Origin: Trueperaceae bacterium
Lineage (GTDB): Bacteria > Deinococcota > Deinococci > Deinococcales > Trueperaceae
Assembly (NCBI GenBank): GCA_965215565.1
Contig: CBDCDZ010000004.1
Location: forward strand, 4,032,001 to 4,096,000
Direction of reading: 5' to 3'
DNA length: 64,000 bases
Shown here: positions 1 to 64,000 of the stretch, one piece after another
Numbering within the stretch: the first letter of the stretch is position 1
Layout: every line of letters begins with the position of its first letter
Notes under the pieces: model-generated
What the model was told of the DNA's origin: nothing
Database searches by the model: none
Seen by the model: only the letters and a program-made list of their open reading frames with translations
Translations under genes and position numbers: made by a program

Positions 1-31
1 AAAGAAGTTGAAAGTAACGAGCAATGAGTGA

Positions 32-154
32 TACGGATTCCGATTGATTACTACATAAACTCCTGTCGGGTTGATTCCGTAATCACCGGAATCCGTAGTC
101 TTTTCAGCTCGCTACGCTCGGGGTAATTCCTACGGGAATTACCCGGAAACGGTA
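32..154 (+). mobile_element. SRE-like small repetitive element (family A), copy 1
   Basis: TACGGATTCCG...CCGGAATCCGTA hairpin plus GGTAATTCC...GGAATTACC hairpin, ends TAC...GTA, flanked by TGA (29-31, 155-157); homologous to 17773-17895 and 37192-37407. Confidence 0.8.
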
Positions 155-189
155 TGAAAACCAGAAACTCGTTGCTCGGAACTCATTGC

Positions 190-2277
190 TCATTGCTGCT
201 CTTGAAACCCCTTCCCCTCTTCCGCCAACCTCTTCAGCAGCGGCGCAGGTTCCCACAGTTTCCCGTGGACCTCATGAAACTGCTGAATATCCGCGACGAC
301 CTCTTTCAGCCCGACTTGCTCCGCGTAAAACATCGGTCCGCCCTTGTACGCGGGGAAGCCGTAGCCGTAGACGTAAATCACGTCGATGTCGCCCGCGCGC
401 TGCGCTATACCTTCGTCTAAGATCTTCGCACCCTCGTTGACGAGCTGATACATGAGGCGTTTTAGAATCTCCTCGCCGCTGATCTCACGGCGTTCTATGC
501 CAATGTCTGCTGAATGCTGAACGATGAGGTCTTCGATTTCTGGGTCAGGAATGGGCGTGCGGCTGCCCTCCTCGTAACGGTAGAAGCCCGCGCCCGTCTT
601 CTGCCCCAAACGCCCCAAGTTGTAAACCTTGTCCGACACTGCGGAGTAGCGCTCGCCCACGTCGCGCGTCGCGGCTTGCCGCTGGCGGATGCGGTAGCCC
701 ACGTCGAGCCCGGCTAAGTCGCCCACCGCAAAGGGTCCCATCGCCATGCCAAAATCTTTCATCACCTCGTCCACCTGCTGCGGGAGCGCCCCCTCTTCGA
801 CTAAGAAGTTCGCCTCGCGGGTGTACTTGTGGATCATCCGGTTGCCGACGAAGCCGTCGCAGACGCCCACCACCACCGGGACTTTGCGCATCTTTTTGGC
901 GAGGGACAGCGCGGTGGCGAGGGCTTCGTCCGAGGTTTCGTCGGCGCGCACGACCTCTAAGAGCTTCATGACGTTCGCGGGGCTGAAGAAGTGCGTGCCG
1001 AGCACGGCGCTAGGGCGAGAGGTCGAGGCGGCAATCTCGTTCACGTCTAAGGTGGAGGTGTTAGTAGCGAGGATGGTACCGGGTTGGGTAACGCGCTCCA
1101 GCGCTCCAAACACCTCTTTTTTGACGTCCATATCTTCGAAAACGGCTTCGATGATGAGGTCGGCGTCTTTGAGCGCACCGTAGCCCAGTACACCTTCGAT
1201 GAGACCCAGGCGTTCGTCCATGACCTCTTGCGACAAACGTCCCTTGTCCACTGTGCGCTGGTAGTTTTTACGAATTGTACTTAGCCCGCGCTCGAGGTTC
1301 TCACGTGCGGTCTCGAGCACCTTCACCTTCACCCCAGCGTTCGCGAAGTTCATCGCGATGCCGCCCCCCATCGTGCCCGCGCCGACGACGGCGGCGCGCG
1401 TCACCTCTTTAGGTTCGGCGTCTTCGAGCCCCGGCACCTTCGCCGCTTCGCGCTCGGCGAAGAAAACGTGGCGCAGGGCTTTCGATTGGTCAGACTCCAG
1501 CGCCTCCATAAACAGCGTGCGCTCGCGTTTCAGACCCTCGTCGAAGGGCAACGTGACGGCGGCTCGCACCGCGCCTATGCACCGCAGAGGTGCGTCTAAT
1601 CCTCTCGCCCTTTTCGCCGCTTGCGCTCGCGCTCCGGTGAAAAACGGCTCGAAGGGAACGGAGAGCTTGGGTTCCATCTCGCTGACGTTGCGCAAGCGTA
1701 CGCCGCTGCTGATAACTTTTTCGGCGTAGGTGAGGGCTCCTTCCAAGAGGTCGCCCTGAATGACGCCGTCAATGAGACCCAGCGCCTGCGCCTCCTCTGC
1801 TCCTATAGGCTCGCCCGTCGTGATAAAGTCCAGGGCTTTTTGCGCGTCGATGAGCCGGGGCAGCCGCTGGGTTCCGCCCGCGCCGGGCAAGAGCCCTAAC
1901 TTGACCTCGGGGAACCCTAAGCGCGTACCGGGCGCGGCGACGCGGTAATGGCAGCCTAGAGCAACCTCTAAACCGCCGCCCAGTGCGCTCCCGTGCATGG
2001 CTGCGACGATAGGTTTAGGCGTACCCGCCACGGCTGCGACGAGCTTGGGAATGTCAGGAACTTGCTCGCGGGGCAGGGCGAACGTTTTGATGTCCGCGCC
2101 CGCGATGAAGCTGCGCCCCGCGCCGATGAGCACGAACGCTTGTACCTCGTCATCGTCGCTGCCTCGCCCCAGCCCTTCAACAATCCCTTCGGGCACGCCG
2201 GGGCTCAGTACGTTCACGGGTGGGTTATCAACGGTTAAAACAGCAATCGGACCGTGGCGGTCGTAGGAAACGTTCAT
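190..2277 (-). CDS. 3-hydroxyacyl-CoA dehydrogenase / enoyl-CoA hydratase multifunctional beta-oxidation protein (FadB/FadN-type)
   Basis: N-terminal crotonase motifs (FIAGADI, GGGLE, PEVKLGLLPGAGGT); HAD domain GAGTMGGG, HFFSPAN. Confidence 0.95.
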   Translation of the reverse strand: MNVSYDRHGPIAVLTVDNPPVNVLSPGVPEGIVEGLGRGSDDDEVQAFVLIGAGRSFIAGADIKTFALPREQVPDIPKLVAAVAGTPKPIVAAMHGSALGGGLEVALGCHYRVAAPGTRLGFPEVKLGLLPGAGGTQRLPRLIDAQKALDFITTGEPIGAEEAQALGLIDGVIQGDLLEGALTYAEKVISSGVRLRNVSEMEPKLSVPFEPFFTGARAQAAKRARGLDAPLRCIGAVRAAVTLPFDEGLKRERTLFMEALESDQSKALRHVFFAEREAAKVPGLEDAEPKEVTRAAVVGAGTMGGGIAMNFANAGVKVKVLETARENLERGLSTIRKNYQRTVDKGRLSQEVMDERLGLIEGVLGYGALKDADLIIEAVFEDMDVKKEVFGALERVTQPGTILATNTSTLDVNEIAASTSRPSAVLGTHFFSPANVMKLLEVVRADETSDEALATALSLAKKMRKVPVVVGVCDGFVGNRMIHKYTREANFLVEEGALPQQVDEVMKDFGMAMGPFAVGDLAGLDVGYRIRQRQAATRDVGERYSAVSDKVYNLGRLGQKTGAGFYRYEEGSRTPIPDPEIEDLIVQHSADIGIERREISGEEILKRLMYQLVNEGAKILDEGIAQRAGDIDVIYVYGYGFPAYKGGPMFYAEQVGLKEVVADIQQFHEVHGKLWEPAPLLKRLAEEGKGFQEQQ

Positions 2278-2490
2278 AGTGGATGTCCTCTCCCAAAGTC
2301 GGTTGAGTGTAGCTTACCTAGAGAGAGGTTGGAAGGGACTCGTTGTTCTAACGTAGGAGAGACTAAAGGTCAGCTCTACGCTCTCCCTAGACGTTCTACC
2401 TCGAGTCTAGTCGGTTGGGCAGTTCCCGTCTTCTAAAGTCGCGTTTAGGTTTCGGGAGAAGCTCGAGGCGGACCTGTCGCAAGGACCTTC

Positions 2491-3336
2491 TTAAACCGCC
2501 ACCGCGTCAGGCGCGAGCACGAAGCGCCGAATCGCGGCGGCGACCACGCCGTCGTCGCAGTGTGGACCCACCCAGGTGGCGGCGGCTCTGACCTCGGCGG
2601 GCGCGTTGGCGGGCGCGACGCCGACGCCCAAGGGGAACATCGTCGCGTCCGCAGGCGAGTCGCCTAAAGCGAGCACGGGCGCGTCATCTAGCCCCAAATA
2701 GTGCCGTATCCACCGCGCCGCCTCGCCCTTGCTGGTGCGCTCGGAAATTACGCTCATCGCTTCGCGCGGGTCGTACGAACTCGGTGCGTAGTACGAGGGC
2801 GCGAGCCCCAGCGCCGTCCAGTCGTGGGCGGCGTAGAAAGGGGCGACGTCCTCACCGAAGAGGCTGAGCGAGGCGACACCTACAAAGTCGCTAAAAGGAG
2901 CGTGGTCGTTGACGGGCCTGTAGTAGCGCCGGTTGTCGAAGGGGGCGCGGCTCGTGTCGAAGGCGGGGTGCAAGTAGGCAGTCGCGCCGCGCCGCACAGA
3001 CCAGTGATGCGGCGTTTTGGCGAAGAGGTGGAAGACGTCTCGCGCCGTCGCGCGTGCGATGCTCTCGGTGTGAAGGACGCGCCCCTCCGGGTCTTGTACC
3101 AAGGTGCCGTTGGAGACGATGAGCGGCGTGTCTAAGCCCAGCGCTTCGTGGACCGGCAGCGCGCCGATGTAGCTCCTGGCGGTGGCGAGCACGACGGTCG
3201 CGCCCCTCGCCCGAGCCTCAGCGAGCGCCGCCACATTGTCGGGCAAAAGCTGCCCTGCGTCATTCAAGAGCGTGTGGTCGATGTCGGTGACGATGAGGTG
3301 AGGGAGGTGGGGGGCGTGAGACGTAAAGTGGGACAT
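2491..3336 (-). CDS. HAD-IIB (Cof-type) phosphatase
   Basis: DIDHTL motif I, ATAR, SKG, GDSPAD motif IV. Confidence 0.9.
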   Translation of the reverse strand: MSHFTSHAPHLPHLIVTDIDHTLLNDAGQLLPDNVAALAEARARGATVVLATARSYIGALPVHEALGLDTPLIVSNGTLVQDPEGRVLHTESIARATARDVFHLFAKTPHHWSVRRGATAYLHPAFDTSRAPFDNRRYYRPVNDHAPFSDFVGVASLSLFGEDVAPFYAAHDWTALGLAPSYYAPSSYDPREAMSVISERTSKGEAARWIRHYLGLDDAPVLALGDSPADATMFPLGVGVAPANAPAEVRAAATWVGPHCDDGVVAAAIRRFVLAPDAVAV

Positions 3337-3354
3337 GGGGAACCCTTTGTTGAA

Positions 3355-4050
3355 TTAAGAGGTGTGTGCGAACCCCTCCAAGAGCGAACGGAAGAGCGGC
3401 AGACCGTCCTCGGAGCCTAAGAGCGCGTCGGCGGCGCGTTCGGGGTGGGGCATCATGCCTAAGACGTTGCCGCGCGCGTTGACGATGCCTGCGATGTTGT
3501 TAAGGCTCCCGTTCGGGCTCGCCGCCTCGTCTATCTCGCCGCTCGGCGTGCAGTAGCGGAAGACGACGCGGTTGTCCGACTCGAGCCTCGCCAACGTGTC
3601 CATGTCCGCATAGTATCGCCCCTCATTATGTGCCACAGGTACGCTCAGCACTTGAGAATCTTCATACTTCGCCGTGAAGAGGGTGTCGGCGCGTTCAACG
3701 CGCAAGTGGACGCTTCTGCAGACGAAGTGCAGCGCCGGGTTGCGGGTCAGTGCGCCGGGCAAGAGCCCCGCCTCGGTCAAGATTTGGAAGCCGTTGCAGA
3801 TGCCCAAGACCGGACCGCCGCGCGCCGCGAACGCCTTTACTGCCCCCATGATCGGGCTCTTTGCCGCCACCGCGCCGCTCCTCAAGTAGTCGCCGTACGA
3901 GAAGCCGCCAGGAATGACGACCGCGTCGGTCTCTCCTAAATGTTCTTCTAGGTGCCAGACCATGCGCACGTTCGCGCCTAGACGCGCTAAGGCGTAGCGG
4001 GTGTCGTCGTCGCAGTTCGAGCCGGGAAAGCGGACTATGGAGAGGTTCAT
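3355..4050 (-). CDS. purQ: phosphoribosylformylglycinamidine synthase subunit PurQ
   Basis: FPGSNCD, GGFSYGDYLR, GICNGFQ, MMPHPER; start set at ATG 4050 (TAAAGT -10 box 6 nt upstream). Confidence 0.97.
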   Translation of the reverse strand: MNLSIVRFPGSNCDDDTRYALARLGANVRMVWHLEEHLGETDAVVIPGGFSYGDYLRSGAVAAKSPIMGAVKAFAARGGPVLGICNGFQILTEAGLLPGALTRNPALHFVCRSVHLRVERADTLFTAKYEDSQVLSVPVAHNEGRYYADMDTLARLESDNRVVFRYCTPSGEIDEAASPNGSLNNIAGIVNARGNVLGMMPHPERAADALLGSEDGLPLFRSLLEGFAHTS

Positions 4051-4166
4051 AGGCATACTTTAACGTCCGTCGCCTCGAGCTGTAATAAGGTGGCGTGGCG
4101 AAGCGGCGCAATACGCGCTTACAACGTGCTAGTGACGCGAAGTCTTTTCATGTTGCCGAGACACCC

Positions 4167-5265
4167 CTAAAAGTCGGTTGAGTAGTTCAGAGGAGTGAGG
4201 AGCGCTTTGAGCCAGGGCTTGCTGGGTTGTCCGGTGAAGCGTTGCCAGGGAGACTTGTTGCGAATGAGGTGATGATGCCATCTATAGCGGGCTTCTTTGA
4301 ACCAGTCCAAAGCGCGGTGGAAGGCTTTGACAACGCGCTTTTTGTTTCTTGACCATAGAGCGCTATAAAGGGTTTCCGAAGCGTTGTTGGTCAAGGGCAT
4401 CGCCTTGTACTGCCAGTAGAATTCAAGCTGCGTCCAGGCATTCAGTAGCGGCTCGAGCTGGGTTGCGCCGTAGCGAGCGGTGAGGACGCCTAGAAACCAC
4501 CTTGCATCTTTGAGGTTCGTGCAGGTATACAAGAAACGCAGATCAAGCGCCACGAGTTCACGCTCTCTCTTGGGGAACTGCTTCAAGACCTCTTCGATGA
4601 TGTGAAACCAACAGCGTCCATGCGGCTTGTCAGCGAAGTATTCACACGCCGCTTGGATGCTCTTACACCCATCACTGATGATCAGCTTAGGGTTGTGTGC
4701 AGCGATAAGCTCACGAACCACCTCTTCATCACGGTTCTCGCATAGGCGGTAGTCCATAACGGCTTGAGATTTAACATCAGTAAGCGTGTACATCCACCAC
4801 TCGCCTAGTTTGAATTCGTCTATGCTCGCGGCTTTGAGCTTAGTGGGCTTTGCCTGTTTCTCTTCTAGCCGCTCGGCTCTTAGAGCGCGTGTCCCTTGCC
4901 ATGAGGCGCGAGTTTCGCTCTGAATTGGATAACCTAAGTGCTCGGCTACCTCAGCAGCGCAGCTTTCATCAACCTGATGCACATCTAAGATGGCAAAGAT
5001 ACCCTCCACCTTTCGGCTGTACCACTTATAGCGCATGACACCCTCTGGGTAAACACACCCCAAGCTGCCTTTGCACCGCTGACAGCGCACACGCAACACT
5101 TTCTCTTCACGTATACCGTTTACATCTCGGTGTTTCCTGATGCGGTAGCCGCGTTACGGGCAGGCCGCCCTGCCGTTGCCACTCTCAGGCTTCCTTATCT
5201 CGCACTTAGGGCAACGTCTATCCAGTAAACTCGCTTTGGGGTAAGGGTTGTTCGTCGTAAACCAT
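4167..5265 (-). pseudogene. DDE transposase with N-terminal Zn-ribbon (CPKC...CQRC), disrupted
   Basis: ORF 4167-5099 has IDE, IISDG, RCWFH, TNNASE. The upstream in-frame CPKC segment carries a TAA inside a 27-nt insertion, and the RBS-preceded ATG at 5265 is one base out of frame. Confidence 0.75.
5151..5179 (-). mobile_element. 27-nt mini-insertion with GC duplication (SDR-like)
   Basis: GCAACGGCAGGGCGGCCTGCCCGTAACGC (minus strand), identical to 54308-54336; introduces an in-frame stop in the transposase. Confidence 0.7.
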
Positions 5266-5306
5266 TCTTACCCCTCTCTTCTACTCAACCGACTTTTCGT
5301 GCAACC

Positions 5307-6483
5307 CAGGGCTACCGCAAAGTCAGCTTTGAAGAAGTTTAAGGAGATAAGCACGGTCCCAGCCTGCTCTGAGGCGCTTAGCTTCCACGCCAGCTTTGAC
5401 AGTTTTGTCACGCTTCAAGAGGTTTATAGCTAGGTGTCTAAGGGCTACCCAACTTGCTTGGGCGTTTTCTATATGAGCGCGCGAGCTGTCTTCATCAAAG
5501 GCGACATCGAGTACCCAGTGAAGAGCATTCTCAATACCCCAGTGGAAACGTGCGGCTCTAAGCGCACGCGCTGCATCTAGGGGTAAGCTGGAGAGGAAAT
5601 AGCGGGTATGCTCACTGGTATTACCCTCCAGAGTGCGGGTTGCGTGAACTTTAACGAGGCTACTGAGTCCACGCCAAGCCTCACGCTCATGCAACCATTC
5701 AGGTACGGGCGAGACCCAACATTCACGGGTCTCAACACGCCCATGACCCCGCTCAGTGGTCTGGCTGTGTTCTAGTGCCCAGTCAACTTTACCGGCATAA
5801 GCGAAAAAGTCCTTGGTCTCTTCGAACAGAGTCGGATGGTTGTCTTTGAGCGCCAATACGTAGTGAGCGTGGTGTTCTCGAATGGTCCAGGCAATTTGTT
5901 TCTGTGTGCCCATAGCGTCCGTCGTTACCACTGCTCCAGCAGGATTAACGACTTCTAACAACTCAGGAATTACCGTTATCTCGTTGGTCTTGTCGGGCAC
6001 CCCCTTCTGGACCAGTACCACCTCGAACTGGCTTGACCAAACGCTCACTGTGTGCAGCGCGCCCAAGCCTTTTCTATGCGAGCGTCTCGCCGTTTTACCA
6101 TCAACTGCTAGTACCTCATCTTCCCCTTTGGGTAGTTCGGGCAACACCAGCGTCTGCGTCCACGCTAGAAATCTTGAGTGCCACACGTCAGGACTAAGCA
6201 GGGCAAAAACGCGCTCAAAGGTGTCCTGAGAAGGAACACCTGAAGGTAGCTCCAAAAAACTGCTCAGCCACGCTTCTTGTGCCAGCGCGTACTGATGAAT
6301 CTGACTGTAGGTATTGGCTCCGCAGATAACAGCCAAGATACTGATGCTTACTATGTCAAGCAGCTTGTGGCGAACGCCCCGTGGCTTTCGAGGGTCGGAT
6401 AGGTCGGCAAAGTGTGTCAGCAGTTTCGGAACATCAACCTCTGTCATACCTGACTCTACCCCTGTGACTTTGCGGTAGCCCTG
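5307..6483 (-). mobile_element. ISAs1-family insertion sequence, apparently intact
   Basis: Perfect 19-bp TIR CAGGGCTACCGCAAAGTCA (5307-5325 / 6465-6483); 10-bp TSD TCGTGCAACC (5297-5306 / 6484-6493). Confidence 0.95.
5323..6447 (-). CDS. ISAs1-family transposase (374 aa)
   Basis: DPR..RHKL, PSQDTF, AVDGKT, TDAMGTQ, HWGIENALHWVLDVAFDED. The ORF-track extension to 7077 is read-through from the disrupted protease. Confidence 0.95.
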   Translation of the reverse strand: MTEVDVPKLLTHFADLSDPRKPRGVRHKLLDIVSISILAVICGANTYSQIHQYALAQEAWLSSFLELPSGVPSQDTFERVFALLSPDVWHSRFLAWTQTLVLPELPKGEDEVLAVDGKTARRSHRKGLGALHTVSVWSSQFEVVLVQKGVPDKTNEITVIPELLEVVNPAGAVVTTDAMGTQKQIAWTIREHHAHYVLALKDNHPTLFEETKDFFAYAGKVDWALEHSQTTERGHGRVETRECWVSPVPEWLHEREAWRGLSSLVKVHATRTLEGNTSEHTRYFLSSLPLDAARALRAARFHWGIENALHWVLDVAFDEDSSRAHIENAQASWVALRHLAINLLKRDKTVKAGVEAKRLRAGWDRAYLLKLLQS

Positions 6484-6497
6484 TCGTGCAACCTCGG

Positions 6498-7692
6498 AGA
6501 TTCTAACACCTGTACTCTCTATGGTATAAACGGGAGAACCACTATCTCCACTTTCACTATTCGCATTGGCTTGATACTGACAGACGAAGTACTTATCGGT
6601 GTCTTTCTGTCTAACTTTGAAACACGTTTGAATAATCTTACCAGCCGTAACGCCCGTTGTTTTACCCACCTTTTCTACAATTCTACCAGAGTAGAGCTGG
6701 CTATTATCCGTTCTTTTGCCAACTACCGGTAGAGGGTTTTTTGGTGTTATCTCTTTTCCAGGTTTGTTGGATACACGGGCTATCTTGCCTAGACCAACGC
6801 TAACGTTAGTGTCGTATCCGACGAATGCAGAATCGCTATAACGGCAATCGCGTTGAAGAGAGCAAAAGAACCTGCCCTCCCCTCTAAACGGTGGATCAAC
6901 AGTCTCGAGACCAATTCTAGTACCACTAGATTGATAGGCCTGATAAAATCTAGTCCCAGTAGACTGTCCCAGCTTTTCAGTACAGTGGGAGTTAGTCACG
7001 AATCCTTTAACGCCATTATGTACAGCATTAAAACCGAGCACATGAGCTACCTGGGTTTTGGTCAATGAGTATGCCACCTTGCGTTGGTCTCACGGTACTT
7101 TTCAGAGTAGTAGCCGTAGGTGCAGGCGCTTGCTCAACAGCAACGGTTACGGCGTCCTGCGGTATGTTGAACCTAATGATAGCCGCGCGTATTTTGTTTG
7201 CTATCTCTTCGTTCTCGACGCCAAGACATATCTCGTTAGCTACCTCGTCAATGTCGATAATGTTGATACCTACCTCTTCCGCTTTGCTCTCAAACTTCTC
7301 GAGCAACTCGCTCAGCTCCGCAAACGAATATTTGACCTCTTGCGTTATGAGGTTCGGCTCAACCGACTGACTGGACAAGGTTTCTACAGCCCCGAAAACG
7401 TCTTGACCAAACTGCTTGACTAAAGCCGCTTCTATGTCGCTCACACTCGCAGTCTGAAGCTCACTTCTTGCCATGTTCACTACGAGGTCATTGTTGTCGT
7501 CGTAGTAGATGCCCGCGAACCCTGGAACGTCCGCGCCTATCTCTAGAAATTGCTCATCCAGTGTTTTGGGAATATCCGTAAGGTCTGCTTGAGACCCTTC
7601 TGGCTCTGCTTCGAAACTACATGATCCTAACGCAAGTAGCAAAAGCATGGAGAAGATGAGTTTTACATGAGAGGAGGGGTAATTTTAGACAT
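6498..7692 (-). pseudogene. Lipoprotein S1 (chymotrypsin/alpha-lytic-like) serine protease with propeptide; frameshifted twice and truncated by IS
   Basis: Lipobox LGSC; triad motifs VTNSHC, YSDSAF, GDSGSP; frame breaks near 7680 and 7040; AGGAG before ATG 7692. Confidence 0.8.
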
Positions 7693-7864
7693 GGTAACTC
7701 CTAGAGGTCAAAAAGTACTCAACAACAACCGATGCGCCGATGCTAACTACTTTGAGCGGTGCCGCAGCTCCCTTGCCTCCGAAGTATCAATGTTTATAAC
7801 TGTGCAGAAGTTACCATGGATGTAGGAAAAATCAAGTTTTTGACTCTTCATCAATCTTTAAGGA

Positions 7865-7897
7865 AAAGGCTCCTCATTCACGAACAGAGGAGCCTTT
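7865..7897 (-). terminator. Intrinsic terminator hairpin downstream of TPR gene
   Basis: AAAGGCTCCTC...GAGGAGCCTTT. Confidence 0.65.
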
Positions 7898-7922
7898 AAT
7901 GTCTGGTAATGTCTCTGCAAGC

Positions 7923-10097
7923 CTACTGCGCCTGACTCCGCACCTGCTCCAACAACTCACTAAAGCTAAGCTGCTCTTCCGCGCCGACTTGCACCGAGGT
8001 CTCGGTGAGTTCGGGGCGGAGCGTTACCGCCTGCTCGAGCGGTCCCACCGCCTGCGCGTAGCGCTCTAGGTCGTAGTAGATGAGCCCCAAGTTAAGCTGC
8101 GCTTCGGCGTTCTCGGGGTCGGCAGCGACGGCGCGTTCCAGATACTCGATCGCCCTATCGAAGCGCCCCAAGCGGAAGTAAGCGAAGCCCAAGTTATTGA
8201 GCACGGGGGCGCTGTCGCTCAACTCTTCGGACGCTTGCTCGTAGCTCGTCACGGCGTTTCGCAAATCGCCCTGAAGCTGCCGGGCGTACCCCTGATAAAA
8301 GGCTAAGAGCCCGCTGTTTTGCAGCTCTAGCGCCTGCGTGAAGTTCTGCTCGGCGGCGGCGGCGTTCTCCGCCCCCAACGCCGCGAGCCCCGCGCTAAAG
8401 AGCGAGGCGGCTTCGCCCTCCAAGTCGATAGGTTCGCCTTGAGTGAGCGCCTGGTTCTGAGCGATGAGTTGTCTGGCTCTCTGTGCTTGCGCTAGCTCCG
8501 GGTCGAGGCTGAGCGCTTCATCTAAAGCATTGAGCGCCTGGTCGTAGCGCCCGGCGCGCCCTAGCGCGACGCCGTAGAGCGCGTACAATTCGGCGTCTTG
8601 GGGCGACGCGGACAAGAGCGGTTCTAAAAGCTCGATTGCCCCGTCCGTCTGACCTGCCTCGAGGAGAATTTGCGCGAGGTTGAGCTGAACGGTACTGTTC
8701 GTCTGCGAGGCGTTCTCTAAGGTCGCTCTCGCGTCGTCCAACTTGCCCTGCTGCGCCTGCGCGATGGCGAGTTCGTTCGTCACGCGCAGGTTGTCCGGTG
8801 CGAGGCTTTGCGCTTCTTGCAGGACGCTTTCAGCCGCCGCGTAGTCCTCTGTTTGCGACAGCAGCGACGCCTCGGCGAGCGCTAGGCTCACGTCTTGCGG
8901 GTAGGCGCTGCGCCCCTCGCGGACGATCTCCAGAGCTTGCGGTGAGACCTCGCTCGGCAGTTCGGCGGCGAGCGCGTACACATCGGCGGCGGGCGTCTCC
9001 TCGGTGAGCGTCTGCAAGTAGCTGAGCGCGCCCTGCGCGCCGCCTTGCTCGAGCGTTTCGCTGATGAAAGCGCGCTTTAAGGTGGTGGAGTCAGGGACGT
9101 TGGTGGTGCCCTGCTCTAAAGTTTCCAACGTGGCTTGCGCGTCCCCTTGCGCCGCCTGCGCCGAGGCGAGGTCTAAGTAAGCGGGGACGTAGCGCGGGTA
9201 GACGCCAAGCGCCGCTTCTAAATTAGCAATATCGCCTTGCAACCGCCCGAGTCCGGCTAGGGCGAGCGCGTGCGCGGGGTTGAGCAAAAGCGCCGCTTCG
9301 AAAGCGGTTTGCGCCGTCGCCTCGTCGCCGCTCGCCAGGAGCACCGCGCCCCGCGTGACGAGCGCCTCGACGTCTTCGGGAGCGCTCTGAATCGCTGCTA
9401 AAGAGGTGCTGAGCGCGTCCTCCAGTGCGTTCGTGCGCGCGAGAATCTCGGCTTGCTCGGACAAGACCCAGCTCGAGTCAGACTCGAGTCCCAACACTGT
9501 CTCCAGCGCCGCCGAGTCGCTCGTCTGCAACCCCAACGACGCCTCCGCGACGGCGCTCAGGTTTTCCAAGGGCGGCGTTTGCGCGAGCACCGCGTCAATT
9601 TGCTCTCTATCTTGCGCGCTTACGCTCAGTCCCAACTCGCTAACGACGGTGTTCGTTACCGACGTGAGGAGCGCTCCTGGCGCGTCCAGTGCGCCGTTGA
9701 CGGTGACGACTCGGGGCGTGGGGTAGTCGGGTCCAGCGAAGATAATCTGTACCTGCGCCTGATTCCCCGAGACCTCCACCACGCCGCTCACGAGCGCCGC
9801 AGCGTCATACGCCTCCGCGAACACCTCCGGGCTGAGCGTGCCCTGACCCTCGAAGCGCTGCGCCACGAGAAGCGTGTCGCCGACGGGCGGTGCGTAGACG
9901 CCGTCGATGACGTTGAGCACGCGCTGAAGTCCGGTGGCGATACCTAAACGGTAAGGGGCTGCGTTCCCTTGCGCGTCGAAAGCGAGCACGGGCAAGCGCG
10001 TAACCTCTTGGGGGGCGGAAGGTTGAGCGAAGTTTTGGGCGGCTGTGAGAGCCAGCAAAAGGGCGGTCATAAGGGCAAAAAGAGTGCGTTTCATCAC
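7923..10097 (-). CDS. Exported tetratricopeptide-repeat protein
   Basis: Signal peptide; many TPRs (e.g. NNLGFAYFRLGRFDRAIEYLERA). Confidence 0.85.
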   Translation of the reverse strand: MMKRTLFALMTALLLALTAAQNFAQPSAPQEVTRLPVLAFDAQGNAAPYRLGIATGLQRVLNVIDGVYAPPVGDTLLVAQRFEGQGTLSPEVFAEAYDAAALVSGVVEVSGNQAQVQIIFAGPDYPTPRVVTVNGALDAPGALLTSVTNTVVSELGLSVSAQDREQIDAVLAQTPPLENLSAVAEASLGLQTSDSAALETVLGLESDSSWVLSEQAEILARTNALEDALSTSLAAIQSAPEDVEALVTRGAVLLASGDEATAQTAFEAALLLNPAHALALAGLGRLQGDIANLEAALGVYPRYVPAYLDLASAQAAQGDAQATLETLEQGTTNVPDSTTLKRAFISETLEQGGAQGALSYLQTLTEETPAADVYALAAELPSEVSPQALEIVREGRSAYPQDVSLALAEASLLSQTEDYAAAESVLQEAQSLAPDNLRVTNELAIAQAQQGKLDDARATLENASQTNSTVQLNLAQILLEAGQTDGAIELLEPLLSASPQDAELYALYGVALGRAGRYDQALNALDEALSLDPELAQAQRARQLIAQNQALTQGEPIDLEGEAASLFSAGLAALGAENAAAAEQNFTQALELQNSGLLAFYQGYARQLQGDLRNAVTSYEQASEELSDSAPVLNNLGFAYFRLGRFDRAIEYLERAVAADPENAEAQLNLGLIYYDLERYAQAVGPLEQAVTLRPELTETSVQVGAEEQLSFSELLEQVRSQAQ

Positions 10098-10133
10098 CCA
10101 GAAGTATACCTAGTGAGGCGTGAGAAGCAACCG

Positions 10134-10544
10134 TCAGGTCAAGCTGAACCCGTCGGGCAGAAGCTCGGCTGTGCTGAAGCGCTTGACGACGCCCTCGTGG
10201 TTGACCATGTACACGTCCGCGTCTCTCGAAAACTCGAACAGAATCTGCCGACACGCGCCGCAGGGCGTGGCGGGGTCTTCCGCCTCTGTATAGACGACGA
10301 GTTCGGAGAAGCTGCGCTCACCCGCCGACGCCATCGCCTGAATTGCGGACTGCTCCGCGCAGCGCGAGAGCCCATACGAAGCGTTTTCGATGTTCGCGCC
10401 CGTATAAATCTCGCCGCTCTCAGCGCGCAGCGCCGCGCCGACGCCGAACTCCGAATAGGGCACGTAGGCGTTGTCGCGGACGCGCTTAGCCGCGCCCAGT
10501 AAGTCCTGCGGCGCGGTAGGTTTTGAAGATGGAGTGGAAGACAT
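10134..10544 (-). CDS. cdd: cytidine deaminase
   Basis: AYVPYS, GANIENASY, CAE, PCGACRQ. Confidence 0.95.
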   Translation of the reverse strand: MSSTPSSKPTAPQDLLGAAKRVRDNAYVPYSEFGVGAALRAESGEIYTGANIENASYGLSRCAEQSAIQAMASAGERSFSELVVYTEAEDPATPCGACRQILFEFSRDADVYMVNHEGVVKRFSTAELLPDGFSLT

Positions 10545-10640
10545 GGGGCATTCTAGCAGCCGGGGTGGTGAGGAGGTAGGGAGATGAGGACGCGCTTCCT
10601 ATCTCCTCTTATCTAGCACCCGTTGCTACGCAGCTCGAGC

Positions 10641-11114
10641 CTATCCAAAGACCGCCCTCCATAGAGGCGGACCTAGCACGAGAAGGCCTACGAAGATAGA
10701 GCCGACCGCCGCAAGGAGCACCGCGCCCGCCGCCGCGTCTTTGGCGCGCTTAGCGAGCGGGTGAAACTCAGGGGAAACGAGGTTGACGGCCGCCTCGAGC
10801 GCACTGTTCATAATTTCTAATGAGAGCACGAGCAAGCAGCACAGCAAGATGGGGACGAGGTTGACCTGGAGGACCAGACCGAGGAGCAGCGCGAGTGCGC
10901 CTACAGAGACTTCGACGCGGAAGTTCTGCTCGGTGCGCCAGGTTTGCGCGATGCCCATCCAAGCGAAGCCAAATGAGCGGCGCAGCTTTTGGCTGTCGAT
11001 GGTTGCGGACTTTACGGCAGCTTGTCTCGCTACGCTGTCATCTTTATCCGCACCCTCTTCTATGCCCTCTACAGTGTCAGAATGCGCGCCTGAGCGCTCC
11101 TGAACCTCTTCCAC
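10641..11114 (-). CDS. dgkA: diacylglycerol/undecaprenol kinase
   Basis: EQNFR, LEIMNSALE, AKRAKDAAAGAVL; context after ybeY. Confidence 0.9.
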   Translation of the reverse strand: MEEVQERSGAHSDTVEGIEEGADKDDSVARQAAVKSATIDSQKLRRSFGFAWMGIAQTWRTEQNFRVEVSVGALALLLGLVLQVNLVPILLCCLLVLSLEIMNSALEAAVNLVSPEFHPLAKRAKDAAAGAVLLAAVGSIFVGLLVLGPPLWRAVFG

Positions 11115-11515
11115 GCTTCCTCCGTCGGGTGATCATACCCCAAGAGGTGCGTCAGCGCGTGCGCGGCGAGCGTTTTAACCTCTTGCACCAAGGTGTGACC
11201 CTGTTCGGCAGACTGACGCTCGGCGGTCTCCACGCTGATGATAATGTCACCTAAATGAGGAACCTCAGGCATGACGAAGCCCTCAGCGATATCGTCCGGT
11301 TCAGACGTCGGGTAGGAGAGCACGTCGGTGGGCGCGTCCACCTCTCTGTGGGCGCGGTTGAGATCGCGAATCCTCGCGTCGTCAACGAAGACGACTGTGA
11401 CCTCTTTGTGGGAGAGCCCCAGGTCAGCCAGTAGCGCCGTGAGCGCGCGCGCCACCTCCACCTCAAGAGGCCCCTCAAGAGGGAAGTGGGGCGCTTCGTT
11501 TAGCGTCTCGACCAC
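11069..11515 (-). CDS. ybeY: rRNA maturation endoribonuclease YbeY
   Basis: PTDVLSYP, LGDIIIS, HALTHLLGYDH. Confidence 0.95.
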   Translation of the reverse strand: MVETLNEAPHFPLEGPLEVEVARALTALLADLGLSHKEVTVVFVDDARIRDLNRAHREVDAPTDVLSYPTSEPDDIAEGFVMPEVPHLGDIIISVETAERQSAEQGHTLVQEVKTLAAHALTHLLGYDHPTEEAWKRFRSAQARILTL

Positions 11516-13526
11516 GTTTGAGTCCCTTGATCTCCTCCGCGCTCGGGTAGCTCACGCGGCGGTGCAGTATCGCGGTTAGCAGGCGCTCGAAGGTGTTGGC
11601 GATAACCTCTAGATCGTTGAAATTCAGGGGGCTGTCCGCGAGCTGGTCGTCTTGGAGCCGCTGCTCGATGAGCCGGTCGATCATCGCGCGAATGCTGCCC
11701 TGACTCGGCTCGACGAGCGTGCGCGAGGCGGACTCGACGGCGTCGGCGATCATCAGCACAGCGGTCTCTTTGCTCTGCGGACGCGGCCCGGCGTAGCGAA
11801 AGTTAAGTTCTTCGAGCGTGTCCGAATCCTCTAACGCACGTTTGTAGAAGTAACTTAGCACCGTCGTTCCGTGGTGCTCCAGGACGAAGGGCTCCAGCGC
11901 TTTAGGCAACCCGTACTCGCGCACCAAGTCCAAGCCGTCGCGCACGTGGCTCGTGATGATGAGGTAGCTCAGGTGCGGCGAGAGGGTGTCGTGCGGGTTC
12001 TCGCCCGCGAACTGGTTCTCGACGAAAAACTGCGGGCGTTTGAGCTTGCCGACGTCGTGGTAGAGCGCGCCGACGCGGGCTAGGAGCGCGTTCCCGCCGA
12101 TATTGGTGACTGCCTGGTCCACTAAGTTCGAGATGATGAGGCTGTGCTGATAGCTGCCGGGCGCTTCTAAGAGCAGCTTTTGCAGCAGGGGGCTCGAGGG
12201 GCTCATTAACTCCAAGAGGCGGAACTCCGTTAAAAAGCCGAAGTTGCTCTCTGCAAGGGGCAGCGTCGCGAGCGCCAAGATGCCCGCCGCCGCGCCGCCG
12301 CTCGTGATCCAGGCGAGCGAGACGAGCATGGAGAGGCTGCCGAAACTTCCCACGAGCAAGCTGTACGCCGTGAAGCTCAGCGCCGCCACCACGCCGCCCA
12401 AGCTACCCGCGAAGAGGAGCGACGCCCGCGACTTGAAAACCTGCGCGAGCAGGCTCGCCGCCACGCTGCTACTCAGCGCGACGAAAAAGGTGACGAACGC
12501 GGTTGCGGGCGCGAAAAACGCCGTGAGCACCGCGAACCAGACCGAGAGCAAAATGGCGCTCCGCTCCGCGACGATCACGGCGGACAGAAGTGGCACGAAG
12601 GCGATGAAGAGGAGCGTTTCGTCGATGAGCAGCGCCGCGCGCTGCACACCTAGAGCAAGTGTGAAGAGCGTGATGAGAAAGGCGAGCTGCCTAAGTGTGA
12701 GCGTGTCTCTAACGCGCCCATAGAGGTAGACGAGCGGCAAGGAGAGCAGGAGCGCTGTCGCCAAGCAGCCGCCCGCCAAGCGCAGCGCGCGCCTGAGCGA
12801 CTCGGTCCTCGGCTGATAGAAGCCCGTAAGCTCCAACACGCGCAGATCGTCCAGAGTTAAGATATCGCCCTCTTGCAGGATCGCTTCGCCCTCTTGCAGG
12901 GTGCGCATGACCGGCTCGACGCTGCCTGCGGCGGCGTCCCTGGCGGCTTCGGTAAGGCGCGTGTTGGGCTGCGCACTAGAGATGAGCAGGCGCTCTAAGA
13001 GCAACCTGACCCTGAGCCGCTGCCCAGGTTCGGCCAAGGACGCCGCGTCGCGGATGAGACTGGACAGCGCCGCTTCGCTCACCCCTGCCGGGCGGCTGTA
13101 AGCGTCGATGAGAAAACGCTGCACGTTCGCGGGCAAGGTGGACGAGGTGATGGCTCCCAAAACGAGGCGCTGCTGCGACGCGGACGAGGTGTAAATCGTG
13201 TCGATCTGCGACCTAGCATACTGCCGCTCGCGCTCGGTAGCGATTTGGTCGATGACTTGCACCGTCATCGGGGAGACGTAGCGTTGCGGGCTCGGCTGAC
13301 CGAGCTGAAAGTTGCCCTCTTGCCTCGAGCCGTACACGCTGTAAAGGAGGACGGCTAAGACCACTACGAAAAGGAGCGCTGCTAAGACGAGCTGCCACGG
13401 GGCTCGAGCCGACGCCCCTTGCGACATTCTGCGGCGCAAGCGGGCGTTGCTAGGGCTCGTTGCCGCCTTCTGCGCGCCTTTAGGCGCGGTCCCCGCCGCT
13501 TTCGCCACTTTAGGTTTGAGGCTCAT
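11475..13526 (-). CDS. 7TM-HD (HDIG) phosphohydrolase, PgpH/YqfF-like putative c-di-AMP phosphodiesterase
   Basis: Extracytoplasmic domain, multi-TM segment, APGSYQHS, YHDVGK, FFVENQ, HHGT, ADAVES; located between phoH and ybeY. Confidence 0.85.
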   Translation of the reverse strand: MSLKPKVAKAAGTAPKGAQKAATSPSNARLRRRMSQGASARAPWQLVLAALLFVVVLAVLLYSVYGSRQEGNFQLGQPSPQRYVSPMTVQVIDQIATERERQYARSQIDTIYTSSASQQRLVLGAITSSTLPANVQRFLIDAYSRPAGVSEAALSSLIRDAASLAEPGQRLRVRLLLERLLISSAQPNTRLTEAARDAAAGSVEPVMRTLQEGEAILQEGDILTLDDLRVLELTGFYQPRTESLRRALRLAGGCLATALLLSLPLVYLYGRVRDTLTLRQLAFLITLFTLALGVQRAALLIDETLLFIAFVPLLSAVIVAERSAILLSVWFAVLTAFFAPATAFVTFFVALSSSVAASLLAQVFKSRASLLFAGSLGGVVAALSFTAYSLLVGSFGSLSMLVSLAWITSGGAAAGILALATLPLAESNFGFLTEFRLLELMSPSSPLLQKLLLEAPGSYQHSLIISNLVDQAVTNIGGNALLARVGALYHDVGKLKRPQFFVENQFAGENPHDTLSPHLSYLIITSHVRDGLDLVREYGLPKALEPFVLEHHGTTVLSYFYKRALEDSDTLEELNFRYAGPRPQSKETAVLMIADAVESASRTLVEPSQGSIRAMIDRLIEQRLQDDQLADSPLNFNDLEVIANTFERLLTAILHRRVSYPSAEEIKGLKRGRDAKRSAPLPS

Positions 13527-14467
13527 TGGACTTGTTCGTACGCCTTTACGATGCGCGCGACTAAGGGATGACGCACCACGTCCGCCTCGCCGAAGTAGAT
13601 AAAGCCGATGCCCTCGACTTTCTTGAGGATGCGCTCGGCGATACCTAGTCCGCTCACAACGGTGCCGGGCAGATCGGTCTGTGTGATGTCGCCCGTGACG
13701 ACGACGCGGCTATTGAAGCCCATGCGCGTCAGAAACATCTTCATCTGCTCGCCGGTGGTGTTTTGCGCCTCATCTAAGATGATAAAAGCGTCGTTGAGCG
13801 TGCGCCCGCGCATGAAGGCCAAGGGCGCGACCTCGATCACGCCGCTCTCGAAATACTGCTCGCTGCGCTCACTGTCCAACATGTCGTAGAGCGCGTCGTA
13901 AAGAGGGCGCAAGTAGGGGTCAATTTTGGCTTGCAAGTCGCCGGGCAAAAAGCCCAGCCGCTCGCCCGCTTCGACGGCAGGGCGCGTCAGAATGATGCGT
14001 TTGACGCGCTTGTCCTTGAGGGCTTGGACCGCCATCGCCACCGCGAGGTAGGTCTTACCCGTGCCCGCAGGACCGACGCCGAAGACGATCTCGTTGGCTT
14101 CGATCGCCTGGACGTAGCGGCGCTGCCCGGCGGTCTTGGGTCTGGCGCGGCGCGGCAACCTTGCGCCGACGCTCTCCTCTTGCGGCGCATGGCCGGCTAG
14201 ATCGTCGGATAGATCGCTGAGCCGCGCGTGCTCGAGTTCGGTCACGCTGATCCTTTCGCCGCGCCGGATGGAGGCTAGGAGCGCCTTAAAGGTGCGTTCC
14301 GCTTCCTCTACGGCACCTTCCTCACCGGACAGTCTCAGTTCGTCGCCTCTAGCGATGACCTTTGCGCCGAGGCGAAGGCGTAAGAGCTTGAGGTTCTCGT
14401 CGTTTTGCCCGAAGAGCGACATCGCTTCGGCGGGGCTGCGCAATTTTAAGGTTACAGATGTTGCGAT
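13523..14467 (-). CDS. phoH: PhoH-family ATPase; start possibly the non-canonical ATC at 14467
   Basis: [34 protein letters not shown] 6 nt before in-frame ATC. Confidence 0.93.
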
Positions 14468-14482
14468 GGGTTTCTCCTTGTA

Positions 14483-14618
14483 AAGCGGGTATCATCGGGT
14501 CGGTGAATAGCAGGTAGGGTCACAGACGCACTCACTGTAAATAGCGCCACTCGGCGCACACTCGGTTGAGGTGCTACCTGCGCTATTCCAGTCCAAGTCT
14601 CGAGTCGATAGACATATA
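14483..14618 (+). mobile_element. MITE family B, degenerate copy
   Basis: GCGGGTATCATC...GGTGCTACCTGC core followed by GCTATTCCAGTCCA tail. Confidence 0.6.
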
Positions 14619-14634
14619 AATCACATGTGCGCCG

Positions 14635-15384
14635 TCAGCGACGCTTTCTTCGTTTGCGTTTAGAGAGGGGTTCGTCTAAGATTTCGCGCCAGATAATGCC
14701 TTGTAGGACCGATCTGCGGTCGAACTCCAAGACCCCCCTCGGCCCATCTATCTTACTCCCTCGGCGCGGCTTCAAGCGTTGCACGCGCAGCGGCGGCGCG
14801 TCGCCCAGTTCAGTCCTATCGACGGACGACTGTTTCGTCGTCGTGCCCTGCTGCGAGGCGGGACGCTGGCGGCTCACCCCTTCGCGCCCCAGGCCCTCGA
14901 AAGGTTGCCGCGCTCGCCCGCTCTCCAGTCCTCGTCCCTGCTGCGACGCGCGTCCTTGTTGGGAGCGTGACCCTTGTGAACGGGCTTGCTGCTCCTCATC
15001 TAATCTTGGAAAGAGGTCGCCGGAACTGTCGTCTCGCCCGCTTTGAGACCCGCCTCGAGACTGGGTACGCCCTCCCTCGTCACTCCCACCCATCGCCTCT
15101 TGCACGCGCCGCCGCGCCTCCTCTAAACGCCTCGAGAATTCGTCGCCCACGCTGCCACCTTCCTGGCGCGTATCTGCAGAGGTATTCCTCTCAGCGTTCC
15201 TTTCGTCGGGGCGTTCCTGCTCTCGGCGCTGAGGCGCTCCGGTGGGTCGCCCCTGAGGTCGTCCTTGCCCCTGTTGTCCCTGACCTCTCTGTCCGCCTTG
15301 ACCTCTTCTCAAGAAGTTATTGACGATGGGCGCAACGAAAAAGATCAAGAAGAGAATGATCGTGATGGGGTCGATATTCACCAA
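14635..15384 (-). CDS. YqfB-like membrane-anchored low-complexity protein
   Basis: N-terminal TM, Q/G/R-rich linker, C-terminal QGIIWREILDEP; directly after floA. Confidence 0.7.
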   Translation of the reverse strand: MVNIDPITIILFLIFFVAPIVNNFLRRGQGGQRGQGQQGQGRPQGRPTGAPQRREQERPDERNAERNTSADTRQEGGSVGDEFSRRLEEARRRVQEAMGGSDEGGRTQSRGGSQSGRDDSSGDLFPRLDEEQQARSQGSRSQQGRASQQGRGLESGRARQPFEGLGREGVSRQRPASQQGTTTKQSSVDRTELGDAPPLRVQRLKPRRGSKIDGPRGVLEFDRRSVLQGIIWREILDEPLSKRKRRKRR

Positions 15385-15393
15385 ATCACCTCT

Positions 15394-16371
15394 TTAGCTG
15401 CGCTCGTCTGCATCCTCGGTGGACTGAGCGATGTTGGAGCGCAGTTTCGTGTCGGACTGAATGTTCTCCAGGTTGTAGTAGTCCATAATGCCTAAGTTGC
15501 CGCTTCTAAACGCTTCGGCGATGGCGCGCGGCACCTCCGCCTCCGCCTCGACGACTTTCGCCCGCTGCTCCTCGACTTTGGCGCGGTTCTCCTGCTCGGC
15601 GGCTACCGCCATCGCCCGGCGCTCCTCCGCTTTGGCTTGCGCTACGCGCTTGTCCGCCTCGGCTTGATCGGTCTGCAGCGTCGCGCCGATATTTTTGCCG
15701 ACGTTGACGTCCGCGATGTCGATCGAGAGGATTTCAAAGGCGGTGCCGGCGTCTAAACCTTTCGCGAGCACCGTTTTCGAGATGGAGTCGGGGTTCTCCA
15801 GCACCGCTTTATGCGAGTTCGAGGAGCCGATTGATGAGACGATGCCCTCGCCCACGCGGGCGATGATCGTCTCCTCGCCCGCCCCACCGACGAGCCTCTC
15901 TAGGTTCGCGCGCACCGTGACCCGCGCCGTCGAAATCAGCTCGATGCCGTCTTTCGCCACCGCTGAGACGTTCGGCGTCTGAATGACGCGCGGGTTGACC
16001 GAGACCTTTACCGCGTCGAGCACGTTGCGCCCGGCTAAGTCAATGGCCGCCGCTCTATCAAAGGGCAGCGCGATGCGCGCCTTGTCCGCCGCGATGAGCG
16101 CGTCCACCACGCGGTCCACGTTGCCGCCCGCGAGGTAATGCGCCTCCAACTGGTTCTGCTCTACCTCGATGCCCGCCTTGTCCGCCTTGATAAGGGGCAA
16201 GATGATCTTGTTGGGCGGCACGCGGCGCAGGCGCATCGCCACCAAGCTTGTCAAGCTGACCTTAACGCCCGCTGAGATGGCTGAAATCCACAAGGGGATA
16301 GGGATAAACGAGAAGAAAATGATGAAGAAGAGGATGACGCCGCCGACGAGAAGTAGTAAACCGATATCCAT
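15394..16371 (-). CDS. floA: flotillin-like protein FloA (YqfA)
   Basis: [41 protein letters not shown] before ATG 16371. Confidence 0.92.
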
Positions 16372-16905
16372 ATAAGGTCTCCTTTTGTACCTGAAACTAT
16401 AGTGAGGTGAATAGCGACGAGACAGTAGCAATAAAACAGTAGCGATAAGACAGGGGAACACGCGCCGCTGCTCGCACGCGCGGCGCTAAGAGGTGAGAGG
16501 ACGCTCACCTTACGCAAATAGAGGGGTTCCGAATGAGGAGCGGACCACGCACCGAGTTGTGCAGAAGTGTCTCAATACCTCGTATCATACTCCAAGGGGT
16601 GCGCGCCGTGTGCAGGTGAGACAACGCTCATAAGAACGTTTATGAAGGGGTTGGATTGGCGCTTTGACCGGCTAGCTCGAGGAAACGTGTAGAAAATGAA
16701 GCAGGAGGGAAAATGCGGAAGAGAAGGTGTTTTGTGCGTGCGCAGATACCGAATGACCTCTTTTATGGGCTTCGCGCAACGCCGTACACGAAACTCCATG
16801 CATAAAACTCCATACGCAAAACGGGGTACACCGTCCAGAAAAGACCAAAGGAGAAACGTAAGCGCCACGCTTCTCCCTTTCACCCGAGCCGTTATACTCA
16901 GCTCC

Positions 16906-17676
16906 ATGCTCTTAGCCGTAGATACGGGCAACACCAGCACCGTCTTAGGTCTCTTCGACGGGGAAGACCTCGTCGCGCACTGGCGCGTGCCCACGAACCG
17001 GATGCGCATGGCGGACCAGTACGCGATTTTACTCAAGAACCTGCTCGAGCTAGATGATTGCCCCCCGCCCGAGCGCGCCGTCATCTCGTCGGTTGCCCCG
17101 CCCGTCGAACGTGAACTCTCTACCGCGCTCAAACAGTACTGGGGAGTTGAGAGCGTGTTCGTCTCGAGCGCCGCGCTCTCGGGTCTCCTCAAAGTCGAGA
17201 CCGACAACCCTAAAGAGGTCGGCGCAGACCGCCTGGTCAACGCAGTCGCCGCGCTGACCTACGACGCTCATGTCCTGCTCGTCGTGGACTTCGGCACGGC
17301 GACGAACTTCGACCTCATCGTGAAACCGAATAGGCTTTTAGGCGTCGCGCTCGCGCCGGGTCCGATGATCGCCGCCGACGCGCTCTTCGCGCGCACAGCC
17401 AAGCTGCCCCGCGTGGACCTGGAAGCCCCGCCGAGTGTGATTGGCAAGAATACCGTCACCGCCCTTCAATCCGGGCTCGTCTTCGGTTACGCGGCGATGG
17501 TGGACGGGATGGTGAAGCGCTTTAGAGGTGAAGTCGAAGCGGAACACGGTCAGCCCTTCGTGGTGGCGACGGGCGGCTTTGCCAACGTGGTCGAAGGGCA
17601 CTGCCAAGAGGTGGACGCTTACGACACGCTGTTGACCCTAAAGGGGTTGCGGATCATCGCCGAGCGTTTGGGTTAA
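16906..17676 (+). CDS. coaX: type III pantothenate kinase
   Basis: LAVDTGNT, GADR, VDFGTAT, ATGG; TATACT 7 nt upstream of ATG 16906. Confidence 0.95.
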   Translation: MLLAVDTGNTSTVLGLFDGEDLVAHWRVPTNRMRMADQYAILLKNLLELDDCPPPERAVISSVAPPVERELSTALKQYWGVESVFVSSAALSGLLKVETDNPKEVGADRLVNAVAALTYDAHVLLVVDFGTATNFDLIVKPNRLLGVALAPGPMIAADALFARTAKLPRVDLEAPPSVIGKNTVTALQSGLVFGYAAMVDGMVKRFRGEVEAEHGQPFVVATGGFANVVEGHCQEVDAYDTLLTLKGLRIIAERLG

Positions 17677-17706
17677 GTTTCTCGTGCAATTCTCTTGCGG
17701 GGCTTC

Positions 17707-17735
17707 GTGGGGGCGGATTTCAAACCCGTCCCTAC
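17707..17735 (+). repeat. REP-like hairpin (GTRG...CTAC)
   Basis: GTGGGGGCGGATTTCAAACCCGTCCCTAC. Confidence 0.5.
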
Positions 17736-17772
17736 ACGTTACGGCGTTCTCTGCACCTCTTGGTTGCACTGA

Positions 17773-17895
17773 TACCCTTTCCGGTTAATTCCTAAAAGAA
17801 TTAACCCGAGCGTGGCGAGCATAAACAGCTACGGATTCCGGTGAATAACGGAAAAATGCGTTCGCATTTTGTAGTGGATTCACCCGGAATCCGTA
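17773..17895 (-). mobile_element. SRE-like element (family A), copy 2, inverted
   Basis: Reverse complement aligns end to end with 32-154, same length; TGA on both flanks. Confidence 0.8.
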
Positions 17896-17912
17896 TGACC
17901 CATGAACCGCTC

Positions 17913-18398
17913 TTAGCGCAGCCCGAACAACGCCTCATCTAAGTCAAGCCTGACGCCCGCCGAGAGGTCGAACGCCTGTTTGAGTTCAGGTAGCAACAAG
18001 GGGCGGTGCGTATAGACGAACGACAGCGCGATTCCTTGGGTGAGGTCGTAGCTGAGCCCGGCGCTGAGCGCCACCCCAAAGCTGTCCACCGCGTAGGTCA
18101 AGCCGGCTCCGAGGTGCGCCTCGAAGCCGTACAGCGCGTTCTCTTCGGGCAAAAAGGTGAACCAGCCGCCCGCGTCGAGGAGGACGCCGCCGCCCCACGC
18201 CGCCGCCGCGTAAAGACCCGAGCTGCTCAGCGGCGCGTCGGTGAGAGGGTACGTCCCCCGCAGCCCACCCTTAACGCTGAGGTCGTAGGTGTTCGTCACC
18301 CTGTTCTCGTCGTAGCCGAGACCGCCTTCTAACCATACCGACTGGGCGAGAGCTGTCTGGAGGACTATAGCGGCGGTCAAGATGAAGAGGTAGCGCAT
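17913..18398 (-). CDS. Exported protein, probable small outer-membrane beta-barrel
   Basis: Signal peptide (ALA-Q), Gly/aromatic amphipathic strands; TACACT -10 box. Confidence 0.6.
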   Translation of the reverse strand: MRYLFILTAAIVLQTALAQSVWLEGGLGYDENRVTNTYDLSVKGGLRGTYPLTDAPLSSSGLYAAAAWGGGVLLDAGGWFTFLPEENALYGFEAHLGAGLTYAVDSFGVALSAGLSYDLTQGIALSFVYTHRPLLLPELKQAFDLSAGVRLDLDEALFGLR

Positions 18399-18438
18399 CG
18401 GCTCAGTGTACCTAAAGCGTCCCCGGTTAAGATGAGGC

Positions 18439-20142
18439 ATGGAGATCACAAAAAAACAACTCGCCGCGCAGCTCAGCGAGGTGGCGAAGCTCTTAGAGGT
18501 CCTAGCCGAAGAGCCTCACCGCGCCAAAACATACGCGAACGCGGCGCGGCAGGTGGAGAACTATGAGGGCGACTTCTCGCACCTCTTCGAAAGGGGCAAG
18601 CTCACCCAAATTCGCGGCGTCGGTCAGGGGCTCGCCGCCGAAATCATGACCCTAAAAGAGCGCGAAACTCTGCCCGTTTTAGACGAGCTTCGCGGGCGCG
18701 TGCCCGAAGGCGTACGGGGCCTCTTTGTGGTGTCGGGCTTGGGCGCGAAGAAAATCAGCCTGCTGTGGCAAAATGGTATTGCCAACTTGGACGAACTCGC
18801 CCTAGCGAGCCGTGACGGGCGCGTGGCGTCCCTAAAAGGGTTCGGTAAGAAGAGCGCCGAATCTATTTTAAGCGCGGCGGAGTTCGCGTTAGAGGCAAAG
18901 AAGCGGATGCGCTTAGACGTGGCTGAGGCGTACGCAGCGGCGCTCCAAGAGGTCATAAGCGCCGCGCTGCCGAGCGCTAAACTCACCTTTGCAGGTAGCT
19001 TGCGCCGCAGTTTGGAGACGGTGGGTGACTTAGACGTCATCGTTACAGACGTGAGTTTTGAAGAGGTTATGAGCGTTTTAGAGCCGTTCGTGGGCGATCT
19101 GGAAACGAATCCGCCCTATCTCGAGGCGGACTTTGAAGGGCGGAGGCTCGAGCTAACCGTCACTCAAGAAGACACTTTAGGCGCAGCTTTAGCCGTGCAA
19201 ACAGGCAGCAAAGCGTTCGTGGAGATGTTGAAAGAAAAGGCTGAGGAAAGAGGTTACACTCTATCTTCCAAAGGTCTTTTCAAAGAGGATGAGTTCATTC
19301 CTACACCCGAAGAACACACAGTATTTGAACACTTAGATATTTCCTATATTTCACCCGAACGACGCGAAGGCGTCCAGACCTCTTCACCGGATAACCTCAT
19401 TTCACTAGACGCCATGCGCGGCGTGATTCACAACCACTCGACGTGGTCGGACGGGGCGTCGTCTCTTCGGGAGATGGTGGCGGCGGCGCGAGACTTAGGC
19501 TACAGCTACTTGGCGATGGCGGACCACTCGAGGACCTCTTACTACGCCAACGGCTTGAGCGTCAAGCGGGTCGAGCAGCAGTCGGCGGAGATTGCAAAGA
19601 TTCAGCAAGAACTTATAGATGAGGGCAGCGACTTTAGAGTGTTGCACGGCGTCGAAGTGGACATTATGTCAGATGGCAAACTCGACTATCCCGACGAGGT
19701 CTTGGCGACGCTCGACTACACCGTGATCAGCGTCCACCAAAACTTCACCCTGAGCGAAGCTAAACAAACAGAGCGCATTGTGAACGCGGTACATAACCCT
19801 TACGCCACCATCCTCGCCCACCCCACCGGACGCCTCTTGCTGCGCAGACCGGGCTACGCGGTGGATTTGCAAGAGGTCATCGAAGCGTGCGCAGAAACTA
19901 AGACTGTCGTCGAAATCAACGCCAACACGCGGCGGCTTGACCTCGACTGGCACTGGGTCATCAAGGCGAAGCGCTTAGGCTGCACCTTTTCCATCGATCC
20001 CGACGCGCATCATACGAGCGGCTATGACGACGTGCGTTACGGCGTGATGATGGCGCGCAAAGCGGGCTTAACAGAAGACGACGTAGTCAATACTGCGCCG
20101 ACTGCGGAGGACTTTCTCTCGAGGCTCAAACTGAGGCTGTGA
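18439..20142 (+). CDS. polX: DNA polymerase X / PHP 3'-5' exonuclease
   Basis: HhH motifs, AGSLRR..VGDLD, PHP motifs HNHSTWSDG, DHS, HPTGR, DAH. Confidence 0.93.
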   Translation: MEITKKQLAAQLSEVAKLLEVLAEEPHRAKTYANAARQVENYEGDFSHLFERGKLTQIRGVGQGLAAEIMTLKERETLPVLDELRGRVPEGVRGLFVVSGLGAKKISLLWQNGIANLDELALASRDGRVASLKGFGKKSAESILSAAEFALEAKKRMRLDVAEAYAAALQEVISAALPSAKLTFAGSLRRSLETVGDLDVIVTDVSFEEVMSVLEPFVGDLETNPPYLEADFEGRRLELTVTQEDTLGAALAVQTGSKAFVEMLKEKAEERGYTLSSKGLFKEDEFIPTPEEHTVFEHLDISYISPERREGVQTSSPDNLISLDAMRGVIHNHSTWSDGASSLREMVAAARDLGYSYLAMADHSRTSYYANGLSVKRVEQQSAEIAKIQQELIDEGSDFRVLHGVEVDIMSDGKLDYPDEVLATLDYTVISVHQNFTLSEAKQTERIVNAVHNPYATILAHPTGRLLLRRPGYAVDLQEVIEACAETKTVVEINANTRRLDLDWHWVIKAKRLGCTFSIDPDAHHTSGYDDVRYGVMMARKAGLTEDDVVNTAPTAEDFLSRLKLRL

Positions 20143-20146
20143 GTTT

Positions 20147-21172
20147 GTGATCACCATTTACAGCGAAGACCACAGACTTCAAAGAGGTCAAGTTGAATTG
20201 ATTGACGGGGAGTTTCGTCCTTGTGTCGAAAAACCCGAACGCGCCGAGATAATTTTGCAGAGCGTGCAAGAGGTTGGCTTGGGAGAGGTCCTCCCACCGG
20301 AGGATTTCGGCTTAGCGCCGATTCTCCGCGTTCACGATTCGGCGTTCGTTACCTTTTTGCAGACAGCCTACAGCGAATGGTCTGAATCGTTTGGCGAGCG
20401 CGACGCCCTACCTCTTAACTGGGCAGTACGTGGTTTTACCCCCAAAATTCCGAGAACAGTTGAAGGCAAGCTGAGCTATTACTCCTTCGACGCGGCGACG
20501 CCAATTACAACAGGGACTTGGCAGGCGGCAACCTCTTCGGTGAACGTCGCGCTGACGGCGCAAAAGCTCGTTTCAAGAGGTGAGCGCGCCGCCTTTGCCC
20601 TCTGCCGCCCACCTGGACACCACGCGGCGGCGGACCTCTACGGCGGTTACTGCTTTCTCAACAACGCGGGGGTTGCAGCGCAAGCCTTCGCGGATGAGGG
20701 GAAGCGCGTCGCCCTTTTAGACGTGGATTACCATCACGGTAACGGCACACAGTCCATTTTTTATGACAGGAGTGACATTTTTTACATCTCGCTTCACGCG
20801 GACCCCGCTTACGAATACCCGTACTTTTCCGGCTACGCCGACGAGCGCGGGGTGGGGGAGGGCGCGGGCTTCAACCTCAACTTGCCGCTTCCGCTCAAGA
20901 CGGGCTGGCAAGGCTACGAAAAGGCGCTGCAAACTACTTTTGCGCGGATTCGAGATTTTGCGCCGGACGCGCTGCTCGTATCGCTCGGGGTGGATAGTTT
21001 CGTGGATGACCCTATCTCGAGCTTCACCTTGCAGCGGGAAGATTTCTCGAAGCTGGGGGCGCATTTGGCGAGCCTCGAGTTACCAACACTCTTTGTCATG
21101 GAGGGCGGTTACGCGGTAGAAGCGTTGGGAAAGAACGTCACGAACGTACTTACCAGCTTCGAGAGCAGGTGA
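20147..21172 (+). CDS. Histone-deacetylase family amidohydrolase (acetylpolyamine amidohydrolase-like)
   Basis: RPPGHHA, GGYCFLNN, DVDYHHGNGTQ, EGGY. Confidence 0.92.
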   Translation: MITIYSEDHRLQRGQVELIDGEFRPCVEKPERAEIILQSVQEVGLGEVLPPEDFGLAPILRVHDSAFVTFLQTAYSEWSESFGERDALPLNWAVRGFTPKIPRTVEGKLSYYSFDAATPITTGTWQAATSSVNVALTAQKLVSRGERAAFALCRPPGHHAAADLYGGYCFLNNAGVAAQAFADEGKRVALLDVDYHHGNGTQSIFYDRSDIFYISLHADPAYEYPYFSGYADERGVGEGAGFNLNLPLPLKTGWQGYEKALQTTFARIRDFAPDALLVSLGVDSFVDDPISSFTLQREDFSKLGAHLASLELPTLFVMEGGYAVEALGKNVTNVLTSFESR

Positions 21173-21228
21173 AAAAAGGCTCGAGCCCGCCATTCGAAAA
21201 ACCGCTATAAAATTTGTCTCTATCCTTG

Positions 21229-21258
21229 TTGACACCTCTTAAAAGAGCGTGCTAGGCT
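21229..21258 (+). promoter_or_regulatory. sigma-A promoter of tRNA-tuf operon
   Basis: TTGACA-18 nt-TAGGCT with TG extended -10. Confidence 0.65.
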
Positions 21259-21297
21259 GTCAATTCGGGCATCGGTAAGTGACCGCTGCTTGAACGT

Positions 21298-21370
21298 GCC
21301 ACCCTAGCTCAATTGGCAGAGCACTCGATTTGTAATCGAAAGGTTGTCGGTTCGATTCCGATGGGTGGCT
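21298..21370 (+). tRNA. tRNA-Thr(TGT)
   Basis: Cloverleaf, acceptor GCCACCC/GGGTGGC, TTCGA T-loop; no encoded CCA. Confidence 0.93.
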
Positions 21371-21509
21371 TGAACAGCCCTGAGCAGGGCGTATCACGCC
21401 GTTACGAACGCTCACGTATCTATAACTAGATGCGGCCTGCTGCTCAGGGTGTCTCAGAGCGCTCACGTTGTATACATTTCTGCTCTGAGTTAAGCAACAA
21501 CTGGTGCGT

Positions 21510-21594
21510 GGGTCGGTGCCCGAGTGGTTAAAGGGGACGGACTGTAAATCCGTTGGCTACGCCTACGATGGTTCAAATCCATCCCGGCCCACCA
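21510..21594 (+). tRNA. tRNA-Tyr(GTA)
   Basis: Long variable arm, anticodon loop CTGTAAA, CCA end. Confidence 0.95.
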
Positions 21595-21817
21595 GGAAGG
21601 TCTTATGGTTTCGCTGCATCTACCTTAATGATGTGGTGAAGCTCGAGGACAAGCAGGCAGAAGGTATCAACAGGTTTTAGATGCCCTTTCAGGTTTCACT
21701 GACAGCGTCTATTGCTGGATGATACCCACCTCAGCAGGAAAAAGGTATTGTCTGTTGATAGAGGATACCTCTCTGGTAAAAGCGTGGTAGCGTTTATTGA
21801 TTGATGTTACCACTCGT

Positions 21818-21890
<73 letters not shown>

Positions 21891-21993
21891 TGAAAAACAG
21901 GTCCGCTTTTCGGATTGGGCTTTGCCCGTCCGAAGCGAGCGGAGCGAGTAACCTTGGTTAAGGTGCAGCCTGTTTTCAGAAAGGTTCGAGTAG

Positions 21994-22068
<75 letters not shown>

Positions 22069-22184
22069 ACTTAGAACCCAAACCTTTAAGAAGTCAGACC
22101 CGAGAAAAGGGATACTGGCTAGATTTTGACTGTCAGAACCTTATAGATAGAAGTATCTAGGAGAGACAGGAGAGGAACGGAAAG

Positions 22185-23402
22185 ATGGCCAAAGCGACCT
22201 TCAACAGAACGAAGCCACACGTAAACATAGGGACCGTGGGGCACGTGGACCACGGCAAGACGACTCTAACAGCCGCGATCACCTTTACAGCGGCTGCTGC
22301 AGACCCCACCGTCGAGACCCTCAGCTACGACATGATCGACAAAGCTCCGGAAGAGAAGGCTAGGGGCATCACCATCAACACCTCGCACGTGGAGTACCAA
22401 ACGAAAGAACGCCACTACTCGCACGTGGACTGCCCCGGACACGCCGACTACGTCAAGAACATGATCACAGGCGCAGCGCAGATGGACGGCGCAATCTTGG
22501 TGGTTTCGGCAGCGGATGGTCCCATGCCGCAAACGAGAGAACATATCCTCTTGGCGCGTCAGGTTGGCGTCCCCTACATCGTCGTGTTCATGAACAAGAC
22601 CGACATGGTGGACGACGAAGAGTTGTTAGAACTCGTCGAGATGGAAGTGCGTGAACTCTTGGATTCCTACGAATTCCCCGGCGACGACACCCCCATCGTG
22701 GCAGGCTCGGCACTTAAAGCTTTAGAAGCCCTAGGCGAAAACCCCAATACCCAAAGAGGCGAGAACGAGTGGGTGGATAAGATATGGGACCTCTTGGACG
22801 CCGTGGACTCCTACATCCCCACGCCCGAACGCGACGTGGATAAGCCTTTCTTGATGCCCGTCGAAGACGTCTTTACCATCACGGGACGTGGCACGGTTGC
22901 CACGGGTAGAGTCGAGCGCGGACAAGTCAAAACGGGCGAAGAGATTGCCATCGTGGGTCTTACCGACACCCGCAAGAGCGTTGTCACCGGCGTGGAGATG
23001 CACCGTAAGACGTTGGACTCGGGTATCGCGGGCGATAACGTGGGTGTCCTCTTGCGCGGCGTGCAGCGTGACGACATCGAACGCGGGCAAGTTTTAGCGA
23101 AACCGAACACCATCACCCCGCATACGGGCTTCAAGGGTTCGGTGTACATCCTCAAGAAAGAAGAAGGGGGACGCCACTCTGCGTTCTTCACGGGCTACCG
23201 TCCGCAGTTCTACTTCCGCACCACCGATGTTACAGGCGTGTGCACCTTGCCTGACGGAGTAGAGATGGTGATGCCTGGGGACAACGTGGAACTTGATGTG
23301 GACCTCATCAAGCCGATTGCGATGGAGGAGGGCTTGCGCTTCGCCATTCGTGAAGGGGGCAGAACCGTGGGTGCAGGCGTCGTGACTGAGGTGACAAAGT
23401 AA
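22185..23402 (+). CDS. tuf: elongation factor Tu
   Basis: [24 protein letters not shown]. Confidence 0.99.
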
Positions 23403-23478
23403 ATTAGAGAATCTGAGGGAGCGCAGCTTATGCCGTGTCTCTCTCTTCTCGTTTTAGCAGGCTATAGGAGATTAAGCA

Positions 23479-23643
23479 ATGGCGAGCGATGTAAGAATCA
23501 AGCTGCTGCTCGAGTGCCAAGAGTGCAAGCGCCGCAACTACACGACGAACAAGAACCGGCGCAACACCCAGGCGAAGCTCGAGCTGCGCAAATACTGTCC
23601 CTGGGACCGCAAGCACACCCAGCACCGCGAAGTTAAGGTGTAA
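23479..23643 (+). CDS. rpmG: 50S ribosomal protein L33 (absent from ORF track)
   Basis: Hand translation [62 protein letters not shown]. Confidence 0.97.
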
Positions 23644-23645
23644 GT

Positions 23646-23825
23646 GTGAATAGGGTTCTCAAGTATTTAAGGAACTCCCGCGCGGAACTCGGGCGCGTCA
23701 CCTGGCCCACCCGCGACGAAGTCGTTCAATCCACCCAAGCGACTCTAATCTTCGTGCTCGTTACGGCGATTTTCTTGCTCGCAGTGGACACGGTGTTCGG
23801 CAACCTCATCAACTTCGTGATCTAG
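23646..23825 (+). CDS. secE: preprotein translocase subunit SecE (absent from ORF track)
   Basis: Hand translation contains AELGRVTWPTRDE followed by a TM helix; between rpmG and nusG. Confidence 0.95.
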   Translation: MNRVLKYLRNSRAELGRVTWPTRDEVVQSTQATLIFVLVTAIFLLAVDTVFGNLINFVI

Positions 23826-23883
23826 TTTAGGACGTGACGTTTATGTCTAGCCACAGGGCACAGCTTATCCGCGGGGTCCGCGC

Positions 23884-24441
23884 ATGAGTATCGAATGGTA
23901 CGCCGTTCATACTTACGTTGGTCACGAGGAAAAGGTGCGCACGAACATGATGCAGCGTGCGAGGTCGCTCGGCATGGCGGATATGGTCTATCAGGTCATC
24001 GTTCCGTCAGAGGAGACTGTCGAGCACGCCGGCGGCGGCAAGAAAGAGGTCGTCAAGCGCAAGCTCTTTCCCGGTTATGTGTTCGTACAGATGGATTTAG
24101 GTGACAACCTAGACGAGCCCAACGAAGCATGGGAAGTCGTGCGCAACACGCCTGGTGTGACGGGCTTTGTCGGTACGGCGACGCGGGCGGTTCCTCTGAC
24201 TCAAGAGGAAGAAGCGCGGATGCTCGGCACGCTCGGCATCTCTGAGACGAAAGAGACGCCTAAAGTCCGTATCAGCTTCAACGTCGGTGAGATGGTGCAA
24301 GTCACCTCGGGACCGTTCGCGGACTTTACGGGCGTTGTCTCCGAACTCAACCCGGAGCGCGGCAAGGTCAAGGTTTTGGTCTCCATCTTCGGACGTGAGA
24401 CGCCGGTCGAACTCGATTTTTCGCAGGTTATAAAGAACTAG
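23884..24441 (+). CDS. nusG: transcription factor NusG
   Basis: [31 protein letters not shown]. Confidence 0.98.
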
Positions 24442-24591
24442 CAGGTATCAAGATCAGTCTCGCTTGCGCTCGGAACTGGTCAACAACGCGCTCACTCGCG
24501 AAGGCATAGAATTCGTGCGCACGTTGTGATTGGTGACATCTGCAAGAATCAAGAACTAGCTATTGAAGCGACTAAGTAGTCGATAGCGCTA
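24439..24591 (+). mobile_element. MITE family B degenerate copy overlapping nusG stop
   Basis: TAGCAGGTATCA...GCGCACG...TGACATCTGC, tail AGTCGATAG. Confidence 0.55.
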
Positions 24592-24592
24592 G

Positions 24593-24620
24593 AACCCCGG
24601 AGGCGCGACCTCTTGGGGGA
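24593..24620 (+). promoter_or_regulatory. Possible L1-binding autoregulatory leader before rplK
   Basis: CCCCGGAGGCGCGACCTCTTGGGG stem with GGAG/GACC-like internal motif just upstream of the RBS. Confidence 0.35.
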
Positions 24621-24634
24621 GCTAAGGAGGAAGT

Positions 24635-25075
24635 ATGGCAAAGAAAGTTGCTGGTATGGTCAAGCTCCAGCTACCCGCTGGCGGCGCGACCCCTGCCCCA
24701 CCCGTCGGACCTGCACTGGGTCAGTACGGCGCGAATATCATGGGCTTCGTCAAGGAATATAACGCGGCAACCGCCTCACAAGCGGGCGCGATTATTCCGG
24801 TGGAAATCACCATCTTCGCGGACCGTTCGTTCACCTTCATCACCAAGACGCCGCCCGCGAGTTACCTGATTCGTCAAGCGGCTGGCATCCCTAAAGGTTC
24901 AGGTGTGCCGAACAAAGAGAAAGTCGGCAAGCTCACCTGGGACCAGTGCTTGGAGATCGGGCGCGACAAGATGAAAGACTTGAACGCCGCCTCCGAAGAA
25001 GCCGCTGCGAAGGTCATCGCAGGCACGGCGCGTTCGATGGGCGTCACGGTGGAAGGAGCGCCCGTCAATGGCTAA
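24635..25075 (+). CDS. rplK: 50S ribosomal protein L11
   Basis: [19 protein letters not shown]. Confidence 0.98.
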
Positions 25076-25751
25076 GCACGGTAAGAGGTATCGGAGTTTA
25101 CTCGAGAAAGTAGACCGCAAAAAGGTCTACGCCCCCGACGAAGCCGCCTCCTTGGTCAAAGAACTCGCCACGGCGAAGTTCGACGAGACGGTCGAGGCGC
25201 ACGTCCGCTTAGGCATCGACCCCCGCAAGTCTGACCAGACGGTACGCGGCACCGTCGCCCTCCCGCACGGCACAGGGCGAGAGGTTCGCGTCCTCGCGCT
25301 GACGCAAGGCGACAAAGTCCAAGACGCCGAAGCTGCGGGTGCGGACTTCGTTGGCGGCGACGATATGATTCAGCGCATCCAAGAGGGTTGGCTGGACTTC
25401 GACGCGGTCGTCGCTACACCCGATATGATGGCGGCTGTCGGCAGCAAGCTCGGGCGCGTCTTAGGACCGCGTGGTCTGCTCCCGAACCCCAAGTCGGGCA
25501 CAGTCGGGCAGAACATCGGCGAAATCGTCAAGGCGCTCAAAGCGGGTCAGATCGAATTCCGCAACGACAAAACAGGCGTCGTGCACGCCCCAATCGGCAA
25601 AGCGAGCTTCGATGCGGCGAAACTTATGGAGAACTTGAGCGCGTTCCGTGCAGCGGTGGAAGCTGCAAAGCCGGACACTGCAAAAGGTCTCTACATCCGC
25701 ACGGTCTATCTCACCTCGACGATGGGACCGAGCGTTCAGGTGAACGCTTAG
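25068..25751 (+). CDS. rplA: 50S ribosomal protein L1
   Basis: [28 protein letters not shown]. Confidence 0.98.
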
Positions 25752-25854
25752 GAGGTATCATCTCGTTTCGGATGAGATGAATCTCTTCTGATTTCAGCAT
25801 CTCGGTGCGAAGCGGGCGGGAACGCTGCGGCGTTTTCACCCATGTACCTTACTG

Positions 25855-25906
25855 GCGTTGAAGATAGCAGGGGCTCAGCCAGGAGCTTAAACATCCTGCC
25901 GAGGCG
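25855..25906 (+). ncRNA. L10 leader (rplJ autoregulatory RNA)
   Basis: GAAGATAGCAGG...CTTAAA...CCTGCCGAGG matches remembered L10-leader consensus; upstream of rplJ. Confidence 0.75.
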
Positions 25907-26094
25907 CTAAGCATCGTCCGCAAGGATTATGTTTAGTACAGCTTCGCGGTTGACGTGGAGATAGTTTTGTGGCGGTGTTGCACAGAACAACTCTCAAAAG
26001 TGTAAAGAGCGTATCCTCGAGCGCACGAAATCTCAGAGCTTGACTCGCGGATTTCTTCCCAAACGAGATGATACCTCTCTAGGAAAGGCCCTCT

Positions 26095-26625
26095 ATGGCA
26101 AACCCCAGAAACACGGAGTCGGTCGAAGAGTTGCGCGGGTTACTCGCGGACGCTGTGACCTTCTTCCTCGTGGACTACCAGGGACTTTCTGCGGAACAAA
26201 TCGGCGCGTTGCGTGCAAAGGTGCGCAATGCGGGCGGCAGGCTTTTAGTCGCGAAAAACACCCTCATCAACGTTGTCCTGAAAGAACAGGGCATCGAGGG
26301 CTTTGGCGAAAAGCTGAGCGGTCCGACGGCGTTAGTCCTCATTGACGAAGACCCGGTGCAGCCTGTCAAGGCGCTCACCGACTTCGCGGACGACAACCCG
26401 AAAGACCTACCCACGCCTAAGGGTGGGCTCTTGCAAGGCAACATGGTAGAGGCGGAAGCGTTTGTTAAAATCGCTAAGCTGCCCACCCGCGACGAACTCC
26501 TCAGCGAGCTTGTCGGCGTCTTGCAAGCGCCTATGCAGCAGCTTGTCGGCGTGTTGCAAGCCCCCCCGCAGAACTTGGTATCCGTACTCAACAACTACTC
26601 AGAGAAACTCAAGGAGGAGCAGTAA
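26095..26625 (+). CDS. rplJ: 50S ribosomal protein L10
   Basis: DYQGL, VAKNTL, GPTA, LPTRDEL. Confidence 0.97.
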
Positions 26626-27008
26626 TGGCATTTGATAAAGAAGCGATGATGGAGCAGCTCAGCGGCTTGACCGTGTTGGAGCTTGTAGATTTAGTCGAAG
26701 GTTTGAAAGACAAGTGGGGCGTCGAAGCCGCCGCCGCGATGCCCGCCGGTATGATGATGCCGCAAGGTGGTGGCGAAGCTGCCGCCGCCGCCGAGGAGCA
26801 GACCGAATTCACCGTGACGATTAAGAGCCCCGGTGACAAGAAGCTCAACGTCATTAAGGAGGTCCGCGCGATTACGAGCTTGGGTCTTAAAGAAGCCAAA
26901 GAACTCGTCGAGTCGGGCGGTACGGTTAAAGAGGACATCTCGAAAGAGGAAGCCGACGAGATCAGAGGCAAGCTCGAGGCAGCAGGCGCAACCGTCGAAG
27001 TCAAGTAA
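26625..27008 (+). CDS. rplL: 50S ribosomal protein L7/L12
   Basis: [27 protein letters not shown]. Confidence 0.98.
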
Positions 27009-27010
27009 GG

Positions 27011-27093
27011 TAGCAGGTATCATCTGGTCACCAACGCTCTCAGTAGGAAAGCTACTGATGAGCACGCACATTAAAGGATGATACTTGCTGCTA
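27011..27093 (+). mobile_element. MITE family B core copy just after rplL stop
   Basis: TAGCAGGTATCATC...GCACGCACATT...GATGATACTTGC. Confidence 0.75.
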
Positions 27094-27106
27094 AGCACCA
27101 GATGCA

Positions 27107-27140
27107 GTCAAGGTGAGCCAGTAAGTTGGCTTACCTTGAC
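27107..27140 (+). terminator. Hairpin/attenuator between rplL and rpoB
   Basis: GTCAAGGTGAGCCA...TGGCTTACCTTGAC followed by pyrimidine tract. Confidence 0.55.
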
Positions 27141-27154
27141 CTCTTCTATCTCAA

Positions 27155-27263
27155 TATATGCTAGACTATTGAATTGGACTGGGCGCAGGTCTCATCTAGT
27201 TAGAGCAAGTCTCACGTTGTATCTCGAGCGCTGAGCCCTCACGCGCGGAAGATGAGACCTGCG
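27155..27263. mobile_element. MITE family B rearranged copy
   Basis: GCAGGTCTCATC...GATGAGACCTGC core with the tail module inverted on the left. Confidence 0.6.
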
Positions 27264-27612
27264 AGACTCAGAACGAGTCCAAAGATAATGGCACAGTCCC
27301 TCGAGGAGGTCCACAATGGCTTGCTCAATGTTTGGAGAGTATTATGCTTCCTATGATTGGAGCCCTGCAACATTCGGAAGCTTTCGGTAGGTGCTAGGAC
27401 GATTTTAGCCTCAAGCAACAATCTGTTATCTGTTCAAACCGGAGCATCTTGCTTCACGGTTCATTTTCTTTGTCAAGATTAGCAAAAATCTAAACGAGGT
27501 GGTGCGTGAGTTTTCACGAAAGCTTGAAATGTGCTGAACCGCGACTCACGCAAGACCAAACACCGCTCTAGGTCAATCTAGCTCAGTTTTTCACTGCATA
27601 TCACATTAAGGG

Positions 27613-31005
<3,393 letters not shown>

Positions 31006-31081
31006 AAACCGGTGGATAATGGTTAGTTGCTAATCACTGACAGCTCATCACTATCCGCCATTTTCCCGAAGGGAATACTGA

Positions 31082-35665
<4,584 letters not shown>

Positions 35666-35666
35666 C

Positions 35667-35895
35667 AAGCAGGTAGCATCTGGTCATAAACGCTCTAAGC
35701 GGTGAAGGGGTTGGTCAACGCGCACATTCATATAGCAGGTAGCATCTGGTTTGAGCCAATCTCACGAGATAAAACATTGTTTCACTGTGTGAAAACTGCG
35801 TAAGCAGCACGCACTTTGAGGGATGATGCCTGCGTGATTCAGGCTCAGTACTTCTGCTAACCGCTGTAGATGATGCCTGCGCTACTTCAACCCAG
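35667..35895 (+). mobile_element. Nested MITE family B pair after rpoC stop
   Basis: Inner copy 35733-35866 flanked by TA (35731-32 / 35867-68) inside the outer copy. Confidence 0.8.
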
Positions 35896-35901
35896 CATTA
35901 G

Positions 35902-35930
35902 AAAGAGCCGGACACGTTCCGGCTCTTTTT
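35902..35930 (+). terminator. Intrinsic terminator of rpoBC
   Basis: AAAGAGCCGGA-CACGT-TCCGGCTCTTTTT. Confidence 0.85.
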
Positions 35931-35949
35931 CTTTTGTTATTCTGGAGCG

Positions 35950-36327
35950 ATGGTTGTCGGTTTAGACCCTGGCAAGAATATTGGCGTGGCGTTCGTCAAT
36001 GCTAAGGAAAAGTTAGTTTATAGAAACATTATTACGCTAGAAGAGTTGCGGGGGCTCGAGCTTCCCCCCGGTATCACTATCGTTGTGGGTGACGGTACGG
36101 GCAGCGATAAAGTTCAAGAGGTGCTGCGTGAACGCGGTAAGACGTTTGCGCTGATGGATGAGCGGGATACAACGTTGGAGGGGCGCGAACTCTACTTCAG
36201 GGCGAATCCGCCGAGAGGTCTGCTTAGACTCCTTCCCAAAGGAATGCGCTCGCCGCCACGCCTTATTGATGACTATGCGGCGTACGCGATTGCGCTTAGG
36301 TTTTTGCGTCAAAATTGCTTTGATTGA
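35950..36327 (+). CDS. YqgF/RuvX-like RNase H-fold small protein
   Basis: VGLDPG, VGDGTGS, DERDTTLEGR, IDDYAA. Confidence 0.8.
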   Translation: MVVGLDPGKNIGVAFVNAKEKLVYRNIITLEELRGLELPPGITIVVGDGTGSDKVQEVLRERGKTFALMDERDTTLEGRELYFRANPPRGLLRLLPKGMRSPPRLIDDYAAYAIALRFLRQNCFD

Positions 36328-36328
36328 A

Positions 36329-37174
36329 CTATGAAGTTTTGGCATTGGGTTTCGGCAATGTCAAATCTACAGTTATACCGAAATGATCGCTCGCCCAAAT
36401 TCCGTCTACCGGCTCGTCGAAGACGAGTTCACAAGCCGAGATGTTCAGAGTAGGTCCACCGTGCTGTCCACACCGCACGAAAATATGGTCGATTCTTTTG
36501 TACGGCCAGTCCCAGTCCGTCTCTGTGACCAGCGGATTTCTAGTGGTAAACGTGTGACCCGGCTCGCTGAGGTGCACGCTGTCCCAAGCGTTACGGTAGC
36601 AAACGCTCACGCCGTCTAAAGATTGTTTACCAGCAAGAAAGCGCATGCTGGCAGCGTCGAGGCCGCCCGCTATGATGACGTGCATGTTTTGCTCTCTAAC
36701 CATAGCTTCGGTAGACCGAGCCGCAATTACGGTTTGCAACTCGCGCTCATACTCGTAATCTACTTGCCAATTGGGAAAGTGGTTGACGAGTAAGAGAGGT
36801 CCAAAGGGCTCCGGCGCTTGAATTTTAGCAATGAGCGTCGTGCAGGAGAAAGCTACTGTGCGAGGTGTGACGTTCAGATCAAGCTCGCGCACCTCTAGGA
36901 TGGGCCAGCGACTAGCGACCGAAGCGCCTTGACCGTCCTCTTCCCTCGCCTCTGAATTGACAATATGAAAGTCAGAGGGGAGTAAGTCGGCAGCTTGGTC
37001 GTAGTCACCGGTCACAATTGTCTCTTTTCAAGAGACGAGGTCTAGAGAGAGCTTTTTTATCCCGCTGATAAGAATGCGCCGTCGATCTTCCCAATTTGAG
37101 CGCCGACCGTAAAGGTTATGTGTCAAAACCCTCACGCTGTCACCATCAAATGAGCGTTGATTGCTGTTTTTCAT
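36329..37174 (-). pseudogene. Endonuclease/exonuclease/phosphatase (EEP) family, nonsense-disrupted
   Basis: VRVLTHN, DLVS*KE (in-frame TGA 37030-37028 in the LQE motif), RIDHIF, SDHFG; TATAAT 6 nt before ATG 37174. Confidence 0.8.
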
Positions 37175-37191
37175 CTGCGGATTATAAATGA

Positions 37192-37407
37192 TACGGATTC
37201 TGGTTGATTACTGCATAAACTCCTTCGGAGTTTCTTCCGTTATCACCGGAATCCGTATTTGTTGCTACTCGCTCAGGAGCCTTCAGCCGGGCGTATCATG
37301 CCGTTGTAGATGGCTTGTGCTGGCTATTCGTTGATATTACCACCGGCTGATGGCTCTTCCTCGGGATTAAACACGCTACTTTATAGCGTGTTTAACCGGC
37401 AAGGGTA
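37192..37407 (+). mobile_element. SRE-like element (family A), copy 3, with extra internal module
   Basis: Same ends and TGA flanks; additional GAGCC-TTCAGCCGG...CCGGCTGA-TGGCTC module. Confidence 0.75.
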
Positions 37408-37474
37408 TGACGCGCTAATTTTGTGTCTAGCGTGGTTATGCTCGAGTTGTAAAATAGATGAGTAGCGACAGTTC

Positions 37475-37789
37475 CTATTTCGTTAGATGAATTTCAAGCT
37501 CATCCATCGTCTTTAGAAATGCCGCCTCTAAGTCGACCTCATGCGCCTGCGCCAAAACTATCACCGACCATAAGCAGTCAGCGAGTTCGTGCCCCAGCTT
37601 ACCTTTGGCATCAGGGATATCTCTCACACCATTCATAGCTTGAACGAGCTTTGCCAAATCTCCTACGTCTCCTACAAACCCTAACGCAAGCTCTTCATCC
37701 GTCCAACTTCGCCCGTACTTGACCTCTTCAAATTCAGCGTAGAGCGCTCTAACCTTAGCGGCGCGGCGCGTCAGTTCGGCAAATTCCAT
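37475..37789 (-). CDS. MazG-like nucleotide pyrophosphohydrolase
   Basis: GFVGDVGDLAK, HELADCLW. Confidence 0.8.
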   Translation of the reverse strand: MEFAELTRRAAKVRALYAEFEEVKYGRSWTDEELALGFVGDVGDLAKLVQAMNGVRDIPDAKGKLGHELADCLWSVIVLAQAHEVDLEAAFLKTMDELEIHLTK

Positions 37790-37861
37790 CCTCACCTCTT
37801 CCAGAAAGCAAAAAAATAGACCAGGATAACCCTGGTCTCATAAAAACATATTTAGGGGTGC

Positions 37862-38368
37862 TTAGTTCAGATCGTCGTCGTCGCCCGCGTCCATCATGTT
37901 GCGCGCTTCTTTGGCGGTGATACCCATGACCGCACTGATTTCACCCGCTAAGAGGCGGAGTGAGCGGCGGTAAGCCTGGCGGTCTAAGTCGGGTAGACCA
38001 CGCTCTAAGTCCCAGCGGCGGAGTTCGCTCGCTAAGGTGGCGATTTGGTAGGGGTCGCCACTTGAAAGAATCTCGGTGACGCGGCGGTGACGCGCTGCCC
38101 ACTGCTTGGGGAGATTGATGCGTCCGTTATTGAGACGCTCTAGAACCCCTTGAACCTCTTTTTTCGTAAGCGCGGGGCGCAGACCGGCGGCTTGGGGTGA
38201 GGCAACCGGCACGAACGCTTTGGAAGTGCCGTTGGGAAAATCTACTTCGTAGTATTGATAATCCGAGCCCGCGACGGTGCGCACTGTCGTGCCTGAAACG
38301 ACGCCGACACCGTAGGGGGGCAAGACAACCTGGTCACCATTTTTGTAAGCTTTCTGTGATTCTTTCAA
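37862..38368 (-). CDS. carD: CarD-family transcription regulator
   Basis: GDQVVLPPYGVG, AFVPV, GLRP, conserved W in KQWAAR; AAGGAG before TTG 38368. Confidence 0.9.
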   Translation of the reverse strand: MKESQKAYKNGDQVVLPPYGVGVVSGTTVRTVAGSDYQYYEVDFPNGTSKAFVPVASPQAAGLRPALTKKEVQGVLERLNNGRINLPKQWAARHRRVTEILSSGDPYQIATLASELRRWDLERGLPDLDRQAYRRSLRLLAGEISAVMGITAKEARNMMDAGDDDDLN

Positions 38369-38764
38369 AGGTATACACTCCTTTAGTTGGCACATTCGAA
38401 TTAGCGCGGCGCTCGCTGAGCGTCAATAACGCAGCGCATTAGGGATTATGCGGGGTATGAAATCAGTTGTTTCTGGGATTATTAGGTGTGCTTGTCGCTT
38501 CAACGGAGAAGAGATGTAAAGCACAACCACGTGCATTATTGTAACAAATTTCTCGCCTATTTACTAGCGTCAGCCTACAGAGTATGAAGATTCTTACAGG
38601 GTAGGGGGACAGTAAATGGTGTACTCTCTCATCAACCGGGTTCAAAATGGGCGTCCCTCGGTATAAGGTTGGGTGAAGAGGTGAGGGTAGCCGAAGAGTA
38701 GCGCGAGAACACTACCGACTTGGTCAATGTTTGGTAAAGACCTCGAGAAGACTTTGGGAGAACC

Positions 38765-39673
38765 TCAAGGCTCCGAGGCGGCTCGGCTTGGCGCGGGCTG
38801 AGCGGCGCGGCTGTTGCGCGTGGTGAGCGCGACGCCGAAGAGCAAGATGAGACCACCTAAAATCGTGAGGAGTGTAGGCACCTCGCTGAAGAGGAGGAGG
38901 GCTAAGAGGCTCGAGCCCACGGGCTCCAACAGAATCACCGTTGCTACAAACGTCGGGTCTAAATGCTTCACCACGTAGTTAAACGAGGTGTGCCCGATGA
39001 GTTGCGGCACGAGGGCTAAGAGCGCAATCCAGAAGAGGGTTTCTAAGCTATAGCCTGTGTAAGAAAAGTTGAAAAAGAGCGGCAGTGGCAAGAGGACGAG
39101 TGCAGAGACTCCATAAGCGACTCCGATATAGGCTTGTAGTGACAGTCCGCGCCGCTGCGCCGCTCGCCCTAAAAGAAGATACGCCGAGGCGCAAATCGCC
39201 CCCATGAGCGCGAGCGTGTCGCCTAAGAGCGGCGCGCTCCCGCCACTGAGATTACCAAAACCGATGAGCGCCCCGCCGAGTACGGCGATCAGCACGCCCA
39301 TCAAGACCGTAAATGAGGGCGCGAGCCCCAAAAATATCCAGCTAAAGAGCGCTACCCAGAGCGGATTGGTAGTGACCAGAACGACGCTCGCCGCGACAGT
39401 CGTGTAGGACAAAGAGGTGATCCAGGTGGCGAAGTGTGCGCCTAGAAAGAGTCCCGCGAGCAGCGTGTAACCTACGTTCTCCCTGGTGAGCGGTGTTTCC
39501 TTGAGCGCTCTGAGCGTCCAAGGAAGTAAGACGAGGCTGGCGACGAGCATCCTGTACGCCGCCACGACCACGCCGGGCGCGTCGGCCAAGCGGATGAAGA
39601 TAGCAGCTAGGCTCACGGCGACGACGCCGCAGCCCAAGATGAGGTAGAGGCGTGAAGTGGCAGGCTGACCCAT
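38765..39673 (-). CDS. DMT/EamA family transporter
   Basis: About 10 TM helices, two EamA halves, HFATWITSL, LLEPVG. Confidence 0.9.
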   Translation of the reverse strand: MGQPATSRLYLILGCGVVAVSLAAIFIRLADAPGVVVAAYRMLVASLVLLPWTLRALKETPLTRENVGYTLLAGLFLGAHFATWITSLSYTTVAASVVLVTTNPLWVALFSWIFLGLAPSFTVLMGVLIAVLGGALIGFGNLSGGSAPLLGDTLALMGAICASAYLLLGRAAQRRGLSLQAYIGVAYGVSALVLLPLPLFFNFSYTGYSLETLFWIALLALVPQLIGHTSFNYVVKHLDPTFVATVILLEPVGSSLLALLLFSEVPTLLTILGGLILLFGVALTTRNSRAAQPAPSRAASEP

Positions 39674-40174
39674 AGTCGCATCGTACCCCTTGCCCAGCCT
39701 AGATGTAAGAGCAAAATGGTGTCACCTTTAGAATTGATATACAGTATTCAACAAACGGCTGTTTTTTAGAGTTGCAGCAATGACTCATAAAATTGCTAGT
39801 AAAATGAACAGCAGTTATACGAGGTTGCACGGCTTAAGTAGGTGCATCGAAATAACCTAAACTAGAGAATGTCAACGAAGTCCGTTCTGAGCGTAAAAAC
39901 TTCCTCGAGATTGTTTAGATTATTGAAGCCGAAGTACTTAGTTTTACAAACTAAGCCGTGCCCTTCACGGATGGGACGTAAACTCGGCCCAAGCCCGCTC
40001 TCAGGCGAAGCCGTTCCGCTAGGCTCTGCCTGAGAGCTGGACGGCTAAAGCTGAGTCGCTGAAAAGCTCTATGCACGAAATACAGCCGCGTGCTCCCGCC
40101 GTCGCATACGCTCCCGCTAGCCGCTAGGCGAAGCAACGCCCTCAGTTGGGGTAAGTAAACTGTGCAATTCTGTA

Positions 40175-41077
40175 TCAGTAGGTTTCTTCGCCGTTCGCCA
40201 GCCACCTTGCACACTCCTCCCCGAGTTCTTCAACAGCGCTTTTTTCGTACGCCGCGACCTCTTCCGCCGTGAGCGTTTGCTGCCAGCGCCCGTTCGTGCC
40301 CTTGTTGATAAAGGTGCGAGCGCCGCCTTCCCAGATGGCGTCCGCGCCAGGCACCACCGTGCCCGCGTTCCGCTTCATCCAGTCGAACGAGCAGTACCCG
40401 ACGGTCTCCTCCCACCGCGTCTCGTCGATATGGACGTCCAAAAACGCCGCGATGCGCCGCATCTGCCCCGGCAGGTCGCGTTTGAGGTCGTCAAAGTGTA
40501 GGAGCATGACGTTGGGCAGCTCGCGCTGCGCCCACCAGCCGCGCACGTGCTCCCAGAAGGGCCAGAAGGGATAGCCGTCCCCCTCGAACCACTCGCGCCA
40601 GAAGAGGTGAACGTCGCCTGCGGGCGGCTCGAGGGGTGGTCCGACTCGTCCAGGTGCGCTGTTGATCGCCTCGTAGAAGGCGGGCGTAAACGCGCGGAAG
40701 TGGTTGTACAAACTCCACGCAATATCACGCCCGTCGCGCCCGACGTAGAGGTATTGCGCTTTGGGCGAGAAGACGAGGGCGTCTACGGGGAGGTGGGTCT
40801 TGAAGACCCGCCGGTGCGTCTGCGCCTCCACCTCAGGCAGCTTCACCTCTTTCGGGGGAAGGCGCAAGTCGAGCCAGGGAGATAGTTTTGTAAGCTCAAG
40901 TTCAGGGTCAGGACCGAACAGCATCTGAGCCGCGATTTGCTGCGTCCAGGTTGAGCCTGACTTGCCGTAGTTCGCCACAACAATGTCATCGTCGCGGAAC
41001 GTCAGGTCGTTCCAGATGCTCGAGTCCATATGGTGGTTATGCATCTCGCGGGTTTTTTGGGGCCAAGTTTGGTTCAT
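40175..41077 (-). CDS. PAPS-dependent sulfotransferase domain protein
   Basis: YGKSGSTW 5'-PSB loop, KTHLP, RDGRD..WS, NKGTNGRW. Confidence 0.9.
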   Translation of the reverse strand: MNQTWPQKTREMHNHHMDSSIWNDLTFRDDDIVVANYGKSGSTWTQQIAAQMLFGPDPELELTKLSPWLDLRLPPKEVKLPEVEAQTHRRVFKTHLPVDALVFSPKAQYLYVGRDGRDIAWSLYNHFRAFTPAFYEAINSAPGRVGPPLEPPAGDVHLFWREWFEGDGYPFWPFWEHVRGWWAQRELPNVMLLHFDDLKRDLPGQMRRIAAFLDVHIDETRWEETVGYCSFDWMKRNAGTVVPGADAIWEGGARTFINKGTNGRWQQTLTAEEVAAYEKSAVEELGEECARWLANGEETY

Positions 41078-41150
41078 GATTCCCTTTCCTTTATAGCTAA
41101 GAGCAGCGCGACGCCCGGAGACGTTCTGTGAGAGAGCGTCTCAACACCTC

Positions 41151-41192
41151 GTGCCCAGTATTTGGTGCCCGGCACTTAGTGCCCGGTACTCA
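41151..41192. repeat. Short tandem repeat, 3 x 14 nt
   Basis: GTGCCCAGTATTTG GTGCCCGGCACTTA GTGCCCGGTACTCA. Confidence 0.6.
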
Positions 41193-41394
41193 ATGCAACG
41201 CACAGCAGGACGAACTATATGCACAGCTCGTCGGCGGTGCGGTATTCTCCCGACGAAGGCAGTCGTCTACCGAGCTGAGACGCGAGCGCCCACCCTCGTG
41301 GAGCGTCAATCACCCTCTTCTGGCGGCGAGAAGGGTGCCCCTTGAACCCCTAGCCTCTCTAAGCTCAGCTAATCTCTACGGCACCCTCTGCACT

Positions 41395-42468
41395 TCAGTC
41401 GAGCAGTACCAGAGATTCAGGCTTTGTTACCGTCACCGCGCCCGTAGGGGCAGGGTCAACGGCTCCTTCTAGCGACAGCACATCGTCAAAGCGCAAAACA
41501 GCGTTCGTCGCCTTGTCGCCGACGTAGAGCGCCGAGCCGTCGAAGGTGAGGTCAGAGGGGTTGCCCAGCCCTGAGTTAGGTCCCGCAAGTTGCGCTTTGA
41601 CCTCAGTATCGCCTTCGGCTCCGCTCGCGTTCTCGATGACGAAGAGCTTGCCGTCCGTGCCAAAGCCAAGCTCGTCCGAGTCTTTCGCGGAACCGAAGTC
41701 CGCGACGATGAGCGTGTCTTGCTCGGGCAAGTGGATGATGCCGTGAAGGTTAGCTGAGGCTTTTTCGCCCCCTAGCGTCGGAACGATGACGCGCTCAGGA
41801 CCGCGCTCGCCCCGCCTTAATAGGTAGTCGTTGTAAACGAGAATGACGCCGTCGGTCGTCGCGACGAAGAGACGCTGCTGCGCCGGGTCAACCGCGAGGT
41901 CCCAAGGTTGGCGCGGTTCGCCTGCCGAGGTTTGCCCTAAGTCGGTGATGTTGAATAAGGGTGCTGCGTCCCCCTCCGCCTCCGTATCAAACCCCTTGAC
42001 CGTATTCGTGCCGAAATCTGCGACGCTCACGACGCCGAGCGTGCTGTCCACCACCAACCCTTTAGGCTGATCTAAACCCGTCGCTGGACCGTGAATATAA
42101 CGTACTTCAGCAGGTCCCTCCATGAAGCGCGGGATGACGAGGAGTCCACCAGGGGTGTCTTCGGTCGTGCCAACGTCGAAGCTGAGCAGCGCGGTGCCCT
42201 CCTCTTTCAAGCAAATGTACTCGAGGCTAAGCGCTTCACTCAACACGCCTTCGCCCGCTGTAAGCAACTCAGTAGCAGTTGAGAGGTCGCCTTGTAGCGC
42301 CAGCACTTCTGAGGCGGGGTCGGTCTCTAAAATTGCCAACGGCGGCTTGCTTATCGCGAGAAGTTTTGCGCTGTCCAACGCTAGAGCGTCCTGGGCTTGC
42401 GCCAAGCTAGGAGCAAGTAGAGCGAAATACAAAAGATATAGGGCGTGGCGTAAGGTCATATGAATCAT
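41395..42468 (-). CDS. Exported NHL/beta-propeller-like protein
   Basis: Signal peptide; repeats such as GLDQPKGL, PWDLAVD, GLGNPSDL. Confidence 0.7.
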   Translation of the reverse strand: MIHMTLRHALYLLYFALLAPSLAQAQDALALDSAKLLAISKPPLAILETDPASEVLALQGDLSTATELLTAGEGVLSEALSLEYICLKEEGTALLSFDVGTTEDTPGGLLVIPRFMEGPAEVRYIHGPATGLDQPKGLVVDSTLGVVSVADFGTNTVKGFDTEAEGDAAPLFNITDLGQTSAGEPRQPWDLAVDPAQQRLFVATTDGVILVYNDYLLRRGERGPERVIVPTLGGEKASANLHGIIHLPEQDTLIVADFGSAKDSDELGFGTDGKLFVIENASGAEGDTEVKAQLAGPNSGLGNPSDLTFDGSALYVGDKATNAVLRFDDVLSLEGAVDPAPTGAVTVTKPESLVLLD

Positions 42469-42787
42469 CGTTCTCCCATTTATGTCGAGGTCTAGGTGGA
42501 TACCGGGTTCGGGTTTCGAAACGAGCTTATGGCGCTCGACATGACCGAGCCCTGACCCGCATGAATATGAAATGAAATTCTTTAAGGAAATTTCAAAACA
42601 GATAGTTGGTTCGGATTTTGAAACGCAATAACTGAAAAGTCGTGTCCGCTAAACAGTTTGGATGAGCGCGTACAGGTACTGTTCCTATGTCTTGGGCTGG
42701 CTTCCGCTGGGTTTGCTCATCAGCTTAGATTCAAGGGTACAAGGACGGTGCAGAAGGTAAAAGGGGCTACCTTTAGTTCTGCTTGAC

Positions 42788-42962
42788 CTATCTTGTGGTC
42801 TGCTCAACCTTGCGCCAAGCAGCAGGGGAAAGCGCGTGGCGCTTGCGAAAAAGGTGGCTGAAGGTGCTCGGGTCGGTATAGCCCACAGCTTCACCGATAG
42901 CGCTCACAGGTTCATCGGTGTTCGCGAGTAACCTCTTAGCCTCTTGCATCCGCCGCCCAATG
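42788..42962 (-). pseudogene. AraC-family regulator C-terminal remnant truncated by MITE nest
   Basis: RMQEAKRLL..VSAIGEAVGYTDPSTFSHLFRKRHALSPAAWR; N-terminus replaced by repeats. Confidence 0.8.
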
Positions 42963-43350
42963 CAGCGCGCACATTTTGAGATGGTATCTGCGCTCATCCG
43001 TCTCAGTATGTTTTGGAAATGCTATTAAATTAGCGTTTCCACGTTTCATTGCTGTAGCAATGAAACGTGCTTGTCGGATGCGTTCACGAAGTCGCCAGTG
43101 GGAGCGAAGTGACGCGCAAGCCTTAGAAATAAATGCAGGGCAGTTGGTGCAGCGAAGCGTGGAACTGCTAAATGAGGCTTGCGCTATTCCAATTCAGTAC
43201 TTCTGTGGACTGCTTTATAGCAAGTATCATTTGGTTTGAGCCAATCTGAGAAGAGGGAACGTAGTCTAGCGCGCACGTTCGGGAATGATACTTGCGTGAT
43301 TCAAGCTCAGTGCTTATGTGAATTGCTTTATATCGTGGAACTGCTGTGTA
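42960..43350. mobile_element. Nest of at least four MITE family B-related copies
   Basis: Tail at 42960-43024; TAGCGTTTCCACG...CGTGGAACTGCTA 43031-43170 flanked by AAT; tail to 43215; full copy 43218-43328; orphan end CGTGGAACTGC near 43334-43344. Confidence 0.7.
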
Positions 43351-43429
43351 TAGTGGGATGCGTGAGCCTAGAAGGTCGGCGAATTTGAACCGAAGCTAGC
43401 CCAAGAGGTGCACCTCAAGCTCAGCTACC

Positions 43430-44089
43430 CTAGCGCCGTAATACCCAGACGTTCTCTTTCACCGGGCGCATACCCTTTAATCCCTCAGGAACGTCCAGGC
43501 TTTCTACGAGCGACGGATGATAAACACCTCTATAGCGCCGCTCAACCTCCTCTTTGCTGACCGAGAAAGGCGGACCTTCAAACAAGCGCTGGTCGAATTC
43601 GTAAGTGATCAGTAGTTGCGGTGCACTGCGTGTTATTTCCGTCAAGTGCGCTGCATACCGCTCACGTACAGGTTCAGCTAGAGCAATGAGCGCCGCCCTG
43701 TCGTAAACTGCGTCAACGGAGCCGAGCATCTCGCCGGACACGCTGAAGACGTCGCCGACAAAGATGTCCAGGTGCGCCGCGCTGTAGCGCCTCACCTCGC
43801 TCAAGTCTGACCTCTTTGGCTCGACGCCTAACTCCTGAAAAAGTTGCTCGACAGCCCCCTCGACGAGTTCAGCACCTATGACGTAGTAGCCCTGGGCGAG
43901 TAGCCAGGCGATGTCGAGCGTTTTACCGCAGAGGGGTACGAACACGCGGCTGCCCTGCAGAAGTGAAAGAGCACTAAAATGTTTGACTAGCGAGGGGTTC
44001 ACTTCGCTTTTGTGAAAGCCAATGTTGTCGTTTCGCCACCTCTCAAACCAAAGTTCTCTCTGCGTTTCAACGTTCTCGTTCTCAGTCAT
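43430..44089 (-). CDS. tpm: thiopurine S-methyltransferase
   Basis: W.ERW..IGFH, VFVPLCGKTLD, YDRAALIAL, GPPFSV; AGGAG before ATG 44089. Confidence 0.9.
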   Translation of the reverse strand: MTENENVETQRELWFERWRNDNIGFHKSEVNPSLVKHFSALSLLQGSRVFVPLCGKTLDIAWLLAQGYYVIGAELVEGAVEQLFQELGVEPKRSDLSEVRRYSAAHLDIFVGDVFSVSGEMLGSVDAVYDRAALIALAEPVRERYAAHLTEITRSAPQLLITYEFDQRLFEGPPFSVSKEEVERRYRGVYHPSLVESLDVPEGLKGMRPVKENVWVLRR

Positions 44090-44172
44090 AAGCGCTCCTA
44101 CAGGATGAGTTTGAACCAGGTCCATAGCTAAGTTGACGAACAAGCCCTTGTCGGCAGTTGGAGTACAAACCC

Positions 44173-44673
44173 TCACGGCGACACTACGCCTAGCAAATCG
44201 TCCAGGTCGAGTCGCCCTGTAACCATTGCAAAACTCCCGTCCGGCTTGCGCGGCCACACCTCTTGCGGACGGTCCCAGCATAGCTCCACCCCATTGCCGT
44301 CAGGGTCACGCAGGTACAGCGCTTCGCTGACGCCGTGGTCGCTCGCGCCGTCTAAGGGAACACCGGCGGACATCAGGCGGCGCAGCGCGTCTGAGAGCGC
44401 GGCGCGCGTCGGGTAAAGGATAGCGAGGTGGTAGAGCCCGGTCGTGCCCGCAGGAGGCGGCGATCCCCCGAGGCTCTCCCAGGTGTTCAGCCCTATGTGA
44501 TGGTGATAACCGCCCGCTGAGACGAAGGCAGCTTGTGAACCGTAGCGCAGGGTCAGTTCGAAACCGAGAACGCCGCAGTAAAAATCGAGGGCGCGCTCTA
44601 TATCTGCGACTTTAAGGTGGACGTGTCCGATGCGGGTGCCGGGGTCTATCGGACGAGTATCGTGCTTGGTCAT
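44173..44673 (-). CDS. VOC/glyoxalase family protein (CatE N-terminal-like)
   Basis: IGHVHLKV, GGYHHHIGLNTW, DHGVSEALYLRDPDGNGVEL. Confidence 0.9.
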   Translation of the reverse strand: MTKHDTRPIDPGTRIGHVHLKVADIERALDFYCGVLGFELTLRYGSQAAFVSAGGYHHHIGLNTWESLGGSPPPAGTTGLYHLAILYPTRAALSDALRRLMSAGVPLDGASDHGVSEALYLRDPDGNGVELCWDRPQEVWPRKPDGSFAMVTGRLDLDDLLGVVSP

Positions 44674-44718
44674 GGCTGCCTCCACAAAGTTTGAAGAAGG
44701 TGTTGTCGTGGCTGAGTA

Positions 44719-44764
44719 ATACAGTTCCCGGTTGATTTCTGTAGAAATCAACCGGGAACTGTAT
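44719..44764. repeat. 46-bp near-perfect palindrome (minimal family A-like element)
   Basis: ATACAGTTCCCGGTTGATTTCT-GT-AGAAATCAACCGGGAACTGTAT. Confidence 0.85.
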
Positions 44765-45901
44765 CAGTTTGAAGGCGTGTCGTCCGGCATGGGCACGTGG
44801 GGAGTTCCCACAAAACGTGATGTTGGCTGTATCTCCCCGCCGTACCAGGAGAGGGCAAGGGAGATATCGAGGTCTTTCTCTGTCCAGATTCGCGGCTCCC
44901 AATCCGGCTCGAAGATCAGGTAGCCTTCGTCGCCGTACACCTCGATACGGTTGCCGCCTGGCTCAAAGAAGTAGAGAAAAGCGCCCTGCGCGATGCCGTG
45001 CATACCGGGACCGGAGGCGATCTGGACGTCCTGCTCGCGGAGTATGTTGGCTAGGTCCGACGTGTGTTGCGAAATTCCGTAATAGAAGGCTACGTGGTGA
45101 AGGCGGCCTTTCGAATTGGTGCCGTCTCTCGCCAGCGCGACATCGTGGTTGATGTTGCTGTGGGACAACCACGCGCCCCTCTCGACTCCTTCGGTAATGA
45201 GCATCTCGCGTAGGCGGGTCCCCATAGCTTCCTGGTAGAACTCCCGAATGAGGGAAACGTCCGAGGCAAAAAGAGTGACGTGGTCGAGGCGGCGGACCGG
45301 CACGCCAGTCAAGGGACGCTTCTGCGGGCGGTTGAGGAGCGGCGAGCGCTGGTCCTCAGGGATGACGGCACGTTCCACCTCCCAGAAGAAGGTGCTGAAG
45401 ATGACCGTCGGGCGTGCGGTACGCATAGGCGGGACCGTAGCCAGCCTCGGACTCGGTCCAGCCCACCCCGCCCCCCATCTGCTCAATTTTTGCGACGCGG
45501 CGCTCGAGCGCCGCCTGCGACGTAGCACGCCAGCCCACGTGACCCAGCCCGGCCTGGTCGCTCTCGGTCAGCTTGAGCGAGTGGTGGTAGCTCTCCTCGT
45601 AGCCGCGCAGGTAAACGGACGCGCCATCACGCTCTGTTTCTTGAAGCCCCAAAAGGTCTTTGAAGAACCGAACACTCTCGTCCATCTTAGGGGTCAACAG
45701 CTCGACATGGCTTATTTGAGCTACGCCGAAGATAGGCTTCTGATTCGCCATGTCGTACTCCTCTTTTGCGTCCGTTAGAGACGCGGTAGGTTGCGTCCCT
45801 GAGCGAGCTTGAGCTAGGAAGCTGCCTCCGAGTGCCGCGCCGAGTGCCGCCCCGCCGCCCCGCTTGATCAGCTCGCGCCGGGTGATACCACGTTTACTCA
45901 T
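44764..45901 (-). pseudogene. Catechol 2,3-dioxygenase (two-domain extradiol type) with in-frame Tat-like leader; frameshift near 45390
   Basis: SHVELLTP, YLRGYE, RLDHVT, HDVA, LHHVAF, HGIAQG.FLYFFEPGGNRIE; TPDGH and FWEVE lie in different frames. Confidence 0.85.
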
Positions 45902-46144
45902 GTTGGCAGGGACATTGGCTCAGTAAGGGTGCCCTGACTAGAATTTGGTGTGCGCTACGAATAGATGTCATATCGAAACCTCCTCAGTTTCTGAAAGGTT
46001 GACCTAGATTTAGTTGACCTATCAATCTTTCTGATTCAAGGGTAAGAGGATAGTGTAGGAGGCAACAGGGGCAATCTTTAGCTCTACTTGATTTATTTTG
46101 TGGTCTTCTTATGGTTTGCTCTTTCCGCTCGTTTGCGTTGCGCC

Positions 46145-47257
46145 CTACTGACTGGGCACAAAGCGCAACGTAAGCACCTCGGAAGAGGTCGCGCCACTCG
46201 CCGCTTCTGCTCGCAGCTCGAGGCGGTTCTCCCCCGGTCTGAGCCCAGAGAGCGTAAAGGTAAAGCGGTTGCCCGAAAGCGGGGCTTCTGTGAGCGGGGC
46301 ATCTCCAAGTCGGTAGCTCAATTCGCGCACGTCTTGCCCTACCGCGCCGCGCACAATGACGCTGTCTGTAGTGAGAGTGGACCCGTCAGCGGGGCTCGAG
46401 ACTTCAATCACGCGCTCTGTAGCAGGAGCAGAGAGCGTGACGCGGCTCAGCGGGTCAGTGGGTTGCGGGCTGCCGCCGGGTGGCTCTAAGCTTAGGTAGA
46501 GCGACGCGAACCCTTGAGTAGACACACCGAAAACGCTATTTTGCGAGACCGTAAGCGAGGTGAGCTGCTCACCGCTCTGCGGGCTCCAGTCGTCGCTGGT
46601 GTGCCCCCAGGCTTGGTAGACGCGCCTATCTGGGGGCGGCTCAGCTAGGACGAAGAGCGCTTCGCCGGGGCGCAGCAGCGCCGCGCCAACCTCTTGGTCA
46701 GCGTCGTCGTAAAGGGTGGCAGTCTGCGCGTTGGGCGCACTTAAAAATTCTGTCACAAGCGCCTGCTCTGCCCGGAGTTGCTGAAGCGTAAGCTCAGCGC
46801 GGTACGCCCCAAATAGCCCACCACCCGCCAGGACCAAGCAGGCGGCGCAGGCAGCCGTGAGCCAGCGAACCGTCCGGGGCGAGGCGTAGCGAATGACGTT
46901 CGTGGGTTCAGCCTCTCTATATGGTTTTGTATCTGTCTCTACATCCGTCTTCGCATCTGTCTCTAAGTTAATGTCTTCTGTGAATGTAGGAGTGCCCAGA
47001 GGTTCCGCGTCCACTTCCTCAACAGGCGCAGAGGGGGCGGGCTTATCCCTGATTCGGTCCAAGAGGCCAGCCTTGACTTGGGGCGGAGGTTCAACCTCAG
47101 GTAGCGCGTCAACCCAACCCGTCAAAGTTGCGTCGAAGCGCCGCACCTCTTCGCGGCACGCTTCGCACGTCTCCAGGTGCGCCTCGACCGCTACCATCTC
47201 GTCAGAGTTCAAGAGCCCCAGGGCGTAGTCGGGCAGCTTCTCTTTAGGATGCGCCAT
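46145..47257 (-). CDS. Anti-sigma factor (zf-HC2 + TM + RskA-like + Ig-like C-terminus)
   Basis: YALG, HLETCEAC, TM, YQAWG, LSLEPPGGSPQPT; overlaps sigma gene. Confidence 0.85.
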   Translation of the reverse strand: MAHPKEKLPDYALGLLNSDEMVAVEAHLETCEACREEVRRFDATLTGWVDALPEVEPPPQVKAGLLDRIRDKPAPSAPVEEVDAEPLGTPTFTEDINLETDAKTDVETDTKPYREAEPTNVIRYASPRTVRWLTAACAACLVLAGGGLFGAYRAELTLQQLRAEQALVTEFLSAPNAQTATLYDDADQEVGAALLRPGEALFVLAEPPPDRRVYQAWGHTSDDWSPQSGEQLTSLTVSQNSVFGVSTQGFASLYLSLEPPGGSPQPTDPLSRVTLSAPATERVIEVSSPADGSTLTTDSVIVRGAVGQDVRELSYRLGDAPLTEAPLSGNRFTFTLSGLRPGENRLELRAEAASGATSSEVLTLRFVPSQ

Positions 47258-47804
47258 GATCCCCGTGCTCCCCACTCTCCATCGCCCCGCGCAGCTTGAG
47301 CAGGGCGCGTCTGATCTTGCTCCGGATTGTACCAAGGGGTTTTTGCTCGAGTTCTGCGAGTTCCGCGTAGCTGTAGCCCAAGAAGTAGGCGTGTTCGATG
47401 AGGTGGCGCTCTTCTGGGCTGAGCTGCGCAAGGCCGCGCTCGAGCCATAAGCGTGTAACGTCCGGTGAGGCGAGGTCCGACGCGAAGGGCAAGCTAGGGT
47501 CGTGAACGTCCCAGGCGTCCGACTTGAGCGGGCGCGACTGACGCTTGCGCAGCCGTGAATGCGCCGCGTTACGCGCCAAGGTATAGATAAACGCACGCGG
47601 TGAGCGCTCCCAGGTGTGATAAGACGTATTCACATTGAAAAGTTTGTAGAAGACCTCTTGAGAGACCTCCTCAGCCTCCTCGCGGCTACCAAGTAAGTTA
47701 AGCGCCAGGGTGTAGACCTTGGTTCCTAACCGGTCATAGAGTTCACTTAGGGCTGCTTCGTCGCCCTGTGCGGTGCGCGCGAGCAGTGCGGCTTCGGGGT
47801 CCAT
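47244..47804 (-). CDS. ECF RNA polymerase sigma factor (SigK-like)
   Basis: GDEAAL.ELYDR, AEEVSQEVF, SYAELA, PLGTIRSKIRRAL. Confidence 0.9.
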   Translation of the reverse strand: MDPEAALLARTAQGDEAALSELYDRLGTKVYTLALNLLGSREEAEEVSQEVFYKLFNVNTSYHTWERSPRAFIYTLARNAAHSRLRKRQSRPLKSDAWDVHDPSLPFASDLASPDVTRLWLERGLAQLSPEERHLIEHAYFLGYSYAELAELEQKPLGTIRSKIRRALLKLRGAMESGEHGDHGAS

Positions 47805-48396
47805 GTGCCTCGCTTTAGGTGGGGCGCTTAGAGCGGTACTGAGCCAAGAGGTCCTCAAGGGGCAGCGCCCTTTTCACGGTGGACAGCGTGTGGAGAGAAC
47901 AGCGTAAGGCGGAGTAATCTTCGTAGCATTGTAACCTCGCATTACAACCTCCGAGGCTGTCCACTATAAGAAACGCAGGTTCCAGGCTTTTGTATGCGTA
48001 GAGGTGCAGATGGTAGAGCGTGGGTTGTGTCCGGTCCTAAAGACTCGGTCTAATACCGTCTCCGGTTGAATACGAAATAAGTGGTTTGTACTTAACCCGA
48101 GATGCAAGTTGAAATCCGTACAACTCGGCACACGCTTTACCCACACCCTCAATGTTTCCTCGCCTCCAACTGCAACATCCACACTTCTAACGTTCTCGAC
48201 GGCTAAACGTCTAAACAGAGCGTCCTGCTTCGCTTCACCTAACCCTAGTGCATATACCCGGTCCTTCTCTGCGTTTCTGTAAATGAGGAGGGAAGTTTGC
48301 AGCACGCCCGAAGACTAGGGCGAGAGTCTCAGGCTGCGATTACTACTAACTAGCGAGTCATCACCCTAAAACCCCTATTCATTCAAGGAGATACAC

Positions 48397-50106
48397 ATGA
48401 AAGCACTTCATCCATCCGGACGACTCTGGCGCGTCATCGGCTTCGCCGCAGGGCTTCTACTCGCCGCGTGCTCTACGGACACGGCGACACCTGAACCCAA
48501 CGTGCAGAGGGCAGACTTCACGGTCTTTGTTCTCGCCACTAGCGAGGTCGAGGCAGATACCAACACGCTTCAAGCGACGCCTTGGACGCTCGAGCGCGGA
48601 GCCGGCGAAGACGTCCAGGGAGAGGGCCAAGCCGTCGGCGAAACCCCCCTCATTCGGGAGCGCGTCCACACCATGCAGGTAAGCGCCCAGCCGGGCGACG
48701 AGATGACCCTGAACGTCACGATGGGCGCGGGCGAAACGGTGGGCGTTGGACCCTTCAGCCTCTTTGACGGCGCTGGGCCCGCTAATGGTGAGGTGTTGAG
48801 TCAGGGCAACTTGACGGTCGTGGCGAAGCCGAATTCGCTGGCGACGGCTGCGCTAAAGATCGCAACCGTACAACCCGTTGCTTTCAGCGATATCAAGCTC
48901 TCGGGCGACGCCGAAGTGCCCCCCGTCGAGACGGACGCCTCAGGCGAAGCTGCGCTTTTGCTCATCGACAACCTCCTCTTCGCGGTCGGGCGTTTCAGAG
49001 GATTGCAAGGTGAACTGTTCGAGGTCGAAGGGAGCCCCGCTCACATCCATCAGGGCGCGGCGGACGAAAACGGCGACATCGTCTTCGACCTGGCTGCAGC
49101 TGCGAACGAGGCTGGCGACGGCTTTTTCGTCGGACTGGGCAGCCTAGAAGATGAAGAGGTCTTACGCCTCGGAGCGGGCGAGCTTTACATTAACATCCAT
49201 AGCACCTTTAGCGAGTCCGGCGAGCTGCGTGGTCAGATCACCCAAGGTGAGCAGGTTGAACAGCCAGATGAGGATGAAGCGGGAGCGCTCACGCTCAGCG
49301 TCGCGGAGAGTGACGCGTTCGGCGAATACATCACGGATAGTGAGGGTAACAGCCTCTACCTCTTCACCAACGACACGCGCGGCGCAGATGAAAGCACCTG
49401 TAACGGCGAGTGCGCCGAGACCTGGCCCGCGCTGACCTTTGACCCTGACGAAACGAGTCTCGAGGTAGCTGACGGCTTAGACGCGGACCTCTTAGGCAGC
49501 TTCGAACGTGAAGACGGCAGCGTCCAAGTTACCTACAACGGCTGGCCGCTCTACAATTTCTCGGGCGACGGTGAAACGGGCGATACCAATGGACAAGGCG
49601 TCGGTGAGGTCTGGTTCTTAGTCAACCCGGACGGCACCCGCAATATCCCCGATGATGAGTCGGATGAAGACGAGGGTGACGAAGTGGGCGTCCAGCTCGA
49701 GACCCGCGAGAAAGACCCCTTCGGCGCGTACATCACCGACAGTGAGGGCAACAGCCTCTATCTCTTTTTCAACGACGGGAAACGCTCGAGCCAAAGCAAC
49801 TGCAACAATGAGTGCGCCGAAACCTGGCCTCCTCTGACCTTAAGCGAGGGCGAGACGGTTACCGTCGCCGAAGGCAGTGGTTTGGACGCGGACCTCTTGC
49901 GCAGCTTCGAGCGTAACGACGGCAGGGTCCAGGTGACTTACAACGGCTGGCCGCTCTACCGCTTCTCGGGCGACGACGCGCCGGGCGACACAGACGGTAC
50001 GGCGGTGAACCTCTGGTTTTTAGTCACGCCGGACGGCGACGAAAATCTGCCCGACGAGGCGGGCGGTGATGTCAACGACTCAGTGGCCGAGCAGCGTGGG
50101 GACTGA
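48397..50106 (+). CDS. Lipoprotein with CHRD domain and two COG4315/Lipoprotein_15-type repeat modules
   Basis: Lipobox LAAC; LSGDAEVPP..AHIH..LYINIHS..GELRGQI; duplicated LYLF..C..ECAETWP..QVTYNGWPLY. Confidence 0.85.
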   Translation: MKALHPSGRLWRVIGFAAGLLLAACSTDTATPEPNVQRADFTVFVLATSEVEADTNTLQATPWTLERGAGEDVQGEGQAVGETPLIRERVHTMQVSAQPGDEMTLNVTMGAGETVGVGPFSLFDGAGPANGEVLSQGNLTVVAKPNSLATAALKIATVQPVAFSDIKLSGDAEVPPVETDASGEAALLLIDNLLFAVGRFRGLQGELFEVEGSPAHIHQGAADENGDIVFDLAAAANEAGDGFFVGLGSLEDEEVLRLGAGELYINIHSTFSESGELRGQITQGEQVEQPDEDEAGALTLSVAESDAFGEYITDSEGNSLYLFTNDTRGADESTCNGECAETWPALTFDPDETSLEVADGLDADLLGSFEREDGSVQVTYNGWPLYNFSGDGETGDTNGQGVGEVWFLVNPDGTRNIPDDESDEDEGDEVGVQLETREKDPFGAYITDSEGNSLYLFFNDGKRSSQSNCNNECAETWPPLTLSEGETVTVAEGSGLDADLLRSFERNDGRVQVTYNGWPLYRFSGDDAPGDTDGTAVNLWFLVTPDGDENLPDEAGGDVNDSVAEQRGD

Positions 50107-50109
50107 GCG

Positions 50110-51120
50110 GTGTCGCAACGCAAATACCATATAACCGAACAACGCGAAACGACGCCGACGCACTCGGTGCTTGAAGGTATGCAACCTGACCTAACCGACG
50201 AGACCTTAGAGGGCGCACCTGTCAACGTAGCGCTCCAAACGACCTCGGGCGATTCTCCAGACCGGCAGAGACTGCTGACCCTCTCCTTGAACAAGAAGAT
50301 GCAGCGTGCAGTTTTGCATAGCCTTGTAAAATTTGCACCTAAAGCCGCCCTCCAAATCGCCTTCTACAACCTGCTCAGCCCGCGCCTTGGACGCTTGTAT
50401 CACGAGGATGATTTGCCCGTGGGCGCAACCTCTTTCATACTGCCCTATAAGAGGAGCTTTCTGCGCGGCTATAGCTGGGGCGTAGGTGACAGGGTGGTCT
50501 ACCTCGTGCACGGTTGGGAAGGCAATCTAGGGCGTATGCGCAAGTTTGTCGAACCGCTCACCTCTGCGGGTTTCAGAGTTGTCGCGTTTGACGCGCCGAG
50601 CCACGGGCGTTCCGGCAAACAGCTCACCACCTTGAAGGACGTCAGCGCTTCACTGGCGGACGTTGTGACGCACTTCGGTCCTCCGCACGCAATCATCGCT
50701 CACTCGTTGGGCGCAGCCGCGACCGCGCTCACGCTCAAGGAGAAGCCCGCGCTCCTCCCCGCTGCACTCGTTTTCCTCTCGCCGATGAAGTCGCTGCGGG
50801 AACACGTCGATATCTTTAACCTCGCCGCCCAGCTTCCGCCGCACTTAGCAGACGCGCTGACGGCGCAAGTCGAGCGTTACGCGAAGCTCAGCGTGACCAC
50901 AACCGACTTCGGGCGCAACGTCGCCGCGTTACCCATAAAGGGACTTCTCGTCCACGACGAGGAAGATGACATCGTCCCCTTCGCCCCTACGCAGCGCGTC
51001 GCAGAACGTTGGCGCGGCGCGGCGCTCTACAAGGCGAGGGGCCTGGGGCACCGCGGCGTCCTCTACGACGCGGCGGTCATAGGGCGTGTGACGCGCTTTG
51101 TGGCAGACACAGTCCGGTAG
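50110..51120 (+). CDS. alpha/beta hydrolase
   Basis: VHGW, FDAPSHG, AHSLG, HDEED, GLGH; true start uncertain. Confidence 0.85.
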   Translation: MSQRKYHITEQRETTPTHSVLEGMQPDLTDETLEGAPVNVALQTTSGDSPDRQRLLTLSLNKKMQRAVLHSLVKFAPKAALQIAFYNLLSPRLGRLYHEDDLPVGATSFILPYKRSFLRGYSWGVGDRVVYLVHGWEGNLGRMRKFVEPLTSAGFRVVAFDAPSHGRSGKQLTTLKDVSASLADVVTHFGPPHAIIAHSLGAAATALTLKEKPALLPAALVFLSPMKSLREHVDIFNLAAQLPPHLADALTAQVERYAKLSVTTTDFGRNVAALPIKGLLVHDEEDDIVPFAPTQRVAERWRGAALYKARGLGHRGVLYDAAVIGRVTRFVADTVR

Positions 51121-51690
51121 AGGCTCGAGGTTCATATGTGCACATAGCAAGTGACCTCAGTCAAGCCCCCGGTACTTACGCAGCACTGGGGGTCAAACTT
51201 TGAATATTGGTCTCGCTGGAGCCTACCTGAAATCCATCAGTAGATGCCGTGCAGATCGAAAAGGCCGCTCAAGAACTGCCTTTTGCGCTCCCTGAAGCGC
51301 TACCGAGTAACGTAAAAACGAAGCAGCTCTCATCACTTCTAACGAGCCGTGCATATAGTTCGCTCTGCCTTGCGTTTCAAGAAGTAGAGGAGCGAGCCCT
51401 GAGCGTATTGAGTTCTCCCACGAGACGCGCTAAAGCAGACCGGACAACACCTGCGCTCGCTTCCGACTCTAACTACAAGGAAAGGAGGGCGTGAAGAGAC
51501 CCTACTCGTAAGAGGAGCGTGCTTTATCCGCCGAGGGCGTTTCGCAGAAGCAACGCACCTGTGTTCGGGGAGAGGAGGCGAGAGACGAAAAGCGCATGTT
51601 CTCTCGGAAGTTTAGGGAACGTCAGATGACGAACCGGAGTGGCTGTTTCGCCACCAGGTTTACCGCACATAGATCACAGAGAGGAAACTT

Positions 51691-52158
51691 ATGCACACCC
51701 CACTACTCAGAACATTTGTACTCGCGTCTCTCATCGCGGTGCTCGCCGCCTGTTCAGGCGTTGACGCACCTGCCGCTGCTGACGAAGTGCTAGAGACGTC
51801 ACAGAACGACCCTGGCGCTTTCGCTAACGGGGTTGAGGGACCCGCTTCAGACAGACCGGGTCGCGCCGGTGTTTGCTTCTACAGCCTGCCCAACTTCCAA
51901 GGTCGCTCACTCTGTTATCGCCAATCACGACCTGGCTTAGCCCCAAGTGGTACTACTCTTCCCGTCGGCGGGATACGTCCTTCATGGAACGATAGGGCGA
52001 GTTCGCTCATCGTCTCGAGAGGCTGGGACGTCGTCACGTACACTGACGGGGTCTTTCGTGGTCGCGCTGTCGTAGCTGGTGATGCCAACTTCGAACGCAG
52101 GGTGCCACGGCTCACGTTCGACAACAACATGTCATCATTTAGGCTCATCAAACAGTAG
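51691..52158 (+). CDS. Lipoprotein with beta/gamma-crystallin-like domain
   Basis: Lipobox LAAC; CFYSLPNFQG, WNDRASS, FDNNMSSFR. Confidence 0.75.
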   Translation: MHTPLLRTFVLASLIAVLAACSGVDAPAAADEVLETSQNDPGAFANGVEGPASDRPGRAGVCFYSLPNFQGRSLCYRQSRPGLAPSGTTLPVGGIRPSWNDRASSLIVSRGWDVVTYTDGVFRGRAVVAGDANFERRVPRLTFDNNMSSFRLIKQ

Positions 52159-52461
52159 TGAGGGGTTTCGGTTAACCTTCCGGCACAGCAACGCCCGCTT
52201 GTTGGAGGTGTGGTCAATCACTATGAGTTCAGACTGCGTTTGTAGCTGCTCTAAACTCATACAGGTCAGTTCTTGATCTGAGGTTGCGCTGAATCCAGGC
52301 AAATTTGGATAAAGCCCGTCTCTAACGCAAGGCAGGCTCATAAAAGTGTCCGAACTATCATCAAGGGGTAGCTGAGTTTAGGCTCAGCTACCCTAGGCCT
52401 TAGCCCTTGCAGCGCTCGCAGGCATTGCGCTACGCACCACAAAACTTTAAGAGGAGAAACA

Positions 52462-52730
52462 GTGGCTAAGTTAGAAGAAGCACCAGCGCCTAGGTTAGAA
52501 GGAGAAATCGCAACGGTGACACTAGGGGACGCCCGCAGGATCATCGCCGCCGCCGAGAAAAAGGCTGAGGAAATTGGTGAGCGTATGAATATCGCCGTGG
52601 TTGATGTCGGGGGGAACATCGCTTCGCTTTGCGAAAACTTCGTAACGCCCACGTGCATATGGACGGTGGCTGCATAGGCAGCATCGACGATTCAGTGAGA
52701 AAGGCGTACACCTCGAGCGCGTTTAGAATA
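52462..52730 (+). pseudogene. GlcG/HbpS heme-binding protein, frameshifted by a 26-nt insertion and truncated
   Basis: ARRIIAAAEKKA..NIAVVD.GG, then MDG..GSID..KAYTS in another frame. Confidence 0.8.
52621..52648 (+). mobile_element. 26-nt mini-insertion with GC duplication (SDR-like variant)
   Basis: GC-TTCGCTTTGCGAAAACTTCGTAAC-GC; removing 26 nt restores GNIAHVHMDG in frame. Confidence 0.6.
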
Positions 52731-52929
52731 TCTGAAACACCACGCTGCCCTGCTTCTGGACCCGCTTCTTGGAAGGCGAGGGGCGCGCACGGATTCTCAG
52801 CGACTCCAGGTTGTTCGCGTGCTCTGTCCGCCCAACCGGACAGGCTGTGCCCACGGCAGGGGGATATCAAGTACTTCATGATTTGCTTGAGCCGTGTGCG
52901 GTGAAAGTCGCGCGCACGGTTCTTGGGGG

Positions 52930-53806
52930 CGGGAGGCCGGTGACGGTCGTGGGGTTGATGGTGCCGCACGCGGTCAGGCTCCTGCTCGGTCCCGACCACC
53001 GCACGCTGCTGCCCATGAGCATGATTTTGGGCGGGACATTCATGGTGCTCGCCGACTTAGCCGCCCGCACCGCTCGTCTTTGCGGCGCTACGGTTCACCA
53101 CTGCTCGCCCTATCAGAAGGATATCCCTGCTACGGCAGAGGTACTCGAGTCCGTCCACCGCTTCGCGCCGACGCTTCTTTGGCTCTGTCACCCTACCAAC
53201 TCTACAGGTCACGCTTGGCGGGTAGGGGATTTGCGGAAGCTCGCCGAGAGGTGTCAGGAACACGAAGCCTTGCTCGTCCTAGACCTCGCGTACCTGAACT
53301 TTCTCGAGCGCCTCACCCACCACTTACCTCTCCCTTTACTTCACAACGCGGTGCAGCTCTACTCCCTGACTAAGAGCTTTCGGCTGCCGGGCGTCCGCGC
53401 GGGCTACGCGCTCGCGTCCCCTGAGGTCGTGAACGCCTTGGAGCGGAGCGCTCCGCCGTGGCAGATGAGTGTCCACGCGCAAGCCGCTACGGGGTGGGCG
53501 TTCTCCGACGCCGGACGGACGTTTTTGCGGCGGACGCTGCCCGAGTTAGGAGAGGTGAGGCGCGACTTCCAGGCGAAACTTCGTACCCTCGGGTTGCAGG
53601 TTCGGGATACGAGCGCGAACTACTTCTTAGTCGAGGTGGGCGACGCAGTCATCTTTAAGCAAGCCGCCTTGCGAGCGGGCTTCCGCGTGCGCGACTGCGC
53701 GAGCTTCGGCTTGCCGACTCAAGTGCGCCTCGCCGCGCAGCAGCCGCGCGAAAATCAGACGTTTTTGGCGTGGCTCGAGTCAGGCTGGTTACCCGAAGGT
53801 GGCTAG
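52930..53806 (+). pseudogene. Chimera of BtuC/FecCD permease fragment and threonine-phosphate decarboxylase (CobD) C-terminal part
   Basis: VGLMVPHAVRLLLGPDHR..LADLAART joined to PLP-enzyme motifs CHPTNSTG, LVLDLAY, SLTKSF.LPGVRAGY. Confidence 0.75.
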
Positions 53807-54655
53807 AGCGCTGATGGTCCAGGGCTGCACCTCGGACGCGGGCAAGTCGTACCTGATAGCGGGCTTGTGCCGCTTTTATGCGAAGCGCGGCGTCAAGGTC
53901 GCGCCCTTCAAGGCGCAGAACATGAGCAACAACGCGGGCGTCACGCCTGAGGGGTTAGAGATGGGACGTGCGCAGCTCTTGCAAGCCCAAGCCGCCCGCG
54001 CCAGCCCCGAAGTCCGCAGGGGCTGACGGACGAGGTGGCGCACCTCGCTAAGCTCGGTGTGCCCATTTTGGGGGTCTGCGGCGGTTTGCAGATGCTCGGA
54101 CGCGCAATTCGTGACCCTGACGGGGTCGAAGCTACCGGGAGCGCGAGGGGCTTGGGACTGCTCGACGTGACAACCGTATTCGCAGGGGATAAAGTCACCC
54201 GGCAGACCACAGCGCATCTCCTACCTACGGGGGACACCGTTACGGGTTACTAGCAGTTCCACGACATACTGAGACAGTTGAGCGCAGATCTCTGTCCGCA
54301 AGGACTAGCGTTACGGGCAGGCCGCCCTGCCGTTGCGGGATTTCATCCCTCGAAGTGCGTGCTAGACTGTTCATTTCTCACTAAGGGTGTTTCTGACCAG
54401 ATGATACCTGCTATACGAAATACATCATGGGCGAACCCGAGCAGGGAAGGGTGCGCGACCCTTACTCAGCGGCGGTCTAGGCTTTATTCAGGGTAATGTG
54501 ATGGGCGTTTACGCCCACGGCTTGTTTAGCAGCGCCACGTTTAGACGGTGGTTTCTAGGACACCTTGGCGTTCAAGCGTCTCAGCGGGACTGGCTCACCC
54601 ACGTAGACGCCGCGCTCGACACGCTCGCCGATCACCTGGAAGAGCACCTGGATGT
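53799..54655 (+). pseudogene. cobQ: cobyric acid synthase CobQ, internally deleted and MITE-interrupted
   Basis: [38 protein letters not shown] split; YAHGLF. Confidence 0.88.
54251..54413 (-). mobile_element. MITE family B full copy inserted in cobQ
   Basis: TAGCAG...CTGCTA ends, TAC on both sides (54248-50 / 54414-16). Confidence 0.88.
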
Positions 54656-55261
54656 GTGGACGCCATTGACAGGGCGCTCGAGGTCCGCAAGACGCCCCCA
54701 TCATCAGCAAGGCTCTACTTCATCACGGGGGGCGCGCGTTCGGGCAAGTCGCGCTACGCAGAGGCGTTGGCAAAGCATCTGGGACAGGACAATATCACGG
54801 TGATTGCCACGCTCGAGCCCTTAGATGACGAGATGGCGCGCCGCGTCGCGAAGCACAAGGCGCGGCGTCCTGCGAATTGGCGAACGCTCGAGGCACCTCT
54901 GGACTTACCGCGAGCTGTTCTACGAGCACCGACGGAGACCGTACTCGCCGACTGCTTATCCGGCTTCGTCTCGAACCTGCTGCTCAAACATGAAGCGGAG
55001 GGGGAAGAGGCGGCGCTCGAGCAGGTCTTGGGGGCGGTCGACGCGCTTATCCGAGCGGTGAAACAGAGCCGAAAAACAGTAATCGTCGTTAGCAACGAGG
55101 TGGGGGGCGGTGTCGTGCCCGCGTACAGGCTTGGGCGCTGGTACCGCGACGCCTTGGGGCTCGCCAATCAGCGCGTCGCGGCGGCGGCGGACGCGGTGAG
55201 CCTGGTGACGGTTGGGCTTCCCAAAAGGTTGAAAGGAGCGTTACCGGAGCTTGCCGAGTAG
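54656..55261 (+). CDS. cobU: adenosylcobinamide kinase / guanylyltransferase domain (probably once fused to CobQ)
   Basis: ITGGARSGKS, DDEMARR..H..RR, DCLS, VSNEVG, NQRVA; no convincing independent start. Confidence 0.85.
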   Translation: MDAIDRALEVRKTPPSSARLYFITGGARSGKSRYAEALAKHLGQDNITVIATLEPLDDEMARRVAKHKARRPANWRTLEAPLDLPRAVLRAPTETVLADCLSGFVSNLLLKHEAEGEEAALEQVLGAVDALIRAVKQSRKTVIVVSNEVGGGVVPAYRLGRWYRDALGLANQRVAAAADAVSLVTVGLPKRLKGALPELAE

Positions 55262-55333
55262 TCAAGCAGTTTCACCAAGTACAGTAGAAAAGCCTAAAAG
55301 ATGGTGGCAATTTGGAAAACGTAGGGCCTAACC

Positions 55334-55714
55334 TCAGTCCTCACACTCCGCCGTAATACTCGTCCCCCACCGGTACGCCTCCACACACGGCACACCTACG
55401 CGCCGAATGGAAAGCGAATTTTGAACATTTTCCTCTTGATACAAGCGAGCGGAGGCGAGCACCGTCGCGCCTCTTGGAGCCCAGAAGCGAACGGTGTGCG
55501 GATAGCGTGAGGTGACGCCTTCGCCTAAGCGGTCTAGGGGGTTGCCCCTCGAGTAAACAAGCGGTTCGGTAGTCACGAGGTAGCGTCCTTCGAAGGGCGT
55601 GCCGATTTCACCCTCCCAGGTGATGGACTGCGGCACGGGTCCGCCAAACAAAAAATAGAGTGCGCCGATAACGAGAATACTGAATAGAGAGATTATGCCT
55701 AGCATCACTTTCAT
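55334..55714 (-). CDS. Membrane-anchored hypothetical protein, paralog of 55947-56342
   Basis: N-terminal TM; shares GGPV, GTPF.G, YP.TV.W, IRR.GV.C, WG..TA.CE. Confidence 0.75.
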   Translation of the reverse strand: MKVMLGIISLFSILVIGALYFLFGGPVPQSITWEGEIGTPFEGRYLVTTEPLVYSRGNPLDRLGEGVTSRYPHTVRFWAPRGATVLASARLYQEENVQNSLSIRRVGVPCVEAYRWGTSITAECED

Positions 55715-55946
55715 GGCGTCAATGTACCGCGCGCGAAAGAGGTCAACCGTGAGGTTAAGTGCAGATGCTTCTCCTTGCGCTTTTTGTAGTTTGTTTCACA
55801 TACAGCCCGCAAGTTTAGCGCGTCGCTTACAATAGAGCGTGCTAGGGTGAAACGTCCCTACCCGTCCAAGCGCCCTGTGCTGTAAGTTAAAACCGCGCCT
55901 CAGCGTGTCTTGAAACTGGCTAACTTATTTAACTCGAGGAGAACTC

Positions 55947-56342
55947 ATGTCCGCTCTACCCTTTGAAATTCGTATCTTTCACCTCTTTATCGGCGCGTTC
56001 GTGCTCGTCGTGCTGCTCGCGGCGTACTACGTCTTGGGAGGTCCGGTCATTCACGTCATCACCTTTGAGGGAAAAGAGGGAACACCCTTTCAAGGAAGTT
56101 ACGTGGTCTCGCGTCGATCTCAGAGTACGCCCTCAGAAGCGCTCGCGTCGGCTAGAAACAGCATCGAGGGAGAGTATCCCTTTACCGTTTTCACCTGGGC
56201 ATCGAAAGACGCTTACATTTTAGCGGGCGCACGCATCGCCTTAGAACAAAATATGTACAACACCATTACGATTCGCCGCGCCGGGGTGGTGTGTAGCAAG
56301 GGGTATACCTGGGGGCAAGCGGTCACGGCGGCGTGTGAGTAA
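55947..56342 (+). CDS. Membrane-anchored hypothetical protein, paralog of 55334-55714
   Basis: Same motifs; GAGGAG RBS. Confidence 0.75.
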   Translation: MSALPFEIRIFHLFIGAFVLVVLLAAYYVLGGPVIHVITFEGKEGTPFQGSYVVSRRSQSTPSEALASARNSIEGEYPFTVFTWASKDAYILAGARIALEQNMYNTITIRRAGVVCSKGYTWGQAVTAACE

Positions 56343-56345
56343 GAA

Positions 56346-56416
56346 GCAATGAGCTGAAAGCAATGAGCAATGAGTCGAAAGTCTTCGGTTTTCACTCATT
56401 GCTCGTTTCTCATTGC
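56346..56416. repeat. GCAATGA heptamer-based inverted repeat between convergent genes
   Basis: GCAATGAG...GCAATGAGCAATGAG / CTCATTGCTC...CTCATTGC; related units at 17-28 and 169-198. Confidence 0.65.
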
Positions 56417-56667
56417 TACCCCCTCGGCGGGTCCTCCTCCCCCCGGTGCTGGTAGTTGCCAGCGTCGAACTCTTGGGGCGTTAGTTTAACTAATCCGTCG
56501 CCCTCCTCTTGCTCTAAAATCACCATGTCAATCTGCTTGTCCGCCACGCGAAAGCCGCGTCCCACGCCGTCCACGACGATGTCGTTTACAGTGAGGTTAT
56601 CAAAAGTTGCGCTGTACGTGGAGTCGTTTATAACGTCATCTGTAGGGTTGTAGCTCGGATCGTCCAT
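56416..56667 (-). CDS. Small acidic hypothetical protein
   Basis: Abuts upstream gene; AGGAG RBS; 83 aa. Confidence 0.6.
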   Translation of the reverse strand: MDDPSYNPTDDVINDSTYSATFDNLTVNDIVVDGVGRGFRVADKQIDMVILEQEEGDGLVKLTPQEFDAGNYQHRGEEDPPRG

Positions 56668-56937
56668 TTACGCTCCTAACAGGGTCACGCGCCCTGCGCT
56701 CATGCCGGCGACGGCGGCGCGCTCGAGCGCCAAGTGCGCCATCTCCGCGACTTTTTCTCCGCCGCTATAGAGTTTGACCTCTTTGAGGTAGAGAATATCG
56801 CCCGCTCGCGGCTCGCCCTCTTGCAAGGCGTAGTCCTCGGGTGAACTGCGCAGCCCTTGGATGAGCAGCCCTTGCACCAAGAGCGTCATCGGCGTGTTCA
56901 TATTTGTATCTACGTCTTTCTCGGTAGCGTCGCTCAT
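56668..56937 (-). CDS. Small hypothetical protein
   Basis: ATGA overlap with fasciclin gene. Confidence 0.6.
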   Translation of the reverse strand: MSDATEKDVDTNMNTPMTLLVQGLLIQGLRSSPEDYALQEGEPRAGDILYLKEVKLYSGGEKVAEMAHLALERAAVAGMSAGRVTLLGA

Positions 56938-57335
56938 ACGGGTAAGAGTACCTGATCGATGACGTGGACTGCGCCGTTGTCCGCCATGAGGTCCGCTTTG
57001 AGGACCGAGGCGCGTCCTACCATGAGATTGTCGGTGTCGCCGCTAACACCGACCTCTTGCCCGTTCAAGGTAGTGAGCGAGCCAGCGTCCAGAGCGCTCG
57101 CCACTGTGACCTCACCTGAAACGGCGTGGTGTTTGAGTAACTCCGTGAGGGCCGCTTGGTCTCTCAAAAGCTCGTTCACCGTGCCTTCGGGCAGCTTGTT
57201 AAAGGCGTCGTCCGAGGGTGCGAAAAAGGTGTAGGGCGCTTCGCCAAGCGTGCCGAAAAGGTCTGCGTCTTTAAGCAAAGCGGAGAGCGTTTTGAAGTTG
57301 TCGTCATTCTGAATAATATCGACAATCGTAGGCAT
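56934..57335 (-). CDS. Fasciclin (FAS1) domain protein without signal peptide
   Basis: YTFFAPSDDAF, LLKHH, ADNGAVHVIDQVL. Confidence 0.9.
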   Translation of the reverse strand: MPTIVDIIQNDDNFKTLSALLKDADLFGTLGEAPYTFFAPSDDAFNKLPEGTVNELLRDQAALTELLKHHAVSGEVTVASALDAGSLTTLNGQEVGVSGDTDNLMVGRASVLKADLMADNGAVHVIDQVLLPV

Positions 57336-57432
57336 CGTGACCTCCTTAGTTGTCTTATAACAGATGTGGTTCAGAAAAGATGTGGCGGTGAACGTGCTCT
57401 CCAGAACGTCTTCTGAATCAGGTCAAAAAAAG

Positions 57433-57459
57433 AAGCCGCCTGAACTTCAGGCGGCTTTT
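57433..57459 (-). terminator. Terminator after tRNA-Pro
   Basis: AAGCCGCCTGAA-C-TTCAGGCGGCTT with adjacent A/T tracts. Confidence 0.75.
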
Positions 57460-57463
57460 CTAA

Positions 57464-57537
57464 TCGGGGTGACAGGATTTGAACCTGCGACCACTTGACC
57501 CCCAGTCAAGTGCGCTACCAGGCTGCGCTACACCCCG
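57464..57537 (-). tRNA. tRNA-Pro(GGG)
   Basis: Minus strand CGGGGTG acceptor, CTTGA-CTGGGGG-TCAAG anticodon arm. Confidence 0.95.
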
Positions 57538-57550
57538 TGGCGCGTCCACT

Positions 57551-57580
57551 AGTCTACACGCTCCTAAGAGAGCCTGTCAA
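57551..57580 (-). promoter_or_regulatory. sigma-A promoter of tRNA-Pro
   Basis: TTGACA-18 nt-TAGACT on minus strand. Confidence 0.65.
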
Positions 57581-57596
57581 ACCGCTACAATACCTC

Positions 57597-58208
57597 ATGG
57601 CTGAGGGAGACGAATTTCTCGACGTATTGACCGAAGAGGGTGTACCCACCGGGCGGAGCAAACGCCGCGCCGACGTTCATAGAGACGGCGACTGGCACCG
57701 GAGTTTTCACCTGTGGATCGTGAAAGAGGAGCGCTACGTGCTGTTTCAGCGGCGCTCGCAGCGTAAAGACTTAGAGCCTGGCAAAATCGACGTCACGGTG
57801 GGCGGACATTTTTCGGCAGGAGAGACCTTGAAAGAGGTACTTAGAGAGCCCTACGAGGAGTTGGGTTTGGACCTCAGCCCCAGAGATATTTCGCATCTCA
57901 CAACGCGCAAAGCCGAGCGGTTTTATGAGGGCGCGACGGACCGCGAGTTTCAAGAGGTCTACGTGATGCGTTGTGACAAGAGGTTGGAGGAGTACGGGCT
58001 GAACCGCCAAGAGGTCTACGCGCTCTACGAAGTCCCTTTGGAGCGCGCGATCGACCTCTACCGCATAGGCGAGAGCGTGGCGGCGGCGGGGTTCGACGCT
58101 TATGGGCGGGAGAATAACGCGCTGCTCTTCGCGGCTGACCTCATCGAGCAGGCGCGGGAGGACGTGGCAAAGACGCTGGAGGAGATACGCGCTTGGCTAG
58201 AGGGTTGA
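57597..58208 (+). CDS. NUDIX hydrolase (IDI-like subfamily)
   Basis: VHRDGDWH, QRRS..KD..PG, GGH..AGE....REPYEELG; TACAAT -10 box. Confidence 0.85.
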   Translation: MAEGDEFLDVLTEEGVPTGRSKRRADVHRDGDWHRSFHLWIVKEERYVLFQRRSQRKDLEPGKIDVTVGGHFSAGETLKEVLREPYEELGLDLSPRDISHLTTRKAERFYEGATDREFQEVYVMRCDKRLEEYGLNRQEVYALYEVPLERAIDLYRIGESVAAAGFDAYGRENNALLFAADLIEQAREDVAKTLEEIRAWLEG

Positions 58209-59270
58209 GGGGTCTTCGGGCGCAGTGTTTGACCCCTTGGGGCGTAGCAGCGTGCCGCCTAATGCAGGTCCGATGAGGAAGAACACGTAGTAGTTGAAGA
58301 TGCGCCAGACGATGAGTGCAGGCGCGATCTGGGCGGCGTCCGTCTGCAGCTCGAACAGCGACAGCGTCGCGAACTCGGTATAGCCGCTCCCCCCCGGCGT
58401 CGGCACGACGAACGAGGTCACAGACGCTACGAGCACCGTCGCGAGCGTGGGCAAGAGGGCAAGCTCAGCGCCCAAACTCGCCGCGACGACGTAGAAGACC
58501 GCGTAGTTGCTGAGGTGTAGGGGCGCGGTCACGGCGAGTAGGAGGAACTGGACGAGAGGACGCCGTGACGTGAGCGCCGCTGCGTCGGTTAGCTTGTCGA
58601 ACGAGGTGAGTGCGCCCTCTCGCCAGCGCGCCAGGAGGGGCAGGGTGAAAAGCGCCCCTAGCACGGGCTTCAGCCACGCCAAGCGGTAGGCGAGCAGATA
58701 CCAAAACCCGAGAAAGGCGACGCTCAGCGCGAGCGCGGGAAGCAGCAGCGAATCCACCGGAAACCCTATGCTCGTGCTCAGCAGGAGGAGCGCTAGGGGC
58801 ACCGCGCCGCCGAAGAAGAGCAGGTCCAAAATCGCGGTGTAGAGCGTCGCCGCCCACGCTTTAGGCGCGTCCATCCCACCCTGAATGAGCGCGAGCCCCA
58901 TCACGGGCATCTGCCCGCTACCGCCCGGCGTAACGAGGTCGCTGAAGCGCCCGAGCAAGTAGGCGCGGAGCCCCTGCCAGAGGCTTAGGGGCGCACCGCT
59001 CACGTTCGCTAAGACCTTGAGCCGCGCCGCGCCGCACAGAAAGTTGACGAGCACGGAGGCGGCGCTTACGAGAAGCGCCGAAACGGGGACCTCGAGCACG
59101 GCGCGCAGCTCGCCTACGTCGCCTAGCCACAAGAGCGCCGCGCCCAGCCCACCCAAACTCAGCAGCGCGGACAAGGCGAGCGTTCCCGCTAGGCGGATGA
59201 GGGTTCCTTGCGTGGGAGCGCGGGACGCACACGCTTGCGGGGGCGCGTAAAGCGCTCGATGAGGGCGCAC
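58197..59270 (-). CDS. LPG-synthase TM / flippase-like membrane protein (UPF0104)
   Basis: VTPGGSG, PTPGGSG..E, WRIFNYY; start uncertain. Confidence 0.8.
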   Translation of the reverse strand: MRPHRALYAPPQACASRAPTQGTLIRLAGTLALSALLSLGGLGAALLWLGDVGELRAVLEVPVSALLVSAASVLVNFLCGAARLKVLANVSGAPLSLWQGLRAYLLGRFSDLVTPGGSGQMPVMGLALIQGGMDAPKAWAATLYTAILDLLFFGGAVPLALLLLSTSIGFPVDSLLLPALALSVAFLGFWYLLAYRLAWLKPVLGALFTLPLLARWREGALTSFDKLTDAAALTSRRPLVQFLLLAVTAPLHLSNYAVFYVVAASLGAELALLPTLATVLVASVTSFVVPTPGGSGYTEFATLSLFELQTDAAQIAPALIVWRIFNYYVFFLIGPALGGTLLRPKGSNTAPEDPSTL

Positions 59271-60280
59271 GCGGCGGCGTTGCCGGGTTCGAAAGGCTGC
59301 GGCTCAAAGTCGGGCAAGCGGGCGATAAAGGCCTCTATGTCTGCCTCCTCGAGTGTGCGCCCAAAGCAGGCGTGACCGAGTCCGTGTCGCTCGAGCAGCA
59401 GCGCGTTCAAGGTCTGCTCGAAGAAGCTGCGGTTGGGATGAACCAAGAGCGGCTTTCCTAGAAAGAGCGCTTCGCTGATGAGGTTGAAGCCCGCCGTGCA
59501 AATCACCCCGCGACAGCCGGCTAGGTCCGCTTCGAACGTTCCGGCGGAGGGACGCTTGAGCAGCACGTTAGGGGGAACCGAGGGGGGCAGGGGAGCCGAG
59601 CTGTACACGACGAACGGATAGTTGACCCCGCCGAGCACCCTCAGGGTGTCCACGATGTCCTTATGGTTGTAGTAGACCAAGAGGTAGTCGCCCTTGCGGG
59701 GCGTCTTATCGGCGACGGAGGCGCGGATGATGGGAGAGAGGGGCGTGGCGCACTCGGGACGCTTTAGCTCGAGGGGTGAAAAGGTCGGCAGCAGGATGTG
59801 CTCGGGGCTTTTCGGCGCGAGGTAGCGCACCGCCGCCCTCGTCAAGAAAGCCGAGCCGCGGTACCCGGGAGGCAGCGTGTAACGCGCCTCCGTGACCACC
59901 TGCTGGCGGTTTAGAGCGACGATAGGCAGCCCCATAAGCTCGGCGGCGAGCGTCGCGAAGGGTTCGAAGTCGCTGATAAGCAGGTCAGGGTCGTACCTCT
60001 CCAGCGCGTGGACGAGACCAGGCACGTCGAAGCCGAGCGCGAAGGGTTTGAGGTTGTGCAGCACCGTCTTGCCGAAACTGCCCCGGTTGTTGTGGATGAC
60101 CTGCTCCAAAGCAGGCACCTCGACCACACGTTCGCCCCGTCTTTCCAAGGTAGCCTTGACCGCGCCGCCGCAGCAAAACACGACGTTGTGACCGCGTTGC
60201 CGCAATGTTTCTGACACCGCCAGCGCCCTGGACGTGTGACCCCGCCCGCCGCTATTAAAGGCGTAGATAAGCGTCGCCAT
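59189..60280 (-). CDS. GT-B glycosyltransferase (MJ1255/VC2487-like)
   Basis: GRGHTSR, ISDFEP, TAGFNLISEAL, FEQTLNA. Confidence 0.85.
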   Translation of the reverse strand: MATLIYAFNSGGRGHTSRALAVSETLRQRGHNVVFCCGGAVKATLERRGERVVEVPALEQVIHNNRGSFGKTVLHNLKPFALGFDVPGLVHALERYDPDLLISDFEPFATLAAELMGLPIVALNRQQVVTEARYTLPPGYRGSAFLTRAAVRYLAPKSPEHILLPTFSPLELKRPECATPLSPIIRASVADKTPRKGDYLLVYYNHKDIVDTLRVLGGVNYPFVVYSSAPLPPSVPPNVLLKRPSAGTFEADLAGCRGVICTAGFNLISEALFLGKPLLVHPNRSFFEQTLNALLLERHGLGHACFGRTLEEADIEAFIARLPDFEPQPFEPGNAAACALIERFTRPRKRVRPALPRKEPSSA

Positions 60281-60552
60281 TTACCGCCTCACTGCTTGTA
60301 TAGCCACCTGCATAACGGTCCGCATAGTTCCCCCCAAAAGATAAGATAGCAGGAATCAGAGTCGTTCTCGTCGAGGCTCGGAACTGGTCTGAAACACGCT
60401 CACTGTAACAAACAGTGTTTCCTTTTGCTTTGCAAAAACTTCGCAATCGGTTTTCTACCTCTTCCTTATCATTCACGCGATATACACCGAGAACTAGGGA
60501 GCACAGCGCAATTGTGGTGAGCAGGTTGCTCCGTAGAGGATTTGCGCCTATA

Positions 60553-60663
60553 TAGCAAGTATCATTTGGTTTGAGCCAGTCTCACGCTGGAGAACATCAA
60601 CGAGCACGTACATTCTTAAATGATACTTGCGCTATTCCAATTCAGTACTTCTATGAACTGCTT
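60553..60663 (+). mobile_element. MITE family B full copy
   Basis: TA|TAGCAAGTATCATT...AATGATACTTGC-GCTATTCCAATTCAGTACTTCT...AACTGCTT|TA. Confidence 0.8.
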
Positions 60664-60775
60664 TAGAACGAGGCTCGAGCTAAGAGAAGCCGCTACAAAA
60701 ACGCTTGGAATCCGACGAAAAGGGGAGAAGGTCAACCCTTCTCCCGTTCACGCTTAGCACGTGTACTCTTTGAAT

Positions 60776-62455
60776 TTAGCCCTCGATGACAGTCGGCACG
60801 ATCAGCGGGTTGCGCCCCGTCGCCTTGCGCAAGTAGCGCCTGACCGGGTAGAAGATGTCGTCGCGGATGTCAGAGAGGTTGCGCTTTTCGCGCACGCCTT
60901 TTTGCAGGCCTTCTAACGCGATGCGCTCGACCTCACCGTTGAGTTCCTTCTGATTTTGCGCGACGCCCCGACTGATGACCTCGACGGACGGGTTGCGCCC
61001 CGCTAGCGCCATAATGACCACGACGCCTTCGTTCGAGAGCGTTTGCCGGTCGCGAATCACGGGCTCGGTGATCTCCTCGCCCTGCTTGCCCATCGAGTCG
61101 ATGTAGATGATGCCCGAGTCGATCTGCCCGACGCGCTTGAGGTCGTCGCGGGTGAGTTCTAAAATATCCCCGTTCTCAGCGATGAGGCTCTTCTCCGGCG
61201 GGTTCGCCATGCCGTGCGCGAGCTTCTGGTGGTTCGTTTGGTGGCGCACCTCGCCGTGCCAAGGGATGAAGAATTTAGGCCGCGTCAAGTCGAGGATGAG
61301 CTTGAGTTCCTCTTGCGAAGCGTGACCTGAGGCGTGCACCTTGTAAGCGGGCGGATAAAAGACGTTGACGCCCCTCGCGTAAAGCTGATTGATGACGCGT
61401 CCCACCGCCTCTTCGTTGCCGGGAATCGGGTTCGACGACATGATGATGGTGTCACCGGGTTGCAGGTTGATCTTGCGGTGGCTGCCCGAGGCGAGGCGGG
61501 ACAGAGCCGCCATCGGCTGACCCTGCGAACCGGTACAGAGAAAGAGCACCTTGTCGTCGGCGAGGTTTTGCATGTCGTCGGTGCTGACTAGAGGCTGCTT
61601 AACCTCTAAGTAGCCCAACTCTTGCGCGATGCGCGTATTTTTAATCATCGAACGTCCTTCGATGACCACGCGGCGGTCGTACTTCTCGGCGACGCGGATG
61701 AAGTTCTGGAGGCGGTGGACGTGCGATGAGAACGTTGTGACAATCACGCGCCCGCTCGCTTTCGAGACGAGTTCGTCCACCGCGTTCATCACGTCGCGCT
61801 CACTGGGCGTGTAGCCGGGGCGCTCAGCGTTCGTCGAGTCGGAGATGAGCGCCAAAACGCCCTCTTGCCCGGCCTGCGCCAGCTTGTGCAGGTGGCTCGT
61901 CTTGCCGTCGGCAGGGTTGTAGTCGAGCTTGAAGTCGCCCGAGTGGACGATGCGCCCGATGGGGGTGTGGACGATGAGCCCCGAGTTATCAGGAATCGAG
62001 TGCGTCATGCGGAAGAAGTCCACCGTGAAGTACTTGCTGACCTTGATGCGGTCATCCGTGGAGATTTCGCGCAGGTCCACGTCGCTCTCGCGCAGCTTAA
62101 ACTCGTCGAACTTGCCGCGCAGGAGCCCAAGGGTAAGTTTCGCGCCGTACATGGGAATTTTCGGCAGGAGTTTGAGCATGTAGGGCAGCCCGCCGATGTG
62201 GTCTTCGTGTCCGTGGGTCAGGACCCAGCCCTTGATTTTGTGGGCGTTTTCAACCACCCAGTCGATTTTCGGAACGAGGATGTCGACACCCAGCATATCT
62301 GCGTCGGGGAAGGCAAGTCCACCATCAATCATGAGGATTTCGTCCTCGTACTCGAAAGCGAACATGTTCTTGCCGATTTCGCCCATCCCGCCGATAGGGA
62401 TGATGCGCAAGGCCTTTTGGTTGGATTTCTGCTTATTTTTAGTGTTGCGGCTCAT
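60776..62455 (-). CDS. rnj: ribonuclease J
   Basis: GGMGEIGKN, THGHEDHIG, HSIPD, HASGH. Confidence 0.97.
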   Translation of the reverse strand: MSRNTKNKQKSNQKALRIIPIGGMGEIGKNMFAFEYEDEILMIDGGLAFPDADMLGVDILVPKIDWVVENAHKIKGWVLTHGHEDHIGGLPYMLKLLPKIPMYGAKLTLGLLRGKFDEFKLRESDVDLREISTDDRIKVSKYFTVDFFRMTHSIPDNSGLIVHTPIGRIVHSGDFKLDYNPADGKTSHLHKLAQAGQEGVLALISDSTNAERPGYTPSERDVMNAVDELVSKASGRVIVTTFSSHVHRLQNFIRVAEKYDRRVVIEGRSMIKNTRIAQELGYLEVKQPLVSTDDMQNLADDKVLFLCTGSQGQPMAALSRLASGSHRKINLQPGDTIIMSSNPIPGNEEAVGRVINQLYARGVNVFYPPAYKVHASGHASQEELKLILDLTRPKFFIPWHGEVRHQTNHQKLAHGMANPPEKSLIAENGDILELTRDDLKRVGQIDSGIIYIDSMGKQGEEITEPVIRDRQTLSNEGVVVIMALAGRNPSVEVISRGVAQNQKELNGEVERIALEGLQKGVREKRNLSDIRDDIFYPVRRYLRKATGRNPLIVPTVIEG

Positions 62456-62636
62456 AAAGCTCCTTTGGTGCCGCACGGTAGGCGCATGCATCTAAAGTTG
62501 TGATGCAGAAAACAAAAGGTTAAGACACGCGCCGAATGCGACCCCTCGTGTGACGCTCGAGGGAAGCGGCAGTGCAGAGGTCTATGTGACCCCTGCCATT
62601 GAATTGAATAGTGCTTGTTGACGCTACTGCTATAAA

Positions 62637-64000
62637 TCAGCGGCGGCTGCGGTCCCCACCTCTTTCGCTACGACCGCCACGGTCACCGCGTCCACCGCCC
62701 CGGTCCTCGCGGCTGCGGCGTGGGGCGATTTTACCCTCGAGTTCCGGCCTTACGAGGTCGAGTTTGCCACGTCCGTCGATGTTGTTGACCTTGACAGTGA
62801 TGGGGTCACCCACCTTGAGGTAGTCCTCGACGTTCTGAACGCGCTCCTCAGCGATCTGTGAGATGTGTAAGAGCCCGTCCGTGCCGGGGAAGATGGTGAT
62901 GAACGCGCCGAAGTCCGTCGTTTTAGCGACTTTGCCCTCGTACGTCGCGCCGACTTCTGCTGTGGCGGTCAAACCTTCGATCTGGCGCTTCGCTTCGTTC
63001 GCGGCGGCGGAATCCTCGCTGTAAATTTTGACGGTGCCGTCTTCGGCGATGTCGATGGAGACGCCCAAGGTTTCAAGCTCGCGTATCTGCTTGCCGCCCG
63101 GTCCGATGACCGCGCCGATCTTCTCCACAGGAATCTGCACGCTGATGATGCGCGGCGCGTTCTGCGAGACCTCGTCGCGGGGCGCAGCCAAGACCTCGTC
63201 CATTAAGCCCAAGATATGGCGGCGTCCGTCTCTAGCTTGGTTGAGCGCCGCGTTCATGATGTCGGCGGTGATGCCCTGAATCTTGATGTCCATCTGCAGG
63301 GCGGTCACGCCGTCGTGCGTGCCCGTGACCTTGAAGTCCATGTCGCCCAAGGCGTCTTCGGAGCCCAAGATGTCCGAGAGAATCTTGTAGTTCTCGCCCT
63401 CTTTGATGAGCCCCATCGCGATGCCCGCGACGGGCTTTTTGATAGGGACGCCCGCGTCCATCAAGGATAAGGTGCTCGCACAGACCGACGCCATCGAGGA
63501 GGAGCCGTTGGACTCCAAGGTCTCGGCGACGGTGCGAATGACGTAAGGAAAGTCCTCTTGTGAGGGGATCATCCGCTCCAAGGAGCGCCGCGCCAAGTTG
63601 CCGTGTCCGAGTTCGCGCCTCGAGGTGCCCCTGAGCCGCTTCGCCTCACCCGTCGAATAGGGTGGGAAGTTGTAGTGGAGCATGAACTCTTCGGACGTTT
63701 CCAGCCCTAAGTCATCCACCAAACGGTTGTCCTTACCCGTGCCGAGCGTCGAAACGCTAAGCACTTGCGTCTCGCCTCTCGTAAAGACCGCCGAGCCGTG
63801 CGCGGCGGGCAACACGCCCGCTTCAATCCAGATCGGGCGAATCTCCTCGGGCGTGCGGTGGTCCGAGCGCTGGTTGTCCTCTAAGACCATGCGGCGCGAC
63901 TCAGACTGCACCGCCTTGCTAAACGCCTCTTTAAGCTCGCCTATACGCTCCGCTGCGCCTTCCGCTTCGGGGTCGGGGACGTGCTTTTCGATGAGCGAGT
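62637..64000 (-). CDS. pnp: polyribonucleotide nucleotidyltransferase, 5' part outside window
   Basis: [27 protein letters not shown] and S1 domains. Confidence 0.97.

Follow-up and report, generated by a model that had tools for sequence, protein, structure and literature searches.

Non-coding hairpin insertions of 17 to 27 bases in a Trueperaceae genome and its sister species

The stretch of DNA analysed here (the window) comprises 64,000 nucleotides from a member of the Trueperaceae, in the Deinococcota (assembly GCA_965215565.1, contig CBDCDZ010000004.1, positions 4,032,001 to 4,096,000). It contains an IS256-like insertion sequence, a GlcG/HbpS-like pseudogene, and copies of a MITE, each of which can host much smaller elements (Table 1). 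Inserts of this kind, 17-27 bases long and mostly built from two tiny hairpins, are numerous in this genome (G000) and in two sister species (G001 and G002), cleanly placed in repeats, in a transposase, and in ordinary genes. The original prediction had given them a single architecture. This merged two classes, here called A and B.

Table 1. Elements in the window and the sequences that host them
Feature	Position	Strand	Remarks
IS256-like insertion sequence hosting class A	4157..5306	-	weak matches to NCBIfam transpos_IS256 and Pfam Transposase_mut
Class A element	5151..5179	-	core 5153-5177, a single 25-nt hairpin with GC on either side; net 27 nt; puts TAA into the transposase frame
Host MITE copy bearing class B 35781..35803	35733..35830	+	right end not mapped
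Class B element, 23 nt	35781..35803	-	AC next; in MITE copy; absent from the original prediction
MITE copy free of A/B inserts (empty control)	43218..43345	+	
GlcG/HbpS-like pseudogene hosting class B	52462..52740	+	end approximate; similarity to the ortholog also stops further downstream
Class B element, 23 nt	52623..52645	-	two tandem mini-hairpins with GAA and AAA loops; no target duplication; frameshifts glcG/hbpS
Host MITE, gathering nested micro-elements	54251..54413	-	empty length about 110 nt; termini TAGCAG..CTGCTA, mostly with flanking TA
Class A element, identical copy	54308..54336	-	within a hairpin inserted into the host MITE
MITE copy free of A/B inserts (empty control)	60553..60665	+	right end approximate

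Class A is a 29-mer found twice in the window, letter for letter and on the minus strand, as had been reported; by chance, 3e-12 second copies are expected per window. A genome search returned 30 exact copies, or 36 at no more than two mismatches, spread over four unrelated sites. The element consists of a 25-nt hairpin and a 2-nt duplication, a net gain of 27 nt. At most sites the repeated dinucleotide is GC; three copies of a 22-nt variant have GA. Class A is one imperfect palindrome with off-set arms, contrary to the statement that inverted repeats are lacking. Longer relatives hold cargo within the hairpin loop.

The TAA that class A brings into the transposase is the sole internal stop in that frame. 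Both sister genomes have the empty allele: the gap is exactly 27 nt, and the frame reads E[S/G]GGYR across it, which upholds the claim that removing 27 nt restores the frame. The claim that the second copy lies inside a MITE also stands. The IS256-like element at this site is uninterrupted in G001 and G002, and another chromosomal copy of it likewise bears class A. Reading class A under the class B rule described below, with its end at CGTAA, was rejected, as this requires base changes relative to the orthologs. Probably, class A is a palindromic element of its own kind in its empty, core form, moved by an enzyme related to, or different from, the one proposed for class B. No partner transposase was identified for class A.

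In glcG, the original prediction had placed a 26-nt insert with a GC duplication. Removing 23 nt instead gives GGNIAAHVHMDG, which aligns without gaps to the ortholog's GGNLVAHVRMDD, with 102 of 150 nt identical; removing 26 nt leaves 61 of 150. Thus, the insert has 23 nt and no duplication, and the C-GC that trails it is the gene's own. The CGTAAC-GC end with its GC duplication, supposed to be shared, belongs to class A only. Nor is CGTAACGC, offered as the signature of the family, over-represented (279 observed against 240-253 expected). The identical 23-mer occurs at three contexts, glcG among them. In hicA, a class B insert of 24 nt lies in frame at T|AC, and the ortholog is empty.

Empty alleles in sister species are therefore in hand for three unrelated genes (27 nt in the transposase, 23 nt in glcG, 24 nt in hicA), and pairs of filled and empty alleles also exist within this genome. 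These pairs bear out the notion of a family like the small dispersed repeats (SDRs) of cyanobacteria, with the single architecture removed from it. The family was also said to be active. Activity is borne out only as movement after the sister species diverged.

Class B is represented by 76 curated distinct inserts of 17-26 nt (21-24 nt in 67 of them), with 245 exact copies. On one strand these have the layout T..[stem-GNA-stem]..[stem-GNA-stem]|AC. The 5' end is a T that lies 1-3 nt ahead of the first hairpin, in starts as various as TTAC, TGTAC, TCTG and TGAGC; the 3' end is flush with a hairpin, and AC follows (less often AG, GG or GC). Insertion neither duplicates nor deletes the target. 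Here, the 5' flanks vary and the 3' flank is fixed: AC is found at 53 of 58 target contexts, in a set partly chosen for AC, and C precedes the cut in just two of the 58. Among 100 distinct indels placed without ambiguity and ending in a 3'-terminal hairpin, T..|AC accounts for 60 and T..|AG for 12; a 5' T, at variable spacing from the hairpin, occurs in 81 of 100 such distinct indels.

The 76 inserts were picked because they begin with T, end in a hairpin and are followed by AC; loop sequence was not a criterion. In this set, GNA triloops occur in 50 of 59 cases on the element strand and in one of 59 on the opposite strand, and a C-G pair closes the loop in 67 of the 76. A second GNA/GNNA mini-hairpin, on 8 different 2-bp stems, is present in 57 inserts and in none on the opposite strand (shuffles: mean 3, maximum 9). 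Hairpin 1 has 8 stem types and hairpin 2 has 22 stems, in sequences that are related and so not independent. When pairing is anchored by position, no more than 49 of 69 and 47 of 69 are paired, against 32 and 29 under the null. The tail motif has 214 matches, compared with 7 in an order-4 Markov simulation. Class B variants are kin, of course, which means that counts exceed independent events. A loose two-hairpin grammar was too unspecific to serve as a genome-wide detector (376 matches against 210 in simulation) and was dropped. Nearest-neighbour folding separates neither the strands nor DNA from RNA, and the folding of single elements is no stronger than that of their shuffles (z of -1.0 to -1.7).

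The GNA triloops on one strand favour an intermediate of single-stranded DNA rather than RNA. Movement templated by RNA, through a reverse transcriptase, has been proposed for cyanobacterial SDRs and was also suggested for this locus, where we judge it very unlikely. It could appeal to four RVT_1 genes of group-II-intron size in G001, and to folding energies that are no worse as RNA than as DNA. However, RVT_1 has no match in G000 (99.99% complete) or in G002, a search for the longer donor that had been envisaged found no donor array, and none of 7 loci tested matches Rfam. Relative to flanking genes, the main class B tail shows no preference for the sense strand (48 against 44). Further, triloops on 2-3-bp stems are poor RNA structures, whereas GNA mini-hairpins are far stabler in DNA than in RNA, withstand nucleases, and are poorly bound by SSB, according to the relevant sections of PMC13037366.

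How the copies became so many is a separate matter. The host MITE, about 110 nt long, has 297 motif matches, and 189 copies were parsed for inserts; class B elements are nested in it and in one another. Most identical copies travelled with host repeats. This raises the view that the elements are mostly passengers, seeded by rare template switching or recombination and then multiplied by MITE copying and gene conversion. Consistent with this, 194 of the 245 curated class B copies have a MITE motif no more than 150 nt away, filled sites tend to share a MITE copy (p down to 2e-7), one MITE site holds 30 of the 36 class A copies, and two class A sites are common to this genome and the sister species. 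This accounts for copy number, but not for origin. It does not explain the compensatory changes in stems, a target rule common to 58 contexts (53 with AC, the set being partly AC-selected), or why glcG, hicA and the transposase each have a precise lone insertion where sister species have none. As a full account it is distinctly unlikely.

No gene family was found to be enriched beside the MITEs. Seven identical IS110 copies insert into the same host MITE; IS110 was rejected as the partner of the MITE and is taken to be its parasite. That a resident IS110 bridge recombinase moves the elements themselves, with the 2-nt repeat of class A as its core, is highly improbable. The shared target and the off-set arms and 2-nt repeat of class A would suit such an enzyme, but the IS110 core is TC, its ends are unlike those of A or B, class B has no shared core, and a double-stranded circle of 25 bp is implausible.

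A search for an enzyme did not tie any mobiliser gene to the elements, and no candidate is flanked by elements of class A or B. The best candidate is a REP-type tyrosine transposase. In G000 and G001 its gene is intact, with mutS on one side and mutL on the other. The transposase was not found in G002, where that site lacks the gene; this is compatible with an earlier role, since many of its REPs remain there. The transposase has its own GTAG-tagged REP, with 37 strand matches, and its relatives match 11 more genomes outside the genus, none of them rich in class B. Pfam Y1_Tnp missed this RAYT, which was caught by NF047646 below its cut-off; family searches can thus overlook divergent enzymes. 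The sole Y1_Tnp find was a domain within a restriction-modification gene. No IS200-type tnpA was found in G000-G002, and a scan of our own gene calls for HUH motifs gave no additional candidate.

Other candidates fared no better. RVT_1, Ku and GIY-YIG were rejected as mobilisers, as their match patterns do not follow the elements, and a small GIY-YIG gene that adjoins MITEs in G001 and G002 is a syntenic gene that has the MITE on opposite sides, which we take as coincidence. An ssnA-like gene was not found in G000 or G001 (G000 has at most one SRM-like match); among the three element-rich genomes only G002 has it, flanked by its own SRMs. No mobiliser tracks with the elements, and mobilisation in trans stays the best reading. 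Lagging-strand placement showed no bias (110 of 245, p=0.13), in what is a weak test here, given poorly defined replichores and genes that are themselves unbiased (1257 of 2570). A bias in one class (25 of 77, p=0.003) was noisy, was not repeated on parsed copies, and was set aside.

High copy numbers are limited to one genus. The class B pattern has 13 matches among 185,579 genomes, none titled cyanobacterium, and the five non-Deinococcota genomes with one B-like match hold just 1-4 tail motifs each. Scans of viral sequences gave 0, 0 and 1 match, and the one match lies in a long hairpin that is unrelated; metagenome scans gave 0 and 0. Contigs from one sequenced sample gave no cleanly empty version of an A or B site.

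Perhaps no dedicated enzyme exists. Here, the twin mini-hairpins would be nuclease-proof debris of single-stranded DNA. A strand-transfer enzyme with a housekeeping role, such as a type IA topoisomerase, would take them up together with ligase wherever a nick lies 5' of an adenine. The absence of a partner gene from the enzyme searches fits, as do 3' ends flush with the stem and 5' ends 1-3 nt before the first hairpin, and mini-hairpins do block exonucleases in the account given in parts of PMC13037366. Trimming alone, however, would blur both the 5' T, which is kept in 81 of 100 despite its variable distance from the hairpin, and the ends, which are the same at unrelated sites. Such enzymes are also universal, while high copy is confined to the one genus. 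We regard debris capture as rather unlikely.

The reading that we prefer, with belief and doubt in about equal measure, is that these are non-coding elements of 17-27 bases that move as folded single-stranded DNA, by a strand-transfer enzyme supplied in trans; an HUH transposase of the Y1/REP type is the likeliest. The two GNA mini-hairpins would be its recognition signal, and would also shield the short strand. The enzyme would cut at N|T and at hairpin|AC, and swap strands with a target N|AC. Each insertion would thereby leave a fresh target at the 3' junction that it creates, and this would explain the tandem and nested arrays.

A further step, possible but one we lean against, is that they form a distinct class of mobile DNA: a single strand of 17-26 bases made up entirely of two nuclease-resistant GNA mini-hairpins, excised and inserted by an enzyme that reads bases on the 3' side of the cut (N|AC, N|T), unlike described HUH transposases, or by host enzymes without a dedicated gene. 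If so, scarless insertion of short oligonucleotides could become a tool. More immediately, these elements break a transposase and frameshift or lengthen ordinary genes, creating small indels that would be taken for errors in annotation.

The phenomenon of such tiny elements is, of course, already known, and several systems invite comparison. Ssn motifs (NTS/SRM) with their SsnA GIY-YIG nucleases are also oriented, single-stranded hairpin repeats; SsnA differs in being a nuclease, and the sections of PMC11893778 that treat it describe no joining activity. The SRMs adjoining the ssnA-like gene of G002 hold similar GNA motifs, and in one further genome (G018) a B-type 21-mer lies within an SRM.

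IS200/IS605 elements and their non-autonomous forms share two hairpins and precise ends with the elements described here, and the lack of a target duplication with class B only. IS608 and ISDra2 are the mirror image of class B, in which the shared target bases follow the cut on its 3' side; a fixed target of 4-5 nt ahead of the 5' end is absent. Class B is also about ten times shorter, which leaves no space for guide tetranucleotides, and the guide-tetranucleotide rule in the relevant part of PMC8266576 does not fit its 5' flanks. REP/REPIN sequences with TnpA-REP (RAYT) are likewise small, non-coding, strand-specific DNA hairpins served by an enzyme in trans, as portions of PMC8266576 and PMC3116915 describe, and this genome has a RAYT enzyme plus two separate REP families. 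The enzymes characterised in those portions of PMC8266576 cleave C|T or C|A, whereas class B cuts would be N|A and N|T; those of class A are ambiguous by 2 nt. Class B also differs in its two tandem hairpins with flush ends and in having no GTAG or GGAG tag at the hairpin foot. It flanks no RAYT gene, and both RAYT-like genes bear other REPs.

The elements appear, from their described features, to resemble cyanobacterial SDRs. SDR1-8 of the Nostocaceae were reportedly described by Elhai et al. in 2008 (Genome Res 18:1484), and SDR4-6 are said to be the closest likeness. SDRs are about 21-27 nt long, dispersed in many copies, nested in their own copies and in mini-transposons, and keep their structure by compensatory changes. 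We know of no enzyme for them. Size, dispersal, nesting, precise insertion and compensatory stems are all found here as well. In the passages concerned, SDRs are reported in Nostocaceae only (PMC5861425), and SDR5 inserts precisely into HIP1 (PMC4390886). Here, in contrast, the host belongs to the Deinococcota, the target is N|AC, and the evidence favours DNA, not RNA. How elements of 20-30 bases move has been an open question since SDRs were described. In this genome, natural variants are plentiful and come with empty alleles, so that a rule can be spelled out: a T at the 5' end, a pair of GNA mini-hairpins, a flush 3' end and AC as target. They also speak for single-stranded DNA rather than RNA. 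The question can thereby be put to oligonucleotides in an assay, with one enzyme named as candidate. Were the distinct class real, the same chemistry would account for the SDRs of cyanobacteria.

The window comes from a chromosome of 4.39 Mb; the whole assembly spans 4.49 Mb and is 99.99% complete. The original prediction placed the same 29-mer at two positions here, and the two copies are indeed identical, both on the minus strand (see table). The genome search that it proposed returned 30 exact copies in the host genome (G000), or 36 when two mismatches are allowed. These 36 are distributed unevenly: 30 lie at a single site in the host MITE, two in the two copies of an IS256-like element, three in a second repeat family, and one in a third context. 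We call these insertions class A.

Empty alleles, likewise anticipated, are found both within the host genome and in its two sister genomes (G001 and G002). In the host, three variants of the empty MITE site, each 15-16 nt long, together have 48 exact matches; 44 of 67 parsed MITE sites are empty, and the second repeat family also has empty alleles there. Class A was said to place a stop in a transposase frame by a net gain of 27 nt. It supplies the only internal stop of that frame, and both sister genomes, which read E[S/G]GGYR there, have an exact 27-nt gap at the site. A 22-nt variant has GA on either side in 3 copies, and a 15-nt truncated core is flanked by GC; the 2-nt repeat is thus genuine in class A. 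Longer relatives carry cargo within the hairpin loop. Adjoining the IS256-like element is an ISAs1-like transposase, whose frame appears fused to an unrelated coding stretch upstream.

The insert in the GlcG/HbpS gene had been read as 26 nt with a GC duplication, and had been placed in one family with the 29-mer. Here, deletions of every length from 14 to 35 nt were compared against the G002 ortholog. The best is 23 nt, with 102/150 identities versus 61/150 for 26 nt, and the duplication is absent. The single family must be divided into two classes that have only a CGTAA motif in common. The 23-mer of the second, class B, recurs identically at MITE sites. The chimeric frame directly after the truncated glcG is a decayed region.

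Features discussed, in window coordinates unless a genome or locus is named
Feature	Position	Strand	Remark
Class A 29-mer	5151-5179	minus	identical to next
Class A 29-mer	54308-54336	minus	
Class B insert, GlcG/HbpS gene (Pfam PF03928)	52623-52645		23 nt, no duplication
Further class B element	35781-35803		
Host MITE	54251-54413		about 300 genome sites
ISAs1-like transposase	5323-7077		DDE_Tnp_1_assoc + DDE_Tnp_1
Chimeric frame	52769-53806		FecCD + aminotransferase matches
IS110 element (L096)	G000:C4:3106148-3107086		312 aa; one of seven identical
Intact RAYT, mutS-mutL interval (L112)	G000:C4:3590035-3590550		GTAG-tagged REP within coding sequence
RAYT in Eco57I-type restriction-modification gene	G000:C4:3784708-3788667 (L001:6708-10667)	minus	Y1/RAYT domain and palindromic REPs in frame
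Phage match to 21-nt class B sequence	L133:1480-1575		within long imperfect hairpin

Class B emerged when filled/empty pairs were sought de novo, a search that was rerun with shorter flanks inside repeats. Within repeats this gave 859 events, many with inserts of 17-27 nt; removing tandem repeats and ambiguities above 6 nt left 589, with 391 distinct sequences. The commonest tail occurs 214 times in the host genome and 7 times in a simulated one. For 100 distinct inserts whose ends are unambiguous and which finish in a hairpin at the 3' side, an initial T goes with a following AC in 60 and with a following AG in 12; some of the rest are shifted duplicates. The curated set holds 76 of the 391 (17-29 nt, at most 3 nt of ambiguity, readable as T..hairpin^AC, where ^ marks a junction). 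Loop sequence played no part in this choice. Triloops are GNA in 50 of 59 and AAA in 6, with one GNA on the opposite strand, and C-G closes the loop in 67/76. A second, upstream GNA or GNNA mini-hairpin, built on eight different 2-bp stems, is present in 57/76 and never on the opposite strand (shuffled control: mean 3, maximum 9); the variants are kin, and these tallies count sequences, not events. A cruder pairing test took the first G..A loop as its anchor and so misplaced some loops; it found 49 and 47 paired of 69, versus 32 and 29 under the null.

The 76 sequences have 245 exact copies, 194 of them no more than 150 nt from a MITE motif and none on the three small contigs. (One of the contigs, C3, of 23.7 kb, contains a roughly 11-kb plasmid-like unit about twice, and is probably an assembly concatemer.) Their contexts (4+4 nt) comprise 58 distinct sequences, 53 with AC. 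Elements also enter one another, whether at their own TT^AC, within hairpin loops, or where the hairpin meets AC (hairpin^AC). In hicA, a 24-nt element lies in frame at T^AC; the G002 ortholog is empty, and its genome holds at least 8 full-length matches to the hicA variant elsewhere. This is the third cross-species filled/empty case.

The scaffold of the host MITE itself is conserved and is combined with mosaic segments that vary greatly. In G018 there are shorter forms, whose inverted ends are 14 bp long, and in both G000 and G020 the left end builds tandem repeats of 20-27 nt. A search for a partner transposase found none; the TA flanks suggest the IS630 type. In MITE copies from G020 (L064, L066), a different hairpin insert, polymorphic and some 18-22 nt long, suggests that another genus has a micro-element family of its own. 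Each IS110 copy sits in a different MITE copy, inserted at the same TC core near the MITE's left end; two stretches of the IS110 5' non-coding region match the target flanks and, read by eye, are predicted bridge-RNA target guides.

Class B is concentrated in the host genus. The genus has 134, 72, and 100 matches to one tail pattern in its three genomes, against 0-6 in each of 58 others searched. For a 21-nt-class pattern the counts are 57, 18, and 21 there, 5, 2, and 1 in three genomes from other genera of the family, and zero among 181 genomes of other families. A 23-nt pattern occurs at 13 places among 185,579 species genomes, 7 of them in two Trueperaceae assemblies. The MITE motif (297 matches in G000) is found in G020 (74), G005 (14), and G018 (3), where the class B tail has 0-5. 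A 21-nt class B sequence has a single phage match, which falls in a hairpin resembling an integron attC site and is probably coincidence.

G001 carries class A at the same MITE site, and both G001 and G002 carry it at the same second-family site. These insertions are therefore older than the species split, and copy numbers there reflect spread of the host repeat. Filled sites co-occur on MITEs in every combination, as expected from copying and recombination between MITEs. The transposase, glcG, and hicA inserts are absent from the orthologs examined; thus, movement went on after the split. The elements are very probably truly mobile.

Class B insertion has precise ends, neither gains nor loses target bases, and shows a strand-specific structure with a 3' target rule. 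Mini-hairpins of the types GCGNAGC and GCGNNAGC are described in PMC13037366 as very stable in DNA and far less so in RNA, nuclease-resistant, and poorly bound by SSB. HUH enzymes, according to PMC8266576, cut folded single strands via a 5'-phosphotyrosine and then rejoin them. We infer that the elements are single-stranded DNA units moved in trans by strand transfer. A DNA intermediate is probable; the full statement, folded single-stranded DNA and a strand-transfer enzyme acting in trans, stands at even odds. RVT_1 has no match in G000 or G002 and four in G001; Ku was not found in the host genus. Some results count against this picture or are neutral to it: no replication-strand bias was seen among class B copies in G000, in a test that is weak here; folding energies were uninformative; and assembled contigs showed no excision.

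Several candidate enzymes can be considered. IS110 targets the host MITE with its TC core. Among the loci fetched, ssnA-like genes occur only in G002 and G018; one (L083, G002:C10) is a GIY-YIG gene with SRM-type repeats on either side and extra GNA mini-hairpins in the repeats. Two RAYT-like sequences, each with a REP of its own, were found: the first is fused into a restriction-modification gene, and the second lies intact in the mutS-mutL interval. The REP of the fused one has 66, 24, 21, and 15 copies in G000, G001, G002, and G018; in the last of these it also flanks a free-standing homolog. The intact RAYT occupies the same site in G001 and G018. It is available but not implicated, because it is cleanly missing from that site in G002, which retains many of its REPs, and because its relatives occur in genomes poor in class B. 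Moreover, the C^T or C^A cut sites of TnpA-REP relatives (PMC8266576) do not match the elements.

A search of mainly non-subscription literature found neither the T..GNA..GNA^AC rule nor elements of this kind described for Deinococcota. For the small dispersed repeats (SDRs) of Nostocaceae, size, nesting, and a proposal of movement through RNA have reportedly been described. The elements here behave like SDRs in size and nesting, but are not assignable as SDRs. The SDR work is cited in PMC5861425, PMC3116915, PMC4390886, PMC2884548, and PMC13756078; PMC11893778 deals with Ssn-related motifs and SsnA GIY-YIG nucleases. Should the supplements of Elhai et al. (2008) show the same loops, the present elements could be less new. 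Of known elements, the Nostocaceae SDRs (Elhai et al., 2008) come nearest to those described here.
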